DNA from: a virus
Lineage: Duplodnaviria; Heunggongvirae; Uroviricota; Caudoviricetes
Strand: one strand, 5' to 3'
Virus record (IMG/VR): IMGVR_UViG_2609460125_000009
Length of the DNA stretch: 64,000 nt
How positions within the stretch are numbered: the first letter of the stretch is position 1; every line of letters begins with the position of its first letter. The notes beneath the pieces were generated by a model. The model searched no databases. It saw only the letters and a list, made by a program, of their open reading frames with translations, and had not been told where the DNA came from. Below, piece by piece: positions 1 to 64,000 of this stretch. The translations under genes and the position numbers were made by a program.

Positions 1-1
1 T

Positions 2-301
2 ATCGAACAGAAAACTCTCGAAACTCGTCAGGTTGTCGAGTTTGAATTGTCCAGTGTGTTCGATTTGATGGGGGTGCAACTGCCGTATCGTCAGATCATT
101 AAAAACACCTGCCCGTGGAAATACCGAGGGCCAGAATGCGGCTATACCGGTCCATATTTCGACAAAAATAACCAGCAGACGTCTATGTCTGGTGCGGATT
201 ACTGCACAAAACGTTATGACGCCTGTAATGCGCGTCGGAATTATTTTGCCGACGGTGTGATCCATTTTGGCGGATTTATTGGAGCTACGCGGTATGGGTA
301 A
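2..301 (+). CDS. minor tail protein L-like, C-terminal part (5' end lies outside the window)
   Basis: Frame is open from the window edge to TAA at 299-301. Cys-rich C-terminus (TCPWKYRGPECGY...C...C) is typical of lambda gpL-like tail-tip proteins, and it is followed by K-, I- and J-like genes. Confidence 0.7.
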   Translation: MEQKTLETRQVVEFELSSVFDLMGVQLPYRQIIKNTCPWKYRGPECGYTGPYFDKNNQQTSMSGADYCTKRYDACNARRNYFADGVIHFGGFIGATRYG

Positions 302-1091
302 TAAAGCAATCCCTGAGCTTGGCTCTGACGTTATGCAGCAAATCTATCTCTGCGCCATAAATCGCTACCCTAATGAAGCGTGTGGCTTTCTGGTTAGAAC
401 TAATGGCGACAAATATCGCTTTATGGAAGCGCGGAATGTTTCGGAGAACCCGCAGAACACTTTTGTAATGCACGTTGACGACATTATGGCGGCAGAGGAT
501 GCGGGTGATGTTATCGCAATCTGGCATTCACATACTGATGAATCAGCAGAAGCATCTGATGCCGATCGTGCAGGCTGCGAAGCGACGGAAGTTCCGTGGA
601 TGATTCTGGCTATTCGCAAGAATGTTGAGGGAGATGCCCCTTTCCATTTTAGCGAGATGAATGTGATCACACCTGATGGTTTCGAAATGCCATACCTGGG
701 CAGACCGTATGTATTTGGCGTATTCGATTGCTGGATGTTGTGTCGGGACTATTTGAAGCGTGAGTTTAACGTCGAACTAAACCCGAACGCACACCTGCAT
801 ATTCCATCGTGGTACACCGGCGATAACGACATTCTCGATCAGAACTACCGTAACGAGGGATTGGTGCGTCTTGCGCCCGGAACAGAGCCTCAACGTGGGG
901 ACATCTTCTTTATCCAATACGGGAAAATGCCTGACCACTGCGCGGTTTATATCGGCGATGGAATGATTCTTCATCACCAGATCGACCGCCTAAGTTGTCG
1001 TGCTTATTACGGCGGGATGTATCAGAAACATACGACGCATCACTTGCGTCACAGAGACTTGCTCAAGGGAGATGAGACGTGTCTGAGTTAG
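294..1091 (+). CDS. tail assembly protein K-like (MPN/JAMM metalloprotease domain plus NlpC/P60 domain)
   Basis: ATG at 294 overlaps the stop of the upstream gene (ATGGGTAA). N-terminal HSHTD metal-binding motif; C-terminal Cys/His region (DCW...HCAVYIG...H) consistent with NlpC/P60; position between L-like and I-like genes. Confidence 0.8.
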   Translation: MGNKAIPELGSDVMQQIYLCAINRYPNEACGFLVRTNGDKYRFMEARNVSENPQNTFVMHVDDIMAAEDAGDVIAIWHSHTDESAEASDADRAGCEATEVPWMILAIRKNVEGDAPFHFSEMNVITPDGFEMPYLGRPYVFGVFDCWMLCRDYLKREFNVELNPNAHLHIPSWYTGDNDILDQNYRNEGLVRLAPGTEPQRGDIFFIQYGKMPDHCAVYIGDGMILHHQIDRLSCRAYYGGMYQKHTTHHLRHRDLLKGDETCLS

Positions 1092-1669
1092 TTCATGTGC
1101 AGCTTGGCGGCCCTATGGCCAAACATTTTGGCCGCCACTGGCATCTAAAGGTGCGTAATACAAAACAGGCTCTGGATTTAATTGAGGCCAACAAGCCTGG
1201 GTTTAAAGCATGGATGAAGCGCAATATCAAAACCTATGACAGATACCACATCCAGATCACCAATAAACAGGGCCACAAGTGGTCTGTGGACGAGAGTGAA
1301 TATCAGATGATGGGGCAGTCTGACAATATTGCAAAAATCCGCATTACCCCTGTTCCGCGAGGAAGTGGTGGATCTGCTTTTGGATGGTTTCAGACGGTTG
1401 TTGGAGCAGTATTAATGGTTGCCTCGATATGGGTGCCCGCTCTTGCGCCTCTCGGTTTGTCACTGATGATGGGCGGTATAGCACAAATCATATCTCCGCA
1501 AGCCACTAACGAAAGTGTGAGGCAGGCGGATAACTCGAACTCTTATTACTTTGATGGACCTCAAAACACAACAAACCAGGGGAACCCTGTACAGCTTATC
1601 TATGGCGAGGAAATTTTAGTTGGCTCACAGGTCGTGAGTTCTTCTATCACCATCGACCAGCTTATGTAA
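1079..1669 (+). CDS. tail assembly protein I-like
   Basis: GTG start overlapping the end of the K-like gene; about 196 aa with a hydrophobic C-terminal half; synteny K-I-J as in lambda. Confidence 0.6.
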   Translation: MSELVHVQLGGPMAKHFGRHWHLKVRNTKQALDLIEANKPGFKAWMKRNIKTYDRYHIQITNKQGHKWSVDESEYQMMGQSDNIAKIRITPVPRGSGGSAFGWFQTVVGAVLMVASIWVPALAPLGLSLMMGGIAQIISPQATNESVRQADNSNSYYFDGPQNTTNQGNPVQLIYGEEILVGSQVVSSSITIDQLM

Positions 1670-1680
1670 TCAAGGATTTT

Positions 1681-4600
1681 TTGGACATGGAACAGTTCAA
1701 GAAGAAAAAATTACCGCTTCTTATTGCCGGTGCTGGTGGCAAGAAAAGTAAAAGCTCCAGCCGTACCCCGGTTGAAGCTGATGATACTGTCAATTCTCGT
1801 GCTATGGCAGCCATCCTCGACCTTCTTGGCGAGGGGGTTATCGGTGGCCTGGTAAATGGCGCAAAGTCGATCTTCATCGACGATTTACCGATCTTGAATG
1901 AAGATGGCTCTTCCAACTTCAGCGGTATTACATGGGATTTTCGTGACGGCTCACAAGATCAGACGCCAATGGCTGGTTTTGATTTTGTCGAAACGCCTAA
2001 GTCCGTAAATATTCAGCTTAAAAAAACACACGACGTTACGGTTTCAATCGATAACGATGAAGCTGATCGCGTTCGTGTCATCATGAAATTCCCCTCTTTA
2101 CGTAGCGTTGATAAAAGCTCTGGCGATACAAATGGCACTACGGTGAAGTACAAATTCCAGATCGCCAACGCAGACGCAACATTTTCTGATGTAGTGGCAG
2201 AAGGTGAGAAAAGCGTTGATATCACGCTAACGGCAAAGAAAACCGGCGTGTATTACCGTAGCTATGAGCTGAAACTGCCTAAGCCTGGTCGTGCATACAA
2301 GGTTAGGGTGATTCGTCTTACAGATGATAATAGTAGCCAGTACCTCTACAACGACACATGGGTTGATTCCATCGGTGAGATTGTCGACACGCCAATGAAC
2401 TACCCTAACTCTGCTCTTGTTGGCTTGAAGGTCAATTCAGAGCAGTTTGGTAGCACAATGCCTTCCCGTTCGTATTTGGTGCGCGGTATCAAAATCCGAG
2501 TACCGTCAAACTACAACGAATACACCAATACTTATGTCGGCGTATGGGACGGTACTTTTAAGCTGTTGTCTTCTTCAAACCCTGCGTGGATTCTCTACGA
2601 TTTGCTTACCAATACTCGGTATGGTCTTGGGCAATTTGTGTCGGAATCCATGATTGACCTCGGCCAGCTCTACCAGATTGGTCGATATTGTGACGAAGAG
2701 GTCGATGATGGCTTTGGGGGTAAAGAGAAACGCTTTGCAATCAATACGCAGATCACCAGTCGACAAGACGCATACCGATTAATTCAGGATATTGCCGGTG
2801 CATTCCGCGGCATGGTGTTTTGGGCTGGTGGCATGGTTAACATCATGCAGGATAGCCCATCAGATCCGGTAATGATGTTTACCAACTCCAACGTCAAAGA
2901 TGGACTGTTTACCTATAAAGGTTCTGCGCGTAAAGATCGCCCATCCGTTGCGCTCGTAACCTACAACAACAAGGAGGACGGTTATAAGCAAAACATCGAA
3001 TACGTTGAAGATCAGGACGCAATGCGCCGTTATGGTGAGCGTAAAACAGAAGTCGTAGCATTTGGATGTACAAGCCGAGGCCAGGCTCACCGAGTTGGTT
3101 TGTGGCTTTTGTATACCGCCAGAATGGAGTCGGATGTAATTACATTTACTGCCGGCTTAGACGCCTCATTTCTGATGCCTGGTGAAACCGTTCTGATTCA
3201 GAACAAATATCGTGCAGGTAAACGTAACTCCGGTCGAATTGTGGAGTTTACCAAAAACAGCATCACTCTCGATGCGCCTGTGTCGTTAGCTAAAAGTGGC
3301 AGCTTTATTCGGATATTGAATCAGGAAGGCAAAATCGTTGAACGCGATGTTCTTGAAACTGGCGAAAACATAACAAAGGTTACGTTTTCAAAAGCCCTGT
3401 CGTCAGCGGAAACGCCTGTTTTGAACGGTGTCTGGACAATTACAGAACCAGATCTCGAACCTATGCGCGTTCGCATCGTTAACATCGCGCAGGGGGAAAC
3501 GCCGGGTAGCTTTGACATCACCGCTGTTGAGAACAATCCGTCTAAATATGAGGCAATCGACAATGGCGCAACGCTGATCCCGCAGAATACGACGGTATTG
3601 GACCCAACTTACTCCAAGCCATCTAATCTGCAAATCACTGAAGGGACTTATCTCTCAAGCCCGGGCAACCTGTCAGTAAAACTGACTGCAACATGGGAAG
3701 GAAAATCTCCAGAGTATTGGATCAGTTGGCGACGTTCTGATGAAAACAATGTATCGAACTGGCAATCGGCGCGTGTAACCGAAGAGCAATACGAAATCGT
3801 TAATGTCGCGGAGAATGGACACTACGACTTCCAACTGTATGCGGTTTCATTCAACGGTAAAAAAACAGAGATTATCAGTACCGTTTATCAGGTGTTGGGC
3901 ACAATGACACCGCCGGATGCCCCAACGTCATTAACGGCCGTTGGAGACTATCGTAATGTGATACTGAATTGGGTTAATCCAGATTCGGTAGACCTTGATC
4001 ACATTAATGTTTACGCATCCCAGACCAACAATCTGGATACGGCGAAACTGATCGCAGAGTCTGCAAGCACCACCTTTACACATGCTGGTCTTGGGGATAG
4101 CGAAACGTGGTATTACTGGGTTCGAGCATCGAACAAGCGAGGTATGTTAAGCCCTCCGAACTCAAACTTGGGTACAGAGGCGACAACTCGCGATGTACTG
4201 TCGTTCCTGGCTGGCAAAATTACATCTTCCGAGCTTGGTCAGGCTCTGCTTGAGGACATCAACAGCAAAGCCTCTCAAGAAGCAGTTGACGAGTTAAATG
4301 AGCATATCAACCAGAGCGTCGAATCTTTGGAGGGGGCGGTAAACGACGTTAAGGAAGATATAGCTGAATTAGATAAGCAGTTCAGCGATAACCTCGCGGA
4401 TTTTGAAATAAAATTCAACGAGCGTAGCGATGCTTTGGAGAGCGCGCAAACCGAGCTTAAAGGTGAGGTTTCGGCAACGATCGACAAGGTCAATGAAGCG
4501 TTTGAAAAAATTGATGCTACTGATGCTGCAATTGTTGAAATCGAAAACACCGTATCTGAACACGATAAAGCTCTCGCTAATACAGTCGAGGCAATAAAGG

Positions 4601-6411
4601 CTGCAAGAGATGAAGCGGCGGCTCTTATTGCTAAGGAAAGCGAGGCTCGTGTTGAAGGCGATGCTGCAAACGCTAAACAACTGGAAGTGTTGCAGTCAAC
4701 GGTAGAGGAAAGCTCCGCTGCCGTTGAAGAAATGAAAAAGACGGTTGCAGAGGTCGATCGTGCCAGTGCAGAACTGACTACGAACATTGAGGCGTTAGCC
4801 AAAACAAATATTGACCTGGCTCTTCGTCAAGATGAAGACCAGCACAAGCAGATGGTCAATAACGCGAAGATCGCAACAACACAGAAAACCTTTGCTGATG
4901 ATATGTCTGCAATGGCCACGAAGGTTGAGGAAATTCGCGTAGAAATTGGCGAAGACATTAAGGCCAGTATTCTGGAAGAGTCCACCGCTCGTGCCGATGG
5001 CGATGAAGCGTTGGCAAAGCGTGTCACTCAGCTGCAATCTAAGTTTGAAGGAGATATCAGCGCGGCGATTAGTACAGAGCAGGAGGCTCGCACATCTGCC
5101 GATGAAGCTCTGACGACACAGATCACTCAGCTTGAGTCGAAAGTAAGCAACGATATCGTCGCAGCTATTAAGGAAGAGCAAGAAGCCCGAGCAACGGAAG
5201 ATTCGGCTCTGGCAAGCCAGATCACCCAACTTCAGGCAAAGGTTGATGATGATATTTCTGCTGCAATACGTAGTGAGCAGGAGGCCCGAGCAAGCGGGGA
5301 CTCTGCGTTAGCCAAACAAATAAACCAGCTTCAGTCAAAGGTTGACGGTGATATATCCGCGGCCATCACTCAGGAGCAGGAGGCCAGAGCAAGTGCTGAC
5401 CAGGCGCTCTCACGAGAAATTAACAGCCTGCGAGCACAAACCGGAACTGATATTGCCGCAGCGGTTGCTGTAGAGACAAAAGCAAGGACTGATGCCGATA
5501 GTGCATTGTCTACCCAGATTACGTCTCTTACAGCAAAAGCTAATGATCTCGAGGCGTCTCTTGCCAGAGAAACAACGGCTCGTGCAGATGGTGATACCGC
5601 TTTAACAAAAGAGGTTTCAAGTTTAAAAGCACAGACAGCGAAAGATATTAGTGCGGCCGTTGCAGTTGAAACGCAGGCTCGAACTGATGCTGACTCGGCG
5701 TTGTCGTCTCAGATCACCAAGCTGACCTCTCAATACAAAGAGGATATTAAAGCGGCTGTAGCAACCGAAACGAAAACGCGTACAGAGCAAGATGCTGCAT
5801 TGGCGACTCAAATCACAAACTTAGAGTCTCAAACGGCAGCCAACATTTCCGCGGCGGTAACAACTGAAACGACAGCGAGAACGCAGGCAGATAATGCTCT
5901 GAGTGGGCGAATCGATACTCTGAAAGCAGAGGTGGATGGAAATACCGCGACAATTCAACAGCAGGCAACAGCTATTGCTGATACCAACAAAAAAGTGTCA
6001 ACCGCGTGGACGTTGAAAATGGAAACTTCAACGAGCGGAGGGCAGAAGTATGTTGCCGGTATTGCGCTTGGTATTGACACCACTGGGCTATCTCAGTTTT
6101 TGGTTCAGGCGGACAGGTTTGGTTTGGTCAACTCTGTTAACGGGAAGATCACAACGCCATTTGTTATCGAAAACAGTATCGCCTATATGAATGGAGCGTA
6201 TATCAAGGATGGCACAATCACCAATGCAAAAGTAGGCGATCTGCAATCTACCAATTTTGTTAGCGGTAGATCTGGATGGCGGTTCGGCAAAAATGGAACG
6301 CTTGAGATCAACGGTAATAGCGGGGGTAATGGGCGACTGGTCATAAATGGTCAGCGGATTGACGTTTATGACGATAACAACGTCCTACGAGTAAGAATTG
6401 GCCTTCTGTAA
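1681..6411 (+). CDS. tail tip / central fibre protein, lambda gpJ-like host specificity protein with a long coiled-coil repeat insert
   Basis: 1576-aa ORF directly after the I-like gene; large N-terminal region, then about 1 kb of heptad-like tandem repeats, then a C-terminal distal domain. Confidence 0.85.
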   Translation: MDMEQFKKKKLPLLIAGAGGKKSKSSSRTPVEADDTVNSRAMAAILDLLGEGVIGGLVNGAKSIFIDDLPILNEDGSSNFSGITWDFRDGSQDQTPMAGFDFVETPKSVNIQLKKTHDVTVSIDNDEADRVRVIMKFPSLRSVDKSSGDTNGTTVKYKFQIANADATFSDVVAEGEKSVDITLTAKKTGVYYRSYELKLPKPGRAYKVRVIRLTDDNSSQYLYNDTWVDSIGEIVDTPMNYPNSALVGLKVNSEQFGSTMPSRSYLVRGIKIRVPSNYNEYTNTYVGVWDGTFKLLSSSNPAWILYDLLTNTRYGLGQFVSESMIDLGQLYQIGRYCDEEVDDGFGGKEKRFAINTQITSRQDAYRLIQDIAGAFRGMVFWAGGMVNIMQDSPSDPVMMFTNSNVKDGLFTYKGSARKDRPSVALVTYNNKEDGYKQNIEYVEDQDAMRRYGERKTEVVAFGCTSRGQAHRVGLWLLYTARMESDVITFTAGLDASFLMPGETVLIQNKYRAGKRNSGRIVEFTKNSITLDAPVSLAKSGSFIRILNQEGKIVERDVLETGENITKVTFSKALSSAETPVLNGVWTITEPDLEPMRVRIVNIAQGETPGSFDITAVENNPSKYEAIDNGATLIPQNTTVLDPTYSKPSNLQITEGTYLSSPGNLSVKLTATWEGKSPEYWISWRRSDENNVSNWQSARVTEEQYEIVNVAENGHYDFQLYAVSFNGKKTEIISTVYQVLGTMTPPDAPTSLTAVGDYRNVILNWVNPDSVDLDHINVYASQTNNLDTAKLIAESASTTFTHAGLGDSETWYYWVRASNKRGMLSPPNSNLGTEATTRDVLSFLAGKITSSELGQALLEDINSKASQEAVDELNEHINQSVESLEGAVNDVKEDIAELDKQFSDNLADFEIKFNERSDALESAQTELKGEVSATIDKVNEAFEKIDATDAAIVEIENTVSEHDKALANTVEAIKAARDEAAALIAKESEARVEGDAANAKQLEVLQSTVEESSAAVEEMKKTVAEVDRASAELTTNIEALAKTNIDLALRQDEDQHKQMVNNAKIATTQKTFADDMSAMATKVEEIRVEIGEDIKASILEESTARADGDEALAKRVTQLQSKFEGDISAAISTEQEARTSADEALTTQITQLESKVSNDIVAAIKEEQEARATEDSALASQITQLQAKVDDDISAAIRSEQEARASGDSALAKQINQLQSKVDGDISAAITQEQEARASADQALSREINSLRAQTGTDIAAAVAVETKARTDADSALSTQITSLTAKANDLEASLARETTARADGDTALTKEVSSLKAQTAKDISAAVAVETQARTDADSALSSQITKLTSQYKEDIKAAVATETKTRTEQDAALATQITNLESQTAANISAAVTTETTARTQADNALSGRIDTLKAEVDGNTATIQQQATAIADTNKKVSTAWTLKMETSTSGGQKYVAGIALGIDTTGLSQFLVQADRFGLVNSVNGKITTPFVIENSIAYMNGAYIKDGTITNAKVGDLQSTNFVSGRSGWRFGKNGTLEINGNSGGNGRLVINGQRIDVYDDNNVLRVRIGLL
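4981..5940 (+). repeat. in-frame tandem repeats of about 99 nt (33 aa) coding a coiled coil (EQEARxxADxALxxQIxxLxxKVxxDISAAI) inside the J-like gene
   Basis: Roughly ten recognisable repeat units are visible in the translation and in the nucleotide sequence. Confidence 0.7.
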
Positions 6412-6503
6412 TGTAGAAAAAAATATTTATATCGGTAAAAATAAGTAGGTACATACTTAGTGGTGGGCAAGGATAGCCCACCAAATCAAGGAGCATATTC
6501 AAC

Positions 6504-9500
6504 ATGTGGTACAGGGAAGGTACTATCACATTTACACAGGGCAGCAATACTCTGGTTGGGGCAGGGACAGCCTGGAACGTAACAGCTAATGGTGTGTTGC
6601 CGGGGATGATCGTCATTGGCCCCGACAATAAGCTGTATGAGATCAAGCGCGTAACCAGTGATACGAACATTGTTCTCTCAGAACCTTATACCGGCGAAAC
6701 TCAGTCTGAAGTTCCGTGCCGAATCATTACGACCTATGAAGGCGACTTAACACAGTTTAGCGCGCGCTTTACAGCACTAATGTCGCGTATGTCGGCTGAT
6801 TCCAAGTCCATGCGCAGTTGGTTGACTGCTCTGGATGAGGTGACAATCGAGCGTGAAGACGGTACAGAAGTGACCGTTAAGCCGCTAATGCAGATCGTCA
6901 ACGAGCACAACGAAAACGTTGAGTGGTATAAAAATAACACTGACGCGATTGATGCTGCTGGCGACAAAGCTCGTGAGGCGGCGGCCAGTGCTGCCGCAGC
7001 AGCAGAAAGCGCCAATATCGCTGGAGAAAAAGCCTCTCAAGCGTCTCAAAGTGCATCCGCTGCAGAGTCCTCAAAAAGCGCGGCGGCCACAAGTGCCGGT
7101 GCCGCGAAAACGTCTGAAACGAATGCTGCAGCGTCACAAAAATCTGCAGCCACTTCTGCATCCACCGCGACCACGAAGGCGTCAGAAGCTGCCACCTCAG
7201 CCCGGGATGCGGCGGCCTCAAAAGAGGCAGCGAAATCATCAGAAACGAGCGCAGCCTCGAGCGCCAGTAATGCCGCTTCCTCGGCAACGGCGGCAGGAAA
7301 TTCCGCGAAGGCGGCAAAAACGTCCGAGACGAACGCCAGGTCTTCTGAAACGGCAGCGGGACAGAGCGCCTCGGCTGCGGCAGGCTCAAAAACAGCGGCT
7401 GCGTCGTCTGCCAGTGCCGCGTCAACAAGTGCCGGGCAGGCCTCAGCCAGTGCCACCGCCGCCGGAAAATCGGCAGAAAGTGCCGCATCGTCTGCTTCAA
7501 CAGCCACAACGAAGGCTGGCGAAGCCACTGAACAGGCCAGCGCAGCAGCGAGGTCTGCTTCCGCAGCGAAGACATCCGAAACGAACGCGAAAGCGTCGGA
7601 AACCCGTGCAGAATCCTCAAAAACGGCAGCCGCATCGTCCGCCAGTTCGGCAGCGTCATCGGCATCATCTGCGTCTGCTTCAAAAGATGAGGCGACCAGA
7701 CAGGCGTCAGCAGCGAAGGGCAGCGCCACGACGGCATCCACGAAAGCAACAGAGGCGGCAGGCAGTGCGACGGCAGCATCTCAGAGCAAAACTGCTGCTG
7801 AATCCGCTGCGACCCGTGCGGAAGCTGCTGCTGATCGTGCTGAAGAGATTGCCGGTGCAGTTGCGATGGAAGACGCAAGCCTTACAACTAAAGGTGTTGT
7901 GAAACTTAGCAGTGCTGTCGACAGCACCAGTGAATCGCTGGCCGCAACGCCAAAAGCAGTTAAAGTAGTCAATGACAATGCGAACAGCAGGGTGCCATCT
8001 AACCGAAAAATTAACGGGAAAGCACTGACTGCGGATATCACATTAACGCCGAAAGATATTGGTACTTTAAATTCAATAACGATGTCTTTCTCTGGCGGGG
8101 CCGGGTGGTTCAAACTGGCTACTGTTACAATGCCACAAGCGAGTTCCATCGTTTACATCGCATTGATTGGTGGCGCTGGTTACAACGTCGGCTCCCCACA
8201 TCAGGCAGGCATTTCAGAACTGGTTCTACGAGCAGGCAATGGAAACCCCAAAGGGATTACAGGTGCTTTGTGGAAGCGTACAGCTGTCGGATTAACGAAT
8301 TTCGCCTGGATCAACACATCCGGCGATACATATGATATTTACGTTGAGATTGGCAATTATGCGACTCGTGTAAATATCCATTGGGATTGTACTGCAAATG
8401 CGACAGTTTCTATTTATACATCGCCAACATATTCAGCTAGTAAGCCTTCCAGCGTTACCGATGGTGTTGTTTATACGATGTATAGCACACATCAGAAACC
8501 GACGCCGTTAGATATTGGAGCACTGCCAACAACCGGAGGAACAGTTTCAGGTCCGTTGTCTGTTACTGGTGGGATCACCGGAACATTAAATGGTAATGCA
8601 AGTACAGCAACGAAATTGCAGACGGCAAGATCTATCGGTGGAGTTGGTTTCGACGGTTCTGCAAATATCAACCTTCCAGGTGTAAATACTACGGGTAATC
8701 AGAACACCACTGGTAATGCTGCAACTGCTACAAAACTTCAGACGGCAAGAACTATCGGCGGCGTGAGCTTTGATGGTACTGCGAATATTAATTTGCCAGG
8801 TGTTAATACGACTGGTAATCAGAATACAACGGGCAACGCGGCTACTGCTACGAAGTTGCAGACTGCGCGTACTATCAATGGGGTGTCGTTTGACGGCTCG
8901 GCAAATATTTCCTTGTCGCCAGCAAATATAGGTTGCCCGGCATCTCCTACTGGTTGGTTAACTACAGGAAGTAATGGCGGAGCAATAACAACAGCACAGT
9001 TAGTGACGTTATTGCAAAATAATGGAGCATTTAACACAAAGTCATGGATTGCTCGATGTGCTTGGGCCTATGCCAATAGTGCAACCATACCAAATAGTGA
9101 AACTGGTTGTGGCGTTATTCCATTGGCAGGAGCTGTTATAGAGGTATTTAATAACGGTAGTAGCTCAAACAATTATACGATCCGTATAACAACGGCCACA
9201 ACGACGAGTGTCTCTGGTGCTCTCACTAATGCGGAGTTTATCTATGTATTTAATGGCACAGATTATTCTCCGGGATGGCGAAGAGTATATAACACGAAAA
9301 ACAAACCAACAGCCTCTGATGTCGGTGCATTACCTCTTACCGGTGGTACATTATCTGGAGGTTTGACATCTTCTGGCGAGATCATTTCAAAATATGCAAA
9401 TGGTTTCCGCATTGCTTACGGTAGCTTTGGGTTCTTTATCCGTAATGATGGATCGAACACATATTTCATGCTAACAGCATCAGGAGACACATTAGGTTCA

Positions 9501-10661
9501 TGGAACGGTTTGCGACCAATTACAATTAATAATACCAGCGGTGCTGTATCAATTGGTAATGGACTAAATGTGACTGGTGGCGTAAATGGTAGTTTGAACG
9601 GTAATGCTTCAACAGCTACGAAGTTGCAAACAGCGAGAAACATCAATGGTGTTAAGTTTGATGGCTCAGGCGATATCAACATTAATACATTGGTATCTCG
9701 TGGCCGAGTTACGGCGTTAAGCGGCTCTACTCAAGGCACTGCTGGCATTCAAATGTACGAGGCGTACAACAATAGCTACCCGACCACGTATGGCAACGTA
9801 TTGCACATGAAAGGTGCGAGTGCTGCTGGTGAGGGCGAGTTGCTTATTGGCTGGAGTGGTACGAGCGGTGCACATGCGCCAGTTTTCATTCGCTCACGAA
9901 GAGATACCACAGATGCGGCATGGTCAGCGTGGGCGCAGGTATATACTGCTAAGGATTCAATCCCTGGTGTGAATACAACCGGTAATCAGAATACTACTGG
10001 TAATGCCGCAACAGCCACAAAATTGCAGACAGCAAGGAAAATTGCTGGTGTGGCGTTTGATGGCTCTGCCGATATTACTTTGACTGCGGCTAACCTTAAT
10101 GCTTATACGAAAACAGAGGTAACAAACCTTCTAAGTTCCTATGCAAGCAGATCATCACTGACAGGCTATAGTGGCAACCTGGATATTATTGCTGAAACAC
10201 TGGTTGTCAAATCAGGCGGTAGTGGAGGGTTTGCTATATGGGATATTGGCACAACTACTAGCGGTGCCAATATGTACATTGATCCAAACCCTGGTATCAA
10301 TACAGTTTGGCGTTCAACATCTTCAAGGCGCTATAAAAAGGATATTGAAACATTACAAGATCGATATGCTGATGAACTTTTGTCATTAAGACCTGTTTGG
10401 TATCGTTCAATTTGTCGAGGTGACCGAAAGGATTGGGGGTATTACGGCCTTATTGCTGAAGAGGTTGGTGAGATTGCCCCGCAATATGTCCATTGGCGTG
10501 AACCAACAAATAATGATTCTCCAGAAGATATTTCCTCAAATGGTATGGTCGCTGAAGGGGTGATGTATGAGCGTTTGGTTGTACCACTCATTCATCATAT
10601 TCAGCAATTGACCAAAAGGGTTGAGGAGCTTGAAACGAAGTTAAATTCACCTAAAGAATAA
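6504..10661 (+). CDS. side tail fibre protein with Ala/Ser-rich stalk, fibre repeats and C-terminal S74-type intramolecular chaperone domain
   Basis: 1385-aa ORF with RBS AAGGAG upstream; repeated GNASTATKLQTAR units (lambda Stf-like fibre repeat); C-terminal SSRRYKKDIETL...LRPVWYRS...GLIAEEV region resembles the self-cleaving chaperone of endosialidase-type fibres. Confidence 0.85.
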   Translation: MWYREGTITFTQGSNTLVGAGTAWNVTANGVLPGMIVIGPDNKLYEIKRVTSDTNIVLSEPYTGETQSEVPCRIITTYEGDLTQFSARFTALMSRMSADSKSMRSWLTALDEVTIEREDGTEVTVKPLMQIVNEHNENVEWYKNNTDAIDAAGDKAREAAASAAAAAESANIAGEKASQASQSASAAESSKSAAATSAGAAKTSETNAAASQKSAATSASTATTKASEAATSARDAAASKEAAKSSETSAASSASNAASSATAAGNSAKAAKTSETNARSSETAAGQSASAAAGSKTAAASSASAASTSAGQASASATAAGKSAESAASSASTATTKAGEATEQASAAARSASAAKTSETNAKASETRAESSKTAAASSASSAASSASSASASKDEATRQASAAKGSATTASTKATEAAGSATAASQSKTAAESAATRAEAAADRAEEIAGAVAMEDASLTTKGVVKLSSAVDSTSESLAATPKAVKVVNDNANSRVPSNRKINGKALTADITLTPKDIGTLNSITMSFSGGAGWFKLATVTMPQASSIVYIALIGGAGYNVGSPHQAGISELVLRAGNGNPKGITGALWKRTAVGLTNFAWINTSGDTYDIYVEIGNYATRVNIHWDCTANATVSIYTSPTYSASKPSSVTDGVVYTMYSTHQKPTPLDIGALPTTGGTVSGPLSVTGGITGTLNGNASTATKLQTARSIGGVGFDGSANINLPGVNTTGNQNTTGNAATATKLQTARTIGGVSFDGTANINLPGVNTTGNQNTTGNAATATKLQTARTINGVSFDGSANISLSPANIGCPASPTGWLTTGSNGGAITTAQLVTLLQNNGAFNTKSWIARCAWAYANSATIPNSETGCGVIPLAGAVIEVFNNGSSSNNYTIRITTATTTSVSGALTNAEFIYVFNGTDYSPGWRRVYNTKNKPTASDVGALPLTGGTLSGGLTSSGEIISKYANGFRIAYGSFGFFIRNDGSNTYFMLTASGDTLGSWNGLRPITINNTSGAVSIGNGLNVTGGVNGSLNGNASTATKLQTARNINGVKFDGSGDININTLVSRGRVTALSGSTQGTAGIQMYEAYNNSYPTTYGNVLHMKGASAAGEGELLIGWSGTSGAHAPVFIRSRRDTTDAAWSAWAQVYTAKDSIPGVNTTGNQNTTGNAATATKLQTARKIAGVAFDGSADITLTAANLNAYTKTEVTNLLSSYASRSSLTGYSGNLDIIAETLVVKSGGSGGFAIWDIGTTTSGANMYIDPNPGINTVWRSTSSRRYKKDIETLQDRYADELLSLRPVWYRSICRGDRKDWGYYGLIAEEVGEIAPQYVHWREPTNNDSPEDISSNGMVAEGVMYERLVVPLIHHIQQLTKRVEELETKLNSPKE
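6950..7830 (+). repeat. low-complexity Ala/Ser/Thr-rich coding region of the tail fibre gene
   Basis: Compositionally biased GC-rich stretch that creates long spurious ORFs in all other frames. Confidence 0.7.
8590..8925 (+). repeat. tandem 120-nt (40-aa) fibre repeats (PGVNTTGNQNTTGNAATATKLQTAR...)
   Basis: Near-identical units begin near 8677 and 8797; a further diverged copy lies near 9961-10080. Confidence 0.7.
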
Positions 10662-10721
10662 ACAACTTCAATCGGGGCTGGAACTAAACCAGCCCCTGCT
10701 TAAAAGTATAAGGATATATTT

Positions 10722-10976
10722 ATGAGCTATGGTGCACAGGTATGGTCGCCATCAAGACAGGAGATGGTCGATGCGTTGGCCCCTGTTTATTACCTCGATT
10801 ATTTTACTCCCTCTGGTTCTGGAAGTAGAACATATGAGGTTGAGGCGGGATTGGGAATCGACTATTACATAATGGACGTAACCAATGGGAAATACACAAG
10901 TCTTACGGTTTCTGGAAATACCATTTCATGGTCTGGAGCTAGTGGCAATTTAAACATATTGGTTTTTCAAAAATAA
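10722..10976 (+). CDS. hypothetical protein (tail-fibre-associated position)
   Basis: 84-aa ORF directly downstream of the fibre gene; stop overlaps the next start. Confidence 0.4.
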   Translation: MSYGAQVWSPSRQEMVDALAPVYYLDYFTPSGSGSRTYEVEAGLGIDYYIMDVTNGKYTSLTVSGNTISWSGASGNLNILVFQK

Positions 10977-11584
10977 TGTACGGAAGCAAGATATATCGAT
11001 CTGACGGGAAGGTCTGGATGTCTCCTTCTTTGTCTCCTATCGTCTTTCAGAGAAAGCAGGTTGTTTCTTTGTCTGGCGGGACAGAGTTTAACACCCAAAT
11101 ATCTCCAGATCGTTCACCGATGATTTTTGTTGCCTATTCGAAAGCTGTTTCATTAATAGCCAACAGAATAGTGCGTAACAACCAGGTGATTTACAGTTTC
11201 GGAGGTCAGGGTAGCGACTCTAGTGCCACGATATACGTATTTTCGAAAGGTATAGCCAAAAAAGAAACTTGGGGCATGAGTTTTTTCAATGCACAAGGGG
11301 AGGAAATCTATAATACGGCAAATATCCCACTTTCATTTACCTTTCTTAATAATACGGAGTGGAACAGCTCTGGAGGGCATGTTTTTGATTACCCACCAGC
11401 GATAATCCCAACATATGCGAATGTGTTCGCTGTTCCAGTACCGGGCGGAGCCATGACAATGGTTTATGGATATGCGGCATATGGAAATACTGTTAGCTCG
11501 ATATTCGTAAACCAACTTAATGGCGGCCATAGTTTTAGCGTAAATGGCAGAGTACCGGTAATAAATAGAAATCTGTATAACTGA
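10976..11584 (+). CDS. hypothetical protein, possibly fibre-associated or receptor-binding accessory
   Basis: 202-aa ORF translationally coupled to the preceding ORF; no recognisable motif. Confidence 0.45.
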   Translation: MYGSKIYRSDGKVWMSPSLSPIVFQRKQVVSLSGGTEFNTQISPDRSPMIFVAYSKAVSLIANRIVRNNQVIYSFGGQGSDSSATIYVFSKGIAKKETWGMSFFNAQGEEIYNTANIPLSFTFLNNTEWNSSGGHVFDYPPAIIPTYANVFAVPVPGGAMTMVYGYAAYGNTVSSIFVNQLNGGHSFSVNGRVPVINRNLYN

Positions 11585-11591
11585 TGAGTAA

Positions 11592-11825
11592 ATGATGAAA
11601 AGATTATTTCTAACAATAGCTGTTGTTCTCTCTCTTACTGGCTGCCAGAAATTGCCGACACCTATATGTTACGGTGAGGCTATCATTGGTGGACAGGAGA
11701 CAGTCATACCCATATATGCTGTTAAAAAAGTGAACGACTATACCTTATACAAAGCGGGTAGCATCTATAACTGGCGATGGGTAGGAGTAGGTGCTTTCTC
11801 ATCAGTCCGTTGCAATGTTGAATGA
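11592..11825 (+). CDS. small lipoprotein (candidate Cor/Llp-like superinfection exclusion protein)
   Basis: Signal peptide with lipobox LTGC (MMKRLFLTIAVVLSLTGC); 77 aa; sits between fibre genes and the lysis cassette. Confidence 0.5.
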   Translation: MMKRLFLTIAVVLSLTGCQKLPTPICYGEAIIGGQETVIPIYAVKKVNDYTLYKAGSIYNWRWVGVGAFSSVRCNVE

Positions 11826-11906
11826 TAAGTAAGTACACACCTACAACAAGAAGGTGAAATGTGATATAAATCCGCCATCCCGATTTGACTTTTCATGGAG
11901 GAAAAC

Positions 11907-12230
11907 ATGTCGAACGAGATGGCGGGCGTTACAACAGAGCAAGTTGAGCGTATTGCCGCGATCGTTGCTCGGGAGGTTGTTGGCAAATTAGGTAAAGAGC
12001 TACGTGAAGAAATTGGCCAGGAGGTCAATGATCAGCTGAAAACCTACTTTGGTGATATGACCCCGGCGCAACATAGTATTCAACACTCCAACCTGGACAA
12101 ACTCCTTAACCGGTTAGATTCCATCTCCAGTGGGTTCTTTGGCGGCATTGTTTCTAAAATAACGTCGTTCATTATTACTGCACTGCTTTTGGGGTTAGCC
12201 GCGTATGGCGTAAAAAATGGACTGCAATAA
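11907..12230 (+). CDS. membrane protein with single C-terminal transmembrane helix (holin-like position)
   Basis: ATG at 11907 preceded by GGAGGA; one C-terminal hydrophobic helix (ITSFIITALLLGLAAYGV); directly upstream of the endolysin-like gene. Confidence 0.4.
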   Translation: MSNEMAGVTTEQVERIAAIVAREVVGKLGKELREEIGQEVNDQLKTYFGDMTPAQHSIQHSNLDKLLNRLDSISSGFFGGIVSKITSFIITALLLGLAAYGVKNGLQ

Positions 12231-12243
12231 CAGGAGATCAAGG

Positions 12244-12936
12244 ATGAAGACTCCGAGAGGCATTCGTAATAATAACCCCGGTAATCTTGATAAAGGATCA
12301 CCGTGGCAAGGTCTGGTTGCGAATCCAGACGAACCGCGCTTTTGCACGTTTAAAGACCCTGTTTGGGGGATTCGTGCGCTGGCGGTGACTCTAATTACCT
12401 ACCACGACAAACGTCGCGCAAAAGACGGCTCAAGTATCGATACCATTCGTGAAGTTATTGAACGTTGGGCACCGCCGAATGAAAACAACACTGACGCCTA
12501 CATTAATGAGGTGTCTAAAGCCGTTGGTGTAACCGCAGACATGATCATCGATCTGCATGATTACGACATCCTTCGACCTTTGGTTGAGGCAATCATTCGC
12601 CACGAGAATGGTCGAGGTCCACTAAAAACGCTGAACACCTGGTATGCGGCAGAAGTTATTGAAGAAGGTCTGCGTCGAGCTGGCGTCGTTAAGCCGGTGA
12701 AAACCGTGAAGGCTGTTCCTGTAACTAAAGAAACCGCAGGCGCAACTGTCACAGCAGGTATTGGTCTGGCGCAGCTTGCCGATGTTATGCCGCAGGTTTC
12801 CGCTGCTATGGATAAAGCACAAGGTCATATCTCTAGCGGGGATACAGTACGCATCATCTTCGGTATTGCCACTATTTTTGTGGCCGGATTCATTGCCTGG
12901 TCGCAGGTAAGAAGACACCAGAAAGGGATGGTCTAA
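12244..12936 (+). CDS. putative endolysin / cell-wall hydrolase with C-terminal membrane anchor
   Basis: RBS AGGAG before the ATG; N-terminal GIRNNNPGNL motif; C-terminal hydrophobic helix (IIFGIATIFVAGFIAW); located between the holin-like ORF and the spanin-like ORFs. Enzymatic class not resolved. Confidence 0.4.
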   Translation: MKTPRGIRNNNPGNLDKGSPWQGLVANPDEPRFCTFKDPVWGIRALAVTLITYHDKRRAKDGSSIDTIREVIERWAPPNENNTDAYINEVSKAVGVTADMIIDLHDYDILRPLVEAIIRHENGRGPLKTLNTWYAAEVIEEGLRRAGVVKPVKTVKAVPVTKETAGATVTAGIGLAQLADVMPQVSAAMDKAQGHISSGDTVRIIFGIATIFVAGFIAWSQVRRHQKGMV

Positions 12937-12937
12937 T

Positions 12938-13189
12938 ATGCTAGGCAGCCTGATGACAAAGCTAAAAGTTGCTTTGATTACGCTGGCTGCCGTTCTTTTC
13001 GTTCTTGTCGGCGCTTACACGATGGGCGGAAATGCGGCGCGACGAGCAATGGAAGAGAAGGCAAAACAGGAAGACAGAAAACGACTTCAAAACACAGTGA
13101 AAGTGGTGAATGAGACGAGCAGTAAAATACGTCAGAAAGATGCTTCTGCCGTTCATCGTGAGTTGTATGATAAGTGGGTGCGTCATTAA
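12938..13189 (+). CDS. Rz-like inner-membrane spanin component
   Basis: N-terminal transmembrane helix followed by a charged coiled-coil region; overlapped by an out-of-frame lipoprotein ORF. Confidence 0.5.
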   Translation: MLGSLMTKLKVALITLAAVLFVLVGAYTMGGNAARRAMEEKAKQEDRKRLQNTVKVVNETSSKIRQKDASAVHRELYDKWVRH

Positions 13190-13325
13190 ACCACAAACAG
13201 CCAGCGTGTTGTTCTGCGATGGGGCTGAGCCTATCTATATCAGCAATAATGATGTAATGACTGAAGAAACCGAACGCCAAATCCTTTTTCACAATACGAT
13301 GGGAGAGAGGGTTTGTGGTTGGTGA
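13110..13325 (+). CDS. Rz1-like outer-membrane lipoprotein spanin component
   Basis: Begins inside the Rz-like gene in another frame; lipobox ISGC; small, with Pro and Cys residues in the mature part. Confidence 0.45.
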   Translation: MRRAVKYVRKMLLPFIVSCMISGCVIKPQTASVLFCDGAEPIYISNNDVMTEETERQILFHNTMGERVCGW

Positions 13326-13335
13326 TGTCGAAGTT

Positions 13336-13357
13336 CCCCTCAAATGAGGGGAACACA
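13336..13357. terminator. hairpin between convergent genes
   Basis: Perfect palindrome GTTCCCCTC-AAAT-GAGGGGAAC between the + strand spanin stop and the - strand toxin stop; no clean T tract. Confidence 0.35.
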
Positions 13358-13879
13358 TTATTCTTCGAACAATTTTTCGATAGATTTTGTAGGATAGAAC
13401 AAAGAACGCTCGTTGTTACCAACCAGCTGGATAAAGCCTAAACTTTTATAAAACGCCTTGGCTTTGTCATTTAACGCCTCAACGAAAAGTCCATGAATGC
13501 CTACAGCAAGAGATGCATTGTACACAACGCGCATTGCATGTGTTACAAGCATTGAGCCAAATCCTTGACCTTGAAGGGACTTGTCCAAAGCCAGCCTACC
13601 CAAAGTAACACTTGGAACATTCCGATAAGGAACCTTCTTTTGTTTGCTTCTTGAAGGTAAGGACTCCTTTTCAAAACAACTACCTGACAAAGTGTAATAT
13701 CCTAACACTTTTGGCCTTTCTTCTTGAGTGCAAAGCACATAAGCACGAAGAATTTTTCCCTCATGCTGCCTTTTTAAGTGGTTGGCTAAAAAGGCGTTTA
13801 GTGACTCTTCGCCGCAATCAAAACCGTTTAGATCATAATCTTTCTCTCCAGAGAAAATCTCTATCGTTGTATTGCTCAC
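13358..13879 (-). CDS. GNAT-family acetyltransferase toxin (TacT/KacT-like)
   Basis: 173 aa with GNAT acetyl-CoA fold motifs (QGQGFG...); immediately downstream of a DUF1778-type small ORF on the same strand. Confidence 0.75.
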   Translation of the reverse strand: MSNTTIEIFSGEKDYDLNGFDCGEESLNAFLANHLKRQHEGKILRAYVLCTQEERPKVLGYYTLSGSCFEKESLPSRSKQKKVPYRNVPSVTLGRLALDKSLQGQGFGSMLVTHAMRVVYNASLAVGIHGLFVEALNDKAKAFYKSLGFIQLVGNNERSLFYPTKSIEKLFEE

Positions 13880-13886
13880 GAGTAAA

Positions 13887-14156
13887 CTACTCCATGCTTT
13901 TCAGACGATCAGCAGCTCGTTTCAGCTTGTCGTTCGGTGCCGGAGGATTGCTTATAGCGTCCATAACCAGATTCCAGGATTCTTCATTCAGAACTAGTCT
14001 ACGGTGTTGCTCTATAACTTTCACGGCACGTTCAGATGCACTGCTAACCATAAACTGAGTAATGCTCTGGTTAGACATTGCGGCAGCTTCCTCGATGATG
14101 CTTTTATCGTCATCGGTTAATCTCAAATCGATGCGCTGCTTTTTTAGTGCTGACAT
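13887..14156 (-). CDS. DUF1778-family antitoxin (TacA/KacA-like)
   Basis: ATG at 14156 with AGGAGG upstream; product MSALKKQRIDLRLTDDDKSIIEEAA... is the typical N-terminus of DUF1778 antitoxins; ends 8 bp before the toxin start. Confidence 0.75.
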   Translation of the reverse strand: MSALKKQRIDLRLTDDDKSIIEEAAAMSNQSITQFMVSSASERAVKVIEQHRRLVLNEESWNLVMDAISNPPAPNDKLKRAADRLKSME

Positions 14157-14474
14157 GTATTCCTCCTGATGGCCGTGATGTAGGAAGGCCATCAATCTCC
14201 TCTGTTCAAACTGAGTTTTCGACTCAAAAATTACTTTAAAAGGCTATAGCCCATTACGTGTGCATTATCAAATTGTGTACGGCATAACACCGTACTTGTA
14301 ATATAGAGGTCATTGTTACTTTTTTCAACAGACAAATACAAGCTATGATTGCCAATTGTTAATCACAACCTACCATTTAACCTTTACACCGCAGCCGTAG
14401 GCATTTAGGCTATATCACATATAAGAAAACAAGTTGTTTCAGACGATAATTATATACGCAAAGGGAACTCTCCA

Positions 14475-15143
14475 ATGACCAAGATCTTTGTGGTTGGCGG
14501 CACAAAGGGCGGGCCTGGCAAATCCACCCTTGCCCAGCAAATTGCCGTTTGCCTTAAAGTCAAAAAGAAGAAGAAGGTTTATATCACTGATATAGATATT
14601 CAGCGCACGACAACAAGCTGGTGTGAAGACCGTCGACAGAACGAAGACCTTGAGCTGATTCCTTTTGCATACGTTCAGGATGACATCATTAAGCACCTAA
14701 AATCGCTTCAGGGTAGAGCTGAGTATGTAGTGGTAGATGCTGGTGGCTTCGACTCCGAAATTCAGCGACAAGCGATGCTGATGGCTGACGTTATCATTAT
14801 CCCGCTGCGTCCTAAGCGTCGTGATTTGAAATCTTTACGTGACATCGATCCTATTATCGACAATGTTCGCAATGTAAACGATAAAGTGAAGGTCCGCGCG
14901 GTCATGAACCAGTGCCCGGCTTTGCCATCACAAGTGTCTCGCATTCTGGCGGCTAAAGAGATTGTTGAGACGTTTGGAATCGAGTCTGCGCCAGTCAATC
15001 TGTATAACCGCAACGTCTATGATGATGCGGAAGAGTCTGGTCGTTCTATCTTTGAAATGACCGGTAGCGAGCGCGACAAAAAGGCGGAAGCCGAGTTTGA
15101 AGAATTTGTAGATTATCTGTTGAGTCTGGAGGAAGAAGAATAA
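14475..15143 (+). CDS. parA: ParA-family partition ATPase (small type Ib)
   Basis: Deviant Walker A GGTKGGPGKST near the N-terminus; 222 aa; followed by an overlapping small ORF. Confidence 0.85.
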   Translation: MTKIFVVGGTKGGPGKSTLAQQIAVCLKVKKKKKVYITDIDIQRTTTSWCEDRRQNEDLELIPFAYVQDDIIKHLKSLQGRAEYVVVDAGGFDSEIQRQAMLMADVIIIPLRPKRRDLKSLRDIDPIIDNVRNVNDKVKVRAVMNQCPALPSQVSRILAAKEIVETFGIESAPVNLYNRNVYDDAEESGRSIFEMTGSERDKKAEAEFEEFVDYLLSLEEEE

Positions 15144-15502
15144 TGTCCATGAAAATGGGTGACCTAGCAAAGCGCAAAGAGCCTGATGCACCGGCTAAGA
15201 ACACAACTCCTTTGCGCCAACCAGTCAGACCACAGGGACGCCCGACTCGTGGCAAAGAGAAAATTAAAAGCCGCACAATGTCACTGGAGGACGAATACTT
15301 CGAACTGCTGGAGATGATGAAGTTCATCCCTCGCTTCGAGAAGTTCACTCGTTCTGACGTGATTCGAGCAGCCATTTTCCATCTGGCAGAGAAGTCACCG
15401 CAGGAAATCGAGGACATCGTGAAATTGAATGAGGCGATCACCGCTGCCGATGTCACGATGCGTACCGATGAAATCAAACGAGAGTTGATGAAGAAAGGTT
15501 AA
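15143..15502 (+). CDS. ParG/ParB-like small centromere-binding protein (ribbon-helix-helix)
   Basis: Start overlaps the parA stop (TAATG); basic N-terminus and a C-terminal RHH-like segment. Confidence 0.55.
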   Translation: MSMKMGDLAKRKEPDAPAKNTTPLRQPVRPQGRPTRGKEKIKSRTMSLEDEYFELLEMMKFIPRFEKFTRSDVIRAAIFHLAEKSPQEIEDIVKLNEAITAADVTMRTDEIKRELMKKG

Positions 15503-15507
15503 AAATC

Positions 15508-15538
15508 ATGCATTGGCGCGTACATTGCGCCAATGCAT
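15508..15538. terminator. perfect 12-bp inverted repeat (ATGCATTGGCGC-N7-GCGCCAATGCAT) between convergent genes
   Basis: Lies between the parG-like stop and the - strand GIY-YIG gene stop; T-rich on the - strand side. Could also be a protein-binding site. Confidence 0.4.
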
Positions 15539-15554
15539 AACTACAGTGTCAGCT

Positions 15555-16322
15555 TTATGCCGCGCTAACACTATGTTCAGTCCTAACCACCCCAACCTTC
15601 ACAAAAGGGCTACCGTAGCTTGGTGGCTTCTTGATTAATTTGCCTACATACAGTTTTCTAATATGCTCATCGGCTATTCTGCCAACAAATTCATAACGTT
15701 TTGTGTCGGGGCCAAGAGCTATATCCCTTGTAAAGTACTGCTGAGAACCGGCTTTGACCCAGCATTCAATCTGATAAACTTCCATTATCAGCCCACCATA
15801 TGTAGCGTAGGCATATTTGAGATTCTCGTCTCTTGGAACCTTTGCCCATACGCCACGCGTAGCTTCATATAATGCCAGAGCGGACATTCCTGACTTGTAG
15901 GTGCTGTTTAGCAGGAAGGCAAGACCGGCGTGCTCAGGAGCAATTTCAGTTTCCTCTTGCAGCACTAAGTGATGGTAGGCGTCCAGTGATATTCTGCCCA
16001 TCATGGAACCACTTCCTCGTACCTTATTCGTAAGCTCTCCGACCCCCATAAGGTCGATGCATGTCGCCTCAACAAGTTTGGCTGTGGTTTCATCCATACC
16101 ATGACGAAGTATATCTATGCCTAATTTTTTATTAGCCAAAAGTTCTTTGATCCGCATGGATTTGGGAGAGTCATCGGGATACTTGATGTGATCGAGACAA
16201 CGAGTCGATTTGCCTTTTCCTATGTAAAACGGTCTTTTCATCTTGTCTTCTGTATCATAGAGACAGTAAACATAGTATTTAGCCTTATCCAATGATCTCG
16301 CGTATACCGATAAATCGTCCAT
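15555..16322 (-). CDS. GIY-YIG nuclease-domain protein (T5orf172-like) with uncharacterised C-terminal domain
   Basis: N-terminal YYVYCLYD...PFYIGKGK...R...H matches the GIY-YIG core; the remaining ~170 aa have no motif I recognise. Confidence 0.6.
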   Translation of the reverse strand: MDDLSVYARSLDKAKYYVYCLYDTEDKMKRPFYIGKGKSTRCLDHIKYPDDSPKSMRIKELLANKKLGIDILRHGMDETTAKLVEATCIDLMGVGELTNKVRGSGSMMGRISLDAYHHLVLQEETEIAPEHAGLAFLLNSTYKSGMSALALYEATRGVWAKVPRDENLKYAYATYGGLIMEVYQIECWVKAGSQQYFTRDIALGPDTKRYEFVGRIADEHIRKLYVGKLIKKPPSYGSPFVKVGVVRTEHSVSAA

Positions 16323-16432
16323 TATTGCATCTCTTTGCTACTGACTAATGCGTTCTATTTTACACATAAGTTTTTAATCAATTTAACAGGCTCAAAGTGT
16401 AGAGCTTCTGGGCGTCTAAGACGACAAGTTAT

Positions 16433-16489
16433 GCCTGCTTCTGTATATATAAATAATAAGTAACTTATTAAATATATACGGAAGCAGGT
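16433..16489. repeat. large palindromic element, copy 1 (GCCTGCTTCTGTATATAT-loop-ATATATACGGAAGCAGG)
   Basis: 18-bp arms with one wobble position flank an AT-rich palindromic loop; followed by TCTTTT. The same arms recur at 63797-63855. Confidence 0.6.
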
Positions 16490-16595
16490 CTTTTAAAAGA
16501 CACCACCAGAACAACTCCCTTCCGTTTCCACTTCCAAAAACTGCCACCAGTCGCTATCATCCGCTCATTGTGATAAGTAAGTAACTACCTACCAG

Positions 16596-17345
16596 GTGAG
16601 CCACATGAGCCAAATCTTTTTCGATACCATCGACAACGACCAGTACGACTTCATGACAGAGTGGAATACCGCTGTTATGGACAAGTGGGTCGCTGAAAAC
16701 ATTGGTTTGTCGCGCTGTAAAGACGAGGCTGAACTCTTCGAGACGAAGTGGTTTGATTACCGCGACATGCATCCTCTCATGGCCACCTGTCTTTTTACGG
16801 AGGCATACAAACGTCAGTACTCAAATATCATGCTGACGCACGGTCGCGAACACTTTGAAACAGCTCCGTTCACCACCGGGTTAAAACGCCTGCCTTATCA
16901 GGAGTTGTCGACTGCCAATAAAACGTCGCTATGGAAAGCACGCCAGTTTGCGGATCGCTATTGCTGCTCATACGACTACTTTATCTCCACCGTTCTTTCC
17001 GCAGCTGCACGACGGCTGTGGGACAAGCTGCCGCGCCCACAGCATTTGTGGCAGCCAGAGCTGATTGAGATATTCGAAGAGAAATTAGCCAGACGCGCAA
17101 CAACCCGTCTGGATGACTCTCTCGTTAGCTTTAAGCATATGGGAGACATGCAGTTCAACCCGATTCAGGAAAGCTATTTTGAGTGGATTCTGGAGCGTTT
17201 ACGCACCATCCCCCGCAGCAAGCGCATACGCGCAATTTTCTCCGCTATCTGGCTAATGGAAATCGTTCCAGAGCGCCTTATTTCCGCCCACTTTCCAGAA
17301 GAACTGGAAGAAGCACGGCGGTTTATTGATCCCCTATCTAATTAA
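16596..17345 (+). CDS. hypothetical protein
   Basis: 249-aa ORF in the replication-gene operon; no motif recognised. Confidence 0.5.
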   Translation: MSHMSQIFFDTIDNDQYDFMTEWNTAVMDKWVAENIGLSRCKDEAELFETKWFDYRDMHPLMATCLFTEAYKRQYSNIMLTHGREHFETAPFTTGLKRLPYQELSTANKTSLWKARQFADRYCCSYDYFISTVLSAAARRLWDKLPRPQHLWQPELIEIFEEKLARRATTRLDDSLVSFKHMGDMQFNPIQESYFEWILERLRTIPRSKRIRAIFSAIWLMEIVPERLISAHFPEELEEARRFIDPLSN

Positions 17346-17388
17346 CTAATACTAGAAAACAATTTGTTTAAAAAACAAAGGAAAGCAC

Positions 17389-18729
17389 ATGACCGAACTT
17401 TGCCATACAGGACGCGGGCTGTCCGAAGAGTTTGATGAAGATTTTCAGAACAGATTGACGGCCTATTTTTGTCGTGATCACGAGTTTCTTACTCGTGCTG
17501 GAGATCTGGTTGTACCTAGCCAATTTGCCAATGCGGCCAATGCCATATTGGTTAATATGGTTTCGGGCTATTACCGTATGTACAAGAGCGCGCCCTCTTC
17601 ATCTGCGATTCTGGATATGCTTAAGCGTGCGAAACGCGATAAGACTATCCGTGAGGAACTATTCGCCGATGTTGTTGCTGCGTTTAAGCGCATCCTTGCA
17701 GAAAAATTGTCTGATACCTCGTACATGGTTGACCAGGTATCAACCTTCGCAAAAAGCGTAGCGTTTGATGATGCTCTGATTAAGGCTGCTGAACTGAAAG
17801 AGAAGGGCGACTTTCAGGGGGCGATGGCAATCATGGCCAAGGTTCAGCAGATTGGATCGAACGAAGCGACCGGAATCTATGACTACTACACCTCCGCAAG
17901 TGAGCGATTGAAAGCGCGTGAATATGAGGCTTCAGAGGAGTATGTGCCAAACAGCATTACAACTGGACTCCCTCTGCTCGATAGGTTGCTGTACCAAAAA
18001 GGCTGGGCGAAGCGTGAAATGGTGCTCTTCATGGGGTTCGCTAAATCCGGTAAATCGACCGCAATGGGTGAGTTTTCCATAAACGCAACGCTTGCTGGCT
18101 ACAATGTTCTGTATCTCTCGCTGGAGGTTCACACCACCATTTTATCCGACCGTTTTGATGCAAGATTGTCGGAGACAGAAATGTCCAAGCTGGTGGAACG
18201 GCGCGATGAGGTTCATCGTAAGTTGGCAGAGTTGGGAGCCACGAAGGGGATTGGTAGTTTGTGGGTTGTTGAGCGTCCGTCAGGAAGTATGTCACCGGCA
18301 GATCTGGACCGTATGCTTAACAGCATGAAAGCCAATGGCATGGTGCCTGACATGGTTGTTGTCGACTACGCAGATTTGATGCGTGCCAGTTATGACCTTC
18401 GTGATGATCGCGCCAACATTCGTAGTATCTACACCGATTTACGTGCTCTTTATGACAAGCATAACGTTGCTGGGATCACGGCATCGCAGACAAACCGTGA
18501 AGGTGGCGCGTCAGAAGTTGCCACAATGATGCACGCTGCCGACAATATCGAAAAAGTACGTATTGCTGACCTGGTAATAACGATCAACAAAACCGAAGAA
18601 GAAGAAGCGAAAGGAGAGGCTCGTCTCTACTTTGCTGGTTCACGTAACCAGCAGGGAGGGATCAGCATTCGCGTTAAACAAAACCTCGAACAAATGCGCT
18701 TCATTGAGCGAATCTTAGACGTTACCTAA
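17389..18729 (+). CDS. DnaB-like replicative DNA helicase
   Basis: Conserved leader AAAGGAAAGCACATG; Walker A GFAKSGKST in a RecA-like C-terminal domain; LDRLL...GW motif typical of DnaB-family helicases. Confidence 0.8.
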   Translation: MTELCHTGRGLSEEFDEDFQNRLTAYFCRDHEFLTRAGDLVVPSQFANAANAILVNMVSGYYRMYKSAPSSSAILDMLKRAKRDKTIREELFADVVAAFKRILAEKLSDTSYMVDQVSTFAKSVAFDDALIKAAELKEKGDFQGAMAIMAKVQQIGSNEATGIYDYYTSASERLKAREYEASEEYVPNSITTGLPLLDRLLYQKGWAKREMVLFMGFAKSGKSTAMGEFSINATLAGYNVLYLSLEVHTTILSDRFDARLSETEMSKLVERRDEVHRKLAELGATKGIGSLWVVERPSGSMSPADLDRMLNSMKANGMVPDMVVVDYADLMRASYDLRDDRANIRSIYTDLRALYDKHNVAGITASQTNREGGASEVATMMHAADNIEKVRIADLVITINKTEEEEAKGEARLYFAGSRNQQGGISIRVKQNLEQMRFIERILDVT

Positions 18730-18810
18730 AAAATAAGCGTGGAGAACACCTCCACGCTTGATTCATTGGTGAAACAACTTTTCTTTTGCCAAACCACAAA
18801 AGAAAAACAC

Positions 18811-19992
18811 ATGAGCCTTTATGTTATATCAACATTTAGGTTGGTCACAATATTGCCTGTTAAAAGTGGAATTATCGTGAGCGAGCTGAAAGAGCTAATT
18901 ACCGAATTAGATTTTGAACAATGGTTGGATACTGAAGGTATCGTTTATCGACGTGGAGGCGTGAGTACTCGCGGTCGTGAAGTGAATATCAAGGAGTGTC
19001 CGGTATGTGGCAGCTCCAACTGGAAGGTATATTTCAATCTGACCAGTGGCGTCGGTAAATGCTTCGCTGGTGATCATCCCGAAGAGATTCAGTTCAATAA
19101 GCTGGTCTTCCTCAAGCACTACAGCGGCAAATCACGACGACAGTTCGAGGAATATGTGCAGAACGCCCTTCTTTCCCAGGGGTGGGCACCAAAGAAAGAA
19201 GAGATAGTGCTTGCAAGCACAGTCGAGTTAGAGGGACCACTTGCACTCCCTCGTCATTACGAACTTCCTATAGATGGCCGTCTTCCAGACTATCTGGTTG
19301 AACGAAACATATCGCCTGAAATGGCAAAGTATTTTGACCTACGATACTGCGTCGAAGGCAAGCACGCTTATGTAGATCCGTATACAGATCAGGTTAAAGG
19401 ACAGATATTCGATATGCGAATACTGATACCGGTTTACGATCTGGATGGGGTAATGAAGACATTTCAGGGGCGAGACATTACCGGTACAGCTGAACGTCGC
19501 TACCTCTTTCCTATGCAGCTTCCAGCTTCAGGTAAGTTTCTCTACAACGGCCATAATGCGGTCGGCAAACAGACTGTAGTTGTCTGTGAGGGGGCGTTCG
19601 ATGTTATGGGAGTTAAACGAGCTATTTTTGATGAAGAAACATTACGTGATTACGTGGAACCGATAGGAACGTTCGGGATGCATCTATCTGGTAACACCAC
19701 TCAGGATGCAGAAGATCAGTTGGGCGCGTTCCTGACGCTCAAGGCGCGTGGATTACGTAATGTGATCATGATGTGGGATAGTGAAAAGCAAGCTATACGC
19801 AACACTATGGCCGCAGCCAGGCGACTGACCAGTATTGGTCTTAATGTCAAAGTAGCATGTTTGGGCGAGGAAGGACTCGACCCAGGCGATGCAACGCCAG
19901 AACAAATTATCAAAGCCTATTATCGGGCAAAACCGTATACCAAACAGTTGGAGTTGCAAAGCAAGGTTTTGGGCATTAAGGCGCTATCGTAA
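18811..19992 (+). CDS. DNA primase (zinc ribbon plus TOPRIM)
   Basis: Start chosen at the ATG preceded by the conserved leader AAAGAAAAACACATG (the ORF is open from 18739); CPVCGSS...C..GDH zinc-binding region; TOPRIM-like VVVCEGAFDVMG and MMWDSE. Confidence 0.7.
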   Translation: MSLYVISTFRLVTILPVKSGIIVSELKELITELDFEQWLDTEGIVYRRGGVSTRGREVNIKECPVCGSSNWKVYFNLTSGVGKCFAGDHPEEIQFNKLVFLKHYSGKSRRQFEEYVQNALLSQGWAPKKEEIVLASTVELEGPLALPRHYELPIDGRLPDYLVERNISPEMAKYFDLRYCVEGKHAYVDPYTDQVKGQIFDMRILIPVYDLDGVMKTFQGRDITGTAERRYLFPMQLPASGKFLYNGHNAVGKQTVVVCEGAFDVMGVKRAIFDEETLRDYVEPIGTFGMHLSGNTTQDAEDQLGAFLTLKARGLRNVIMMWDSEKQAIRNTMAAARRLTSIGLNVKVACLGEEGLDPGDATPEQIIKAYYRAKPYTKQLELQSKVLGIKALS

Positions 19993-20067
19993 CAAGTGCC
20001 GCTAAAATAAGTAGATGATTACTTATCTTTCTGTAAGAATACTTTCATCTGTTAGCTAGGAGTTGGT

Positions 20068-28063: not shown

Positions 28064-30172
28064 ATGTCTAAAAAACGTTCCATCAAAGAGGTTCAGGACT
28101 TCCGTGACAGTGTAAAACGAGTAGTCGCTCTCCTTTCAGGTAAAAACATCCCTGTTGCAGAACGAGGGGACGACGCTTATGTACGCTATAACGATGATGG
28201 AGAGCCAATTCTCGTAAACATCCCATCAATCCCGGATAACGCAACACCGGCATTGATGAATGCTGTGCGCGGATTTCTCGATCATGAGGTTGCTCACATT
28301 TTGTTTACCGATATTCGTGTGTCCAACAAAATGAGAGAAAAAGGACGCGTTCCTTCCTGGTCGCTATGGAATGCCTTAGAAGACGTGTTCATCGAGCGAA
28401 AAATGGGTCAGGTCTTTAACGGAACAAGACGTAATCTGATGGCAACTCAGCGCCTTATAATCGAAAAAGTCTTTAAACCAAAGGCTTCAGAGGCTATTGC
28501 TTATTGTGGCAAAGATCAGCGCGCGCTTTTTCTAAACTTCTTTCTCTGTCCGGTTGTAAGAGCCTGGGATGGCCAAGCACCGTTCGTAGATTTCATGGAT
28601 GAATATTGGCCTGTCATTGAGAAACCAATTTCATTATTAAAAGAACATGGTATCGATGTGGCCGTGCGTAACATGTCTTGCACCGAGGATTGTGTAAAGG
28701 TGGCTGCGACCATAGCTAAGATCCTCAAAGACACTGAAAGTGAAAGCAAAGGTAAGGAGTCAGCTCCGGGAAAAACTTCCGATCCTTCAGACGCTGACCA
28801 GACGGATGCCTCTGGAGAAAACAATGAAGACAACGAAGATCATGAGACACCCTCAGCGTTAGATAATCACAAATCTATCAAATCAGAATCACACAGTAAG
28901 CACAAACATGATAATAACGACGGTGATGATTCAGATAATTCTGAATCATCAGAAACAATATTCGATGATACAGAAAATGATAAAGAGGTATCAGATTCTG
29001 ATGCTTCTGATAACGCGGTGTCAGAATCATTTACCGCTGACCACGAAAAAAGAAAAACGACAGAAGACGGCTCTTCAGATATCCCAACTCCGTCAAAAAT
29101 GAGTCTGGAAGAGGCTTTAGAGGAGCTGGATAGCATAGAAGATGAAGTCGGAGGCATGACAGAAGATGCTCTATCCGAAACGATTAAAAGCGAGTTAACA
29201 GAAACCTCGAAAAGCGAATACAGGCCATACAATCGCTCATACGACTTCATCGGCTCGATTGATCAGGCAGAAGCCCATATCAAACGGCTTATTAAAACAT
29301 TCTCCGATATTGATTTAGGAGGATATCCAATCAGCCGCTATCGCATCGTTCCTGAAGGCAACCAGCTCTTCGACAAATATATTGAAAAGCATCTTTCGTC
29401 AGGTGTTTCGTCGACGCTGGCAAAAGACCTGGAGCGAGCAATAGCAAGCAGAAACAGAGTTCAGTTTATACCGGGCCAGCGTCGGGGGCGCATTCATGGT
29501 TCTAGTATCTACAGATTAGCAATGAATGATGATCGCGTGTTTCGTAAAAAAGAAGAATCTAAAGCCGTTAACGCCTGTGTTCAGCAAGTGATTGATTTAT
29601 CAGGTTCAATGAGTGGTATAACGATACAATTGGCTCTTGCAAGTGCATATACCATCGCCGATGCCCTTGATCGAATAAATGTTCCCAACATTATCACCGG
29701 CTTCACTACATTTGGTAGTCATATGGCGGCAGGAGAACTTAAGGCTGTCAAGTATGAGTTCTCTCGCTTTGAATCTTTAATGCTACCTATCATCAAAAAT
29801 TGGAATGAAAAGGTAAATTCTCGCGAAGTTCGCTCACGTATGGGGTGCGTAGGCTACACATTCCCACTTCTTAATAACGTGGATGGTGAAAGCATAGCCA
29901 GCCTTGCATCGTTATTTTCCGGTCGCATGGAGGACAGGAAGATCATGCTTGTTCTGAGTGATGGCGCGCCGTGGGCTGTTGGGAGAGGTTTTGACGCTCA
30001 TTTGCGTTCGGTTGCGAAGCAAATTGAAACGCAGACTGACATTGATTTGATGGCAATTGGCATCATGACTGACGCACCGGAGAGATTATACTCAAATCAT
30101 GCCCTGGTAACGAGCGTTGATAGTCTTGGTTCATCTGTAGTTACTGAACTATCTCGTATCATTTTAAAGTGA
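28064..30172 (+). CDS. von Willebrand factor A domain protein (CobT-like), with acidic central region
   Basis: C-terminal MIDAS motif DLSGSMSG; very acidic Asp/Glu/Ser-rich middle; N-terminal DHEVAH motif; followed by a MoxR/CobS-like AAA+ gene. Confidence 0.75.
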   Translation: MSKKRSIKEVQDFRDSVKRVVALLSGKNIPVAERGDDAYVRYNDDGEPILVNIPSIPDNATPALMNAVRGFLDHEVAHILFTDIRVSNKMREKGRVPSWSLWNALEDVFIERKMGQVFNGTRRNLMATQRLIIEKVFKPKASEAIAYCGKDQRALFLNFFLCPVVRAWDGQAPFVDFMDEYWPVIEKPISLLKEHGIDVAVRNMSCTEDCVKVAATIAKILKDTESESKGKESAPGKTSDPSDADQTDASGENNEDNEDHETPSALDNHKSIKSESHSKHKHDNNDGDDSDNSESSETIFDDTENDKEVSDSDASDNAVSESFTADHEKRKTTEDGSSDIPTPSKMSLEEALEELDSIEDEVGGMTEDALSETIKSELTETSKSEYRPYNRSYDFIGSIDQAEAHIKRLIKTFSDIDLGGYPISRYRIVPEGNQLFDKYIEKHLSSGVSSTLAKDLERAIASRNRVQFIPGQRRGRIHGSSIYRLAMNDDRVFRKKEESKAVNACVQQVIDLSGSMSGITIQLALASAYTIADALDRINVPNIITGFTTFGSHMAAGELKAVKYEFSRFESLMLPIIKNWNEKVNSREVRSRMGCVGYTFPLLNNVDGESIASLASLFSGRMEDRKIMLVLSDGAPWAVGRGFDAHLRSVAKQIETQTDIDLMAIGIMTDAPERLYSNHALVTSVDSLGSSVVTELSRIILK

Positions 30173-30267
30173 ACAAAACAGCCTTAACGATAAGTAACCA
30201 CTTACGATAGATAATGATATATTTATATAAGAAGTTGAACGCTCATTAGAAAACAAAGGAAAAACGC

Positions 30268-31503
30268 ATGACTACTACTGCACTGCAAAATGAAAACAAT
30301 CCTTCTGATTACCTTGTTTGCAAGTGGTGCGGAAAATCATTTCACTATTTTAAGTCCCATGTTGCCAATGGTAATTGCGAGGGCATTCCTGAGTCAGTAA
30401 AAGATGCCGATCCTGACACCGTACTGAAAATGTACACAACACAGTTTCCAGATGAGCCAACGCTATCGAAAAAGGCACTTGATGCAATTCAAGCTAAACG
30501 TGCCGAGCAAAAAAGCGAAATGGCCAAATCATCTGGCGTGACCAGTAGCCCAGGCTACACAGGCACAGTTGAGTACAAGACAGATCTGGTCGCAGCTCAC
30601 GAACTGCTAAATGTAACGGTGAAAGAACTCGGAACAAAACGTGGGACGCCGCTCATGGTTAGCGTCAACGTCAATACGCCGTTTCCAGAGTTCGTTCCAG
30701 AAGTGAAGAAGGGATACGTATATGGCGACTTCGAACTGATCAAAGACATTTTCATGATGCTTGAACTTGGCATACCTGGCTATTTGTGGGGTCATGCAGG
30801 AACAGGCAAATCGTCATTGCCTACACAACTATGTGCTTTGCTCAATCGTCCGTTGATCCGTGCCCAACATACAGCATCAATGGAAGAGGCACATGTTACG
30901 GGGCAAATTCTGGCGCGTGATGGCTCTACGTATTTCGAGCCTGGCTTGCTTGCGCTCGCAATGAAGCATGGCTGGGTTTACCTCGCGGATGAATACGACT
31001 TTGCGTTTCCACAAATTCTTGGCGTGTATCAGCCAGTGCTGGAAGGTGAAGCGTTAGTCATCAAAGAGGCGACTCCAGAATGGCGTCGCATTACTCCGCA
31101 TGAACGGTTTGCTTTCATTGGCACTGGCAACACGAACGGATCTGGTGATGAAACCGGCTTGTACCAGGGTACAAACATCCAGAACGCCGCGAACTTTTCG
31201 CGTTTTGGCATCGTTTCGAATGTGAAATACATGAGCAAAGAGGCAGAGATCAACATGTTGATAAATGCCGGTATCGTGGATGAATACGCAGAAAAGATGG
31301 TTAAGTTTGCCGGTATCGTTCGCGATGGATACGAAGAACACCTTATCAGTCAGCCAATTGGCCCTCGTGAACTTTTGTTGTCGGCCAAGATTGGAATGAT
31401 GCGAGGCGACTTTGTGACAGGTATTGAGCGTTCTTTCATTAACAAACTCCCTTCAGCTTCTGCACAAGCGGCTCGTGAAGTTGTTCAAAAAATATTTGGT
31501 TGA
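30268..31503 (+). CDS. AAA+ ATPase of the MoxR/CobS type with N-terminal Cys-rich extension
   Basis: Conserved leader AAAGGAAAAACGCATG; Walker A GHAGTGKSS, Walker B LADEYD; N-terminal CKWCG...H...C cluster. Confidence 0.8.
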   Translation: MTTTALQNENNPSDYLVCKWCGKSFHYFKSHVANGNCEGIPESVKDADPDTVLKMYTTQFPDEPTLSKKALDAIQAKRAEQKSEMAKSSGVTSSPGYTGTVEYKTDLVAAHELLNVTVKELGTKRGTPLMVSVNVNTPFPEFVPEVKKGYVYGDFELIKDIFMMLELGIPGYLWGHAGTGKSSLPTQLCALLNRPLIRAQHTASMEEAHVTGQILARDGSTYFEPGLLALAMKHGWVYLADEYDFAFPQILGVYQPVLEGEALVIKEATPEWRRITPHERFAFIGTGNTNGSGDETGLYQGTNIQNAANFSRFGIVSNVKYMSKEAEINMLINAGIVDEYAEKMVKFAGIVRDGYEEHLISQPIGPRELLLSAKIGMMRGDFVTGIERSFINKLPSASAQAAREVVQKIFG

Positions 31504-31709
31504 TCGTGCGTAAAGGATGTTTCGGCTCTCTTATCGCTGCTTCTGAAACTGGTAAGGCTTGTCTGGTGTGTCCAGACAAGCCCGATTGTCACCAATCAGC
31601 AAAAGAAGTTGCGATTTCGATGCATGGGAAGTTCGTAGGCTTCCCAAATGACAAAATCAAAAAAACCAGAAAGGTAAAAACACATGAAGGCACTGATGGT
31701 TCGAACTGA
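31500..31709 (+). CDS. hypothetical small Cys-rich protein
   Basis: 69-aa ORF overlapping the end of the AAA+ gene and the start of the polymerase gene; coding status uncertain. Confidence 0.25.
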   Translation: MIVRKGCFGSLIAASETGKACLVCPDKPDCHQSAKEVAISMHGKFVGFPNDKIKKTRKVKTHEGTDGSN

Positions 31710-34700
31710 CTTCTCACTTGGGGAGTCGGCTTTAAAAGCAGAAAACGCGGTGAAGATTGCCAGAGAAGCTGGCTACACCGCTGTAATTTCAGCAGATAGC
31801 ATGAATATTGCGAGCGTTATTCCACTACAACGTGCCGCTGGTGACGACATGGCGGTTATTTGTGGTGTGAAACTAAACATCGTTGATGATCCCACATACG
31901 AGCACCGGGCTAAACTTGCTAAAGAGTCTAAGGGATGTATGGAATCATTGGAGCGAGGACGTAACTACTCGTTTACCGCTCTAATTAAAAATGAGAAAGG
32001 ATATCGCGACATCTGCGAACTAATGACGGCGGCCAACACACGAGAACAGTTCTACTTTGTACCGCGTCTCTCGCTCGAACAGTTGGTTTCTACATATGCC
32101 AAAGGCAACATCATCCTGCTTACTTCCGACATCGGTAGCGTGTTCCAACGCAACGATTTTGCAAAAATCATAAGCACACTGATTACAGCGGGTGGAAAAG
32201 ACAACTTCTATAGTGTGGTTTATCCGCACCCTACCCCATTCTACGACCAGATTAACGTCCGGGCGATGAAAGTCGCCAGCGCATTGAAAATAGAGCCAGT
32301 GGCGTTCTATCCCGCTTATTACGAATCGATCGACGATGCAGACATTAAAGACATTGCGCACATGGTTACGAACAACATAAAAATCGACCAGCCGCATCGT
32401 CTGCGTATCCCCCACCAGCGAGATAACGCCATCAATGGTCGTCGCCATCTCCTTGAGGCGCTTAAAGCCTTCTCCGTTCGCATGGATGTGCCGGTAACAG
32501 CTGCAATGGCCTCAACAACGCAGGACTCCATTATCGATGCCTGCACATGGCGCTGGCATGAATTGCCACCAGCACTGCCCAAGATGGCAGACGACGAACC
32601 TGCAACGCTGATGAAACTGGCTGTTGCAGGGCTGCGTAAACGTCTTACCACAAAAGAGTTTGGATACACACCACCTGCTTCTGAGAACAGGGTTTATGTT
32701 GAGCGGCTAAAGTACGAAATGGACACGCTGACTCGCCTGGGATTCTGTGGTTACTTCCTGATGGTACGCGATCTGATGAATCACAGCCGTGAAACTGGCA
32801 TTCCTGTCGGGCCTGGTCGTGGTTCCTCTGCCGGTTCTCTGGTGGCGTGGTGCATAGGCATAACCAACGTCGACCCAATCCGTCACGGTCTTCTGTTTGA
32901 GCGTTTCATCAACCCTGAGCGTCTCGACTTGCCGGATGCTGACTTGGACTTCAGCCAGGCACGTCGCCATGAGGTGATCGAGTATCTGAATGAACGCTAC
33001 GGCGAAGATTACGTTGCAGGCATTCCGAACTTCACCTATCTGGGCGCGGCATCTGCGCTGCGTGACACTGCACGTATTTACGGTGTCGATGCTGCGGATA
33101 TGGCGGTATCCAAAGAGTTCAAGAATATGGAGGACGACAGCCTGTCTCTGGAAGAGCTGCGCGAGCAACTGGCCAGCCTGGACAAATACGCCACGAAAAA
33201 CCCGGAAGCGTTCAAAGCGGCGTGTAAGCTGCAAAGCCTGATGCGTGGTTTTGGTCGTCACGCTGCGGGGATGATCGTCGCTGGCGTTCCATTAGTAGAG
33301 CGCACGCCCGTCGAGCTGCGTGGCAATGCTCGATGTATTGCGTTCGATAAACGTTACTGCGAGGCGATGGGGCTGATTAAGTTGGACGTTCTCGGTCTGG
33401 CAACACTCGATCTTCTGGATAGCGCGAAACGCTACATCAAAGAGAGTACCGGTGAAGACATCAATCTCGACGCTATCCCACTGGACGATCGCAAGGTTCT
33501 GGATGGGTTCGCTGCAGGGTACACGCAGGGCGTATTCCAGCTGGAGTCCGGCCCCATGCGTAAGCTGCTTAAAGATCTGGGCGGTGGCATCGAGCCAATG
33601 AGTTTCAAAACCGTTGTCGCAACTACCGCCCTCTTCCGACCGGGACCGATTCAATCCGGCATGTTGGATGACTATGTTTCCGTTGCGAAAGGATTTATGA
33701 CGCCTACATCACTACATCCTGTCTTGGATGAACTGACCTCTGAAACAAATGGAGTGATTCTCTATCAGGAACAAACGATGAACGCAACAAGGCTTCTTGC
33801 TGGTTTCACAATGGCCGAGGCGGATGGTGTGCGTTCAGCAATCGGTAAGAAGAACATGGAAAAGATGAGGAGCATGGGTGAGAAATTTGTCATTCAGGCT
33901 CAAGCTGGGTGGATCGACGTAGAGCTTGAAAATGGCGCAATACAACGGATTCATCGCGCAGAACATTTTAAATGCGAGGACGGTACTCTGAGGACAGTTG
34001 AAGAGGCGTTGGAGCATGGAGTGAAGCTGCCAATGCCAGTTGTGCGCGTTACAACGTCACATCCAGGTCTGTCTGAGACGAAGGCAAAAGAGATATGGAC
34101 TGCATTTGAGAAAAACGGAGCCTATCAGTTCAATAAATCACACTCCGTTGCTTATTCTTTAATCAGTTATCAGTCTATGTGGCTAAAGACGCACTACCCT
34201 GCTGAGTTCTTCGCAGCTGCGCTCACCATTCTGGGCGAGGATAAGCATCAGGGGCTGGTGAAGGATGCGCTGACCTATGGCATTCGCGTATTGCCACCAG
34301 ACGTTAATGTGTCATCTAACCGAATTGAGATCCGCACACTCGAAGACGGCAGTCAGGCACTGTATGCGCCATTCTCTGCTGTGAAAGGCTGTTCTGAAAA
34401 TGGTTGTCAGGCAATTATGCGTGCGCGTGAGAAAGTTGGTGGCAAATTCGAGTCAGTGGCACAATTCGATGAAGCGGTCGAGAAGCGTGCATGTAACAGT
34501 CGTGTACGCGAGTCGCTTCATAAAGTAGGGGCTTTTGCGTCAATTGAGCCAGGCAGTCTGCCAGCAACTGATCCTGAACGACTGCGCGACCAGGCTGAGC
34601 TGATGGGCAATCTCATCATTGACGCTGTTAAAGCATCACGTCCGTTCGAAATGAATCCTAAGCGTTCTGCCGAAATCAACGTACTCATGACACGTATGGC

Positions 34701-35202
34701 GGCTGAAATGGGCTTGGGTGAGGAGTTGATACGCCCGACTATTGGTATTAAACCCAAAATCATGATCATTCTGGACAATGCGAACGGCAATGACGCTCGT
34801 ACCGGCTACTTCATGGAGAACGGATACGACGACTTTAAGGCAAAACTACTGACAGTTGGAGATCTGCGCATGGGCGATCTTTATGTCACGGGTGTTTGTA
34901 AGAAGGTTAAGGACAAAGAGAAAGACTATACCAAAGACGAGATAGGCCAGTTCACAGACTTTATGCGGGAAGAAATTAATCTTGTACGACCAACCTACAT
35001 TTTGACGTGTGGTAGTCGTTCAACCGCACTATTTAACAATAAGAGTAAACCATCAGATCTGATTGGTCGTAAGGAGTACTTCCCAGAGCTTGATGCAACC
35101 GTCTTCTACGGATTTAACCCGAATATCCTGTACTTCCGACCGGAAGAAGGAGAGCGACTGGAGGCCATTCTGGCTGATATCGCGGAGACAATAAATAAGT
35201 AA
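31684..35202 (+). CDS. dnaE: DNA polymerase III alpha-subunit-like replicative polymerase (DnaE family)
   Basis: Conserved leader AAAGGTAAAAACACATG; polymerase core motifs GRGSSAGSLVAWCIGIT and LPDADLDF; N-terminal PHP-like region with the usual histidines substituted (VRTDFS). Confidence 0.9.
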   Translation: MKALMVRTDFSLGESALKAENAVKIAREAGYTAVISADSMNIASVIPLQRAAGDDMAVICGVKLNIVDDPTYEHRAKLAKESKGCMESLERGRNYSFTALIKNEKGYRDICELMTAANTREQFYFVPRLSLEQLVSTYAKGNIILLTSDIGSVFQRNDFAKIISTLITAGGKDNFYSVVYPHPTPFYDQINVRAMKVASALKIEPVAFYPAYYESIDDADIKDIAHMVTNNIKIDQPHRLRIPHQRDNAINGRRHLLEALKAFSVRMDVPVTAAMASTTQDSIIDACTWRWHELPPALPKMADDEPATLMKLAVAGLRKRLTTKEFGYTPPASENRVYVERLKYEMDTLTRLGFCGYFLMVRDLMNHSRETGIPVGPGRGSSAGSLVAWCIGITNVDPIRHGLLFERFINPERLDLPDADLDFSQARRHEVIEYLNERYGEDYVAGIPNFTYLGAASALRDTARIYGVDAADMAVSKEFKNMEDDSLSLEELREQLASLDKYATKNPEAFKAACKLQSLMRGFGRHAAGMIVAGVPLVERTPVELRGNARCIAFDKRYCEAMGLIKLDVLGLATLDLLDSAKRYIKESTGEDINLDAIPLDDRKVLDGFAAGYTQGVFQLESGPMRKLLKDLGGGIEPMSFKTVVATTALFRPGPIQSGMLDDYVSVAKGFMTPTSLHPVLDELTSETNGVILYQEQTMNATRLLAGFTMAEADGVRSAIGKKNMEKMRSMGEKFVIQAQAGWIDVELENGAIQRIHRAEHFKCEDGTLRTVEEALEHGVKLPMPVVRVTTSHPGLSETKAKEIWTAFEKNGAYQFNKSHSVAYSLISYQSMWLKTHYPAEFFAAALTILGEDKHQGLVKDALTYGIRVLPPDVNVSSNRIEIRTLEDGSQALYAPFSAVKGCSENGCQAIMRAREKVGGKFESVAQFDEAVEKRACNSRVRESLHKVGAFASIEPGSLPATDPERLRDQAELMGNLIIDAVKASRPFEMNPKRSAEINVLMTRMAAEMGLGEELIRPTIGIKPKIMIILDNANGNDARTGYFMENGYDDFKAKLLTVGDLRMGDLYVTGVCKKVKDKEKDYTKDEIGQFTDFMREEINLVRPTYILTCGSRSTALFNNKSKPSDLIGRKEYFPELDATVFYGFNPNILYFRPEEGERLEAILADIAETINK

Positions 35203-35208
35203 TAAAGA

Positions 35209-35235
35209 AAACCCGCCTGTTGGCGGGTTTATAAA
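35209..35235. terminator. bidirectional rho-independent terminator
   Basis: ACCCGCC-TGTT-GGCGGGT flanked by A-rich sequence upstream and T-rich sequence downstream; sits between dnaE (+) and cspA (-). Confidence 0.75.
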
Positions 35236-35505
35236 GAATTATGGCGCTTGTTGAGGAAGTCACTCCTCTTACGCACTTTGTTTTGCCATGCCGGCAGTTA
35301 GCTTCTGCCTTTGACTATTCATGCGGCAACCCCGCATTTCGCCACAATGGGCAATTCACTTTTATGGAATAAACTGGCCGTTGTGTCGATTTAATTAGCA
35401 TGGCCTTACCATGCTAATTTATTCAACTTGTACAATCCTACAAATCTATCCACTCAGGCTTACACCGTCTTCGTTATTGTAGAAATGAGGATCATCAGCG
35501 TTGAA

Positions 35506-35721
35506 TCAGCTTAGAGCAACGACATTTGCTGCTGCTGGGCCTTTAGCCCCATTCTCGATAGAGAATTCGACCTGCTGGCCTTCTTCCAAAGTGCGGAAAT
35601 TATTACTCTGAATTGCCGAAAAATGTACAAAAACATCTTTACTGCCATCAGCAGGAGAAATAAAGCCAAAGCCTTTATCAGAGTTAAACCATTTTACTAA
35701 ACCAGTCATTTTATTAGACAT
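35506..35721 (-). CDS. cspA: cold-shock protein, CspA family
   Basis: [21 protein letters not shown]...DVFVHFSAI matches the cold-shock domain RNP motifs; ATG at 35721 has an AAGGT RBS, although the ORF is open further upstream. Confidence 0.85.
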
Positions 35722-36050
35722 AGATATTACCTTCTTAATTTTGTGAGCCACATAGTGCGGCGAGAATTTGATCTGTATAGATTGGGACTTACTTAGGCAC
35801 TTAAGGAGGAGACTCACGAAGAAGGGAAATCAGAAGATAACACTGAACTGAGACTGCTTTACTAAAACTGCTTACATAAGGTCTGTCTTGCAAACCAACG
35901 ATGCTATTAACGCATACCCCTTCTTTTCATGCAACCTTTATTTTTCAAAGATAACTAATTTTTGTCACCATTGGTTTAGTAAACGTTAACGAACCAGACG
36001 ATGCCAGACACCTTTACAGAGAACAGATGCCCGCCAATTGGCGGGCATCA

Positions 36051-36650
36051 TTATGCGCATTTCGCAATATCTTTGCGGCGTTTAATCAGTTTCTCCGCAA
36101 TTTGCTCTATTTCGTTGAAATCTTTCGAGACGCTGTTTCGAAGCGCCAGATTCCATTTACTCAAAGTTCGGGCATTTTGGACAATTTGATCGCCCTCTTT
36201 AAGTCGTCCGTTATTCATGAGCCATTCAGCCACATCAGCCCAATCCCAGAGAGGAGACTGGCCTTTTATGCGTTGTACAGGGCAAGGGAAGTCGCCGCTT
36301 CCGCGCTTACCGTCTTTGAGCAACGCCACTGCCTGGCGAGACAGGTCTGTCAGTTCCGCGATATCGCTTAAGCCCACAAGAGCCGAGTCGACGGATTCAA
36401 CAATTGCACCGATACCGGCTGATTCAATATTGTCGACCGCAGATGCGATAGCTGCATCAAGTGATTGTGCTTCGCGGTCAAATTCTACATAGACGGAGTT
36501 TCCATATGCGCAAATTAGCGCATCGTCACAGCCGTTTTGGTACAGCGCGTCTTCCAGTCCTTCCGTCTCATACGATACGCCTGAGAGCGTCAGAGTGAAG
36601 TTATAAAGCGCCATAGTTTTCCTTTGAAGATAGTTGGACAGTTTCTGCAA
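36051..36650 (-). CDS. putative DNA-binding protein with C-terminal AlpA/excisionase-like HTH
   Basis: C-terminal LSRQAVALL...FPCP...WDWADVAEWL resembles the AlpA/Xis-type HTH; N-terminal domain unassigned; start may instead be the internal Met at 36614. Confidence 0.45.
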   Translation of the reverse strand: MQKLSNYLQRKTMALYNFTLTLSGVSYETEGLEDALYQNGCDDALICAYGNSVYVEFDREAQSLDAAIASAVDNIESAGIGAIVESVDSALVGLSDIAELTDLSRQAVALLKDGKRGSGDFPCPVQRIKGQSPLWDWADVAEWLMNNGRLKEGDQIVQNARTLSKWNLALRNSVSKDFNEIEQIAEKLIKRRKDIAKCA

Positions 36651-36674
36651 AAGGCGGCTAATGCCGCCTTGAAA

Positions 36675-36899
36675 TCATTTACAACGATCAACCATTCGTT
36701 TGATCTGTTTGGCATGGTTTTCGGGATTACCCGGAGTCGACCATACGCTCATTTGGTGAGTTTTGTGTTCACCTTCTGGATTACCGCATCGCAGTCTGCA
36801 AAAACAATGTGCAGCACCACCAGCAGCTACCCAGATCCAGCCTTTACTTAATGCATAGTCAATGGCTGCTTGAATATGCTTATTCGGATGTTGCTTCAT
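36675..36899 (-). CDS. hypothetical small Cys/His-containing protein
   Basis: 74-aa ORF immediately upstream of, and co-oriented with, the HTH protein. Confidence 0.4.
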   Translation of the reverse strand: MKQHPNKHIQAAIDYALSKGWIWVAAGGAAHCFCRLRCGNPEGEHKTHQMSVWSTPGNPENHAKQIKRMVDRCK

Positions 36900-37153
36900 T
36901 CGCCTCCGATAATAGTATTCTATTCACAGTGTTGACATCTGTCAACGGCGACTGAATTTCATCCGTTCATGCCACACCACCATCCATCTCATGTATGTGA
37001 CCTAAAGATGGTCAGCACAGCTTACCAAAATAAGACAACTAATTATCTTCGGTGATCTCAATATCTTCCCCTGAACAAAGTTGACATGACGCCATAAACC
37101 CGTTCTCTGTTTGATATAATTGATACAGATTTTATAAGTAGGAACCTATTAGA

Positions 37154-37585
37154 GTGAACACTGATATTTTTTCTAAAATCATGGCCGATCTGGAGTTCGA
37201 CCGCGACAACCTTGAGGAAGTATGGCGTAAACAGCCACGGCTTTTAATGGAGTATGGGTCAAAACTAGCGCAGGCAGATCGAGATGTCGCAGAGGCAAAA
37301 CTTAACCTTGAAGCTGTTGAAGCAAAGCTATACGACACAGAGCGTAAGAACTTGAGTATGAACGGCATTAAGTTCAACGAGTCTGTACTGGACGCTAAGG
37401 TTAAAACAAACCCACAGTATCTGTCTAAACGGCAGAAGTTGGATGAAGCACGGCACATCGCAGACATATACAAACATGCTGTCGCCGCCTTTTCGCATCG
37501 CCGAGACATGATCGTTCAGGCGTCAAAGATGGCCATCGTTGAATTAGAGCGATTAGGCTCTGAACGCTTTATTACTCCCCGTTGA
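37154..37585 (+). CDS. hypothetical coiled-coil protein (recombination/replication accessory position)
   Basis: 143-aa ORF with GTG start after a TTGATA...TATAAG promoter-like sequence; directly upstream of the SSB-like gene. Confidence 0.45.
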   Translation: MNTDIFSKIMADLEFDRDNLEEVWRKQPRLLMEYGSKLAQADRDVAEAKLNLEAVEAKLYDTERKNLSMNGIKFNESVLDAKVKTNPQYLSKRQKLDEARHIADIYKHAVAAFSHRRDMIVQASKMAIVELERLGSERFITPR

Positions 37586-37702
37586 TTTTTGATAGATAAT
37601 AAGTAAGTACTGATCTATCATTTAACAGCTCGAAAGAGCCACGAATGAACGAAAGCCCAACGCGCATAGCGCCATCGGCCAAATCACAACAAGGAGAAAC
37701 AC

Positions 37703-38731
37703 ATGTCTAAGACATTACTTGATTTGCTTAACAAAACTCGTGAAGACATTGCCGCCAAACGTGGCAACAACGTTGATCTGACTCGCTTAAAAGACGGCGT
37801 CAACTATATCCGCATCTTCCCGAATAAAGACGACCCAAACGGTAAGTTCTTCCAGACTTTCGGTATGCACTACGTTAAGTATCAGAACGAGGAAGGTAAA
37901 GAAGCAACCAACGCTTATATTTGTGAGCAACATACTCACGGTCGCGCTTGTCAGCTATGCGAAATGGTGATGGAAGGTCGCGCTCGTCACAAGGGTAACA
38001 AAGCAATGGAAGAACGCATCGGTCAAATGCGTGCCACTCCTCGCTACCTGGTCAACGGCATTCTTTCTGCTCGTGAGGATTTCGCAGATGCTGAGAAATG
38101 CCAGTTAATCGAGCTGCCGTCTACTGTATTCGATGATATCTGCAAAGCAATCACCGAAGACATCGCTGATGATATCGGCAATCCACTGAGCAAAGAGGAA
38201 GGCTACGCATTCCTGATTAAACGTACTGGCTCTGGTCGCGATACCAAATATGACGTCTCGCCTAAGCGTAAAGTCTACAAAGGCGATATCGAAGATAAAT
38301 TCTGGAACACCCAGCATGATCTGATCGCATACGCAAATCAGGCTGATGAAACTCGTCTTCTGTCGACAGTTCGCACTATGGGTCGTCTGATTGGCATCGC
38401 TGCACCAACTGCCGCAGCATCTGCACCAGCAATTTCCTCAACCGCGAAAACATCGGCTGCGGCACTACCTGGATTTGGCTCTGTCACTGGTCATACAGAA
38501 GGAGCGACGGCTGTAGCAACCGCGCACACACCGGCTTCTGAACCAACCAGTCTGGTTGATGAAGAAATCCTCCGTGCCGTTGAAACTGAATTTAAACCAG
38601 AGGCAAGTTCCGCTGCCGTTGCCGTATCAGTCAAAGAGTCTGAAGCAGTCGCAGCGACATCTGTAGCAACCGCATCTGCGACGGAAGATGAAGGTCTGGA
38701 TGACCTACTGAGAGAGCTGGACTCTCTGTAA
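37703..38731 (+). CDS. single-stranded DNA-binding protein (phage gp32-like), with acidic C-terminal tail
   Basis: Conserved leader AAGGAGAAACACATG; Cys/His cluster CEQHTHGRACQLCEM compatible with a zinc-binding ssDNA-binding core; Ala/Ser-rich linker and acidic terminus EDEGLDDLLRELDSL. Confidence 0.55.
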   Translation: MSKTLLDLLNKTREDIAAKRGNNVDLTRLKDGVNYIRIFPNKDDPNGKFFQTFGMHYVKYQNEEGKEATNAYICEQHTHGRACQLCEMVMEGRARHKGNKAMEERIGQMRATPRYLVNGILSAREDFADAEKCQLIELPSTVFDDICKAITEDIADDIGNPLSKEEGYAFLIKRTGSGRDTKYDVSPKRKVYKGDIEDKFWNTQHDLIAYANQADETRLLSTVRTMGRLIGIAAPTAAASAPAISSTAKTSAAALPGFGSVTGHTEGATAVATAHTPASEPTSLVDEEILRAVETEFKPEASSAAVAVSVKESEAVAATSVATASATEDEGLDDLLRELDSL

Positions 38732-38740
38732 TCCCATTAC

Positions 38741-39736
38741 GTGACCAGTAAGGCGTCTACGGACGCCTTACTTTTTGGAAGGAATGTACCGGTGAATTAT
38801 CTCTTCGTAGATGGCAATAGCCTGGGTTATTACCACCAACAATCTGACAAATTGCACAACGGCGAAATGGAAGTACAGGCTGCTTTCGGCTTTGTTAAGA
38901 ACGTCCGTCGTTATGCCTCCATCCTCCATGCCCGACCTATGATTCTTTGGGATGGATTTAGTGACAAGCGTCGCGACTTTTACCCGGACTACAAAGCAAA
39001 TCGCGACGACGATCCTGATATGAAAAAGATGAAGGAAGGCTTTGCTATCCAGAAGCCATACATCCTCAAAATGATGACCGCGCTTGGAGTTACCCAACTC
39101 ATTGCAAAAGATGCAGAAGCGGATGATCTGGCCGGGCTGCTGGTATCCCGCATGGCACCGCAGCCAACCGTTGAACACATCTATCTGTTAACAGGCGATA
39201 GCGACTGGCTTCAGTTAGTTCGTGAAAACGTAAGCTGGGTAAGCCTGCGTGAAGACGCCAAAAACAAGCAGGTTAATTTTGAGCAATTTGCGGAGCTGAC
39301 AGGATTCGCTACTCCTCGCGCATTTTTGGAAGCAAAAGCATTACAAGGCGATAAATCGGACAACATTAGCGGTGTTGGTGGCATTGGTGCTGGCGGTGCG
39401 AAAGAGCTGCTGCATGAATGGGGAAGTGTCGCAACGATGGTACGCGGCATCAACGACGGCTCAATCGTGGTTGACAAAGGACGCCATAAGACCGCCTTCA
39501 ACAAACTAGCGAAGAATGCCTTCAACGAGAAAACAGGCTGTCGAATGCTCGAAGCGTTCAAGAGAAACATCACGCTAATGAACCTGATTGAGACGAAGTT
39601 TCCGCCTACCGAAATCGAAACAATCAAAGGCAATCGTGACGTGAAAGCATTCGAGCAACTGTGCTACGAGCTGAATTTCCGTTCGTTCCTTGAAGACCTT
39701 GAAGTGTTTGTTCTTCCATTCGAAAGGTATTGCTAA
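38741..39736 (+). CDS. 5'-3' exonuclease / flap endonuclease (FEN family)
   Basis: Motifs FVDGNSL, AEADDLAG, LLTGDSDWLQLV and helix-3-turn-helix GVGGIGAGGAKELL. Confidence 0.85.
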   Translation: MTSKASTDALLFGRNVPVNYLFVDGNSLGYYHQQSDKLHNGEMEVQAAFGFVKNVRRYASILHARPMILWDGFSDKRRDFYPDYKANRDDDPDMKKMKEGFAIQKPYILKMMTALGVTQLIAKDAEADDLAGLLVSRMAPQPTVEHIYLLTGDSDWLQLVRENVSWVSLREDAKNKQVNFEQFAELTGFATPRAFLEAKALQGDKSDNISGVGGIGAGGAKELLHEWGSVATMVRGINDGSIVVDKGRHKTAFNKLAKNAFNEKTGCRMLEAFKRNITLMNLIETKFPPTEIETIKGNRDVKAFEQLCYELNFRSFLEDLEVFVLPFERYC

Positions 39737-40002
39737 TGCTTAAATCGATTATTAATGGCGCTACAACCACCCCCACCCAACTGGCAAAAGAGATTGTCTT
39801 TTATCACGGTGAGTACGCTGTCATCGCACTGCCGTCAATTCTAGGCGCTGCCGGAATGAAAGCGACAGATCGCGAGTTTGGATTAGTCAGCGAGCAGGTC
39901 GTAAAAATCCTCGCTCGTGTATCCAGACTCCTTAACCACGATGCGATTGTATTCGACGAATCCGCCGCTTTAAAACGAATCAACGAAACAAAAGGAGCCT
40001 GA
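39736..40002 (+). CDS. hypothetical protein
   Basis: ATG overlaps the FEN stop (TAATG); 88 aa. Confidence 0.4.
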   Translation: MLKSIINGATTTPTQLAKEIVFYHGEYAVIALPSILGAAGMKATDREFGLVSEQVVKILARVSRLLNHDAIVFDESAALKRINETKGA

Positions 40003-40004
40003 TC

Positions 40005-42344
40005 ATGGCAAAAGGAAAATCCGCACTGGCACTTGCTCTGAAAAAGAAAATCGGTAGCAACGACGAAATTCAGAAAGTAACTCATTGGATTGACACAGGC
40101 TTTCCTCCGTTAAACAAAGCTATTTCCGGTCGTTACGATGGCGGTTTCCCATGTGGTCGTATCGTAGAAGTATTCGGGCCACCAAGCGCGGGGAAATGTG
40201 TTACCGCAGACACCATGCTGCTGACGGAGCGTGGAATGGTAACAGTGAAAGAGTTGTTTGAGATTGAAGGGTACAAAGCGACATGCACTACTCGCGATGT
40301 AGAGCATAACGTTGGACTCATCAATGAAAATGGCGTGATAGAGAAGACCTCACACCTGACATGGAACAACCGTCGCAAATTCAAGCGTATTAAGCTGGCA
40401 TCAGGCGGTTATATCGAGGCTACGTTCCGTCACCCAATCCGTGTGGTTGACGACTTAGGTAATGTCGTCTGGCGACATGCTGAAAAAATCAGTGTAGGCG
40501 ACACGATTCCTTCAATGGTTGGCACACATCAATTCGGCGATCAGCACCTGGATGCCAATATCGCAAAACTGATGGGCTATTTAATTGCTGACGGATACGT
40601 GGCCTCTGAAAATTCAGTGAATTTTTCTAACACAGATCCTTTCATCAAGGATGAGTACTACCGCCTCATTTCGCTGGTATCAGACAAGATGCCAGTTACG
40701 AGAAAACATAACGGCTCGGAAGACCATGTGCTGTTTAGCAAAGAGGTGCGTTCGCTGCTTTTTAAAGAATATGGTCTGGAGTATGAGAAAGCTGCTGGCA
40801 AGCAGGTTCCGTTGAGTGTGCGTCGCGCCAATAGCGAGGCTCAAATTGCATTCCTTCGCGGCTACTTTGAGCTGGAATGCCACGTCAATGATGGTCGCTG
40901 CATTGAGGTTGTGAGCGCGAGTGGGCTGCTGCTACAGCAAATTCGCCTCATGCTCCTGAATCTGGGGATTACGTCAACTATCTCTGAAAAACACGTCGCG
41001 GGTTATGAAAATACATATTACCGGCTGTCATTCAGTGGCTCTAATTACGACCTTTTTCTGTCAACGATTGGTTTCGAATCTCCGGCACGTTTATCAGTGG
41101 CAACCAAACGGGACATTGGTTTTGACCGCACTTACTCAGGCTATGTTCCGCACATCAGCGGCTTAGTGAAATCACTCTACGAGTCGCTCACCAAGACCAC
41201 CCGTGAAGACTACGCTCTGGTAGACCACGTTATTGGCCGCGGCGATCGTGTCGGAATAGACAAACTGCGAGAAATCTATGTCTCCTTCATTGGCAGAAAG
41301 AATCGTTTTAACGAGCATCTGTTTGCACAACTGGCAGCGGTAATTGGCTCTAACTTGTTCTACGACGAAGTCGTGGCTATTGAGGAAGGTGAAGCACCAA
41401 CGTTCGACGTAGCGATGCCGGAAACACACTCTTTCTGGTCTAACGGGATTATCAGCCACAACACATTCCTTGCAACAGCAGCGATGATCTCCGCTCAAAA
41501 ACAAGATGGTCTGGCGGTATTCCTCGATCATGAAAACAGTTTTGACGTTGGCCTGGCTGTAGCCAATGGCCTGAACGCAGATGAGGATGACGGTCAGTGG
41601 GTATACAAGCAGCCAGATACCTTCGAAGACTCTGTAGAGTTGATCGGCACAATACTTAAATTGGTTCGTGATGAAGAGCTTATCCCCGAATCAGCACCTA
41701 TCTGTATCGTGGCTGACTCTCTTGCGTCTATGGTTCCGAACTCCAAAGCCGAGAAGTTCGAAAAGATGGCTGAAGGCACAGCCAAAGACAAAGATCAGCT
41801 AAACATGAACGACAATACGGCACTGGCTCGTGCGACGAGTGCGAACTTCCCTACTCTGGCTTTGTGGGCACGCAAATACAACGCCTGCATCATCTTCTTG
41901 AATCAGGTTCGCACAAAAATCGGTGTAATGTTTGGCGACCCTACTACGTCGCCAGGTGGAGATTCACCGAAGTTCTACGCTTCTGTACGTATCCGTCTTG
42001 GTGCATCGGTGATGAAGGATGGTAAAGAGAAGATCGGCCAGGACGTAGGCGCAGAATGCATCAAAAACAAAGTTGCACCACCGTATGGCAAATGCACCTG
42101 GAAATTCTACTTCGATCCTACTCGTGGCCTCGACGTTATCGAGTCGCTCGTCGAGTACATGCTGGAAGAAGGATACCTGCCAAAGAACGCCAGCGGTCGA
42201 GTAGAAATTGGTGACAAGAAATACACCAAATCACAGATCGTCGAGATGTATCGGGAGAAGCCACTAGCTGAAATCATTGCGGCTTTACAGGCAATCGACG
42301 ACCGGAGATCAAAAGACAATCCCACCGAGTCAGTAGAAGAGTAA
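40005..42344 (+). CDS. RecA-family recombinase precursor containing an intein in the Walker A motif
   Basis: N-extein ends GPPSAGK, C-extein begins TFLATAA, so splicing restores GPPSAGKTFLA; the C-extein carries RecA-like core motifs. Confidence 0.85.
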   Translation: MAKGKSALALALKKKIGSNDEIQKVTHWIDTGFPPLNKAISGRYDGGFPCGRIVEVFGPPSAGKCVTADTMLLTERGMVTVKELFEIEGYKATCTTRDVEHNVGLINENGVIEKTSHLTWNNRRKFKRIKLASGGYIEATFRHPIRVVDDLGNVVWRHAEKISVGDTIPSMVGTHQFGDQHLDANIAKLMGYLIADGYVASENSVNFSNTDPFIKDEYYRLISLVSDKMPVTRKHNGSEDHVLFSKEVRSLLFKEYGLEYEKAAGKQVPLSVRRANSEAQIAFLRGYFELECHVNDGRCIEVVSASGLLLQQIRLMLLNLGITSTISEKHVAGYENTYYRLSFSGSNYDLFLSTIGFESPARLSVATKRDIGFDRTYSGYVPHISGLVKSLYESLTKTTREDYALVDHVIGRGDRVGIDKLREIYVSFIGRKNRFNEHLFAQLAAVIGSNLFYDEVVAIEEGEAPTFDVAMPETHSFWSNGIISHNTFLATAAMISAQKQDGLAVFLDHENSFDVGLAVANGLNADEDDGQWVYKQPDTFEDSVELIGTILKLVRDEELIPESAPICIVADSLASMVPNSKAEKFEKMAEGTAKDKDQLNMNDNTALARATSANFPTLALWARKYNACIIFLNQVRTKIGVMFGDPTTSPGGDSPKFYASVRIRLGASVMKDGKEKIGQDVGAECIKNKVAPPYGKCTWKFYFDPTRGLDVIESLVEYMLEEGYLPKNASGRVEIGDKKYTKSQIVEMYREKPLAEIIAALQAIDDRRSKDNPTESVEE
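40197..41462 (+). mobile_element. intein with LAGLIDADG homing-endonuclease domain (422 aa) inside the recombinase gene
   Basis: Begins with Cys (CVTADTMLL, intein block A), ends with His-Asn before the extein Thr; internal LMGYLIADGY and FLRGYFELE motifs. Confidence 0.8.
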
Positions 42345-42348
42345 ACAC

Positions 42349-42374
42349 AAGGCGTCCACAGGACGCCTTTTTTA
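42349..42374 (+). terminator. rho-independent terminator
   Basis: GGCGTCC-ACA-GGACGCC followed by TTTTTT after the recombinase stop. Confidence 0.8.
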
Positions 42375-42437
42375 TCTCTTGAAAATATATAAGTGCTTAC
42401 TTATCATTTTTCACATAACAACCACATAGGAAAACAC

Positions 42438-42638
42438 ATGATCAAAATCTATCTATTGGCAGTAGCCACAGGCCTTTCAGTGGCTCTCATCTACGGATTA
42501 CTGGTTCCGTCGCTGATTTCTGCAAAGAGTGATTTGGCCGTCATGCTTGGAGTTCTCGTTGGTTTTGGCGCTCCAGTAATCGGTCTTATTGGTGGTCGTA
42601 AGTTTATTAACTCATTAATCAAAGCAAAGGGGAAATAA
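42438..42638 (+). CDS. small membrane protein (two predicted transmembrane helices)
   Basis: Conserved leader GGAAAACACATG; 66 aa, hydrophobic; directly upstream of the SPFH gene. Confidence 0.45.
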   Translation: MIKIYLLAVATGLSVALIYGLLVPSLISAKSDLAVMLGVLVGFGAPVIGLIGGRKFINSLIKAKGK

Positions 42639-42641
42639 GTA

Positions 42642-43472
42642 ATGAAGAAAGGTTTACTTGCAGTTGCTCTGGCGGCTATTTGCACAATGGGTCTTACTGG
42701 CTGTGATCGCGTGGAGCCTGGATACGTTGGCATCAAAGTAAACAAATTAGGTGAAGACAAAGGGATTGGTGAAGTGGTTGGCGTTGGTCGCCAATGGACA
42801 GGTCTTAACACCGAACTTTACGTATTCCCGACCTTCAAACAAATGAAGACCTACGACGAACCGTTCACATTCCAGATGAGTGACGGTACTGCTATTGGTC
42901 ACAAAATTGGCGTTGCGTATCTGGTTAATCGTGACAAGGTAACGACGGTGTTCCAGACCTATCGCAAAGGCGTAGACGATATCACCGAATCAGATCTGCG
43001 TCAGAAAATTGCCGACTCTCTAAACCGTTTGGCCAGCCGTATGACCACTGACTCATTTATCGACGGTGGTAAGGCACAATTGCTGGACAACGCACTGAAA
43101 GATATTCAGAAAGAGATGTCTCCGGTTGGTATTGAGGTACTGAGCCTGTCATGGGTTGGAAAGCCTGATTACCCAAAAACCGTCATTGAATCTATTAACG
43201 CCAAAGTAACGGCTAACCAGCGTACTCTGCAACGTCAGCAGGAAGTTGAACAGCGTAAAGCTGAGGCGAATATGCTACGTGAACAGGCTAATGGTGAAGC
43301 TGATGCTATCCGTGCTCGTGCGCAAGCAGAAGCAGACGCCATTCGTCTGCGCGGTGAAGCTCTGCGTCAAAACCCGAACGTTATGGAACTGGAAGCCATC
43401 AATAAATGGAATGGCCAGTTACCGCAGTACATGACTCAAGGGGCTAACACTCCTTTCATTACAGTGAAATAA
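42642..43472 (+). CDS. SPFH / band-7 (stomatin-prohibitin-like) lipoprotein
   Basis: Signal peptide with lipobox LTGC; SPFH-like core followed by an Ala/Glu/Arg-rich coiled coil (EADAIRARAQAEADAIRLRGEAL). Confidence 0.7.
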   Translation: MKKGLLAVALAAICTMGLTGCDRVEPGYVGIKVNKLGEDKGIGEVVGVGRQWTGLNTELYVFPTFKQMKTYDEPFTFQMSDGTAIGHKIGVAYLVNRDKVTTVFQTYRKGVDDITESDLRQKIADSLNRLASRMTTDSFIDGGKAQLLDNALKDIQKEMSPVGIEVLSLSWVGKPDYPKTVIESINAKVTANQRTLQRQQEVEQRKAEANMLREQANGEADAIRARAQAEADAIRLRGEALRQNPNVMELEAINKWNGQLPQYMTQGANTPFITVK

Positions 43473-43487
43473 CTCCCCTAAAAAGTT

Positions 43488-43514
43488 CAGGCGTCCAGTT
43501 GGACGCCTTTTTTA
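43488..43514 (+). terminator. rho-independent terminator
   Basis: GGCGTCC-AGTT-GGACGCC followed by TTTTTT; same stem sequence as the terminator at 42349. Confidence 0.8.
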
Positions 43515-43563
43515 TCGCAATTATCTTATTAAGAAAACAATTTGTTTAAAAGGATAAGAAAAC

Positions 43564-43989
43564 ATGACAGCTATTAAGAAACTCTACGATGCCGCAAACG
43601 TGGCTCTGGATGTTATTGATGATGAAGTAGCAAAAGGCTTTCCTGAACCTGATTGGGCGCATCAGCTACGAAACGCTATCGCAGAAATGACCCCACCAGA
43701 TCCAACCCCCGACGAGACAGACTGGCAGCGATTCATCCGTATGTACGCTCAGGAAATAGGTCCAACGCCAACGGCAGAGCAAGCAATGCTGCTGAAATAC
43801 TTCAAAGAGGCGGGGGAGGATTTACCAATTGATGACTCAGCATATTGGTTCCACTGCGCATGGCGTAAGTATGACGTGATATTCACACAAGGCATGGGGA
43901 GCAAAGATATGGTTGTGTGGCATCTACTCCATATAGACACAGCCGTTGACAGAGTTATTGAACAGTTTTTCCCTAAACAAGAAGATTGA
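43564..43989 (+). CDS. hypothetical protein
   Basis: Conserved leader AAAACAATTTGTTTAAAAGGATAAGAAAACATG; 141 aa. Confidence 0.5.
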   Translation: MTAIKKLYDAANVALDVIDDEVAKGFPEPDWAHQLRNAIAEMTPPDPTPDETDWQRFIRMYAQEIGPTPTAEQAMLLKYFKEAGEDLPIDDSAYWFHCAWRKYDVIFTQGMGSKDMVVWHLLHIDTAVDRVIEQFFPKQED

Positions 43990-44044
43990 TCGCCTATTCA
44001 TAACTACCAAAATAAGTAAACACTAACCACAAAAGGAAAAACAC

Positions 44045-44320
44045 ATGAGAGTTTTAGTTCGAATCGTTACCAGCACTGTCTATGACGCATTTCCGCTTTT
44101 TATCGTCAAAGCCGATGGCCTTAACGACGAAGAAACTGACGCGCTGATCCAGCGTACTCTTGTTGAATATACAGGTCATGACGCTGATTCAGTGATGGTT
44201 GATGATGATGGTGTTTGTTGGCATAACGGCAACTGTTGGTACGTAGAAGAGACTCAACAAATCAGTGATGAAGATGCCGCACATCTTGAGCGTATTTTAA
44301 GCATCAGCACTTTTGAGTGA
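44045..44320 (+). CDS. hypothetical acidic protein
   Basis: Conserved leader AAAGGAAAAACACATG; 91 aa. Confidence 0.5.
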   Translation: MRVLVRIVTSTVYDAFPLFIVKADGLNDEETDALIQRTLVEYTGHDADSVMVDDDGVCWHNGNCWYVEETQQISDEDAAHLERILSISTFE

Positions 44321-44360
44321 GTTTACAGTAAAATTTATATAAGTTAGTATCTACCTATCA

Positions 44361-44540
44361 TGAAGATTTTTATTGAATACTTGTTACTCATCGTTTCAAT
44401 AGCTTTTGTCATCGACTGCATTTTCACCGGTGTCATTCGTAAAGTCTTTTCCCCGGTGAACGACGTAGTCATAAACGCTTTGGCTATCGTGCTCGTATTT
44501 AATTCAGCATTTGATGTAATCAAAGAGGTGGCAGCATGAA
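44361..44540 (+). CDS. small membrane protein (59 aa)
   Basis: ATG follows a copy of the dispersed palindromic motif; hydrophobic; stop overlaps the next start (ATGA); below the ORF-track length cut-off. Confidence 0.3.
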
Positions 44541-44871
44541 GGCCATCCCATTCACTCTGTTGTTCCTTTCCTCGATCGTTGTGGCCGACACCACTGTTTA
44601 TCAGTGTGAAATGTCTGTAGCCGACGTTAAGAATGGCGCTCTTACCGACGTCATAAAAGCACCATATGGAGCGATGGTCGTAGACAGCGGCGACCAGTTC
44701 TATGTTGTGCGTGACGATCGAGTGTTGTCATCCCCATATCTCACAAACCGTAATGGCAAATTAACCGGCGTCGGAGAAGACCACTTCGTATACAACAAAT
44801 ACAAGGGCTTCTATGGCGTTCACGCTTCTCAGCAAAGCTACCTTTTCGATGACTGCAAGGAGGTTGGATAA
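44536..44871 (+). CDS. hypothetical secreted protein
   Basis: N-terminal signal-peptide-like segment MKAIPFTLLFLSSIVVA; 111 aa. Confidence 0.45.
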   Translation: MKAIPFTLLFLSSIVVADTTVYQCEMSVADVKNGALTDVIKAPYGAMVVDSGDQFYVVRDDRVLSSPYLTNRNGKLTGVGEDHFVYNKYKGFYGVHASQQSYLFDDCKEVG

Positions 44872-45083
44872 TGGCATTAACACTGGCAGGTCTGGAAATC
44901 GAGAAAACAAGCGGCTACTGGCGTGCTAAGGGTTTCAAGCAGCCTGGCATTCTTGAGCGTCTGGAACGTGAAGATGGGTATATCGTCCACCAGCGGCGTG
45001 AATGGCGTATGTACGATCCAGAAACAGGAAAACTGACTACAAAAGCCGGAACACTTTGGGGCCTGTTGAAGAAAATACACTAA
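44871..45083 (+). CDS. hypothetical protein
   Basis: 70-aa ORF whose start overlaps the previous stop. Confidence 0.4.
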   Translation: MALTLAGLEIEKTSGYWRAKGFKQPGILERLEREDGYIVHQRREWRMYDPETGKLTTKAGTLWGLLKKIH

Positions 45084-45093
45084 TAGCACCAAC

Positions 45094-45573
45094 CACTGCG
45101 GTGAGTAGCCAGCTCACCGCATTCGTATCAGCTCATTATCCACTGTGGTCTGCAGTCCTCTCTTCCTACATATCTGCTAACCACTGTAGCGAGTAGACAG
45201 CCTTTCATTCGCATCAAACAACCACTATGGTGAGTATTGGAGTGAGATGTACAGCGGGTATCCACTATGGTGAGTAAGCCTTTGCTGTTTTCAGTGGATA
45301 TCCACTCGCCACAGTGGATACGCTCAAAGATGAGGGCGACAACAACCACTATAGACAGTAAATTTTCCAAGATACCCAGTGACCACTAACCTCGCAGCCC
45401 TTGTTTCATCAGTGTTAGTGATCACTAACATTTGATTCAGTATTTGCATTCTACTGCCTACAGTGGTTATCAACAGATAACGATACTCACTATAGTGGAT
45501 AGCGAATTACAGATATAAGTAAGGCTCACTACAGTGGATAGTGAGCCTTACTACTAACTACAGTGGTTGGGCT
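45094..45573. repeat. iteron-like repeat cluster (about 12 copies of CCACTrTGG / CTAyAGTGG cores in both orientations)
   Basis: Examples: ccactgtggtctg 45140, aaccactatggtgagta 45221 and 45261, cactatagtggatagcg 45488, ctacagtggata 45528; lies at the 3' side of the initiator gene. Confidence 0.6.
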
Positions 45574-46627
45574 ATTTGCGAGTCTTTGCCTTGCGCAACT
45601 CTTCGAGAAGCGCCAGTTCTTCTTTACTCAACATGACCATTTTGCCTTCTTTTTCGTCAGGCACAACGTCGATAATGTCATCTTGATTCTCATCTGGGAG
45701 GCTATATTCCGTCTCATCATTATCGATTTTTGTTGATATTTGTGCCTGGCGTAACTTTGGCCGCCTATAGTGGATGACGAAGTAGACCGAGTTTCCGCGC
45801 TTAACTTCCGTGTAATCGAGATATCCTATCTCTCGCAGCTGTTCCATAGCCTTTCTTACCGTCGCATTCTGAGTAATAGTGCGACTTGTCAGATTAAGTC
45901 TGGCGCGTAAACGGGCTAGTGATATTGGTGCCGGATCAGGCGGCAAACTTTCAATAAAAGTATAAAGCGCCTGAGCGGATTCTTTTCTTGAGAGTTCGTT
46001 TATAGCCCGGAGTTGCAGAAGAACCTTTTTGTCGAACTGGTAGAGTTCGAAAATCTTGGGATCTGCTTTCAGTTCGACCGTATCGTGCTTGACACTATAT
46101 TTTGCCGTTTGCACAAGATGCGTTACGTAAAACTCATCAGAGCCTTTGCTACGGAACGAGATGGTATTTGTGGCAATACGGCTTAGCGAACTGTCCAGGC
46201 GTTTGCGTAACTTCGCTGATGACCTGGCGGTCGGAATGCCACACAGCCTTACAAACTCAACGAACGGCAACGTGACAGTATCGCCAACGACCTTGTGTTT
46301 GGCAAACGCGTGGATTATTCCCACCCACGTTTTAAAGTCGTTATCCATATCAAGCCGAAGGCCAGAGATCCTTATGTCTTCGTACCCTTCGGCTTTTGCC
46401 AGAGACAGCTGTTTGAGTTCAGCAGAGGCATCCATAGAGACCATTTGCCCCTTTCTTCCTCTGGATGTCGATTTCAGCGTCGGAACGAAGAGGCCCAGAC
46501 GCATCAAAGCAACAGGCTGAACAGTGTTATTAGTGTTAGGAACCAACGTAACAACTTCGCCTGTCTTTTTATCTGTTTCTGAAAATGCTTCAACGATCGC
46601 TATGTTTTTATTGCCGTTTTCGCTCAT
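45572..46627 (-). CDS. replication initiator protein (RepA/Rep_3-like, iteron-binding)
   Basis: 351-aa minus-strand ORF flanked on both sides by 21-bp-spaced direct repeats; charged C-terminus; assignment rests mainly on context and overall resemblance to plasmid RepA-type initiators. Confidence 0.55.
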
Positions 46628-46672
46628 TCCAAATGTCTCTTGTTATTCGACGGCTTTGGTGGCCTTTGCTGA

Positions 46673-47300
46673 TTACAGTGGATAGTAGCACTCATCACAG
46701 CGGTTATCCTACCGTCTATAGTGGTTTTTCTCCTCTCTATAGTGGTTGCTTTGCTCCCTATAGTGGATTATTCGCTCTCTATAGTGGATATCGATCATGT
46801 CTGAAGGCAGATGGCGCAACGGTTTGAGGTGGGCGGGGATCTTATTGGGTCTTTATGGGTCTCTTTGGTTCTCTTTGTGATCTGAATTACTGGATCGGGC
46901 CTGTGGATAAAAATCAGAGGATTTCAAGAACAGGTAACTCTACTCTTCTGTGGATATTTAAGGACATAAGAATCATGACTAAGAGTAGAGTTTAAAATAT
47001 ATCTATGTATATCAGTATGTTAATGAAGAATTAAGTCATTAAGTTATCCATAAAAGACAATGTGCTCTACTCTCTACAGTGGATATATACAGCTCTCCAG
47101 AGTGGTTGTTTTACTCTTCATAGCGGTTATTCAGCTCTCTACAGAGGTTTCTTTGCTCTCCATAGTGGATGGCAACACCCTTTCAGACCAGTAACCGCAA
47201 CGGCTAGAGGCGATCGGGGATCTCTTTGGATCTTCTATTTGATCTTACTTGGGATCTCTTATTTGGATCTATCCAGTGGATAACTGGGATAAGTAAAACA
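46673..47300. promoter_or_regulatory. candidate origin of replication: two iteron arrays, DnaA boxes, AT-rich block and GATC clusters
   Basis: Direct repeats CTCTATAGTGGwT at 46714, 46735, 46756, 46777 and at 47072, 47095, 47116, 47137, 47158 (21-22 bp spacing); perfect DnaA box TGTGGATAA at 46902-46910 and 8/9 matches near 46950 and 47044; AT-rich 46920-47060; five GATC in 47216-47270. Confidence 0.6.
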
Positions 47301-47370
47301 GGCAAATGCAGATTAAGGTATGCCTAATGAGTTATCGTAGCATCGGCCAATAACTACTGAAAAAACGATT

Positions 47371-48015
47371 ATGGATCTAAAACGCACGCGCTGGGTTCGT
47401 CGTCTTGAGGACGGCTCCTACACTATCGAATCAAATTCCAACCTGAATAAGCAGAAGTTACTTTGTGATATCTGCGGTATAGCGGCGAAGTGCCCGATCT
47501 ACGAAACCAGAATTAAACTTGATAAGGCTGGTGTGAACTTTCATTTGAATAGTTGTATCAGGTACGTTCCATTGCTCGCATTTCGTAAACCGATCATCGG
47601 ATTGGATGCGCCCTACTTCAACACACTCCGTTCAGGAGTAACGTGGCGAGATCGTTTATCACCAGACAAACTGATTTGCCTTGTATCCGCAGATACAGGA
47701 AAAATCATTCGTTTTGGGAAAGTAGACAAGGTTTACTCAGGCCCAGTTGACGAGATGTTGCGGAAACACAGCCGGTTTAATCACCTCTGCATGGGTGGTG
47801 AGAAAATAGAGAAGGTTGAAGAAGTGATCCGCAAATCCTACGGACACTTCCTGACCAAAGATAGCCTGCTCACTGCAATCTACATCAGACATGTAAAACG
47901 TGAGTTCGACCTTGAATACCATAGCGAAGAAGAACTGAACCTTGTCGATCCACGTCCTAAAGCTGGCGTCATAAGCATAAATGCAGCGCGTAAAAAGCCC
48001 ACTGACGCGCTGTAA
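47371..48015 (+). CDS. hypothetical protein adjacent to the origin
   Basis: 214-aa ORF; no motif recognised. Confidence 0.5.
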   Translation: MDLKRTRWVRRLEDGSYTIESNSNLNKQKLLCDICGIAAKCPIYETRIKLDKAGVNFHLNSCIRYVPLLAFRKPIIGLDAPYFNTLRSGVTWRDRLSPDKLICLVSADTGKIIRFGKVDKVYSGPVDEMLRKHSRFNHLCMGGEKIEKVEEVIRKSYGHFLTKDSLLTAIYIRHVKREFDLEYHSEEELNLVDPRPKAGVISINAARKKPTDAL

Positions 48016-48269
48016 CCCTCCAGATCGTATATTGGCGTAGATAGAATCTACGCCCCCTCAAAATAGCTCTCATAGCGTTCTACAGTGATCCAGTCTTATT
48101 TTTAGTCATACAGACAAGCAAAGTTGCGCCACGATAAATAGGTATATACTTACTTATAAATTTTGTATATTAAGGCGCTCGTTTCATTCCTAACATACCG
48201 TTATGCATAGTTGTTTACCTCCTCATTGCTCTTAGAATTTGTATCAAAATAACCACAAAGGAAAAACAC

Positions 48270-49355
48270 ATGACTTTGCCATACGGCGTCATTTCTGACT
48301 GCCACTACCACAAATGGGATGCGTTCTCCACGACGAACGCTGAGGGGCTTAACTCCAGACTTGAAATACAGTTGGAAGCAACGAAAGAAGCAGCCATCGC
48401 CATGAAGAAGGCCGGTTGTACGTACATGTTGGTTGCCGGTGATACATTTCACGTCCGAGGAACTGTGTCCCCTTCTGTTTTGCATTACGTAACTGAAACG
48501 TACAAGTGGATTATCAACGAGCTTGATCTGACAGTAGTAATGCTGGCCGGTAATCACGATCTTGAAACCAACGATTCAGTATATAGCGCCAACGCAGCAG
48601 CATCGCTGAGTTCTATCGGCGTGGTAATCGTATGTGGCAAGTGCCCACACTCAATAAAAATTGGTGATGTGACTGTCCACCTGATTAGCTGGCGTAACAA
48701 TCATGCGGAGCTTATCAGCGATCTGAAAGCATTACGTAAGAGCGTAGAAGGTGACAATCATGACGTTGTTATCCATACATCCATTAACAAAGCCATTCCA
48801 ACAATGCCTGACGTCGGTATCGATGCGCAGGAGTTAAAGGATATCGGCTTTCGTCTCGTGCTTAGTGGGCATTACCACAACCACAAAGAGGTCATTCCTG
48901 GAGTTATCAGTGTCGGTGCACTGACTCATCAAAATTGGGGAGATGTTGGATCTCTGGCTGGCTACATGATCGTAAACCCGGACGGCAGTTTCAGTCACTA
49001 CGAAACCAGTGCGCCTAAATTCATTAACCTGGAAGATGATGTTGCTGATGACCAAATTCGCGGCAACTACGTGCGTTTCCGCGCCGTAATTGAGAACGAT
49101 GAAGAAGGCATTAAGTACCAGAACATCCTCAAAACAATGGGTGCAAAAGGTGTCGTGTGCAACTTCATCCGTAAGTCATCAATGATGGAAGGGACAGCCA
49201 GCACAACTGAAACCAGCAAAATCGATAGCCTGGGAGAGTCGGTATCTGCTTATTGCAAGATTGTCCACGATACTGACGGCGGATTTGATCTGAGCAAATT
49301 GGATATTTTGTGTCAGGAAATCCTCACCGAAGCGGAGAGTTCGGAGGCTGTGTGA
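48270..49355 (+). CDS. sbcD: SbcD/Mre11-like nuclease subunit (calcineurin-like phosphoesterase)
   Basis: Conserved leader AAAGGAAAAACACATG; phosphoesterase motifs DCHYH, GDTFH, GNHD, GHYH. Confidence 0.85.
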   Translation: MTLPYGVISDCHYHKWDAFSTTNAEGLNSRLEIQLEATKEAAIAMKKAGCTYMLVAGDTFHVRGTVSPSVLHYVTETYKWIINELDLTVVMLAGNHDLETNDSVYSANAAASLSSIGVVIVCGKCPHSIKIGDVTVHLISWRNNHAELISDLKALRKSVEGDNHDVVIHTSINKAIPTMPDVGIDAQELKDIGFRLVLSGHYHNHKEVIPGVISVGALTHQNWGDVGSLAGYMIVNPDGSFSHYETSAPKFINLEDDVADDQIRGNYVRFRAVIENDEEGIKYQNILKTMGAKGVVCNFIRKSSMMEGTASTTETSKIDSLGESVSAYCKIVHDTDGGFDLSKLDILCQEILTEAESSEAV

Positions 49356-49584
49356 AGCAAAGTCGTTATGGGAGCTTTCGAGACTTTGCCATCACGATGA
49401 AAAGACTTGAACGAGGCCAGACGGTGATGTTTCACAAGCCCTACCCGCCACAAGGAAATCCCGTAGCGTTTTATCTTGGAAGGTTAACAAGAAAAGGCGT
49501 ATTGAGACGCAGATCCTTCCCGGCGCATACGGAGTTCAGATTGAAAGAAGGCCAAAAGCTAACACACGGTATCAGAGGTGTTAT

Positions 49585-51501
49585 ATGAAGTTTTTAAAGC
49601 TCCAGGTTGAGAATTTTATGGCTATCGCCAGCGCGGAGGTCGAGTTAGATCAGCGTGGTTTAGTGCTCATTCAGGGTGTTAATAGTGATGATAGTTCCGC
49701 ATCAAGTAATGGCTCTGGAAAGTCAACTCTAATGAATAGCCTGATGTGGTGTCTTTATGGCGAAACAGCTCATGGTGTGAAGGGTGACGATGTGTTGTCT
49801 ACCGACCATGAAAAGAACTGTCGTGTTGCAGTAACCATCGAGGATGAAGGCAAGAGATACGCAATCATTCGTCACCGTAAACACAAAGAGTTCAAAAATC
49901 GTCTTATCGTTCGTGGTGAAGATGGCGATATGACGAAAGGCAAAGATGCGCTGACGCAGGAGTTCGTCGAGCGTCTGATCGGTGCATCTAAAGAGGTTTT
50001 CATGGCTTCCATCTATGCGAGCCAAGAAGCTATGCCAGATTTACCTGGAATGTCCGACAAAAACCTCAAAACCATCGTAGAAGAAGCCGCTGGCGTTGAC
50101 AGACTGACACGCGCCTACGCTATTGCTCGTGAGCGAGCTAATGCAGCTGCCGCACGTATGGATGTGGTTAAAACCAAATTGGAGTCGACAATCTCGACCA
50201 TTGAGGCAACACAGTCAGAAATTGAGTCAGCGAAAGCCTCCTCTGAATCATGGGAGCAAGAGCGTTCTAAACGTTATGACGATGCCCTGGCTGGGCTGGC
50301 CAGTGCCGAAGTTGAGTTAACGGAAGTTGAACTTGAGATCCGCACTCTTCCCGAACAGATACGTGATACCGAGAAGGCAATCGAAAGTGAGCGCAAAAAG
50401 TTAGCCTCAAAAGAAGAACATGACGCCAAGTTGCTCAAAGTTCGTGGTGCGATAACTGATATTCGGGCAAGCATCAAAGCTACAGAAAATAGTCAGGCTG
50501 ATGCAATGAACCGCGCGCGTAATTTTAAGACCAAAGCAGAAGAGGTTGGTACTAAAGTGGGATCACCATGCCCTACTTGTGGCAAAGCCTACTGCGAAGA
50601 AGATCTATCAACGGTGAAGGAGAATTTCATTGAACAAGCACGTCAGGAAATTGGTCAGGCGAAGACACTTGCAGAGGCAATGGCTAAACACAAAACGAAT
50701 CTTGAGAAAGCGTTAAGCATTGAGTCTGCCCTTGTTAAAACGACACCTGATGTAACGGCTATCATTGCCCGGATTGAAGAGCTTACGAAACAACTCTCAT
50801 CTTTGCGTCATCGTGAGAAGGAGGTTGTTGCTATTGAGTCTCTTGTGACTCGTGCTCGTACTGAGGTCGATCGTATATCAAAAGAGATTAATCCGTTTAT
50901 TGCTCTTATCGCCAGACACGAAGATAACCTGGTATCCAGTAAGTCTACCTTCAAGTCCTTAAAAGATGAGTTGAAGGCTATTCAGGAACAAACGTTGCTA
51001 TTGGAAAAAGCTCGTCAGGTCTACTCTCCTGCCGGGGTGCGTTCTCATATTTTGACGTCTGTTACGCCTTTCCTGAATACACGCACTGCCGAGTATCTCA
51101 ATACGTTGTCTGACGGGAATATTACTGCTGAGTGGTCGACGATGGATGTCACTAAAAAAGGTGAGTATCGCGACAAATTCAACATTAGTGTGCAGAAGAA
51201 AGGTTCAAGTAAGTCGTTCCAAACCCTCTCTGGTGGTGAGAAGCGGAAGGTTCGCATTGCGTGTTCTTTGGCATTGCAGGATCTGGTTAGTAACCGGGCG
51301 AGTAAAAACATCGATTTGTTTATCGGCGACGAAATTGACGATGCACTCGATACAGCCGGTCTTGAACGCCTCATGGGTATTCTGGAGTCCAAAGCTCGCG
51401 AGCGAGGTACTGTGCTGATTATCTCCCATAAAGAGATGAAGTCGTGGTTCCGGGAAACTATTACGCTGGAAGTTAAAGAGGGGCGCAGCTATGTCGTTTA
51501 A
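49585..51501 (+). CDS. sbcC: SbcC/Rad50-like ATPase
   Basis: Walker A NGSGKST, long coiled coil with central zinc hook CPTCG, ABC signature LSGGEKRK, Walker B LFIGDEID. Confidence 0.85.
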   Translation: MKFLKLQVENFMAIASAEVELDQRGLVLIQGVNSDDSSASSNGSGKSTLMNSLMWCLYGETAHGVKGDDVLSTDHEKNCRVAVTIEDEGKRYAIIRHRKHKEFKNRLIVRGEDGDMTKGKDALTQEFVERLIGASKEVFMASIYASQEAMPDLPGMSDKNLKTIVEEAAGVDRLTRAYAIARERANAAAARMDVVKTKLESTISTIEATQSEIESAKASSESWEQERSKRYDDALAGLASAEVELTEVELEIRTLPEQIRDTEKAIESERKKLASKEEHDAKLLKVRGAITDIRASIKATENSQADAMNRARNFKTKAEEVGTKVGSPCPTCGKAYCEEDLSTVKENFIEQARQEIGQAKTLAEAMAKHKTNLEKALSIESALVKTTPDVTAIIARIEELTKQLSSLRHREKEVVAIESLVTRARTEVDRISKEINPFIALIARHEDNLVSSKSTFKSLKDELKAIQEQTLLLEKARQVYSPAGVRSHILTSVTPFLNTRTAEYLNTLSDGNITAEWSTMDVTKKGEYRDKFNISVQKKGSSKSFQTLSGGEKRKVRIACSLALQDLVSNRASKNIDLFIGDEIDDALDTAGLERLMGILESKARERGTVLIISHKEMKSWFRETITLEVKEGRSYVV

Positions 51502-52234
51502 ATTAAGCCGCTCGCAGTTTTTGCAGGTATTTGCAGTGATGCAGTCGATAAAACTGATCAATGGGCATACTTCCAATGGTGCGGCTCCACGTATTCTGTG
51601 GGGCAGCAACAATATTGACGGAGTACAATTCGCCGCGTTGCTTGGTCTAATATCCGAGACGCCATTGATGCAAAGTTTGAAATCACTACCACCTGGATGT
51701 ATTGCGCCGATCCTGATTAATCCTTTTGTTGAGGGGGGATATCTTCCCAACGTCGGGCCTGGGTTTATCGCAACCCATGAAACTGAAGATCTTAACATTG
51801 ATAGCGAAGGGTTCTTTGGGGCAATGGATGCGCATCTCTGTATGGCTTTCACGAACCTTATTCGACTTGCCAATAAGCGGGTGGATAGTTTGGCATCGCC
51901 AGGTGATGCTTTTACTGGTTTCCTTATCCAAAGGAGGGATAAAAAGTACAGTGCGGACAAACTACAGTTTGTTGGTAAGTATGGAGAAATGGTAGAAATC
52001 GAACTTCAGCTCCCTCATGTTTTAGCAAACGATAGTGCAGACAGTCGGAGGCTGTTGGGCATCATGCGTCATTTCATAGCAAGTGGCGTTAAACATGCCG
52101 TAGATAAACGTGTCACGCAGGAAAATGAGTATTCAGACTTTGCAAACTATCCCCAACCAACGTTGCAAACGGCAATAGTAGCCAATTCGTTGGAGGCGAG
52201 ATTATTGGAAAACCCTCTATGGGGAACATGGTAA
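51491..52234 (+). CDS. hypothetical protein (possible sliding-clamp-like accessory, speculative)
   Basis: 247-aa ORF overlapping the sbcC stop; N-terminus MSFKLSRSQFLQVFAVMQSIKL loosely recalls the T4 gp45 N-terminus, and it sits beside the gp46/47-like pair. Confidence 0.5.
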   Translation: MSFKLSRSQFLQVFAVMQSIKLINGHTSNGAAPRILWGSNNIDGVQFAALLGLISETPLMQSLKSLPPGCIAPILINPFVEGGYLPNVGPGFIATHETEDLNIDSEGFFGAMDAHLCMAFTNLIRLANKRVDSLASPGDAFTGFLIQRRDKKYSADKLQFVGKYGEMVEIELQLPHVLANDSADSRRLLGIMRHFIASGVKHAVDKRVTQENEYSDFANYPQPTLQTAIVANSLEARLLENPLWGTW

Positions 52235-52243
52235 GGAGACTAT

Positions 52244-52813
52244 ATGAGTAAAAAAATCAGCGTAGTTGGTGTTGATCCCTCTATGAGCAACTTTGGGCTT
52301 GCTGTGGGCACTTTAGACCTTGAAACGGACGAACTTGAGATTCACGGCCTTACTCTTGTTGAGACTAAAGCGGGGAGTAACAAAAAGACCGTTCGTGTGA
52401 ACAGTGACGATCTGCGCCGTGCCAGTGAAATATGGCGTGTTGCGAAGCCAATCATTGATAAGGCGAATATGGTTTTTTGTGAACTACCGGTTGGGAGCCA
52501 AAACTCTCGTTCGCAGACGTCTTACGGTATTTGTATCGGTGTACTTGCGTGTGTGGATAAGCCATTGATCCAGGTCACTCCAAACGAAATCAAGCATTTT
52601 GTTGGCAATAAACTTACTACATCGAAAGAAGAGATTATCCAGTGGGCTACGAAAAAACACCCTAAAGCACCGTGGCTGCGTCGTAAGCAATCTGGACAGG
52701 ATGTTCTCGTGAACAAAAACGAACATTTGGCTGATGCGGTGGCTGCCATCCATACCGGTATGCAAACAGATCAGTTTCGCCAGGTGCGCGATGTTCTCAA
52801 GTCTCTCATTTGA
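52244..52813 (+). CDS. RuvC-like Holliday junction resolvase
   Basis: N-terminal VVGVDPS...FGLAV and C-terminal HLADAVA motifs consistent with the RuvC catalytic acidic residues. Confidence 0.7.
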   Translation: MSKKISVVGVDPSMSNFGLAVGTLDLETDELEIHGLTLVETKAGSNKKTVRVNSDDLRRASEIWRVAKPIIDKANMVFCELPVGSQNSRSQTSYGICIGVLACVDKPLIQVTPNEIKHFVGNKLTTSKEEIIQWATKKHPKAPWLRRKQSGQDVLVNKNEHLADAVAAIHTGMQTDQFRQVRDVLKSLI

Positions 52814-52886
52814 TCTCATTGATAGGTAAGTGCTTATCTATTAACATGGGCCACTAAATATAGTGGCCCTCTTTATTTGGTGATAC

Positions 52887-55202
52887 ATGATAAGCATCGT
52901 AAAACGTAACGGCCAAACAGAGCCGTTATCCGAAGAAAAATACAACCGCGTCGTAATGTATGGCGTAGAAGGCATTCGTGGTGTAAGCGCATCCGCTGTA
53001 GCAATGGGAGCTGCGACCAGCATTTTTGATGGGATTACCACCAGCCAGTTGCATGAGGCTTTGGTTAAATCTGCCGCTGATTTGATCTCACCAGATGCAC
53101 CAAATTACTCGCAGGTGGCTGCCCGCCTGAACATTTTTAAAATCCGCAAAGATGCCTTCGGTCGTTACGACTATCCGAACTTCTACCAACACATTGTCAA
53201 GAACGTTAACAAGGGCGTTTATGACAAGGATTTGCTGACACATTATTCATTTGAAGAGATCGAAGAACTCGGCAATTACATTAAGCCTAAACGTGACGAT
53301 CTTTTTGGCTATGCAGCTACGGTGCAGTTGCAAAGCAAATACCTCGTTCAAAACCGTGTTACTGGTGAGATTCACGAAGGCCCGCAACATATCTATATGC
53401 TGGTGGGCATGTGTCTGTTCCAGAATTGGGAAGACGACTGCGCGGGCAAAACACGTATGGAGATGGTCAAAGGTTTCTATGACGTTACAAGTACGTTCAA
53501 GCTGTCTCTGCCCACACCAATCATGGCCGGCGTCCGTACTCCAACCCGTCAGTTCTCCAGTTGTGTGCTGATTGAGTCTGGCGATAGTCTGAAAGGGATT
53601 AGTGCAGCTTCAGCCGCAATTATCGACTACGTTTCACGTCGTGCTGGAATTGGTATTGGTTTTGGCCGTATCCGTGCGCTGGGCAGCGAGATCCGCAATG
53701 GTGAAGCCACCCATACCGGAGTTATTCCATTCCTGAAGCATTTCCAGACGGCTGTTAAATCTTGTTCGCAAGGTGGTGTTCGTGGTGGCGCAGCAACAGC
53801 GTTTTACCCGATCTGGCATCTTGAAGTTGAAAGTCTGCTGGTGGTGAAAAATAACCGTGGTATTGATGAAAACCGCGTTCGCCATCTTGATTACGGCGTC
53901 ATGAGTAACCGTCTAATGTACCGTCGACTCGTCAGAAGCGAGAACATCACTCTGTTCAGCCCGCATGATGTGCCTGATATGTACGAAGCCTTCTTCACAG
54001 ACCAGGATCTGTTTGAAAAGCTGTACCATAAATACGAAGCCGATGATTCAATTCGCAAGAAGTCAGTACCTGCCATTGAGCTGTTCTCATCTCTGATGCA
54101 GGAACGAGCGTCCACGGGCCGAATTTATATTGCGAACGTCGATCATATTAACGAGCATGGCGCTTTCATTCCTGCTCTTGCACCTGTTCGCCAGTCAAAC
54201 CTGTGCATGGAGATCACTCTACCCACTCGTCCACTGGCATTTACCGACGACCCGAACGGTGAGATCGCGCTATGCACTTTATCCGCTTTTAACCTCGGAG
54301 CCATCCGTTCACTGGAGTCCCTTAAAGAGGTGGCGTTCTATGCCGTTGCTGCACTGGATTCGTTACTGGATTATCAAGACTATCCGATGGAGGCAGCCGA
54401 AGTGCCTGCCAAAGCTCGTCGTAGCTTGGGAATTGGTGTAACCAACTTTGCTTATTACCTGGCAAAGAATGGCGTTCGTTATTCTGATACCGCTGGCAAT
54501 AAACTGGTGCATGAAACGTTCGAAGCTATCCAGTATTACCTTCTTGATGCCAGCTGCCGACTTGCTGAAGCAAAAGGTGAGTGTGACTGGTTTGAGCAGA
54601 CCAAGTACGCAATTGGTCAGTTGCCGATCGACCATTACCGTTCTTCATTAGACGAAAGTGGCGAAACCAACTTTGAGTTAAAGATGCCGTGGGAAGAACT
54701 GCGTGAACGTATTGCAAAATACGGCCTTCGCAACTCCACACTGACGGCACAAATGCCATGCGAGACTTCCAGCCAGATCACTAATTCCACCAACGGCATC
54801 GAACCGCCTCGTGGCCCGGTGTCGGTGAAATCTTCTAAGGACGGCATCGTTAAGATGGTCGTGCCTGAGTTTGAAAAACTGAAGGAACAGTATGAATACC
54901 TGTGGGATATGCCGGACAACCGCGGCTATCTGACAAAGGTGGCGATCATCCAGAAGTTCTTTGACCAGGCTATTTCAGCCAATACCAACTATGACCCTTC
55001 TCGCTTTGAAGGCGATAAAGTCCCAATGATGACGCTACTGTCAGATTTGCTTCTCGCCTACAAGATGGGAGTTAAAACGCTTTACTACCACAACACCAGA
55101 GATGGTGCAGGAAAGCGTGATGACGACGAAGCGCAGAATCCACTTACGCAAGCTGTAGCCGTCGAGCCAGAAGATGAGTGCGACGGAGCCTGCAAAATCT
55201 GA
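52887..55202 (+). CDS. nrdA: ribonucleoside-diphosphate reductase class Ia alpha subunit
   Basis: ATP-cone N-terminus; active-site region SNLCMEI; C-terminal Cys pair (ECDGACKI); collinear with E. coli NrdA as I recall it, with very high similarity. Confidence 0.95.
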   Translation: MISIVKRNGQTEPLSEEKYNRVVMYGVEGIRGVSASAVAMGAATSIFDGITTSQLHEALVKSAADLISPDAPNYSQVAARLNIFKIRKDAFGRYDYPNFYQHIVKNVNKGVYDKDLLTHYSFEEIEELGNYIKPKRDDLFGYAATVQLQSKYLVQNRVTGEIHEGPQHIYMLVGMCLFQNWEDDCAGKTRMEMVKGFYDVTSTFKLSLPTPIMAGVRTPTRQFSSCVLIESGDSLKGISAASAAIIDYVSRRAGIGIGFGRIRALGSEIRNGEATHTGVIPFLKHFQTAVKSCSQGGVRGGAATAFYPIWHLEVESLLVVKNNRGIDENRVRHLDYGVMSNRLMYRRLVRSENITLFSPHDVPDMYEAFFTDQDLFEKLYHKYEADDSIRKKSVPAIELFSSLMQERASTGRIYIANVDHINEHGAFIPALAPVRQSNLCMEITLPTRPLAFTDDPNGEIALCTLSAFNLGAIRSLESLKEVAFYAVAALDSLLDYQDYPMEAAEVPAKARRSLGIGVTNFAYYLAKNGVRYSDTAGNKLVHETFEAIQYYLLDASCRLAEAKGECDWFEQTKYAIGQLPIDHYRSSLDESGETNFELKMPWEELRERIAKYGLRNSTLTAQMPCETSSQITNSTNGIEPPRGPVSVKSSKDGIVKMVVPEFEKLKEQYEYLWDMPDNRGYLTKVAIIQKFFDQAISANTNYDPSRFEGDKVPMMTLLSDLLLAYKMGVKTLYYHNTRDGAGKRDDDEAQNPLTQAVAVEPEDECDGACKI

Positions 55203-55207
55203 CATAT

Positions 55208-55235
55208 GGTGGGGTATATCCCCACCTTATCTTTG
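55208..55235 (+). terminator. rho-independent terminator
   Basis: GGTGGGG-TATAT-CCCCACC followed by TTATCTTT after the nrdA stop. Confidence 0.65.
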
Positions 55236-55302
55236 ATTTGTAAGCCTTGTTTAAACACATAAGATAACAACTTGTTTAAACACATCAAAAAAGGAAAAAC
55301 AC

Positions 55303-56445
55303 ATGTCATATTCAACGTTCCGTTTGGGTGCTAATGATGCAACCAAAGAGCCTATGTTCCTCGGACAATCTGTCAACGTGGCACGTTACGATCAGCAAAA
55401 ATACCGTGATTTTGAAAAGTTGATTGAACGTCAATTGTCTTTCTTCTGGCGGCCGGAAGAAGTTGATATTTCGAGTGATCGTATCGACTTCAACACGAAG
55501 CTGCGGGACCACGAACGTCACATTTTTCTGAGCAATCTCCGTTATCAAACGTTACTCGATTCAGTTCAGGGACGTAGCCCAAATGCAACGCTTCTGCCGC
55601 TTATCTCTATTCCTGAACTGGAAACGTGGGTTGAAACATGGTCTTTCTCTGAGACTATCCATAGCCGCAGCTACACCCACATTATTCGTGGCATGGTGGA
55701 CGATCCGAGTATTGTTTTTGACGGTATTGTTACGGATGAAGAAATCATCAACCGAGCGATCAGTATCTCTGCTGAATATGACAGGCTTTATGGGATGACC
55801 TGCGAGCGCCAGTCGTTAGGTGAGAAAGAGTTTGAACGTCTGTACGTAAATGAATATGGCTGGGAGCCATACCCTTTGCACCGTCAGCTTTTCCGCACGT
55901 TGGTGTCCATTAATGCGCTTGAGGCGATCCGTTTCTATGTAAGTTTTGCATGTACGTTTGCCTTTGGCGAACGGAAGTTGCTTGAGGGTAACACCAAAAT
56001 TATGCGCTTTATTGCCCGTGATGAAGCTCTGCATTGCGAAGGAACTGAACGCATGATCCGCTTCATGCGTACCGGTCGCGAAGGCTTATTGTGGAAAGAG
56101 ATTGCTGCTGATGAAGAAAACGTCATTTACGACACCATGAAATCAGTCGCCGAACAAGAAATGAACTGGGCAGACTATCTCTTCAAAGACGGTTCGATGA
56201 TTGGTTTAAACGCGGATATTCTGAAGACCTATGTAAAATACCGCACCAATCTGGCTATGAATCGTCTTGGCCTGAAGGCTTTATTTCCAGAAGTTACCAC
56301 AGATCCGCTGGTCTGGATGAACAAGTGGTTGTTAACCGACACACTGCAAATTGCACCACAAGAGGCAGAGCAAAGCACATATCTGGTAGGTCAGATCGAT
56401 TCTACCGTGGATAAGGCTTCTCTAAGCCAGTTTGCAGACCTGTAA
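55303..56445 (+). CDS. nrdB: ribonucleoside-diphosphate reductase class Ia beta subunit
   Basis: Conserved leader AAAGGAAAAACACATG; collinear with E. coli NrdB as I recall it ([30 protein letters not shown] motifs). Confidence 0.9.
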
Positions 56446-56522
56446 ACCGATACAAAGCATTATGTGGCCTGGCAACGCTGGGCCACAATGGATCACAAGA
56501 ATTAAGAAGGAACAAAACTAGC

Positions 56523-57392
56523 ATGAACTTTACCAAACTGACTGACCACCTGAAACTTGCCACCGATCGTCTCATTGGATTTAAGCCAGAACCATATGAG
56601 TTGCATGAAGGTCATGGTGTAGCTACTGAAAGTATTTACAAGATGGTCGATCAGTTTCATGAACTCTTCCAGCATCCGAGACGCGTTATGCCGACACCAG
56701 AGCTGCTTCGTCTCCGTGCAAGCCTGATTCATGAAGAAGCTGTAGTGGAAGGTATTCCAGCCGCAATGAATGGGGATATTGAGCAACTGCTGGATGCAAT
56801 GGCCGACTTTTTATACGTTGGTGTTGGTACGATGGTCGCCATCAAAGGTGGTATTTCTACCGGCATGACCTATTACACGCAGGAACAGAGCATTGATCGC
56901 TTTATGCAGACAATTTTTGTGCCCGGTAACACTGTTTTCGATGATATGGCAATGCCATTTCAGGAAGCTCGTGAGGCGTCATGTATGCTCGAAGAGCTGG
57001 CAGATAAACTTGAGAAGAAGACTGTTAAGGATTCTGAGCTGATTCAGGAACTGCGCCGTGTAATGAACAAAATCTATGTGGCGTGCATGATGACTTATCG
57101 ACTGGCTGATTTCCTCGGTATCAATGTCGTCGAGCTGGTTGGCGAAATTCATCGGTCTAACATGACAAAATTATGGCCTGCTGATGTTGAGGAACGTCGC
57201 CAGGCTGTGGCCAACTGCAAATACGACTCTTCAGATCTGGGATTCCGCCATGCTGATGGCACCGATAAGATGATCGGTTTTCGAATTTCCGATGGAAAGA
57301 TTATGAAGTCTCCAACCTATAGTGATGTCGATTTATCCTCCTTTGTTGAGCAAGCTAAAGCCTCAGCAATGTACGGAATGATCAAAAAATAA
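56523..57392 (+). CDS. hypothetical protein, possibly an all-alpha NTP pyrophosphohydrolase (MazG / dimeric dUTPase-like)
   Basis: RBS AAGGAA; EExxE...D..E-type acidic motifs (LIHEEAVVEG...DIEQLLDAMADF); assignment tentative. Confidence 0.4.
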   Translation: MNFTKLTDHLKLATDRLIGFKPEPYELHEGHGVATESIYKMVDQFHELFQHPRRVMPTPELLRLRASLIHEEAVVEGIPAAMNGDIEQLLDAMADFLYVGVGTMVAIKGGISTGMTYYTQEQSIDRFMQTIFVPGNTVFDDMAMPFQEAREASCMLEELADKLEKKTVKDSELIQELRRVMNKIYVACMMTYRLADFLGINVVELVGEIHRSNMTKLWPADVEERRQAVANCKYDSSDLGFRHADGTDKMIGFRISDGKIMKSPTYSDVDLSSFVEQAKASAMYGMIKK

Positions 57393-57447
57393 TTGTAGGT
57401 AGTTATCTATCTGTGTATATTTAACATGCGTAATAAAACTCTGGAAT

Positions 57448-57476
57448 GACTATTCGTTTTGGTGGCCTATGGCCGC
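57448..57476 (+). terminator. rho-independent terminator
   Basis: TGGTGGCC-TAT-GGCCGCCA followed by TTTTTTT. Confidence 0.7.
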
Positions 57477-57562
57477 CATTTTTTTATCTGTCTGGTCTTG
57501 TTCTCTCAATGAATGTAAACTCACACGATGAATAAGTAATTACTTATCTTTGTGAGGTTTTT

Positions 57563-58666
57563 GTGTCACTCCTTTTGAATCGAGAGCATACGAACGGTCA
57601 GGTAACAAACGCATCGTATGCAAAAGTTATTGAGACGGTGCTTAAAAGCGGCGTGCAGGCTGATGATCGCACAGGCACTGGTACTTTAAGCACCTGCTAC
57701 GTTCCCTCTTACTACATGCTTACTGGTGGGACTGTGCCGCTTATTTCTGGAAAGGCGGTAAATCTTAAGCCACTGCTTGTCGAACTTGAGTGGTATCTGA
57801 AAGGCACGGGCAACATCCAATTTCTCAAGGATAACGGCGTTAAGATTTGGGATGCATGGGCCGATGAGAATGGCGATTTGGGGCCGGTTTACGGTAAGCA
57901 GTGGCGTCGATGGGAAGATACCCGCATCGTGAGCCATAGTGAATATCTGAGCAAGATCGATACTTTCCGTGAACGCGGGTACAAAGTCGAGGGATACCTG
58001 GGTATCAGTGAAGATCGCGTAGTGCTGTCCCGTGAAATCGATCAGCTACAGCGTATTGTCGATACACTGCGCACGAACCCCACCGATCGTCGCATCATGC
58101 TTAACGCATGGAACGTAGGCGAGCTTGAGGATATGAAACTGCCACCTTGCCACTTTGTCTTCTCTTTGTGGAGTCGTGAGCTTGATTTTGAAACCCGTTT
58201 AACGATGGCAACTGACATTGGTCTTCAACACAGTCGCCTCGGTTATGAGTCTATCTACACCAAGATGCTATACGATCTGGAGATGGACGGCAGTGTTACT
58301 GAAACTGAACTGGATGAACTTGGAATCCCCAAACGCATCCTCAACTCCTGCCTCGTACAGCGTAGCGTAGACACTTTTGTTGGTATGCCATTCAATATTG
58401 CTGGCTATGGCATTCTCACTCATTTTCTCGCGAAGATTACGGGTCACATGGCCGGTGCATTTGTACATTTTGGCTTTGACGTGCATTTGTACAACAACCA
58501 CATGGAAGGTGTGTGTGAGCTAATGAAACGACAGGCTCCAGAGCATTCAGATCCGGTCGTTATTTTCCCTCATGAATGGTCTGAGCTGGATGATTTCAAA
58601 TGGGACGATATTCTGATTCTTGGCTATGACCCTCTACCGTGGATCAAGGTTCCAGTGGCGGTGTGA
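57563..58666 (+). CDS. thyA: thymidylate synthase (ThyA-type) with two insertions
   Basis: GTG start after GAGG; motifs DRTGTGT, DLGPVYGKQWR, RRIMLNAWNVGEL, LPPCH, QRSVD...GMPFNIAGY, HLYNNH; about 100 aa longer than the E. coli enzyme because of two inserted segments. Confidence 0.85.
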   Translation: MSLLLNREHTNGQVTNASYAKVIETVLKSGVQADDRTGTGTLSTCYVPSYYMLTGGTVPLISGKAVNLKPLLVELEWYLKGTGNIQFLKDNGVKIWDAWADENGDLGPVYGKQWRRWEDTRIVSHSEYLSKIDTFRERGYKVEGYLGISEDRVVLSREIDQLQRIVDTLRTNPTDRRIMLNAWNVGELEDMKLPPCHFVFSLWSRELDFETRLTMATDIGLQHSRLGYESIYTKMLYDLEMDGSVTETELDELGIPKRILNSCLVQRSVDTFVGMPFNIAGYGILTHFLAKITGHMAGAFVHFGFDVHLYNNHMEGVCELMKRQAPEHSDPVVIFPHEWSELDDFKWDDILILGYDPLPWIKVPVAV

Positions 58667-58667
58667 T

Positions 58668-59081
58668 ATGGCAATAGGTATGTATGTCTTATGCGAAATT
58701 GAAGGTGTGCTGGCAAATACCAGCCATCGTAAATCTGTATCTGACGCGGATGCAGGCCAGCTCATTGCCGGTGATGAACTCATTTTCCCCACCAGCCGTA
58801 TGTTGCGTGGTTTTGCTCGCTCAGGGGCTGAAGTGGTGCTTATCAGTAGCCGCTCTGAAACTCTTGAAGCGCCCACTAAACGATGGTTGAAAGATTTTGG
58901 TGTTGATTACGACTGGCTTCATCTCGTACCGAATGGCGTCAGTTATGAGAAGCATATTAAGCGCACATTAGCGGAGCATAAAGGCGATCTGCTTATCGCT
59001 GCGCTGGTGCACGATCCTCGACTCCGTGCCGCTTTAGCTGACTCTCATCATAGACCGGTCATCTATGAGGTGAGCAAATGA
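58668..59081 (+). CDS. hypothetical protein (possibly a HAD-like small hydrolase)
   Basis: ATG directly after the thyA stop; weak resemblance to HAD motifs; stop overlaps the DHFR start. Confidence 0.35.
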   Translation: MAIGMYVLCEIEGVLANTSHRKSVSDADAGQLIAGDELIFPTSRMLRGFARSGAEVVLISSRSETLEAPTKRWLKDFGVDYDWLHLVPNGVSYEKHIKRTLAEHKGDLLIAALVHDPRLRAALADSHHRPVIYEVSK

Positions 59082-59554
59082 AGATGATAGCTGCTGTTGG
59101 CCGTAACTATGAGATCGGCATAGCGAACGAACTGCCCTGGCGTTGTTCTACCGATCTGAAGCTATTTAAGAGACTCACCAAAAACGCCACTGTCGTTATG
59201 GGGCGTAAAACGATGGAAAGTCTCAAACGCCCTCTTCCAGAGCGTCATAACCTCGTTTTGACGCGCTCTCATGGCTTTGTACCAAATGGATTCTACCCTG
59301 CTGGTGTGGATGATGTGTTGCGATTACCAGAGCCTGTGTGGGTGATTGGCGGGGAACAAATTTACTCGCTATTCATGCCGCATGTTGAAGAGATTTGGCT
59401 CTCCCACATCGGCGTTGATGTGCCAAACGCCGATGCATTCTTCCCGGCAAGCATGATGCGTAATTTAGGCTTTGTGCCTGTTGAAACAGTTTTTACCCAA
59501 CGAGCCAGCGAGGAAGAGCTTGGCTTTTCGCAGATCGTATACAGAAGGTCGTAA
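59078..59554 (+). CDS. folA: dihydrofolate reductase
   Basis: Motifs IAAVGRNYEIGIANELPW, VVMGRKTMESL and VIGGEQIY. Confidence 0.85.
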   Translation: MKMIAAVGRNYEIGIANELPWRCSTDLKLFKRLTKNATVVMGRKTMESLKRPLPERHNLVLTRSHGFVPNGFYPAGVDDVLRLPEPVWVIGGEQIYSLFMPHVEEIWLSHIGVDVPNADAFFPASMMRNLGFVPVETVFTQRASEEELGFSQIVYRRS

Positions 59555-60198
59555 TGGATTACCGGATTGGGATCACTGGTGCTCAGGGCAGTGGGAAAAC
59601 AACCCTGGCAAAATATATCGACAAACATTACGGAATCCCTTACGTGGATGCTGGTGTCGGAAGTTTGATGAGCCGACTCGGTGTTCGAGTAGGTGAGTCT
59701 ATGCCTCTATATGAGCGGCTTCAGATTCAAATGGAAATAGCAAAGCATATAGAGCTACTTACGCGTGGTGTTGAAGGCTTTGTTATCGATCGCACACCTG
59801 CTGATGTTATGGCCTACACGTTGGATTTGGTCGGCCATACCAATGAAGATCGATGTATTGAGTTAGCCCTCGATATCGAAAAGTTTTGCCACAAAACTGC
59901 TATTTCAAACTTTAACGCCATTGCTGGCTTACGCCCGGGAGTCGCTCTCTCAGAGCGAGATTACTTGCGATCACAACGAGCATCATTAGACCGTCTGTAT
60001 GTCGCTCGTATTGATGCGTTGATGTGCGGGGAACTGACAAAAATTCACCTGCATCCGCAAAGGGGGGATCTGCAAACCTTCGTCGTTTCCAACCGATATC
60101 GCACGGTTGAAGCAAGAGCCAGATCAGTGATGAGAATGCTAGATAACGCTGTAGAAAAGATAGAAAACCGGTTCTGTGGCCGAGTGACCGTTCATTAG
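59554..60198 (+). CDS. P-loop nucleotide kinase (dNMP kinase-like)
   Basis: Walker A GAQGSGKTT at the N-terminus; 214 aa; embedded in the nucleotide-metabolism operon. Confidence 0.55.
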   Translation: MDYRIGITGAQGSGKTTLAKYIDKHYGIPYVDAGVGSLMSRLGVRVGESMPLYERLQIQMEIAKHIELLTRGVEGFVIDRTPADVMAYTLDLVGHTNEDRCIELALDIEKFCHKTAISNFNAIAGLRPGVALSERDYLRSQRASLDRLYVARIDALMCGELTKIHLHPQRGDLQTFVVSNRYRTVEARARSVMRMLDNAVEKIENRFCGRVTVH

Positions 60199-60259
60199 AA
60201 ATTGTTCGCCTCTTCGACATTGCGACAATAAAACTCTCAAAATGGGTTAAGGATAAAAA

Positions 60260-60679
60260 ATGTTTAGTGAAATGTTGCTTGAAGATGAACTGGATCGGAA
60301 AACAACAGAGGCTTTGATTCGTGTAGCGGACGAACATTCCCGGTCTCTTATGAGCGATCGAGAGGCTCGTCTGGCTATTCGTGCCATATTCGAAACTGCG
60401 CAGGGGCTTGTTGGCGCACAAGTAGGTGAAGCCATTAACATCGCCATGTCTCAGTTCAGTGAAGGCAGTAAAAAGCCTCTGTTTCCTATGCATTTGATGC
60501 TGGCTGGTGGCACGGTGCTTTACGTCTCTGTTTGTCTGGATAGCAACCAAATCAACATTCTCAACACGGCGTCAGGTAAGTGGAAAGATCCGGTTGTCTG
60601 TGAAACCAGTGAAGAAACTTTGAAAAAAGCGGCTCAATTTGTACGTAGCGCACTACTTAAGGGCGCTAAGAAGTTGTAA
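60260..60679 (+). CDS. hypothetical protein
   Basis: 139-aa ORF with RBS AAGGA. Confidence 0.45.
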   Translation: MFSEMLLEDELDRKTTEALIRVADEHSRSLMSDREARLAIRAIFETAQGLVGAQVGEAINIAMSQFSEGSKKPLFPMHLMLAGGTVLYVSVCLDSNQINILNTASGKWKDPVVCETSEETLKKAAQFVRSALLKGAKKL

Positions 60680-60688
60680 GGAGTAGTA

Positions 60689-61483
60689 ATGGGACAACCG
60701 GTAGACATAACAGGTAAACGTTTTGGAAAGTTGGTTGCACTTAAATATTCCGGTATTTCAAACAAACAAGGGCGACTTTGGGATTGCATCTGCGATTGCG
60801 GCAACACCTGCCTGGTTAGTTACGGGAAGCTAAATCACGGGGCGACAATATCGTGTGGCTGTGTCTACAACGCACATCGCCGTAGCGTAAAGCCTCATGG
60901 TATGAGTAAAACGCCAATTTATCGTATATGGCTGGGTATGCGGGAACGATGTGAAAAACCAATCCATCACGCCTATAAGTGGTATGGCGGCCGAGGTATC
61001 AAAGTCTGCGAGCGGTGGCAAATATTTGAAAACTTTTATGCTGACATGGGAGAGCGACCAGAGGGGATGTCTCTTGATCGCAAAGATGTGAATGGTGACT
61101 ACGAACCTGAAAATTGCAGATGGGCGACTTTTGAAGAACAGGCCAATAACACGCGTTCAAACTTAATTTTGGAGCATAAGGGGGAAAAGCTGACTCTCTC
61201 ACAATGGGCTAAAAGAGCCGGGATTCAGACATCAACTCTTCACTATCGAATCAAGAAAGGGTGGCCATTAGATCGCGCGCTTAACGCCAGCGTCGACACG
61301 TATGCCAACCGAGATAGTAAGCGTCTGATCGAGTGTCGCGGCAGAACTCAGCGAATTACCGAATGGGCTAGAGAGGTTGGCTTGACTGCGACCATTATCT
61401 CGCAGCGAATTTTGAGGGGGTGGGATGTTGAAGCTGCCATCTTCACACCGTCCAAACGACCAGTAAAAGGAGATAAAAAGTGA
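60689..61483 (+). CDS. putative HNH-family endonuclease-like DNA-binding protein
   Basis: RBS AGGAG; Cys cluster CICDCGN...CGC and the segment YRIWLGMRERC...YGGRGIKVCERW...LDRKDVNGDYEPENCRWAT typical of phage free-standing HNH-type endonucleases. Confidence 0.45.
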   Translation: MGQPVDITGKRFGKLVALKYSGISNKQGRLWDCICDCGNTCLVSYGKLNHGATISCGCVYNAHRRSVKPHGMSKTPIYRIWLGMRERCEKPIHHAYKWYGGRGIKVCERWQIFENFYADMGERPEGMSLDRKDVNGDYEPENCRWATFEEQANNTRSNLILEHKGEKLTLSQWAKRAGIQTSTLHYRIKKGWPLDRALNASVDTYANRDSKRLIECRGRTQRITEWAREVGLTATIISQRILRGWDVEAAIFTPSKRPVKGDKK

Positions 61484-62028
61484 TTGCTACAGGGGTGGAC
61501 ATCGAATCAACAGGTCTTGATTTCCTCTCAGGCCATAAAATCATTGAAATCGCAATGGTGAAGTACGAAATTGAGACACAGACAATGGTTGATAGTTTTG
61601 TAATGCGGTTCAACCCGCGTCGCAGTATCGATCCGAAAGCGCAAGCGGTACACGGCATCAGTCTTGAAGATTTAGCCGCCGAGCCGTTACTAGCCGATCA
61701 CGCTTCATCTGTCGCTTCGTATCTCTCTTCTTCCGATATTTGGATAGCCCACAACGGCGAAGCGTTCGATATTCCGTTTATTAGGCATGAGCTGAAAAGT
61801 TACGGTTTTTCGCTTCCAGACATCCCATTGATTGACACTCTATTTTCCCTGTGGGCCACAGAAGACGGTAAACGTCCTCGCCTTGAAGAATTGGCCTTCT
61901 CTCTTGGCTTTATATACGATCATGCCAAAGCACATAGTGCCTTATATGACACAAACTTAATGATGCAATGCTTCTTTAAGGCACGTAATAAATACGGATT
62001 TTTTAAATTACCCTCTGAAATTGTGTAA
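61480..62028 (+). CDS. DnaQ-like 3'-5' exonuclease (DEDDh proofreading subunit)
   Basis: GTG start after AAGGAG; Exo I DIESTGL, Exo II HNGEAFDIPF, Exo III HSALYDT. Confidence 0.85.
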   Translation: MIATGVDIESTGLDFLSGHKIIEIAMVKYEIETQTMVDSFVMRFNPRRSIDPKAQAVHGISLEDLAAEPLLADHASSVASYLSSSDIWIAHNGEAFDIPFIRHELKSYGFSLPDIPLIDTLFSLWATEDGKRPRLEELAFSLGFIYDHAKAHSALYDTNLMMQCFFKARNKYGFFKLPSEIV

Positions 62029-62033
62029 AACAA

Positions 62034-62072
62034 AAGCCTGCTTTAAAGAGAGTTTGAAGCAGGCTTTCTTTT
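62034..62072 (+). terminator. rho-independent terminator
   Basis: AAGCCTGCTT-loop-AAGCAGGCTT followed by TCTTTT after the exonuclease stop. Confidence 0.65.
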
Positions 62073-62188
62073 AAAGAACAGTCGCCTTTCAATCATTTCC
62101 TGCCTGTATTTAATACTTTTCCGCCTGATAGGTTTAGTCAAAATGTAGCCATCGAAACGCAAATGTAACCAAGCAGAAGGAGACTTAC

Positions 62189-62998
62189 ATGAGTTCGGTT
62201 GAAAATGTAATGACAAATGATGATCTGGACGAGCTGACAGCCATGTTGCAATCACTTGATGAACCAGTAAAAAAAGCCGCACAGGTTGAAAATACTGATG
62301 ATATTGACGATCTGCTGCTCGGCCTCGATGCTGGCGTAGCCATGAGTTCTGATGATGTTGCCGAAGAACTGTTCAATGAAGAAAAAGCAGGTGATTTCAG
62401 CTCTGCTTTAAATGAGTTGGAGTTAGCGCATGAGCCTATAAACGTAATTAACGCTGAAAGTGTTGAAGCTGCCGAAAACGAGCCAGAACAATTGGGATTT
62501 ATTGAGGTTGAAGAGTATGTTGAGGTTAATGACGAATTAAAAGTTCAACAGTCAAATGATAGCAACACAAATAAAAAAGCGCGTACTGCAAGAGGTCCTC
62601 GTTTTACTTTAAGTGATAAAGATGATTCGTTTTTCAATAAAGCAGGCTTAGAAACAGATATTTTCTTAGACGCTTACGAAAACGCGCCTGTCAAAGCAAA
62701 GGATAAGATATTAAACCTTCTTAATTGGTTTAGCGGAGGTCCAGATATTAGTGTTTACACGGTAATTTCCATGAGACACCTTCTCACAGAAAAGAAGGCT
62801 ACAAGTAATAGTATTAAGATTGCTTTAATGAGCAATCCAGAAAAACCGTATCCGCTTAACACTGCGTCAACTCAGGCTGGGCAAATGATGGCTGTATTTC
62901 CAGCGACAGGAATTGCCGTTAGAGACGGTGGAAATCTAACATTGAACGAAGAATCACCGATCGTTAAGAAGTTTGTAGCGGAGTACACTATTGGATGA
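62189..62998 (+). CDS. hypothetical highly acidic protein
   Basis: RBS AGGAG; N-terminal 120 aa very rich in Asp/Glu. Confidence 0.5.
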   Translation: MSSVENVMTNDDLDELTAMLQSLDEPVKKAAQVENTDDIDDLLLGLDAGVAMSSDDVAEELFNEEKAGDFSSALNELELAHEPINVINAESVEAAENEPEQLGFIEVEEYVEVNDELKVQQSNDSNTNKKARTARGPRFTLSDKDDSFFNKAGLETDIFLDAYENAPVKAKDKILNLLNWFSGGPDISVYTVISMRHLLTEKKATSNSIKIALMSNPEKPYPLNTASTQAGQMMAVFPATGIAVRDGGNLTLNEESPIVKKFVAEYTIG

Positions 62999-63073
62999 CG
63001 TCCCCCTACTGAAAATAAAGCCCATAGAGAGCTTTATAGTGCTGGGTAAGCCAATCACATACCCAGCACCACA

Positions 63074-63122
63074 AAAACGCGCCAGAGAGCTTCTCGTTTG
63101 CATTTCTGGCGCGTTTTATTTG
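63074..63122 (+). terminator. rho-independent terminator
   Basis: AACGCGCCAGA-loop-TCTGGCGCGTT followed by TTATTT. Confidence 0.7.
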
Positions 63123-63181
63123 ATTGCCAGACATAAAATCAAATGCAAAAATAGGTAATCACTTACCTATCGAGAAAGAAG

Positions 63182-63775
63182 ATGATTGCAGCCGAAAAAA
63201 TCAAACAGCGAAAGCGCGACAACTCTCTTCGTGACCTCTGGAGAACACCTGACTGGCTGTTTTCTGCCATTCAACGTTATCTTGGAGTGACATTTGATGT
63301 TGACGTTGCCTGCAACAAGGACAATGCAAAGCTGCCTAATTTCATAGGCGTTGAGCGTGATGCTTTGAAATCTGAATGGGGACAGCCAGGTACAATTGCC
63401 TTCCTCAATCCACCCTACTCCAAAATCTCCCCCTGGATTGATGCGGCTATACGTGAGCAGGCTCGCGGAGTTACAACAGTGATGCTAATTCCTCAATCCC
63501 TCGATACAAAGTGGTATGAGCGTGCAACAGAGTGTGCGAATGAGACGATTATTCTGTCTGGTGGCCGCGTAGCGTTTGTCGAGCCTGACGTCAATTTGGG
63601 TCAGGTAGAAGTAAACATCAACCCCGGTGGCAGTATGCTCGTTGTTTTTCGAGGATTTTGTCAGGACGCTGGGCACTCTATAAGCAAGATCCCTTTGGAC
63701 GTCATGAAAAGTCTGGGAGGGTATGATCCTGCGAATGTGATCAGGAAAAAAAGACCATCAAAGAAGGCTGCTTAG
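63182..63775 (+). CDS. DNA N6-adenine methyltransferase (phage Dam-like family)
   Basis: Catalytic motif FLNPPYS (NPPY); 197 aa, consistent with small phage Dam-type methyltransferases. Confidence 0.8.
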   Translation: MIAAEKIKQRKRDNSLRDLWRTPDWLFSAIQRYLGVTFDVDVACNKDNAKLPNFIGVERDALKSEWGQPGTIAFLNPPYSKISPWIDAAIREQARGVTTVMLIPQSLDTKWYERATECANETIILSGGRVAFVEPDVNLGQVEVNINPGGSMLVVFRGFCQDAGHSISKIPLDVMKSLGGYDPANVIRKKRPSKKAA

Positions 63776-63796
63776 TTTGTTCTGGAGTCTGTAATT

Positions 63797-63855
63797 AGCC
63801 TGCTTCTGTATATATAAATAACTACATATTAATTATTAATATACGGAAGCAGGCT
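63797..63855. repeat. large palindromic element, copy 2 (same arms as 16433-16489)
   Basis: AGCCTGCTTCTGTATATAT-loop-ATACGGAAGCAGGCT followed by GTTTT; arms identical to copy 1, loop different. Confidence 0.6.
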
Positions 63856-63961
63856 GTTTTATATCAGAGACTCCCAGACCTGAACACCACTACAGAATCC
63901 ACTAGAACCCCTTCCCAGACGCTTTAAAATCGATTTTATGAACCACTTTAAGGAAACCAAC

Positions 63962-64000
63962 ATGTCATACCCGACTAATGTCGTTGCGCTCGTAGAGAGC
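63962..64000 (+). CDS. start of a further ORF running out of the window
   Basis: ATG preceded by AAGGAAACCAAC; only 13 codons visible. Confidence 0.3.
   Translation, partial: MSYPTNVVALVES

Follow-up and report, generated by a model that had tools for sequence, protein, structure and literature searches.

What is a small two-gene operon doing between the lysis genes and the partition genes of an SSU5-like phage-plasmid, and does it serve the element, its host, or only itself? The locus lies on the minus strand of the window, by which we mean the whole 64-kb stretch of viral DNA that was analyzed. We think it probable that it is an intact, self-contained type II cassette of the AtaRT/KacAT kind, sitting in a variable slot of the phage-plasmid, acetylating tRNA, and most likely acting as an addiction module.

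A preliminary description of this DNA had proposed an operon in which the antitoxin gene precedes the toxin gene, and the ORF list bears this out: both reading frames are present, 89 and 173 aa long, with the toxin gene directly downstream of the antitoxin gene. The antitoxin gene (13887..14156, minus strand) encodes a ribbon-helix-helix protein of the DUF1778/TacA1 type from an ATG, with a Shine-Dalgarno sequence, AGGAGG (14167..14162), 5 nt 5' of the start codon. The GNAT toxin gene (13358..13879, minus strand), an AtaT/KacT paralogue, starts with GTG. The two genes had been placed 8 bp apart, but counting from the antitoxin stop codon TAG (13889..13887) to the toxin GTG (13879) gives a spacer of 7 nt, tttactc. 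A longer antitoxin of 101-102 aa, begun at TTG 14195 or ATG 14192 and used in the record of phage Cyrano, is unlikely, because alleles with 90% identity have a 1-nt leader indel that breaks that frame, and because the alignments of the 89-aa form with AtaR and with KacA start at its first residue.

Both ORFs are genuine genes under strong purifying selection rather than chance reading frames; dN/dS against alleles that are 90-97% identical in DNA is 0.06-0.15 for the toxin and ~0.04 for the antitoxin. The toxin protein is identical to CYRAN_26 (WP_000072677.1) and the antitoxin protein to WP_001351987.1. One toxin allele, WP_024173399.1, carries G148D, four residues past the catalytic tyrosine.

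We then asked to which family of GNAT toxin-antitoxin pairs the module belongs. The antitoxin scores 90.7 bits in the Pfam family TacA1/DUF1778 (PF08681; cut-off 21), over profile positions 1-79 of 80, and the toxin scores above threshold against the GNAT families PF13508 and PF00583 (33.6 and 33.0 bits). Among solved structures, the toxin aligns without gaps to AtaT (6gts) over residues 1-172 with 69.8% identity and 269 bits, and to KacT (5zgn_C) with 255 bits. The antitoxin aligns over its full length to KacA (143.9 bits, 80.5% identity) and to AtaR (139.8 bits, 76.1% identity). Identities of 70-80% to solved structures settle the fold and the family and, by homology, the module belongs to the AtaRT/KacAT subclade (GNAT clade A). 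PDB chains of more distant GNAT toxins, presumably with the TacT structures of Salmonella among them at 48-75 bits, reach 48-81 bits with the toxin, compared with 269 for AtaT, and this rules out Salmonella TacAT sensu stricto (clade D) as the nearest kin. Thus, the earlier label of a TacAT-like GNAT/DUF1778 module holds at the level of the superfamily, to which the Pfam matches attest, but not as a statement of closest relationship, since AtaRT and KacAT score far higher. The distinction matters for the expected targets: AtaT and KacT, in clade A, have a broad tRNA range, while TacT and GmvT, in clade D, act almost exclusively on Gly-tRNA (PMC9177977). Labeling the module AtaRT/KacAT instead of TacAT therefore makes its predicted tRNA targets broad and not Gly-only.

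The state of the active site had been named beforehand as a check on the toxin, and on alignment it is not degenerate. Tyr144 of the toxin falls at the position of the catalytic Y144 in AtaT, the acetyl-CoA motif (Q/R-x-x-G-x-G/A) reads Q103-G-Q-G106-F-G108, with the acetyl-CoA glycine G108 kept, and Y85, L27, and R95 are likewise conserved. Active-site and tRNA-contact residues of functional importance have been mapped in AtaT (PMC7595197); beyond the five just named, the toxin keeps F30, H34, R37, S76, S78, K79, K81, K82, and L136, among them the acceptor-stem contacts S76, S78, and K79. Of the tRNA contacts tested, nearly all are intact. Four probed AtaT residues are altered (A26S, R40E, R71K, and K77R), so the exact tRNA range of this toxin could depart from that of AtaT. 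Of these, K77R is conservative and falls among the acceptor-stem contact residues of helix alpha3, which read S76-R77-S78-K79 here and S76-K77-S78-K79 in AtaT, a stretch that is not conserved outside the AtaT/KacT clade (PMC7595197). The antitoxin keeps R8, D10, and R12, the operator-reading residues of KacA (PMC6698736).

The sequence upstream of the antitoxin gene suggests how the pair may be controlled. The best consensus match of the region to a sigma-70 promoter (10/12 positions; 14300..14328, minus strand) is a consensus prediction that consists of a -35 hexamer TTGAAA (14328..14323), a 17-nt spacer, and a -10 hexamer TATATT (14305..14300), and both hexamers are conserved in the alleles of 90-97% identity. 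A predicted operator, the palindrome GTACGG-N7-CCGTAC at 14277..14295, starts 5 nt past the -10 and would thus span the transcription start, as the kacAT operator does (PMC6698736). Its half-sites and 7-nt spacing match the operator used for KacAT crystallization, AAATGTACGGTTATTAACCGTACATGA (PMC6698736), and recur upstream of O157 ataR and of another plasmid paralogue. Searched for across the 64-kb window with up to one mismatch, the operator occurs once, where 0.02 matches would be expected. All alleles have the same half-sites, and the spacer between them varies. We infer that this palindrome would be bound by the antitoxin or by the toxin-antitoxin complex.

Between the operator and the antitoxin start codon lies a 5' leader of ~120 nt (14157..14276, minus strand). 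It contains a local hairpin abutting the Shine-Dalgarno sequence, an inverted repeat with fully (100%) complementary 8-nt arms (14194..14187 and 14174..14167); both arms are kept in divergent alleles, and covariation gave the hairpin no support. We rejected the idea of a structured regulatory RNA across the leader, as the whole-leader fold was no better than that of shuffled sequence (z = -0.05). At the other end of the locus, a GC-rich hairpin (13333..13354) stands where the Rz1 and toxin genes converge. The terminator scan gives it a stem of 9 bp, 6 of them G-C, and a T-rich tail on the plus strand only, so that it is terminator-like on that strand. It lies inside the cassette-specific DNA and is kept in pTIC, described below.

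The surroundings of the pair agree with the position first given for it, between the lysis cassette and the partition genes. On one side, PHROG matches identify a holin-like gene, an endolysin, Rz, and Rz1 (11895..13325, plus strand), and on the other side stands ParA (14475..15143), followed by a small partner ORF (15143..15502). The window is homologous to SSU5, PhiR41_1, and pJN2-26 up to 13317-13326 and again from 14365-14368, and these edges delimit a swappable cassette of ~1.04 kb (13327..14364) comprising hairpin, toxin, antitoxin, leader, operator, and promoter. SSU5, PhiR41_1, and pJN2-26 hold unrelated genes in the slot between Rz1 and parA, and a search of those genes against Pfam and PADLOC gave no match. 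In pTIC, an aac(6')-Ib-cr cassette has taken the place of the toxin and of the antitoxin's C-terminal part, and the replicon is retained.

Near-identical copies of the cassette occur in 152 of about 254-264 E. coli complete genomes that have the phage-plasmid backbone (~58-60%), in every case on a plasmid (152/152). A query with the cassette alone matched 145 PLSDB plasmids, 140 of which come from Escherichia; 131 of the 145 records are non-mobilizable and, among the matches listed, the plasmids are mostly ~105-125 kb. Given that so limited a share of the E. coli genomes that have this parAB backbone also have the cassette, and that SSU5, PhiR41_1, and pJN2-26 have other genes in its slot, we conclude that the cassette is dispensable for the lineage. 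Its boundaries and its predicted promoter and operator are now defined, and among the SSU5-like phage-plasmids of E. coli it ranks as a shell element.

The cassette itself is real, ordinary, and already known, and is already annotated in public records. It is protein-identical in phage Cyrano (pLF82), where the annotation reads "KacT acetyltransferase-type toxin," and it was listed in 2023 as a lysogen-expressed "moron" of Cyrano/pLF82 (PMC9928086). In Cyrano lysogens, the toxin was expressed 35-fold and the antitoxin 60-fold over the prophage background, the element was present at 5.5 copies per cell, and virions were made (PMC9928086). The record of this close relative also has hicAB annotated, so any stabilizing effect of the cassette may be redundant. 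Comparison with Cyrano additionally gave no support for a tie of the toxin to the tRNA genes that the element itself carries, as the tRNA-Tyr gene is absent from Cyrano despite the identical cassette.

How would such a module work? That it acetylates charged tRNAs, the generic mechanism first suggested for it, holds by homology to AtaT and KacT: 70% identity to AtaT, together with the conserved residues, leads us to expect that free toxin would transfer acetyl groups from acetyl-CoA to the alpha-amino group of aminoacyl-tRNAs, thereby blocking translation. The substrates would be those of AtaT and KacT, a broad Gly/Trp/Tyr/Phe/Met set. By analogy, the C-terminal half of the antitoxin would wrap and inhibit the toxin in a T2A4 heterohexamer, and the complex would repress its own promoter via the palindrome, with an excess of toxin leading to derepression (conditional cooperativity). 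Both the T2A4 heterohexamer and ratio-dependent autoregulation have been demonstrated for KacAT and AtaRT (PMC6698736).

We next considered what such a toxin would do for the phage-plasmid. The cassette adjoins parA on a low-copy, vertically inherited, extrachromosomal replicon, as is typical of addiction modules. Because its neighbor is parAB, the prophage that carries it is extrachromosomal and low-copy, and lysogens express it, we regard addiction as its most likely role, although this is less certain than the family and the mechanism: cells that lose the phage-plasmid would be arrested by the toxin, and the cassette would at the same time be selfish, preserving itself. There is precedent for such a role: in Shigella, vertical transmission of pINV, a large low-copy plasmid, is promoted by a GNAT/RHH pair, GmvAT (PMC6519299), and the persistent genes of phage-plasmid P1 include the pair phd/doc (PMC7969092). 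We found no published toxicity or neutralization test of this AtaRT paralogue in the literature. If the module does stabilize phage-plasmids, it would help to explain the persistence of SSU5-like elements, a matter of applied interest given that these can carry resistance genes, as pTIC does.

A bolder version of this role would tie the cassette to its chromosomal relative, which is found in ~30% of E. coli complete genomes. The two could form a cross-talking network, in which AtaR represses and/or neutralizes the phage-plasmid toxin (anti-addiction), or the reverse. Cross-talk with AtaR is conceivable given the same operator half-sites, the same DNA-reading residues, and antitoxins that are 76% identical. 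If AtaR cross-neutralized the toxin, addiction would be blunted in ataRT-bearing hosts, and host genotype would decide whether the phage-plasmid is addictive. The distribution of the two loci, taken from a chimeric megablast query, gave no signal of avoidance or enrichment: cassette and chromosomal ataRT occur together in 50 of the 152 carrier genomes, against 45.5 expected by chance, a statistic that ignores phylogeny. The alternative to this proposal is that the cassette would be the first DUF1778-GNAT pair in phage exclusion, an idea suggested by its place in an accessory hotspot beside a homologue of the defense gene PD-T4-3. We hold this pair of proposals to be unlikely. Whether AtaRT cross-regulates or cross-neutralizes the phage-plasmid copy is nevertheless the question here with some reach; otherwise, the locus offers little beyond bookkeeping.

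Phage exclusion also deserves consideration in its own right. An incoming phage might free the toxin, either by shutting down transcription in the host or by setting off decay of the antitoxin; the toxin would then acetylate aminoacyl-tRNAs, stop phage protein synthesis, and shield lysogens and the phage-plasmid from competitors, by abortive infection or superinfection exclusion. The homologue of PD-T4-3 is a 255-aa GIY-YIG ORF (15555..16322; E = 1.3e-23) that lies ~1.4 kb away, and Cyrano has a different gene (DUF2971) at its position, both of which accord with an accessory hotspot, although proximity to a single defense gene is weak evidence. Expression in the lysogen also fits, and tRNAs are known as targets of bacterial immune systems (PMC12409363). 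However, a search of both proteins against the 5027 PADLOC models (PADLOC-DB v2, 2023 catalogue; E <= 0.01) gave no match, an absence compatible with a defense role, a full-text literature search turned up no DUF1778-GNAT pair reported as phage-protective, and adjacency to parAB fits maintenance equally well. We consider this reading distinctly improbable. Of the two roles first suggested, post-segregational killing and phage exclusion, both are plausible, and the circumstantial evidence favors addiction.

It could also be that the benefit falls to the host, with stochastic or stress-induced toxin yielding non-growing, antibiotic- or macrophage-tolerant cells and thus raising host survival. 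The adherent-invasive strain AIEC LF82, which survives in macrophages, carries the protein-identical cassette, overproduced KacT halts growth and induces antibiotic tolerance (PMC9431474), and TacT promotes non-growing Salmonella in macrophages (reviewed in PMC11205521). These homologue phenotypes, however, depend on overexpression, and the carrier plasmids come from dog, pig, poultry, soil, and human sources with no pathotype link, and we judge such a role, argued by analogy, to be very unlikely. Least probable is that the cassette is a purely selfish hitchhiker, without effect on phage-plasmid or host, that selects at its own level against its loss and is possibly decaying or attenuated in some lineages, a view to which its intermediate frequency, the replacement in pTIC, and G148D in WP_024173399.1 lend some color, but which sits badly with ORFs, promoter hexamers, and operator half-sites that are all intact in the window and with dN/dS values (0.04-0.15) that indicate ongoing selection on protein function.

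The addiction cassette that we favor is best understood next to systems already described. AtaRT of E. coli O157:H7 (PDB 6GTS, 6AJM, and 6GTQ) has the same gene order, short spacer, and operator half-sites. However, AtaRT is chromosomal, between livJ and panM, while the cassette is on a phage-plasmid; DNA identity between the two is only ~66%; and the ataRT palindrome precedes the start codon of ataR by ~25 nt, compared with a leader of ~120 nt here. KacAT of Klebsiella pneumoniae (PDB 5ZGN and 5XUN) has its operator architecture and R8, D10, and R12 in common with the cassette, but differs in host genus and replicon. In the toxin-binding sites, Q70 and R77 of KacA are replaced by N70 and K77, as in AtaR. 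The T2A4 heterohexamer and conditional cooperativity, demonstrated for KacAT, would apply to the cassette by extension. TacAT of Salmonella and GmvAT of Shigella pINV belong to the same superfamily, pairing a DUF1778/TacA1 antitoxin with a GNAT toxin that acetylates aminoacyl-tRNA, yet they fall in clade D and their toxins show much weaker similarity to that of the cassette. Phd-Doc, the plasmid addiction module of P1, is likewise a type II toxin-antitoxin pair on a phage-plasmid, although its protein families and toxin chemistry are unrelated. Whereas Phd-Doc is persistent in the P1 group (PMC7969092), within the SSU5-like lineage the cassette ranks as a shell element.

The toxin-antitoxin cassette spotted in the preliminary description is real, intact, and well conserved, and the clade of which it is an ordinary member has been characterized both structurally and biochemically. 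Both minus-strand open reading frames (ORFs) lie exactly where they had been placed: the antitoxin gene (13887..14156; 89 aa, ATG start), with a Shine-Dalgarno sequence, AGGAGG, on the same strand 5 nt upstream of its start (14167..14162), and the toxin gene (13358..13879; 173 aa, GTG start). The gap between them, which had been given as 8 bp, is 7 nt (tttactc, from the antitoxin stop codon to the toxin GTG). The module does sit between lysis and partition genes. Upstream are plus-strand genes with PHROG lysis/endolysin matches, encoding a holin-like protein (11895..12230), an endolysin (12217..12936), Rz (12938..13189), and Rz1 (ending at 13325). Downstream are a ParA gene (14475..15143; NCBIfam ParA_partition, E = 2e-33, under the model's curated cut-off) and a 119-aa plus-strand partner ORF (15143..15502), which overlaps the parA stop and occupies the parB/centromere-binding-protein position. 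The record of Escherichia phage Cyrano, the plasmid of AIEC strain LF82, names the partner 'RelE/ParE putative toxin'; since it has no Pfam match at E <= 0.01 and matches only a PHROG family of unknown function, that label looks unsupported.

A predicted promoter, the best sigma-70-like site in the region, has a -35 TTGAAA (14328..14323) and a -10 TATATT (14305..14300) separated by a 17-nt spacer, and five bases downstream of the -10 lies a predicted operator, GTACGG-TGTTATG-CCGTAC (14295..14277), all on the minus strand. The 27-bp operator co-crystallized with KacAT (AAATGTACGGTTATTAACCGTACATGA) has identical half-sites and 7-nt spacing, as do the regions upstream of O157 ataR (spacer TGACATA) and of a further plasmid paralogue (spacer TATTTTT). 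A single copy of this pattern is present in the 64-kb window; 0.02 would be expected with at most one mismatch. Both promoter hexamers and both half-sites are unchanged in alleles of 90-97% identity while the operator spacer differs (TAAATTG, TGATATG), as would be expected of a functional operator. Binding at this site, the start point of transcription, and regulation by the toxin-antitoxin ratio are predicted from KacAT and AtaRT. The plasmid paralogue with this GTACGG-N7-CCGTAC operator is a GNAT/DUF1778 module on E. coli p98201-contig_1 (1487..2440 of the retrieved sequence; ~68% DNA identity to the window's cassette) that adjoins a RepB gene and a decayed vapBC, so E. coli has at least three paralogous modules with these half-sites in common. 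Within the leader of ~120 nt, a conserved 8-bp hairpin adjoins the Shine-Dalgarno sequence; the whole leader folds no better than shuffled sequence. A 1-nt leader indel in the 90% alleles shifts an upstream ATG (14192) out of frame, which supports ATG 14156 as the probable true antitoxin start.

Homology to the related phage-plasmids SSU5, PhiR41_1, and pJN2-26 ends at 13317-13326 and restarts at 14365-14368, which puts the swappable unit at ~13327..14364, comprising a hairpin, both genes, the leader, the operator, and the promoter. In these relatives, the slot between Rz1 and parA holds unrelated one- or two-gene inserts (SSU5, L003 1981..3137; PhiR41_1, L004 1964..3139; pJN2-26, L005 1826..2383; positions are those of the retrieved sequences) that have no match in Pfam or PADLOC and are candidates for unknown accessory or defense functions. 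At the cassette's right-hand boundary, upstream of parA, a 20-bp near-palindrome (TGATTGCCAATTG / CAATTGTTAATCA; 14346..14365) overlaps two predicted plus-strand promoter-like sites and is not kept in the 90% alleles; it may serve as an operator for par or mark a recombination junction. In the SSU5-like pTIC (MF554642.1), an aac(6')-Ib-cr cassette stands in place of the toxin gene and of the antitoxin's C-terminal part, starting at the toxin stop codon (L012 1532..2223, corresponding to 13361..14049 of the window). The plasmid keeps the promoter/operator, an RHH stub of 37 aa, and the hairpin downstream, and the toxin-antitoxin promoter may therefore drive the resistance gene.

Over the 1.2-kb region, identity to Cyrano (OV696614; LF82 plasmid, NC_011917) is 99.9%, and both proteins are identical to their counterparts there. 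The module is already known: the Cyrano record annotates CYRAN_26 as 'KacT Acetyltransferase-type toxin' and CYRAN_27 as 'putative antitoxin', and the literature mentions this copy. RefSeq uses GNAT family N-acetyltransferase and DUF1778 or TacA-family antitoxin. Misson et al. (2023; PMC9928086) counted both genes among the Cyrano morons and reported toxin and antitoxin transcripts 35-fold and 60-fold over prophage background in LB, 5.5 copies per cell, virion production, and 39-fold induction by ciprofloxacin. Our literature search found no functional test of the module. According to a 2024 review citing TADB 3.0, the LF82 plasmid has no toxin-antitoxin systems (PMC11205521); our analysis and the Cyrano annotation contradict this, and because the plasmid carries the protein-identical cassette and an annotated hicAB, the TADB 3.0 entry is a database gap. 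A cassette-only query of PLSDB returned 145 plasmids, in identity bands of >=99%, 95-99%, and 90-95% (140 from Escherichia, 131 non-mobilizable); those listed were mostly about 105-125 kb. Among 5,426 complete E. coli genomes, 152 carry the cassette, plasmid-borne every time, and 254-264 carry the adjoining parA/partner backbone. The cassette is thus a shell element present in about 58-60% of the backbone lineage, which agrees with the general assignment of toxin-antitoxin systems to the SSU5 supergroup's shell genome (PMC7969092).

Close homologues allow the molecular mechanism to be proposed with high confidence: the toxin would acetylate aminoacyl-tRNAs with acetyl-CoA, the antitoxin would neutralize it through its C-terminal half, and the complex would repress its own promoter via the palindrome. 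Less certain is the module's biological role. We favor addiction through post-segregational arrest, given that the cassette lies beside parAB on a low-copy extrachromosomal prophage, that it has its own lysogeny-active promoter, and that GmvAT of Shigella pINV (PMC6519299) and phd/doc of P1 (PMC7969092) provide precedents. Against addiction, the cassette is dispensable for the lineage, hicAB is also annotated in Cyrano, and chromosomal ataRT, with the same operator half-sites, occurs in 50 of the 152 carrier genomes (one third; 45.5 expected), where it might cross-repress or cross-neutralize the phage-plasmid module.

About 1.4 kb from the cassette, a 255-aa minus-strand GIY-YIG ORF (15555..16322) matches PD-T4-3 (PADLOC E = 1.3e-23) and Pfam LEM-3_GIY-YIG. 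PD-T4-3 is a single-gene anti-phage system. In Cyrano/pLF82, parA and its partner are followed at this position by a plus-strand DUF2971 gene, so this is a second variable accessory slot. For a defense role of the cassette itself, this neighbor is the only, contextual, support; the databases and literature searched offer none, and we consider the role unlikely. Persistence, to which the overexpression phenotypes of homologues point, is unlikely as well. Cross-talk with chromosomal AtaRT and defense are the only readings with some novelty, and neither is supported yet. The element also carries a plus-strand cluster (24295..24992) of tRNA-Asn(GTT), tRNA-Tyr(GTA), tRNA-Thr(TGT), and tRNA-Ser(TGA), of which the Cyrano annotation has Asn, Thr, and Ser but no Tyr. 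In vivo, AtaT acts on Tyr-tRNA and, weakly, on Asn-tRNA (PMC7595197); the presence of the tRNA-Tyr gene does not track that of the cassette, so a tie between it and the toxin is unsupported.

Low dN/dS values show that both genes are maintained as proteins: against alleles of ~97%, 92%, and 91% DNA identity, they were 0.146, 0.083, and 0.060 for the toxin and ~0.04 for the antitoxin. One toxin allele of the ~97% group (WP_024173399.1; L009 3030..3551 and L013 130..651 of the retrieved sequences), found in at least two plasmids, AnCo1 among them, carries G148D, four residues past the catalytic Tyr144 and inside the conserved YKSLGF motif. In E. albertii, a sister allele retains G148, and the G148D allele may be an attenuated variant.

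Pfam places the antitoxin in TacA1/DUF1778 (90.7 bits; cut-off 21), and several GNAT families give above-threshold scores for the toxin. Among solved structures, the toxin scores 269 bits against AtaT of E. coli O157:H7 (6GTS; residues 1-172 aligned gap-free) and 255 bits against KacT of Klebsiella pneumoniae (5ZGN_C), versus only 48-81 bits for other, more distant GNAT-toxin chains, which we take to include the Salmonella TacT structures. The label 'TacAT-like' thus stands at the superfamily level but is imprecise, as the module falls in the AtaRT/KacAT clade. Full-length antitoxin alignments score 143.9 bits with KacA and 139.8 bits with AtaR. Computed identities are 69.8% with AtaT for the toxin, and 76.1% with AtaR and 80.5% with KacA for the antitoxin; KacT and AtaT are 67% identical (PMC6698736). 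Together, these scores and identities make the module a third clade member, roughly equidistant from both characterized ones.

We mapped the residues whose mutation lowered AtaT toxicity (PMC7595197) on the gapless toxin alignment. A degenerate active site, which the preliminary description had named as grounds for rejecting its reading, is not what the alignment shows: the catalytic Y144 and G108 in the acetyl-CoA motif (QGQGFG) are kept, as are Y85, R95, L27, F30, H34, R37, and L136. So too are S76, S78, K79, K81, and K82, which contact the acceptor stem. Given the changes from AtaT (A26S, R40E, R71K, and K77R), the tRNA range could differ somewhat. The antitoxin keeps R8, D10, and R12, all three of the residues through which the operator is read in the crystal structure of KacAT with DNA (PMC6698736). 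The subfamily distinction matters for the expected tRNA range: the basal clade A, which holds AtaT and KacT, acetylates Gly-tRNA and several aminoacyl-tRNAs with hydrophobic residues, whereas clade D, which holds TacT and GmvT, is almost exclusively Gly-tRNA specific (Bikmetov et al., PMC9177977).

Follow-up and report, generated by a model that had tools for sequence, protein, structure and literature searches.

Anatomy and gene context of the hairpins

The window analyzed here, a stretch of 64,000 nt from an E. coli SSU5-like phage-plasmid, carries two copies, s1 and s2, of a 55-base hairpin (Table 1). s1 is flanked by divergent genes, one starting at 16322 on the - strand and the other at 16596 or 16605 on the + strand, while s2 is flanked by co-directional genes. 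The operon after s1 encodes a 246-aa phrog_2500 protein, a DnaB-like helicase and a primase; sequence searches of Pfam, PHROGs, NCBIfam and PDB assigned no function to the 246-aa protein. On its other side, s1 is ~930 bp from a parA/119-aa gene pair, a spacing that varies among genomes through cargo insertions. One such region, the GIY-YIG cassette, is absent from the relatives Cyrano and SSU5, and homology with both stops at the left edge of s1, a flank that is a recombination and cargo hotspot. With this - strand cassette inserted, s1 of the window is not directly 3' of a co-directional gene, an arrangement that runs counter to a plain terminator. Elsewhere in the family, s1 lies 24 nt past the CYRAN_30 stop (Cyrano), 6 nt past a stop (L159) or after a + strand gene (Klebsiella). 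The plasmid replicon repA is at 45572-46627 in the window, and SbcCD-like proteins are encoded in the genome.

Table 1. Features of the two hairpins and their surroundings, in window coordinates
Feature	Position	Strand	Remarks
Hairpin s1	16433..16489	+	core CCTG...CAGG 16434-16488; -30.2 kcal/mol, z -9.7
s1 lower stem			CCTGCTTCTGTATATAT / ATATATACGGAAGCAGG; T.G pair at arm position 9
s1 upper stem			AT-rich, capped by a 3-nt apical loop
s1 T-run TCTTTT	16489..16494	+	directly 3' of the stem; gene strand only
s1 left outer inverted repeat TTCTGGGCGTCT	16406..16417	.	pairs with 16498-16511
s1 right outer inverted repeat AGACACCACCAGAA	16498..16511	.	
Hairpin s2	63797..63855	+	core CCTG...CAGG 63799-63853; -29.4 kcal/mol, z -6.8; arms as in s1, centre diverged; starts 22 nt past the stop of the Dam methyltransferase gene (63182-63775)
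T-run after s2 (GTTTTAT)	63856..63862	+	
s2 left outer inverted repeat TTCTGGAGTCTG	63780..63791	.	
s2 right outer inverted repeat CAGAGACTCCCAGAC	63865..63879	.	
GIY-YIG nuclease gene cassette	15555..16322	-	context only; inserted between par operon and s1
C-rich conserved leader	16495..16604	+	between s1 and the replication-module operon
Leader motif CCAGTCGCT...GATAAGT			also in the region after s2

Each stem has a GC-rich base, CCTGCTTC/GAAGCAGG, within 18 GC-clamped base pairs followed by an AT-rich extension; the whole stem is ~25 bp, and its upper two thirds are almost pure A/T. Far less length and AT content would suffice for termination, which does not suit a plain terminator. None of 200 shuffled sequences folded as stably as s1 or s2 when folded as RNA. 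The 17-mer arm, searched with up to 3 mismatches, occurs four times in the window (both arms at both sites) against 0.07 expected, a count reached in none of 100 shuffles. A second inverted repeat, (G/T)TCTGG(G)...CCAGA(A/C)C, lies ~12-18 nt outside the arms in all copies and lengthens the fold to ~110 nt; a simple terminator has no use for such a repeat, which is found at all three sites. CCCAGAC, considered as a candidate genome-wide regulatory word, shows no enrichment in the window (5 observed against 6.5 expected) and is a local feature of the sequence flanking the hairpins. An ordinary terminator at 62032-62072 has the same stem base, GCCTGCTT/AAGCAGGC.

For both regions, Rfam 15 at a permissive threshold gave generic miRNA-like hairpin matches of 14-22 bits, against gathering thresholds of 37-93. 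A simple terminator scan called neither s1 nor s2 because the stem has an internal loop, and a sigma-70 promoter scan found no promoter near s1, leader included.

An earlier sequence-only reading had placed two palindromes at these positions, both intergenic and each followed by a T-run, and this description holds. The T-runs, TCTTTT at s1 and CTGTTTT at s2, are found only on the + strand, and the - strand flank of s1 has none. The same reading described identical 18-bp arms, and this is correct for the left side, where s1 and s2 share 24 nt (GCCTGCTTCTGTATATATAAATAA), but not for the right, where identity extends over 15 nt (ATATACGGAAGCAGG). Nor are the arms perfectly complementary, as position 9 is a T.G pair that can wobble on the + strand only. 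Its statement that the loops differ needs correcting: they are homologous, and the hairpins, aligned over their whole length, agree at 49 of 58 positions.

Copy number, distribution and variation

The two hairpins belong to a larger set. The complete genomes of PhiR41_1, SSU5 and pHCM2 each contain exactly three copies in fixed slots, not the two that had been counted, and these are the only sites of the element per 108-kb genome. (In pHCM2-type plasmids, the six raw matches represent three palindromic sites, each matched on both strands.) The condition set in the sequence-only reading for its refutation, that no copies occur beyond these two, does not apply as worded. The third copy, s3, lies outside the window, ahead of the terminase genes, and is present in every complete relative examined; orthologues of s1 occur in all SSU5-like genomes examined. 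The copies are separated by 30-47 kb and all are read on the main coding strand. s1 stands between the partition/cargo region and the helicase-primase replication operon; s2 follows the nucleotide-metabolism/Dam block; and s3 stands shortly before the structural and terminase genes, with the small terminase gene (terS) following ~115-120 nt downstream. NCBIfam searches assigned no function to the proteins flanking s3. At ~70 nt downstream of s3, the examined relatives of E. coli/Salmonella type have a further, separate GC hairpin, this one followed by a T-run.

The element is confined to one family of phage-plasmids. All 96 instances on IMG/VR viral contigs fall in the three orthologous slots. 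The element is also found in 798 plasmids of PLSDB (~800) and in 260 of 5,426 complete E. coli genomes, where 1009 of its 1011 places are plasmid-borne; the one chromosomal match inspected was inside a transposed SSU5-like fragment flanked by ISEcp1. A genome-collection scan confined the element to Kluyvera, Buttiauxella and Yersinia pestis, plus 12 matches in unrelated taxa that we take to be chance matches. The literature covered on SSU5 termini, PhageTerm, pHCM2/pMT1 palindromes and pHCM2 transcriptomes makes no mention of the element.

As had been proposed from the two copies, conservation extends beyond structure to the sequence itself. The arms are nearly invariant, being identical in three old paralogues with unrelated flanks and in relatives down to 64% downstream-protein identity, while the AT-rich centre is variable and shifts in length by TA repeats. 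Total hairpin length is held within 52-57 nt. In some lineages, the hairpin core is inverted relative to unchanged flanks. Of 14 distinct s1 variants, 13 retain the T-run, as do most s2 variants; at s3 it is found in no lineage carrying the canonical hairpin.

Within the canonical group, none of 13 pairs shows a compensatory change (covariation term -0.04); no pair varies on both sides, and thus the covariation test is uninformative about structure. Single-side changes favour + strand wobbles by 23 to 8, or 6 to 2 without position 9, although these cases are not independent; position 9 is a plain C.A mismatch in 6 of 37 variants. A relative with a 64% identical downstream protein keeps the arms around an unrelated loop, with a GCTTTT run, 6 nt past a stop codon. 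Relatives at 59% and 54% show symmetric arm changes that preserve pairing, CCTGCTCCCCAT/ATGGGAAGCAGG and CCTAGCTCTGTATA/TATACAGAGCTAGG; exact IMG/VR searches with these two diverged arm variants gave no match. At 46-49%, a short GGGAGCA..TGCTCCC hairpin and T-run occupies the s1 slot, and in the Klebsiella michiganensis group AGAGC..GCTCT followed by T8 occupies the s3 slot.

The centres of s1 and s3 share lineage-specific variants. Gene conversion is the likely source of the identity of the three copies, which would be kept by such conversion together with selection against single changes in the stem.

Transcription across s1 and the role of the hairpins

A published data set from a close relative allows expression to be compared on the two sides of s1. 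To the right of s1, Cyrano is 98% identical to the window, and s1 is the only strong hairpin in the 193-nt gap between CYRAN_30 and CYRAN_31. In two LB samples, parA, CYRAN_29 and CYRAN_30 have mean values of 50, 89 and 55 (FPKM+5), while CYRAN_31, the next co-directional gene, has a mean of 6.2 against a floor of 5 (PMC9928086). Across 10 Cyrano samples, CYRAN_30 ranges over 55-1370 and CYRAN_31 over ~5-18, and the par operon overall is at ~50-1400 (all FPKM+5; PMC9928086). The log2 fall across Cyrano s1 is 2.9-7.9 in all 10 samples (PMC9928086 supplementary table), a gene-level result from a relative and for s1 alone that fits termination, cleavage followed by decay, or a protein roadblock. 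We infer that this fall reflects termination, not processing, and that s2 and s3 act like s1.

Taken together, these observations point to a well-conserved but ordinary type of signal as the most likely identity of the element. Specific to this family of phage-plasmids, the RNA hairpin probably serves as a strong factor-independent terminator by which gene modules are insulated from one another. Of the options in the sequence-only reading, that of strong terminators is the one supported, by the + strand T-runs, by the collapse of expression in Cyrano and by the ordinary terminators that replace the element in distant relatives. RNA polymerase arriving from upstream would transcribe the GC-clamped stem, the hairpin would fold within the exit channel, and the U-run that follows at s1 and s2 would then release the transcript. 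Genes expressed in the lysogen would in this way be kept from reading through into lytic modules, which have their own conserved leaders immediately downstream of the hairpins; the partition/cargo region on one side of s1 is expressed in the lysogen. Flips of the core are harmless to a stem-loop, which suits this reading. The arm identity of three old paralogues, seen together with no compensatory change in the canonical group, and the frequent C.A mismatch at position 9 weigh against it. Since s3 has no T-run and a separate hairpin follows ~70 nt downstream, termination is not the whole story at this site.

Other readings can be weighed against the same evidence. It is improbable, on our analysis, that the primary role is RNase III processing or mRNA stabilization. 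Intergenic RNase III sites of T7, on which this reading is modelled, divide polycistronic transcripts, with a hairpin left to protect the 3' end. A ~25 bp stem, forming with the outer repeats a lower and an upper stem separated by an internal loop, offers the roughly two turns of dsRNA expected for this putative cleavage; several sequence-related intergenic copies exist, and s3 lacks a T-run. But the T-runs at s1 and s2 speak against it, and the >100-fold fall to the floor in the downstream gene exceeds usual differential decay. Somewhat less doubtful, if still unlikely, is a dual-purpose or regulated site, in which a putative phage-plasmid protein would recognize the arms, possibly along with the outer CCAGAC repeats, as dsDNA or as a hairpin. 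Candidates for it are a repressor working as a transcription roadblock or at an operator, and an anti-termination factor; the three module boundaries would then be shut in the lysogen and open together once it is induced. The Cyrano expression fall suits a roadblock equally with termination, and there is precedent in the yobI terminator palindrome, which is a LexA site as well (bioRxiv 10.64898/2026.08.19.745784). The constancy of the arms in three paralogues with unrelated flanks, and in relatives to 64% identity, would fit such a reader, but gene conversion can account for copy identity. Joint changes of both arms in diverged lineages fit dimer half-sites as well as a stem, and the total length is held at 52-57 nt, but with 39 bp between their starts the arms are widely spaced for a simple operator. 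An outer inverted repeat conserved at every site and an s3 without a T-run also agree with a site read by protein; the coding-strand T-runs conserved at s1 and s2, and the ordinary GC-rich terminators that fill the slots in distant lineages, do not, and the reader itself is putative. In an extended form, which we regard as equally doubtful, the hairpins would be a co-evolving, sequence-specific set of switches whose arms and CCAGAC repeats are read by a putative factor or by the SbcCD-like nuclease. This would explain the single shared sequence, the joint arm changes, the fixed spacing and the U-run-free copy near the terminase. If true, the replication, accessory/early and structural boundaries would be closed in the plasmid state and, on induction, either jointly released or cut as DNA.

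The remaining readings are less probable still. We think it very improbable that the element is a lytic origin or primosome-loading hairpin, or a cruciform that the phage-plasmid's SbcCD-like nuclease cuts so as to initiate recombination-dependent replication. The AT-rich centre, clamped by GC on both sides, unwinds easily, s1 is directly upstream of the helicase-primase operon, and SbcCD-like proteins are encoded, yet GC skew has no inflection at s1 or s2, the three copies have no iterons, and repA lies elsewhere. The hotspot at the left flank of s1 and the flipping core, which could be read as traces of recombination, are expected side-effects of any palindrome, and short ordinary terminators occupy the same slots in distant lineages. 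The sequence-only reading had also offered a recognition site for an encoded nuclease, which is not supported: the GIY-YIG gene beside s1 is missing from relatives that keep the hairpin. Its suggestion of a packaging site is weakly supported by s3, which adjoins the terminase genes, but two more copies lie elsewhere, 30-47 kb from the terminase genes, where cuts would yield sub-genomic fragments. Pac or cos recognition is extremely improbable. In GenBank, the linear SSU5 and Cyrano records are both opened within s3; the annotation of Cyrano was redone and its genes compared one by one with those of SSU5 (PMC9928086), so that the same opening point was probably copied and is not independent evidence. 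Draft assemblies break at repeated palindromes, a simpler cause of the SSU5 record ends, and the literature on SSU5 termini and PhageTerm yielded no data on virion DNA ends. Membership of the pac/cos class was rejected, as it requires a unique terminase-adjacent site and only s3 of the three copies per genome is near terS. Hardly credible, finally, is a miniature mobile palindrome (MITE/REP-like) or a plasmid centromere. The outer motifs resemble terminal inverted repeats and the element is repeated, but its instances on viral contigs keep to three fixed orthologous slots, it is found in 798 plasmids with nearly all E. coli places plasmid-borne, and the chromosomal match inspected is an SSU5-like fragment with ISEcp1. 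No target-site duplication was seen, nor any locus that has the element in one genome and cleanly lacks it in another. The proximity of s1 to the parA/119-aa gene pair would suit a centromere, but a single palindrome is not the short-repeat array of type Ib centromeres. Partition, also put forward earlier, is further disfavoured by the variable cargo between s1 and the par genes and by the other copies lying 30-47 kb off.

Significance and comparison with known systems

SSU5-like phage-plasmids are common in clinical Enterobacteriaceae and carry resistance genes and other cargo. Three conserved insulators bounding the replication, accessory and structural modules would give a simple transcription-unit map of the family, and would explain how cargo builds up just upstream of s1 without lytic genes being turned on. 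The repeated palindrome also disrupts short-read assemblies and probably set the opening point of the reference SSU5 record. If the arms are read by a protein, the sites would offer a handle on the family's switch between lysogeny and lysis.

Among known systems, the hairpins resemble Rho-independent terminators of enterobacteria and their phages in the GC-rich stem base followed by a U-run, in placement at operon ends, in the steep downstream fall of RNA (in Cyrano) and in the textbook terminators that stand in the same slots of distant relatives. They differ from them in a ~25 bp stem whose upper two thirds are almost pure A/T, in three paralogous copies with one arm sequence, in the outer inverted repeat and in the U-run-free s3. 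With the RNase III hairpins of T7 early genes they share the presence, on a phage's coding strand, of a few long hairpins that are related to one another and lie between genes and, once the outer repeats are counted, a layout of lower and upper stem around an internal loop; the U-runs at two copies and the three copies per 108-kb genome are unlike T7, and cleavage here is putative. The yobI/LexA palindrome and the stoperators of mycobacteriophage L5 are similar in being sequence-conserved, in lying in short intergenic gaps, in stopping transcription and in occurring in several copies per genome. L5 stoperators, however, are short and asymmetric, present in tens of copies and bound by the repressor, whereas a binder of the hairpin described here is only putative. 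REP/BIME, ERIC and Correia-type repeats are likewise imperfect palindromes; they measure 50-150 nt, lie in intergenic DNA that is transcribed and can affect RNA 3' ends, but they number tens to hundreds, dispersed over variable loci, whereas this hairpin occupies three fixed slots in one phage-plasmid family.

Structure of the two hairpins

Both palindromes lie where the sequence-only reading had placed them, and each is followed on the + strand by the T-run it had described (TCTTTT after the first hairpin, s1, and CTGTTTT after the second, s2). The arms, which it called identical, are so in part: s1 and s2 have 24 nt in common on the left side and 15 nt on the right. At three or fewer mismatches, the arm 17-mer matches four times in the window (two arms at each of two sites) against 0.07 expected, a count reached in none of 100 shuffles. 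Folded as + strand RNA, s1 reaches -30.2 kcal/mol (z -9.7) and s2 -29.4 kcal/mol (z -6.8). The - strand folds are weaker (-23.3 and -27.0 kcal/mol, respectively) because arm position 9, in the lower stem, has T.G in the + strand fold and C.A in that of the - strand. Outer inverted repeats beyond the arms lengthen the fold to ~110 nt at -45 kcal/mol.

An ordinary terminator 3' of the exonuclease gene (AAAAGCCTGCTTTAAA...TTTGAAGCAGGCTTTCTTTT) is built on the stem base GCCTGCTT/AAGCAGGC that the large hairpins also have; the window contains GCCTGCTT 7 times versus 2.2 expected. Three further inverted repeats (20-23 nt, spacers 38-45 nt) are grouped within 1.3 kb and bear no sequence relation to the s1/s2 element.

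Coordinates of the hairpins and associated features (window positions unless another record is named)
Feature	Position	Strand	Sequence or remark
Hairpin s1	16433-16489	+	GCCTGCTTCTGTATATATAAATAATAAGTAACTTATTAAATATATACGGAAGCAGGT
Hairpin s2	63797-63855	+	AGCCTGCTTCTGTATATATAAATAACTACATATTAATTATTAATATACGGAAGCAGGCT
s1 outer inverted repeat	~12-18 nt beyond arms		TTCTGGGCGTCT...AGACACCACCAGAA
s2 outer inverted repeat	~12-18 nt beyond arms		TTCTGGAGTCTG...AGACTCCCAGAC
GIY-YIG nuclease gene, free-standing	15555-16322	-	PF22945, phrog_5356
GC hairpin at GIY-YIG gene 3' end	15508-15538		13 bp
Ordinary terminator	62032-62072		3' of exonuclease gene
Further inverted repeats	23749-23837, 24680-24764, 24995-25072		
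SbcD-like phosphoesterase gene	48270-49355		
SbcC-like ATPase gene	49585-51501		
CCAG(A/T)CGCT motif with -10-like box	16547-16578, 63915-63943		
Cyrano s1	31159-31211		then TCTTTT
Cyrano CYRAN_31	start 31328		phrog_2500 gene
Linear records opened inside s3	SSU5 NC_018843.1 ends; Cyrano OV696614.1 ends		
s3-to-small-terminase region	PhiR41_1 (L004) 45637-45753; SSU5 record 19-133		
Hfq-like small gene	relatives L157 10787-11023, L162 10787-11041, L164 1015-1245		absent from window

Genomic setting and distribution

The window shares 99% identity with 'Escherichia phage CMS-2020a' (CP053388), 98% with PhiR41_1 and Cyrano and 81% with Salmonella phage SSU5, and therefore belongs to an SSU5-like phage-plasmid, ~108 kb in size with almost every gene on the + strand. 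Hairpin s2 lies 22 nt 3' of the Dam methyltransferase stop codon, with the next + strand gene 107 nt on. Downstream of s1 are genes for a 246-aa phrog_2500 protein, to which no function was assigned, a DnaB-like helicase and a primase; to its left is the 5' end of the GIY-YIG nuclease gene, which sits between the par genes and s1. CP053388 and PhiR41_1 have this gene, but Cyrano and SSU5, whose nucleotide homology to the window begins exactly at the s1 left edge, lack it, so it looks like a homing-endonuclease-type cassette.

Located 3' of both hairpins and 5' of the next genes, a CCAG(A/T)CGCT motif is followed ~17 nt on by a -10-like GATAAG or TATGAA. No sigma-70 -35 element is found at the motif of either site, and motif and box together may be a promoter type peculiar to the SSU5-like family. 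The window also encodes SbcD-like and SbcC-like proteins; enzymes of the SbcCD class cut DNA hairpins, a notable activity given that the genome keeps three 55-bp near-palindromes.

The earlier count of two copies holds for the window, while whole genomes carry three: PhiR41_1 at 13435, 45582 and 75115, pHCM2 at 32062, 62419 and 87184, and SSU5 at 33458, 78304 and spanning the record ends. The third copy, s3, lies outside the window, ~115-120 nt 5' of the small terminase gene. When IMG/VR was scanned for exact pattern matches, 96 complete hairpins came up, and every one has flanks that map to s1, s2 or s3. BLAST with the 61-nt core found the element on 798 PLSDB plasmids, from Klebsiella, Escherichia, Enterobacter, Yersinia pestis (pMT1), Salmonella (pHCM2) and Citrobacter, and in 260 of 5,426 complete E. 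coli genomes, where 1009 of 1011 places are on plasmids; the chromosomal match inspected falls within an SSU5-like fragment bordered by ISEcp1. Scanning one genome per bacterial species placed it in Kluyvera, Buttiauxella and Yersinia pestis only, aside from 12 matches in unrelated taxa that we take to be chance. The element is therefore a fixed three-slot trait of one phage-plasmid family and not a dispersed repeat. Readings as an origin, centromere or mobile element found no positive support.

Between s3 and the small terminase gene of PhiR41_1 and SSU5 are two direct repeats, AAACAA(A/G)TTG(G/T)TTAGG, and a GC hairpin with T-run (GAGCGCAAGGATGCGCTC TGAGTGTTTT) immediately before the start codon; this interval may serve in late-operon control or in terminase binding.

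Expression and variation across the slots

Expression bearing on s1 comes from an RNA-seq table of Cyrano in E. coli LF82 (PMC9928086, supplementary file 2). The + strand par operon of Cyrano (parA, CYRAN_29 and CYRAN_30) ends at 31134, and mean LB values (FPKM+5, floor 5) are 50, 89 and 55 for these genes and 6.2 for CYRAN_31. Over ten samples, log2 expression falls from 5.7-10.4 upstream of s1 to 2.3-4.2 downstream, and s1 is the sole strong hairpin in the 193-nt gap between CYRAN_30 and CYRAN_31. Genes flanking s2 and s3 are near background on both sides in lysogens, so expression bears on s1 only. CYRAN_81, 3' of s2, is strongly expressed; thus a promoter lies after the s2 hairpin.

Diverged elements were traced via the protein encoded 3' of s1 and via the small terminase. 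Where protein identity is 64%, the arms stay the same and the loop is unrelated, the hairpin lying 6 nt past a stop codon and followed by GCTTTT. Both arms are altered in concert at 59% (Raoultella; CCTGCTCCCCAT/ATGGGAAGCAGG) and 54% identity (CCTAGCTCTGTATA/TATACAGAGCTAGG). At 46-49% (Morganella, Xenorhabdus and one more contig), a short GGGAGCA...TGCTCCC hairpin takes the s1 slot, followed by TTTCTTTC, TTTTTTT or TTTCTTTTT. The s3 slot of the Klebsiella michiganensis group retains a remnant left arm, then AGAGC-ACG-GCTCT and eight T. A hairpin is thus always present in the slots, usually with a T-run, including those whose sequence was replaced.

In L161, a relative's sequence at 54% identity, the s1 region (positions 1-409) is enlarged: the hairpin is truncated, another left arm follows ~190 nt downstream, and there are five or more CCCAG(A) motifs, in both orientations, of which three lie inside GTCAAAACCCAG-like repeats; the CCCAGA motif thus accompanies the hairpin across lineages. 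Morganella/Xenorhabdus-type relatives have a small gene with weak Hfq-family matches between the phrog_2500 and helicase genes.

In a comparison of 37 distinct variants, each oriented from its downstream flank, hardly any change is seen at the 14 outer arm positions save position 9 (T.G in 17, C-G in 8, T-A in 6, C.A in 6). RNAalifold retains just the 13-bp lower stem, with no pair altered on both sides and a covariation term of -0.04, which speaks neither for nor against structure. The AT-rich centre varies freely, and TA-repeat slippage lets the overall length range over 52-57 nt. Some lineages have the entire core inverted against constant flanks; comparing the core of L086 with that of the window gives 53 matches over 55 positions in inverted orientation and 46 over 57 in direct orientation. 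The s1 and s3 centres have lineage-specific variants in common (identical in the E. coli lineage, ACTAAGT in both in SSU5), which points to gene conversion between copies.

Probable module insulation and alternative roles

On the simplest account, s1, s2 and s3 are probably strong intrinsic terminators that insulate modules. The sequence-only reading had listed termination among its options, and the expression fall at s1 in Cyrano and the hairpins, usually with T-runs, in the slots of distant relatives support it. Here s1 would bar partition and cargo transcription, on in the plasmid state, from the helicase-primase operon; s2 and s3 would play a like role at the next two module boundaries, and the conserved leader after each hairpin would presumably bear that module's own promoter. 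Varied cargo inserted right upstream of s1 (a GIY-YIG nuclease, a DUF2971 protein, a P-loop NTPase, and CYRAN_30, an extra gene lengthening the Cyrano par operon) fits a terminator that shields downstream genes.

A plain terminator, however, does not call for so long a stem, for one arm sequence retained by three old paralogues or for a conserved outer inverted repeat, and s3 is without a T-run. The E. coli/Salmonella-type relatives that were examined have an ordinary GC hairpin plus T-run ~70 nt past s3, immediately ahead of terS, which may act as the terminator at this boundary, and the identity of the copies can be explained by gene conversion plus selection against single stem changes. RNase III processing could occur in addition to termination. 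That a candidate binding protein reads the arms seems unlikely; symmetric arm changes would be expected, though equally so for terminators. A packaging site would suit the position of s3 near the terminase and the opening of the SSU5 and Cyrano records within s3. The Cyrano opening point, however, was probably copied from SSU5, as Cyrano was re-annotated and compared gene-for-gene with it, and the repeated palindrome evidently breaks draft assemblies, as relatives' contigs start or end at s1 and s3 slots (the starts of L161, L164 and L165). We regard packaging as highly improbable.

Termination does not account for part of the sequence conservation. The three-copy, family-wide element is a well-defined addition to a known kind of signal.

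Follow-up and report, generated by a model that had tools for sequence, protein, structure and literature searches.

A start-codon leader and a palindromic box are separate, conserved elements of SSU5-type phage-plasmids

Several DNA-metabolism genes in a 64,000-nucleotide stretch of viral DNA (hereafter the window) begin with much the same leader, raising the question of what this sequence does and whether it works together with a palindromic box that lies near some copies. At 98% identity, the window matches Escherichia phage Cyrano, which is a phage-plasmid of the SSU5-like type. A first-pass annotation had treated leader and box together, as a sign of either coordinated translational control or a phage-specific promoter class. 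We confirmed that the underlying observation is real and found that it lumps together two independent elements, both of which are kept throughout the SSU5-type phage-plasmid family. We found no prior description of either in the searchable literature. It is fairly probable, in our judgement, that the finding as a whole reflects a mixture of independent cis-elements of an SSU5/pHCM2-type phage-plasmid, made up of the leader, the box and a third motif (Table 1).

The leader follows the pattern (A)AAGGA, an A-run, (A/G)CAC and ATG, within an A/C-rich, weakly folding tract. In the window it heads nine genes (helicase, primase, CobS-like, Pol III alpha, gp32-like SSB, membrane protein, 91-aa ORF, SbcD and NrdB), and all nine leaders come after an intergenic gap. 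The sequence AAAGGAAAAACACATG occurs exactly at 44032, 48257 and 55290 and with one or two mismatches at 18798, 30255, 31671 and 37690; all seven matches are on the + strand, against a chance expectation of 0.09. The helicase gene at 17389 (..AAAGGAAAGCACATG) and the membrane-protein gene at 42438 (..TAGGAAAACACATG, one A shorter) are also members. The pattern AA[AG]C[AG]CATG was found ten times on the + strand and never on the - strand, and nine of the ten sites are gene starts. A position matrix built from the nine leaders scored them at 24.6 bits or above and the next-best site at 15.7; members match by construction, having trained the matrix, and the informative result is the gap to all other sites. 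An unbiased repeat search recovered the leader again, as families D2-D4. All ten start coordinates first listed for near-identical leaders were correct and nine are members, while the one at 43564 is merely a weak variant.

Table 1. Coordinates of leader, hairpin, box and third-motif features in the window.
Feature	Position	Strand	Remarks
Leader, DnaB-like helicase (ATG 17389)	17367..17391	+	TTTAAAAAACAAAGGAAAGCACATG; core identical in SSU5 and pKSB1_9A_3
Leader, primase N-terminal extension (ATG 18811)	18789..18813	+	CCAAACCACAAAAGAAAAACACATG
Leader, CobS-like AAA ATPase (ATG 30268)	30246..30270	+	..AACAAAGGAAAAACGCATG
Leader, DNA polymerase III alpha (ATG 31684)	31662..31686	+	..CAGAAAGGTAAAAACACATG
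Leader, T4 gp32-like SSB (ATG 37703)	37681..37705	+	..CACAACAAGGAGAAACACATG
Leader, small membrane protein (ATG 42438)	42416..42440	+	..CCACATAGGAAAACACATG
Leader, 91-aa hypothetical protein (ATG 44045)	44023..44047	+	CTAACCACAAAAGGAAAAACACATG
Leader, SbcD-like nuclease (ATG 48270)	48248..48272	+	AATAACCACAAAGGAAAAACACATG; compared in SSU5 and pKSB1_9A_3
Leader, ribonucleotide reductase beta (ATG 55303)	55281..55305	+	CACATCAAAAAAGGAAAAACACATG; compared in SSU5 and pKSB1_9A_3
Weak leader variant, DUF7238 protein (ATG 43564)	43548..43566	+	AAAAGGATAAGAAAACATG; lacks CAC, missed by matrix scan
Hairpin predicted to sequester the weak primase SD	18781..18804	+	UUCUUUUG / CAAAAGAA; from opening energy
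Nested hairpin in SSB 5' leader, followed by unstructured leader	37655..37679	+	GCC..GCGC-AUA-GCGC..GGC; 10 predicted pairs
Box upstream of parA	14425..14441		GAAAACAAGTTGTTTCA; same site in SSU5 at 30449
Box 19 nt before helicase ATG	17355..17371		GAAAACAATTTGTTTAA; kept in pKSB1_9A_3 at 40838
Box with degenerate left half, upstream of CobT-like gene	28030..28046		GTAAATAATTTGTTTTC
Box past terminator 43490-43513, ahead of DUF7238 gene	43533..43549		GAAAACAATTTGTTTAA
Box (1 mismatch) upstream of nrdB	55263..55279		GATAACAACTTGTTTAA; repeat family D18
Third motif in sigma-70-like promoter	42379..42407	+	TTGAAA-ATATA-TAAGTGCTTACTTA-TCAT; kept in 24 distinct family variants
Third-motif core, ~30-45 nt upstream of HTH repressor gene (27115-27501, minus strand)	27533..27546		GGTAAGTGCTTACC
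Third-motif palindrome upstream of CobS-like leader gene	30191..30204		TAAGTAACCACTTA
Third-motif palindrome directly before -10-like TATCAT of SSB promoter	37600..37613		TAAGTAAGTACTGA
Third-motif palindrome ~120 nt upstream of sbcD	48139..48152		TAGGTATATACTTA
Third-motif palindrome upstream of thyX	57533..57546		TAAGTAATTACTTA; repeat families D7, D15, D19
Further third-motif copies (starts)	6446, 11830, 16578, 20008, 23530, 37135, 44340, 52827, 63152		

The leader is kept in SSU5 and in a Klebsiella plasmid, pKSB1_9A_3, in which its flanks are randomised and the orthologues are 35-80% identical at the protein level. Upstream of 80 related loci, column entropy fell from 0.91 bits (-40..-21) through 0.78 (-20..-9) to 0.40 (-8..-1), and ungapped identity to pKSB1_9A_3 was 0.35 (-50..-21), 0.51 (-20..-9) and 0.86 (-8..-1), both comparisons drawing on non-independent samples because family members share phylogeny. 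The leader thus appears to be under purifying selection family-wide. It marks 21 gene starts in pKSB1_9A_3 and about 13 in SSU5, but is absent from every late or structural gene start looked at (17 per genome, major capsid included), which argues that it is class-specific and more than simply the best ribosome site. Within the family it seems to have been gained and lost repeatedly: cobT and uvsY bear it in other clades and lack it in the window, and recA bears it in pKSB1_9A_3. Its spacing is uniform inside one genome: of 17 pKSB1_9A_3 leaders, 15 have a 6-nt spacer, and in the window 7 nt is the commonest length. That ribosomes must load efficiently does not in itself account for the near-invariant CAC at -3..-1.

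Uniformity of this kind might instead come from recombinational copying or homogenisation of regulatory cassettes, parallel to the mobile promoter/stem-loop cassettes of T4-type phages, with the leader having no sequence-specific function beyond its Shine-Dalgarno (SD) sequence. Paralogous leaders are indeed alike over 20-37 nt (AACCACAAAGGAAAAACAC; repeat family D4), near-duplicate terminators stand at 42351 and 43490 ahead of two neighbouring modules, Cyrano and SSU5 differ in the genes that lie between such modules, and the spacer that is uniform per genome differs among genomes. Even so, we judge this account quite improbable. Homogenisation alone is insufficient where the last 8 nt of the leader are 86% identical across lineages with flanks at 35%, and it explains neither why the examined structural genes never gained the leader nor why CAC is fixed to ATG while the length of the A-run varies.

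Predicted opening energy over -18..+13 was 5.9 kcal/mol for leader genes versus 9.3 for others (Mann-Whitney p=0.0016). Low structure is not universal among leaders, since that of the primase is predicted to be folded, its opening energy of 14.2 kcal/mol making it an outlier. The complementary segments of the primase hairpin are also found in SSU5 and pKSB1_9A_3. Public records place the primase start ~66 nt downstream of the leader ATG at 18811, and in SSU5 the leader ATG is the start of an upstream ORF 23 codons long, in ATGA overlap with the annotated primase ATG. In the SSB hairpin an inner pair (columns 42/50) changes from C-G to U-A in 3 of 12 sequences; this hairpin is not present in pKSB1_9A_3.

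Given the sequence, position, strand bias, conservation, class restriction and low predicted structure that we observed directly, we propose that the leader acts as an RNA-level translation initiation module anchored to the start codon, its parts being the AAGGA SD, an A-run of 5-8 nt and (A/G)CAC abutting AUG. The surrounding tract of 20-30 nt would be free of self-pairing because its bases are almost exclusively A and C. Heading nine post-gap genes in the genomic region for DNA replication, recombination and nucleotide metabolism, the leader would give them a uniform, open ribosome-loading site, and its invariance beyond the SD together with its restriction to one gene class suggests that it may also be a common handle for class-wide translation control. 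The earlier idea of coordinated translational control fits this start-codon anchoring, SD, strand specificity, weak folding, purifying selection and confinement to non-structural genes; the regulator is a candidate only.

Joint control of this kind has a precedent in the T4 RegA regulon, in which many early replication and nucleotide-metabolism mRNAs have stereotyped A-rich initiation regions and one protein binds at or around AUG, bringing about joint translation shut-off; RegA sites are U-rich, with no tight consensus. The likeness lies in the A-rich initiation regions on replication and nucleotide-metabolism genes, regulation here being hypothetical. No RegA homologue was found by tblastn with a RegA query (E>6), nor did Pfam RegA match any of 30 scanned proteins.

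As a candidate we put forward the FljA-type protein of the family, named CYRAN_114 in Cyrano and SSU5_121 in SSU5, whose gene lies outside the window. It is predicted to fold into a tandem Hfq-like structure, and in Pfam CYRAN_114 hits PF03614, the repressor of phase-1 flagellin, at E=1e-80. FljA-type proteins are described as blocking fliC mRNA translation (PMC2652032; bioRxiv 10.1101/2025.10.27.684867), and for Salmonella and E. coli repression of fliC mRNA by FljA is on record (Bonifield & Hughes 2003, Yamamoto & Kutsukake 2006, via PMC2652032). The phage-plasmid protein is a plausible candidate for a translational regulator. A more specific version makes the leader the RNA operator of this dedicated repressor, which would prevent leaky replication and recombination mRNAs from being translated in the plasmid state, or would silence them late, in a scheme like that of RegA with an unrelated protein; this we hold to be possible but rather unlikely.

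The FljA-type gene belongs to the family core, with 831 plasmid records (Klebsiella 341, Escherichia 229, Enterobacter 92, Yersinia 62, Salmonella 60) whose distribution is close to that of the family SSB (347, 224, 92, 63 and 49, respectively), and it is present in 12 of 12 related phage records. K. pneumoniae and Y. pestis are presumed to be non-flagellate, and its conservation in them could then not be explained by repression of host flagellin. In the LF82 lysogen the gene is transcribed, at ~2x background in LB and more in other conditions. Recognition by a factor would also fit the leader's class restriction, invariant non-SD bases and uniform within-genome spacing, and the Salmonella fliC initiation region AAGGAAAAGATCATG agrees with the leader at 12 of 15 positions. 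In the canonical fliC target, a CAAGTTGT element comes immediately before a AAGGAAAA SD region. However, fljB, which FljA is not known to repress, has AAGGAAAA too, and that stretch is therefore an unlikely FljA determinant, and the E. coli fliC leader is much less like the phage leader. The pKSB1_9A_3 leader is almost unchanged, yet the FljA homologue there is just 36% identical. Unlike chromosomal FljA, to which it is merely ~40% identical, the phage-plasmid protein forms a separate subfamily, also found in presumed non-flagellate hosts; in motile hosts it may act against host flagellin.

The box is a dyad, GAAAACAA-N-TTGTTTTC. Its exact form AAACAATTTGTTTAAA lies at 17357 and 43535, not at 17351 and 43533 as first given; the core AAACAAnTTGTTT has a further exact copy, previously overlooked, at 14427 upstream of parA, and copies with one mismatch lie at 28032 and 55265. 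What had been read as two boxes at 55245 is a pair of TTGTTTAAACAC repeats at 55247 and 55272, of which the palindrome includes only the second, the first (55247-55258) being a half-site repeat in the nrdB region. The box had also been placed before several leader genes. This holds for 17389 and 55303, and the other seven have no adjacent box; adjoining only two of nine leaders, the box does not form one unit with the leader.

We collected 36 instances from the window, SSU5 and the 3' part of Cyrano. Their centre base varies at random (T 11, G 9, C 8, A 8), and 76 of 78 half-site deviations are uncompensated. A decent -10 precedes 21 of the copies and in 15 of these lies 12-14 nt from the box, often led by TGn; some boxes are paired with a second copy 51 bp upstream. 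In relatives the box usually sits 12-14 nt downstream of an extended -10 of TGnGATAAT type. Within the window a clear extended -10 is found at the cobT box only (TGCTACATT, 28011-28019), for which the orthologous site in other family members holds a full GAAAACAAATTGTTTTC; at the canonical distance from the helicase and nrdB boxes, no -10 could be recognised.

These data bear on the suggestion that the leader, the TTGTTTAAA box or both represent a phage-specific promoter class with the box as -10 element. The box does recur before many genes, in a single orientation relative to them, and a canonical sigma-70 scan gave few promoters in leader and box regions. Nevertheless, we consider such a class highly improbable. 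Most well-formed modules already carry the conserved extended -10 upstream of the box, in many the ATG comes just 12 nt after it, with no space for a transcription start plus SD, and none of 30 scanned proteins is a phage RNA polymerase or sigma factor. As for the leader, it is found behind several different upstream arrangements: a TAAGTA..TACTTA palindrome with a -10-like element, terminator hairpins, the box, or a short gap after the preceding gene. For the box, its place downstream of an extended -10, the 51-bp pairs, the random centre and the uncompensated half-sites make a role as -10 unlikely, and point to a repressor operator over the transcription start rather than a -10 hexamer. Steps that concern binding, transcription starts or expression are inferred throughout, and on that footing we propose that the box is a double-stranded DNA operator for a putative dimeric protein. 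Being 12-14 nt downstream of an often extended -10, it would cover roughly +5 to +21 where a promoter is recognisable, so that occupancy would block initiation or early elongation; some copies are accompanied by an auxiliary box 51 bp upstream.

By analogy with the fliC 5' UTR, the box rather than the leader could be the FljA-type target, lying in the transcribed 5' UTR beside the SD. Most boxes finish 0-9 nt before the SD; the Salmonella fliC leader has CATCAAGTTGTAA ~20 nt before AUG, agreeing with AAACAAGTTGTTT at 9 of 13 positions, and shares with the box the 8-mer CAAGTTGT directly upstream of the SD, a match with a chance of ~2% by rough estimate. We find this quite improbable, however, given that a dyad with random centre and uncompensated half-sites suggests a dimeric double-stranded DNA binder, and the modelled FljA-type protein has no recognisable double-stranded DNA-binding domain. 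Box copies 51 bp upstream would also fall outside the presumed transcript, and the E. coli fliC leader has no good box match.

The third motif, the palindrome TAAGTAnnTACTTA, is present in most other intergenic regions and overlaps -10-like elements; at 42379..42407 it covers the spacer plus the -10 TATCAT. The same sigma-70 scan, a simple one, returned 15 promoter-like sites, fewer than in shuffled sequence (29.7), and promoter assignments therefore rest on geometry conserved in relatives. The motif is probably the operator of an HTH repressor expressed in lysogens, as one copy stands before that repressor's own gene; the Cyrano homologue, CYRAN_45, is expressed in the lysogen. Replication genes are at background RNA level in the LF82 lysogen, which is consistent with transcriptional repression through operators.

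In phage-plasmid P1, C1 operators are asymmetric 17-mers at a dozen or more promoters, including that of the DnaB-like helicase operon. P1 thus shares with this system an operator sequence spread over a phage-plasmid genome, the helicase promoter included, but here there are two unrelated palindromic families (the box and TAAGTAnnTACTTA) with putative binders, in an unrelated phage lineage. The leader itself resembles the unexplained "start-associated sequences" (SAS) of mycobacteriophages. SAS are described as short, asymmetric, RBS-containing motifs a few bases before ~10-20 start codons per genome, in a single orientation and mostly outside the structural module; they are kept at orthologous genes cluster-wide, are preceded in a subset by an inverted-repeat element, and have a function that is only putative (2011, PMC3203893; 2025 survey, PMC12699233). 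In sequence the two motifs have nothing in common (GGGATAGGAGCCC against AAAGGAAAAACAC), and they come from different host phyla and phage lineages. The extended SAS consists of two imperfect repeats of 17 bp, set 4-13 bp apart, whereas the box is a single 13-17 bp palindrome that, unlike SAS, also occurs without the leader, its partners changing between lineages. Among enterobacterial phages, the Felix O1-like Mordin has a 26-bp start-proximal repeat upstream of 8 genes; it differs in sequence (CCAACAATCCTAAACTGGAGAATCTA) and is described from one phage, without family-wide analysis, and compared by its authors to SAS (PMC4611695).

The leader, a start-codon-anchored ribosome-binding motif, has the consensus (A)AAGGA-A(2-5)-(A/G)CAC-ATG in this enterobacterial phage-plasmid. 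Its string AAAGGAAAAACACATG occurs in the window in three exact and four near-exact copies, against 0.09 expected by chance, and all seven lie on the + strand and end in a start codon. Adding the variants at the helicase (17389) and membrane-protein (42438) genes gives nine strong sites, which bears out the proposal of the first-pass annotation that a leader is shared across genes; of the ten genes it counted, the tenth (43564) has a weak variant without CAC. When a position matrix was run over the window, the nine leaders scored at least 24.6 bits and the next-best site 15.7 bits; because the matrix was built from the same nine sites, their match holds by construction and the gap to the next site is the informative quantity. 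The pattern AA[AG]C[AG]CATG has ten occurrences, all on the + strand, and nine of them are gene starts; an unbiased repeat search returned the leader as families D2-D4, listed directly behind the repA iterons. Each of the nine leader genes is the first cistron past an intergenic gap, and the matrix scan found no leader in the structural region (window 1-13000). Searching the whole window against Rfam 15 at the gathering score produced no match at the leader or the box, a palindromic motif that precedes some genes; the matches, all elsewhere, were one cspA thermoregulator and three tRNAs.

Escherichia phage Cyrano (OV696614.1), an SSU5-like phage-plasmid from E. coli LF82, shares 98% identity with the window, and Salmonella phage SSU5 about 80%. 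Nearly all genes of the window are on the + strand. Tail and lysis genes come first, followed by a toxin-antitoxin pair, parA, helicase, primase and ligase; after these stand tRNAs, integrase, repressor, CobT- and CobS-like genes, Pol III alpha, hicAB and uvsY. A gp32-like SSB, exonuclease, recA, some small genes and repA with iterons follow, and sbcCD, nrdAB, mazG, thyX, a DHFR gene and dam close the order. SSU5 has about 13 leader-bearing gene starts, and its orthologues retain GGA(A/G)A(2-5)CACATG despite differing flanks at nrdB, the membrane protein and cobS; the length of the A-run varies and CAC stays joined to ATG. Column entropy over 80 related loci drops from 0.91 bits at -40..-21 to 0.40 bits at -8..-1. 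In pKSB1_9A_3, a syntenic Klebsiella plasmid whose orthologues are 35-80% identical, ACAAAGGAAA(A/G)CACATG heads 21 gene starts, the leader pattern has 30 + strand copies against a single one on the – strand, and ungapped identity over nine orthologous pairs rises from 0.35 (-50..-21) through 0.51 (-20..-9) to 0.86 (-8..-1). Leader bases outside the SD are nearly invariant, and each genome keeps a uniform spacer (6 nt for 15 of 17 pKSB1_9A_3 leaders; the window mode is 7). The leader has been gained or lost gene by gene, appearing on cobT and uvsY in other clades and on recA in pKSB1_9A_3.

No leader was found at late or structural gene starts in SSU5 (0/17) or pKSB1_9A_3 (0/17), the major capsid gene included. 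That these genes do without it disfavors the reading of the leader as merely the strongest ribosome site, and efficiency alone is thus an insufficient explanation. The tract around AAGGA is almost exclusively A and C, and opening -18..+13 is predicted to cost 5.9 kcal/mol in leader genes vs 9.3 in others (p=0.0016). Being start-anchored, class-specific, conserved and low in predicted structure, the leader is consistent with the translational control that the first-pass annotation had suggested. Its other suggestion, a promoter class, does not fit the leader: leader genes are found behind the third motif (a separate palindrome), the box, terminator hairpins or only a short gap, so the leader is not bound to one promoter type. 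Cleavage of the leader by MazF (ACA) or HicA is a speculative alternative. We conclude that the leader is probably a class-specific translation start signal, analogous to the start-associated sequence (SAS) of Cluster K mycobacteriophages.

The SAS/extended-SAS system is the closest known analogue of the leader and box. The SAS, with the consensus GGGATAGGAGCCC, is a short asymmetric motif containing a ribosome-binding site that lies a few nucleotides before many start codons in one orientation, mainly outside the structural module; its function, a question dating from 2011, was still unverified in 2025 (PMC3203893; PMC12699233). The phage-plasmid leader likewise contains a ribosome-binding site, is asymmetric, stands in one orientation at many gene starts, and lies outside the structural genes examined, but it does not have the SAS consensus and occurs in another host, making it an analogue rather than a member. 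The extended SAS is an imperfect 17-bp inverted-repeat pair with a 4-13 bp spacer, tightly linked to the SAS (PMC3203893; PMC12699233), whereas the box is a single palindrome adjoining only two of the nine window leaders. A start-proximal repeat resembling the leader has been reported in a Felix O1-like phage (PMC4611695). In the literature searched, no paper contains the leader or box motif string, and none analyzes regulation, promoters or operators in SSU5, Cyrano or their family. The leader could serve as an E. coli model for studying the role of start-associated sequences.

The leader also marks true start codons, which makes it useful in annotation, as the primase gene illustrates. The ATG of the primase leader precedes the annotated start by about 66 nt; in the window it is in frame and adds an N-terminal extension, and in SSU5 (35837-35908) it begins a coupled upstream ORF of 23 codons, the end of which overlaps the primase start in ATGA. 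Public annotations of primase starts are probably wrong or incomplete. This gene is also the exception to low structure, as its weak SD is predicted to be sequestered in a hairpin (UUCUUUUG/CAAAAGAA), the complementary segments of which are present in SSU5 and pKSB1_9A_3 too. The 5′ leader of the gp32-like SSB gene has a GNRA-capped hairpin and a nested GCC/GCGC hairpin with one compensatory pair, followed by an unstructured A/C tract, a layout that recalls the T4 gene 32 autoregulatory operator; this structured leader is not found in pKSB1_9A_3. A leader-like site, GAAGAAACAACAAAAGAAACACATG, lies within gene 20906-21388 in a frame other than that of the ligase start at 21385, and the ATG of its SSU5 counterpart opens a 12-codon ORF; the site may be a small ORF that couples to the ligase gene behind it.

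The box, with the core AAACAAnTTGTTT, was described in the first-pass annotation as preceding several leader genes. The motif itself stands, although the positions first given for its two exact 16-mers were 6 and 2 nt off, and it lies beside a leader at 17389 and 55303; no box adjoins the other seven leaders, and most boxes precede other ribosome-binding sites. SSU5 has 11 exact cores, mostly at 80-95 kb, past the region homologous to the window, and further copies are found in the 3′ part of Cyrano (11) and in pKSB1_9A_3 (19). A well-formed module reads TGnGATAAT, about 13 nt (AACACCAAYAAGA), AAACAAnTTGTTT, AAGGAG, about 6 nt and ATG. Among the 21 copies with a decent -10, many of them with TGn, the distance from -10 to box is 12-14 nt in 15 and exactly 13 nt in 10, and some boxes in all three relatives have a second copy 51 bp upstream. 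This geometry would place the box downstream of the -10, and the reading of the box as a -10 element was rejected on that basis. With the box so placed and no polymerase or sigma factor among 30 proteins, the sequence argues against the phage-specific promoter class that had been proposed. A sigma-70 scan of 14-33 kb showed no enrichment, with 15 promoter-like sites vs 29.7 in shuffles.

The box is a 6-1-6 to 8-1-8 palindrome whose center base is random over 36 instances (T11/G9/C8/A8) and whose half-site deviations are uncompensated in 76 of 78 cases. An RNA hairpin is excluded by these uncompensated deviations and by a 1-nt center too small to loop. Dyad symmetry, conserved half-sites, a free center and uncompensated changes are what is expected of a dimeric-repressor operator, and together they mark the box as a putative operator in double-stranded DNA for a dimeric protein, lying over the transcription start. 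A clear extended -10 is seen in the window at the cobT box alone; neither the helicase box nor the nrdB box has a -10 at operator-type distance, and these two may act inside longer transcripts.

The third motif, TAAGTAnnTACTTA, extends to the ideal form ATAGGTAAGT.ACTTACCTAT and has about 16 copies in the window, almost all intergenic (repeat families D7, D15 and D19). It is present in almost every box-free intergenic region and overlaps -10-like elements; ahead of gene 42438 it occupies both the spacer and the -10 of TTGAAA-N17-TATCAT, an arrangement kept in 24 distinct family variants. pKSB1_9A_3 has more than 25 copies, some between structural genes. One window copy is just upstream of the HTH repressor gene, whose Cyrano homologue is expressed in lysogens. 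We infer that the third motif is the operator of this repressor, and it is probably the main lysogeny operator. The genes starting at 16596, 37154 and 44360 begin 2-6 nt past a third motif without an SD at the usual spacing, and one such start, TAAGTTAGTATCTACCTATC-ATG, is kept in 24 variants. Gene 44360, which has TTTACA-17-TAGTAT upstream, may have an mRNA that is translated with little or no leader. Taken together, the two families of operators and the class-specific signal for translation initiation would make up a first cis-regulatory map of this phage-plasmid family.

Positions of motifs and other features (window coordinates unless a genome is named)
Feature	Position	Strand	Remark
Box, exact 16-mer	17357, 43535
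Box, exact core	14427		ahead of parA
Box, one-mismatch copies	28032, 55265
Box half-site repeat	55247
Extended -10 of cobT box	28011-28019
Boxes 51 bp apart, SSU5	88319/88370, 93662/93713
Boxes 51 bp apart, Cyrano	93114/93165
Boxes 51 bp apart, pKSB1_9A_3	99940/99991
Third motif	6446, 11830, 16578, 20008, 23530, 27535, 30191, 37135, 37600, 42390, 44340, 48139, 52827, 57533, 63152
Third-motif copy at repressor gene	27533-27546
HTH repressor gene	27115-27501
FljA-type gene, Cyrano OV696614.1	100780-101301	–	= L086:21784-22302
FljA-type gene, SSU5	96900-97415	–
Primase hairpin region	18781-18813
SSB gene 5′ leader	37628-37679
Leader-like site before ligase	21323-21350		SSU5 counterpart at 39590
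tRNA genes (3)	24295-24538
cspA thermoregulator	35481-35899	–	Rfam, 185.7 bits
CspA-like cold-shock gene	ATG 35709	–
RepA iteron arrays	45088-45570, 46668-47175
repA	45572-46627	–
56-nt element	16433-16488, 63798-63853
Terminator hairpins	42351-42373, 43490-43513

Pfam searches of the same 30 proteins (20 from the window and 10 from Cyrano) turned up only two regulators, a weak HTH in the repressor and the FljA-type protein; RegA, CsrA, sigma factors and RNA polymerase were absent from the matches. RegA and CsrA were also sought by tblastn in the window and SSU5 and gave only noise at E>4, the RegA search being a weak test.

The FljA-type protein, CYRAN_114, is encoded in Cyrano outside the window and belongs to the FljA family (PF03614, E=1e-80). 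It is about 40% identical to chromosomal FljA and is predicted by modeling to form two tandem Hfq-like Sm domains; the PDB holds no solved FljA-family structure. Given the 98% identity to Cyrano, we infer that the gene is likely present in the window’s own genome. It occurs in Cyrano, SSU5 and 831 plasmids, with genus counts near those of the family SSB, and is a core gene of the phage-plasmid family. Klebsiella accounts for 341 of these plasmids and Yersinia for 62. K. pneumoniae and Y. pestis are taken to be non-flagellate, so repression of host flagellin cannot account for conservation of the gene there.

FljA proteins block translation of fliC mRNA (PMC2652032; bioRxiv 10.1101/2025.10.27.684867). 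Shortly before AAGGAAAAGATCATG, the Salmonella fliC leader holds the box core CAAGTTGT; 12 of 15 positions of its initiation region agree with the phage leader, and it matches the box at 9 of 13. The E. coli fliC leader is less similar, a poor match, and an alignment of fliC leaders covering 10 genomes of Salmonella, Citrobacter and relatives delimited no FljA site, those of Salmonella and Citrobacter being nearly identical. In LF82 lysogens, replication genes are at background RNA level and CYRAN_114 is modestly expressed. An attractive, if unlikely, reading is that the Hfq-like FljA paralogue was adopted as a core regulator that recognizes leader or box RNA and thereby controls the translation of a regulon of 10-20 genes for replication, recombination and nucleotide metabolism, in a RegA-like circuit run by an unrelated protein. 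If true, such recognition by the FljA paralogue would be the first mechanistic explanation of an SAS-type motif. T4 RegA is a repressor that binds the initiation regions of multiple early mRNAs, and P1 has dispersed C1 operators; by analogy, the RegA regulon and the C1 operators would be the nearest functional models.

Phage-plasmids of the SSU5/pHCM2/pMT1 type, a family of medical relevance, are widespread in Enterobacteriaceae and include plasmids of S. Typhi and Y. pestis, and about 800 PLSDB plasmids carry an SSB or FljA-type gene of this family. Carriage of resistance genes by phage-plasmids is mentioned in one report (PMC9600943).

Several further features were seen in the window. Its three tRNA genes lie within a 1.7-kb gap behind the gene at 23228, and the homologous Cyrano region is annotated with tRNA-Asn, tRNA-Thr and tRNA-Ser. 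The cspA thermoregulator, in an 848-nt gap past the polymerase gene, is accompanied by a CspA-like cold-shock gene; the matching Cyrano interval has no annotated feature. Two RepA iteron arrays, with the core CTATAGTGGAT in a 21-bp register, flank repA. A 56-nt element, consisting of GCCTGCTTCTG, an AT-rich palindrome and CGGAAGCAGG, occurs twice in the window, and fragments of it recur where the Cyrano record ends and where the SSU5 record begins; the element is a possible site of packaging, resolution or partition. Finally, two nearly identical terminator hairpins (GGCGTCCA..GGACGCCTTTTTT) stand ahead of two neighboring promoter and leader modules; Cyrano and SSU5 differ in the small genes that these flank, which suggests cassette-style exchange.

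Follow-up and report, generated by a model that had tools for sequence, protein, structure and literature searches.

The genes cobS and cobT belong to the core genes of marine cyanomyophages, and virome studies habitually class them as 'auxiliary metabolic genes' for vitamin B12. The question is what such a pair of genes does in a phage. We addressed it for a CobT-like and a CobS-like gene lying side by side in a 64,000-nucleotide stretch of DNA (hereafter the window) of an E. coli phage-plasmid of the SSU5 type, with ~99% identity to Escherichia phage Cyrano. An earlier note on this DNA placed the pair between the immunity region and the polymerase, and considered its role in phage biology not to be established. 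The latter still holds, the literature on the phage pair offering hypotheses only.

Locus and genomic neighbourhood

The position given in the earlier note is correct, with an integrase and an HTH repressor upstream and a DnaE-type polymerase downstream:

26017-27120, + strand: integrase, upstream of the pair
27115-27501, - strand: HTH repressor, upstream of the pair
28064-30172, + strand: CobT-like adaptor protein, 702 aa (ORF; Pfam CobT and CobT_C; phrog_1576, E = 3e-299; PDB 9uka_G)
30268-31503, + strand: CobS-like MoxR-class AAA+ ATPase, 411 aa (ORF; AAA_5; phrog_249, E = 2e-106; PDB CobS 9ujv, E = 2e-25; AF2 model)
31500-31709, + strand: 4-Cys ORF, 69 aa, GCFGS...C-x2-C-x5-C (phrog_6337, E = 2e-45)
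31684-35202, + strand: DnaE-type Pol III alpha, downstream of the pair

These E-values rule out chance ORFs, as does the number of homologs, which exceeds 1,600 for either protein. The TTG start of the 4-Cys ORF overlaps the TGA stop of the ATPase gene, and the two genes are apparently translationally coupled. The small ORF is syntenic in the sampled relatives, with aligned homologs in five, and is regarded as a candidate member of the machine only. No terminator-like site was found on the + strand within ~27.4-34.5 kb, a stretch that begins before the pair and runs far into DnaE, and the pair may be co-transcribed with the replication and recombination genes from the region beside the repressor.

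In the subfamily that carries the zinc finger described below, the order CobT-like, ATPase, (sigma-like), 4-Cys ORF, DnaE and gp32 is found in all 11 loci, and an exonuclease follows gp32 in 10 of them, which are all those where the available sequence extends far enough. This constant synteny may reflect common descent of the whole replication module, and not functional coupling. A DNA-metabolism setting is seen in three unrelated kinds of element, namely these loci, cyanophage S-PM2 and the IncC plasmids.

The neighbourhood would be compatible with an accessory chaperone of the replisome or of recombination, which assembles, metallates or recycles the element's own DNA machinery. By analogy to NorQD, CoxDE and CbbQO, the clients could be SSB/recombinase filaments, the PHP domain of the adjacent DnaE or the di-iron class Ia RNR. 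Such a role would agree with the strict adjacency to DnaE and gp32, with the similar neighbours in S-PM2 and IncC, with the metal-binding PHP domain present in the window DnaE, and with the classical function of MoxR-vWA systems as metal-insertion or reactivation chaperones. However, the polymerase varies by lineage (DnaE here, T4-type gp43 in cyanophages, none in IncC), so that there is no single replisome client common to the lineages, and we consider this role rather unlikely.

The structural genes occupy 0.1-26.5 kb of the Cyrano record and the pair 43-46.6 kb, and all loci examined have the pair in the early/replication region, outside the structural module. This argues against a function as virion-assembly chaperone and processing protease. 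Iyer et al. (2021, PMC7824862) recognised the same architecture in a MoxR-vWA-metallopeptidase pair of group 2.2 jumbo phages and suggested this function for it, and for the MoxR-vWA pair of Acidianus two-tailed virus it has been demonstrated. The HExxH motif discussed below would suit a maturation cleavage, but both halves are also found on IncC plasmids and SXT/R391 elements, which do not form virions, making such a function improbable. The pair matches 2,287 plasmid records, and hundreds of clinical Enterobacterales phage-plasmids carry it.

Domain architecture of the two proteins

The two proteins can be divided into the following segments (all on the + strand):

28064-28738, + strand: N-domain, aa 1-225, homologous to CobT_N (Pfam PF06213; 1,125 clusters match the domain)
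28283-28297, + strand: HEVAH, aa 74-78, predicted HExxH zinc-binding/catalytic motif (family conservation)
28379-28396, + strand: EDVFIE, aa 106-111, candidate third zinc ligand (conserved acidic motif)
28739-29263, + strand: acidic Ser/Thr-rich low-complexity linker, aa 226-400 (composition)
29459-29578, + strand: 'shaft' segment, aa 466-505 (alignment with Shinella CobT and PDB 9uka_G)
29537-30169, + strand: vWA domain, aa 492-702 (CobT_C, E = 6e-82; MIDAS motifs)
30307-30525, + strand: N-terminal Ros/MucR-type zinc-finger module of the ATPase, aa 14-86 (family conservation; profile matches; pLDDT about 95)
30526-30567, + strand: flexible linker, aa 87-100, from zinc finger to AAA+ body (pLDDT <50 at 90-99; length varies in the alignment)
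30568-31500, + strand: AAA+ large and small subdomains, aa 101-411 (motif columns; model secondary structure)

The first gene had been described as encoding a CobT-like vWA protein of 702 aa with a MIDAS motif and an acidic spacer, and the ORF, Pfam matches, motifs and composition all agree with this description. Pfam CobT (PF06213) matches residues 9-294 (E = 5e-26) and CobT_C residues 492-701, and the PDB CobT chain 9uka_G aligns to residues 440-697 (E = 3e-16), a region that includes the 'shaft', the part of CobT that is inserted into the CobS ring. The MIDAS elements are D511-L-S-G-S515, GFTT 546-549 (T548/T549) and SDGAP 632-636 (D633), with DxSGS present in 124 of 127 full-length family representatives (50% clustering). 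The protein thus has the DxSxS...T...D pattern of a vWA-MIDAS adaptor, encoded next to its ATPase in 11 of 11 loci. The linker contains 51 D+E and 16 K+R (net charge -35), the family median being 47 D+E per 100 aa, and the equivalent disordered linker of bacterial CobT has about 90 aa (preprint 10.64898/2026.07.21.739949).

The N-domain has a conserved HExxH zincin motif, lost in true CobT, which the earlier note overlooked. It is present in all 127 representatives, and is followed 28-38 residues later by ED..[IV]E in 126 of these and by ED..NE in the remaining one, whereas the two true CobT proteins sampled, from Shinella and Cupriavidus, have no HExxH at the aligned site. The bacterial CobT_N structure displays an M48C peptidase-like fold (preprint 10.64898/2026.07.21.739949), and from this structure and the Pfam CobT homology we infer a zincin/M48-like fold for the phage N-domain. 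CobT_N was not recovered by phmmer or by a profile search of the PDB with the phage N-domain, the sequences being too diverged. As judged from its sequence, the N-domain is likely a live zincin peptidase. In Pseudomonas phage phiK7B1 the pair is retained with HExxH replaced by SEISK, indicating that proteolysis is not indispensable everywhere. A universally conserved HExxH would be unexpected in a pure chaperone, which is a further argument against the accessory role in replication considered above.

The second protein is classified as a MoxR-class AAA+ motor by its AAA_5 domain (residues 173-293, E = 2e-15), by the Walker A (GHAGTGKS, 175-182), H2-insert hairpin (212-225) and Walker B (236-242) motifs, which are invariant in 82 sequences, and by its AF2 model (pLDDT 88.9), for which the top Foldseek matches are NorQ, from its complexes with the vWA protein NorD, and CbbQ (E = 2e-15, TM 0.85-0.88 on target). 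Profile searches and structure prediction, both of which the earlier note had proposed, thus identify the two proteins as distant relatives of CobT and CobS, and NorQ and CbbQ as the proteins most similar in structure to the modelled ATPase. The same note had reported a CobS/MoxR-like protein of 411 aa with an N-terminal CxxC...H...C module, not a feature of bacterial CobS. Both points are confirmed, the predicted zinc ligands being C18-x2-C21-x9-H31-x5-C37 (family pattern C-x2-C-x9-H-x4-H) and the CobS proteins of Brucella and Shinella aligning to residues 141-411 only.

Sequence comparisons identify this Cys-rich extension as a zinc finger of the Ros/MucR type. The earlier note had missed this relationship, as well as the presence of the module in over 100 homologs. 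Pfam ROS_MUCR (PF05443) matches six of 10 members, the best with 25.5 bits (gathering score 25.4), and the window module alone has no Pfam ROS_MUCR match. A search of the PDB with the module profile retrieved Ros87 (PDB 2jsp) on top (E = 5e-4), and hhalign of the module against MucR gave 93.4% (E = 2.6e-7). The module also shares with Ros/MucR a Cys-to-Asp variation of the second ligand, and the 3D match of the modelled module to a Ros87-like fold is below significance. Its net charge is -1 in the window and has a median of 0 in 44 members, compared with +3 to +12 in six MucR domains. By this comparison the basic DNA-binding surface or tail of MucR is absent, and binding or tethering of DNA by the module is unsupported.

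Candidate functions of the pair

The homology to CobS and CobT, together with the retained shaft and MIDAS elements, both of which function in CobSTN, could suggest genuine cobaltochelatase subunits that hijack a host CobN and boost the cobalamin supply, as hypothesised for viral cobST (Liu et al. 2021, PMC8651126). This is highly improbable, however, since the ATPase scores 84.8 bits with the TIGR01650 CobS equivalog (cut-off 558.55) and the vWA protein 69.6 bits, in its C-terminal part only, with the TIGR01651 CobT equivalog (cut-off 759.05), that is, 6-10 fold under the cut-offs. Moreover, none of the 126 features annotated in the Cyrano genome (99% identity) is a CobN or an enzyme dependent on B12, the RNR encoded there being of class Ia, and the conserved HExxH and the zinc finger play no part in chelation and are absent from true CobT/CobS. 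To our knowledge, the aerobic cobalamin pathway is absent from E. coli. Cobalamin production in E. coli requires heterologous cobNST, the chelatase of Salmonella is CbiK, and homologs of the pair are present on IncC plasmids, whose hosts have no CobN. Most likely, the pair does not make cobalamin in its E. coli host.

The only measured phenotype of a homolog comes from the IncC plasmids, and had been overlooked by the earlier note. The hde locus of IncC and SXT/R391 comprises Vcrx089 (AAA_5 and CbbQ_C), Vcrx090, ssb, bet, exo, DUF3150 and a vWA protein. Deletion of vcrx089-090 lowers transfer into a type I R-M+ recipient 25-fold, with rescue by hsdR deletion (PMC7498323), and raises EcoBI/EcoKI restriction 424- and 906-fold (PMC11602122). 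This anti-restriction phenotype also speaks against an accessory replication chaperone. The tested unit is Vcrx089 plus Vcrx090, and the latter has no counterpart in the window (no tblastn match at E <= 1). The IncC vWA gene is not one of the five genes flagged by TnSeq (PMC7498323), and thus the phenotype may not involve the vWA/peptidase half. A PADLOC search returned only a marginal DrmE match for the vWA protein (E = 0.004) and none for the ATPase, that is, no meaningful match to a defence model.

We tentatively favour, at somewhat less than even odds, an ATP-driven remodelling or proteolytic machine for DNA establishment or host-defence evasion, and not for B12 synthesis. By homology with CobS-CobT and NorQ-NorD, the ATPase would assemble into an AAA+ hexamer whose ring grasps the 'shaft' of the vWA protein and pulls on it. 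The vWA protein would hold a client via its MIDAS site, while its N-domain, with HExxH...EDxxIE, would probably cleave this client. The zinc finger on its flexible tether could help to recruit or recognise a partner, which would more likely be a protein than DNA. Soon after entry or induction, such a machine would most likely remove, remodel or degrade a protein that endangers the element's DNA or stands in its way, and the best-supported candidate class of clients is host restriction complexes (type I R-M).

A broader generalisation, which we regard as speculative and on balance doubtful, is that peptidase-vWA and MoxR pairs serve mobile DNA in general, in phages and phage-plasmids as well as in ICEs and conjugative plasmids, as a protease that counters host defences or clears roadblocks. 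At the expense of ATP, they would extract and cleave host proteins that act on DNA during its entry or replication, for instance type I restriction complexes, clearing the way for the products of the SSB, exonuclease and recombinase genes nearby. Lineage-specific client recognition would then fall to the zinc finger, and cellular CobST would be a domesticated, peptidase-dead offshoot. If true, this would account for cobS being a core gene of cyanomyophages.

The conserved protease motif, the zinc finger, the lack of CobN, the constant DNA-metabolism neighbourhood and the IncC anti-restriction phenotype argue that the B12 label is wrong for this lineage. If the alternative is true, a metabolic name conceals an entire class of ATP-driven machines for anti-defence or DNA establishment. 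A tractable E. coli phage makes the question of function directly testable.

Comparison with known systems

The phage cobST pair of cyanophages and archaeal viruses was already known, with CobS and 'peptidase' among the cyanophage core genes, and the peptidase domain has also been described previously; what appears to be new is the assignment of the zinc finger and the connection with the hde locus of IncC. The pair thus belongs to a large, described phage family and is less unusual than the earlier note implied. The MoxR-vWA-metallopeptidase pairs of cyanophages, archaeal tailed viruses and group 2.2 jumbo phages share the two-gene cassette and gene order. In S-PM2 the vWA protein has HEVGH and the pair lies amid replication and recombination genes, between gp46/47 and gp45/44/62, in a T4-type replisome context instead of that of DnaE. 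The cyanophage CobS (373 aa) belongs to the same PHROG family as the window ATPase (phrog_249), with an identity of about 29%, but lacks the Ros/MucR finger, its N-terminal 110 aa or so being unrelated.

On IncC, Vcrx089 (322 aa) is homologous to the window ATPase (30% identity over 285 aa, E = 1e-27), at a distance no smaller than that of true CobS (98.6 vs 115 bits), and is devoid of the zinc finger. The IncC vWA protein aligns over its full length with that of the window (E = 2e-23), has HEAAH and NVLEDCRIE, and exceeds the Pfam CobT gathering score. The setting amid SSB, recombinase and exonuclease genes is also shared, the ATPase gene adjoining ssb-bet-exo, whereas five genes intervene between the two halves of the IncC pair.

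Relative to Ros/MucR domains, the phage module has the same C-x2-C-x9-H-x4/5-H/C spacing, followed by a Y...P..P segment, but its fusion partner is an AAA+ ATPase and not an oligomerisation domain, and it is without the basic residues and basic tail of MucR.

For CobST a motor-shaft mechanism has been solved, and the Brucella structures (9ujv, 9uka) have in common with the phage pair the AAA+ motor with H2-insert hairpin and the adaptor order of N-domain, acidic disordered linker, shaft and vWA-MIDAS. The sequence homology to CobS (328 aa in Brucella) covers residues 141-411 of the phage ATPase (E = 2e-25), which has in addition a zinc-finger module of about 85 aa plus tether. In contrast to CobNST, the phage pair has no CobN partner, and its adaptor keeps the HExxH that the two sampled true CobT have lost.

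In NorQ-NorD and CbbQ-CbbO the adaptors have no zincin domain and the clients are defined metabolic enzymes (cNOR and Rubisco), none of which is encoded near the phage pair, but these systems provide the closest structures to the ATPase model and share with the phage pair a motor-adaptor-effector logic.

The locus and its neighbourhood

The earlier note had described a cassette of two ORFs, and its coordinates and lengths proved exact: a CobT-like vWA protein of 702 aa (28064-30172, +), here called the adaptor, is followed by a CobS/MoxR-like AAA+ ATPase of 411 aa (30268-31503, +). The pair is 99.4% identical in Escherichia phage Cyrano (OV696614); other E. coli phage-plasmids of the SSU5 type share 98% identity with the window.

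Genes flanking the pair in the window
26017-27120, + strand, integrase, 5' of the pair
27115-27501, - strand, HTH repressor, 5' of the pair
27753-27965, 70-aa ORF, 5' of the pair
31684-35202, + strand, DnaE-type Pol III alpha, 3' of the pair

Since a scan of the + strand gave nothing terminator-like over about 27.4-34.5 kb, from 5' of the pair to well within DnaE, the arrangement is consistent with a single transcription unit from the repressor-proximal region to DnaE. A GC-rich inverted repeat (CTGCGCGAA ... TTCGCGCAG), seen by eye at 27981-28011 (+) between the 70-aa ORF and the start of the CobT-like gene, has no T-run after it and is not in the output of the scan; it may act in RNA processing or attenuation.

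Between ATPase and DnaE lies a small 69-aa ORF (31500-31709, +; phrog_6337), which overlaps the ATPase stop codon with its TTG start and the DnaE start with its 3' end. It has no match in Pfam and carries a four-cysteine motif (GCFGS...C-x2-C-x5-C), with a spacing reminiscent of WhiB-like Fe-S or zinc-binding anti-sigma proteins. Every sampled relative has a small ORF at this site, and the motif is common to those of five aligned relatives (contigs L002, L005 and L007, Pseudomonas phage phiK7B1 and Rhizobium phage RHph_N2_6), which are 167-184 aa long, whereas the window's version retains only the Cys-rich N-terminus.

The neighbourhood was compared in 11 loci with an ATPase of the same subfamily, carrying the putative N-terminal finger described below (identity of at least about 35%): the window, eight contigs from metagenomes or genomes, phiK7B1 and RHph_N2_6. 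In all 11 the CobT-like gene is immediately 5' of the ATPase, often with a divergent HTH gene before it, and 3' of the ATPase come the small four-cysteine ORF, DnaE and gp32. A 5'-3' exonuclease gene is next wherever the sequence extends so far (10/11), with RecA after it in several. Five of the 11 have an additional sigma-70 region-2-like gene directly 5' of the four-cysteine ORF. The window and the SSU5 clade lack this gene; its occurrence elsewhere suggests that in some lineages transcription factors, too, are encoded in the early block.

Sigma-70 region-2-like genes between the ATPase and the four-cysteine ORF in related loci
L002, 9182-9856
L009, 10209-10844
L023, 8185-8832
L024, 8254-8877
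L026, 3579-4238

Two further features of this block were observed. The window's RecA gene (40005-42344, +) encodes 779 aa, a length due to an intein (Intein_splicing, residues ~73-486, with a LAGLIDADG homing endonuclease inside, 279-356), and the RecA core match is at 484-703. In most relatives the DnaE-type polymerase has a C-terminal UDG-family domain (PF03167); for the window DnaE (31684-35202, +), Pfam gave nothing at E <= 0.001 past residue 955, over its ~215 C-terminal residues.

Similar surroundings are found in more distant elements. In the T4-like cyanophage S-PM2 the pair ('Peptidase' and CobS) is flanked by gp46/47 and gp45/44/62, near gp43. In IncC plasmids the homologous ATPase, Vcrx089, adjoins ssb-bet-exo, and five genes beyond it lies a vWA protein of 598 aa that aligns over its full length with the window adaptor (E 2e-23), contains HEAAH and NVLEDCRIE, and scores above the Pfam CobT gathering score. 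In the IncC plasmid pC12 (L016, 6121-9279) the CobT-like vWA/peptidase gene comes after a DUF3150 gene, and beyond it lie several small ORFs and a ferredoxin gene (yfaE-like, 'class I RNR maintenance'). Both halves thus recur on three kinds of mobile element, always amid DNA replication or recombination genes, whatever the replisome type. That the pair serves as a chaperone dedicated to replication or recombination proteins of the element itself, a function which we rank second, is rather unlikely. A role in virion assembly or processing, ranked third, is less probable still, and both the location of the pair and its plasmid/ICE homologs count against it.

The ATPase and its putative zinc finger

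The ATPase contains an AAA_5 domain (Pfam), whose Walker A and Walker B motifs are at 175-182 and 236-242, and its residues 141-411 align with the solved Brucella CobS (E 2e-25). An AlphaFold2 model built from 82 sequences (mean pLDDT 88.9) has three parts: a confident N-terminal module (residues ~11-80, pLDDT ~95), a disordered tether (87-100) and an AAA+ body, whose closest structural neighbours are the MoxR-class motors NorQ, of the NorQ-NorD vWA complexes, and CbbQ.

In an alignment of 82 homologs, C18 of the module never varies, and conservation is at least 90% at C21, H26 and H31, within the family consensus KIxCxxCGxxxHxIxxHLKxxHP...Y...FPDAPxLS. In the SSU5 clade a small insert puts Cys37 in place of the last histidine, and the resulting C18-x2-C21-x9-H31-x5-C37 agrees with the Cys-rich pattern noticed earlier. 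The window's own module alone does not match Pfam ROS_MUCR, which is the recurrent best match for 6 of 10 diverse modules, one of them at gathering score. A profile of 44 modules searched against the PDB found Ros87 as top match (PDB 2jsp, E 5e-4), and six annotated MucR proteins, compared profile to profile, gave a probability of 93.4% (E 2.6e-7), with ligands and Tyr aligned. A Cys-to-Asp change at the second ligand is also common to MucR proteins and phage members. At the level of sequence, the evidence thus identifies the extension as a putative Ros/MucR-type zinc finger. The phage modules have a median net charge of 0 (window -1), against +3 to +12 in MucR DNA-binding domains; because they are not basic, we make no claim of DNA binding, and recognition of a protein is at least as likely. 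The suggestion that the extension is foreign to bacterial CobS was borne out by comparison, and the finger is likewise absent from the sequences of cyanophage CobS and IncC Vcrx089; a fusion of AAA+ and Ros/MucR finger was not found described in the literature searched. In phiK7B1 (L008; ATPase 9001-10248) the annotated start at 9118 is probably wrong, since it excludes a finger encoded in frame upstream, from ~9001.

The adaptor and its protease motif

Residues 9-294 of the adaptor match Pfam CobT (the N-domain; E 5e-26) and residues 492-701 match CobT_C/vWA (E 6e-82), with MIDAS residues D511-x-S-x-S515, T548/549 and D633. The linker at 226-400 contains 51 acidic residues, and its net charge is -35. 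The N-domain carries HEVAH (74-78) and, about 29 residues past its start, EDVFIE (106-111). When 1.84 billion cluster representatives were searched exhaustively with the N-domain, 1,125 clusters matched, and motifs were counted in the 127 full-length proteins within the best 150 of these. All 127 have HExxH, followed 28-38 residues after its start by an ED-type motif, which reads ED..[IV]E in 126 and ED..NE in the remaining protein; 124 have DxSGS. The aligned site reads GDSMALRK in Shinella CobT and GDADALALRE in that of Cupriavidus, so both have lost the histidines. The sole phage exception seen is the phiK7B1 adaptor (6847-8931), apparently a natural peptidase-dead variant, because SEISK replaces HExxH while the MIDAS is kept. 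The protease motif is not a new feature, as metallopeptidase-vWA/MoxR pairs were noted in group 2.2 jumbo phages, with the metallopeptidase N-terminal (Iyer et al. 2021, PMC7824862). Separately, the N-domain profile gave a weak match (E 0.006) between adaptor residues ~94-142 (28340-28490) and the anti-CRISPR AcrIIA26 (PDB 9zq6_B), covering the N..ED.FIE...G motif; it is notable given a counter-defence hypothesis, and is probably due to chance.

Relation to cobaltochelatase and to IncC anti-restriction

The Cyrano genome as a whole has no annotated CobN or B12-dependent enzyme, and its ribonucleotide reductase is class Ia (alpha and beta subunits). The ATPase and adaptor fall below the NCBIfam equivalog thresholds for CobS (84.8 bits, cut-off 558) and CobT (69.6 bits, cut-off 759). 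We know of no aerobic corrin pathway in E. coli, and cobalt insertion in Salmonella is by CbiK. Cobalamin synthesis, ranked last, is therefore a highly improbable function for the pair. The names in the Cyrano record (OV696614, CYRAN_47-48), 'dimethylbenzimidazole phosphoribosyltransferase' and 'cobalamin synthetase', are a name-collision misannotation, as they describe what CobT and CobS do in Salmonella, where these names belong to unrelated proteins; other records read 'porphyrin biosynthesis protein'. The recently solved structures of CobSTN offer a working model for such pairs: the CobS ring holds a 'shaft' N-terminal to the CobT vWA domain, alignable with adaptor residues 466-505, and CobN contacts CobT near the MIDAS site. 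CobT_N has an M48C peptidase-like fold that docks onto the small AAA+ subdomain, and the bacterial acidic linker, ~90 aa, is disordered (10.64898/2026.07.21.739949). Very probably, the pair consists of a MoxR-type motor and a vWA adaptor, is likely proteolytic, and has no cobalt-chelatase function in E. coli.

As its function we tentatively place first the neutralisation or clearance of host proteins attacking or obstructing the DNA of the element, with type I restriction complexes as the best-supported candidate client. Already known are phage cobST pairs (Liu et al. 2021, PMC8651126; also among the core genes of cyanophages), as is the architecture of peptidase-vWA protein and MoxR ATPase (Iyer et al. 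2021, PMC7824862). Within the literature searched, what appears to be new is the Ros/MucR-type assignment of the extension and its non-basic character, the family-wide retention of HExxH against its loss in two sampled true CobT, the presence of both homologous halves in the IncC hde region, and the constancy of the DNA-metabolism neighbourhood. The main value lies in correcting a widespread metabolic annotation and in a testable hypothesis in a tractable coliphage.

The experimental precedent for this counter-defence function comes from IncC. Deletion of vcrx089-090 lowered transfer into type I R-M V. cholerae 25-fold, a defect rescued by deletion of hsdR or by vcrx089-090 expressed in the recipient (Roy et al. 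2020, PMC7498323), and in pKAZ3 it raised restriction 424-fold (EcoBI) and 906-fold (EcoKI) (Dimitriu et al. 2024, PMC11602122). The window has no Vcrx090 homolog, and the IncC phenotype belongs to a deleted unit that does not include the vWA/peptidase gene. The window ATPase itself is about equidistant from Vcrx089 (98.6 bits) and true CobS (115 bits).
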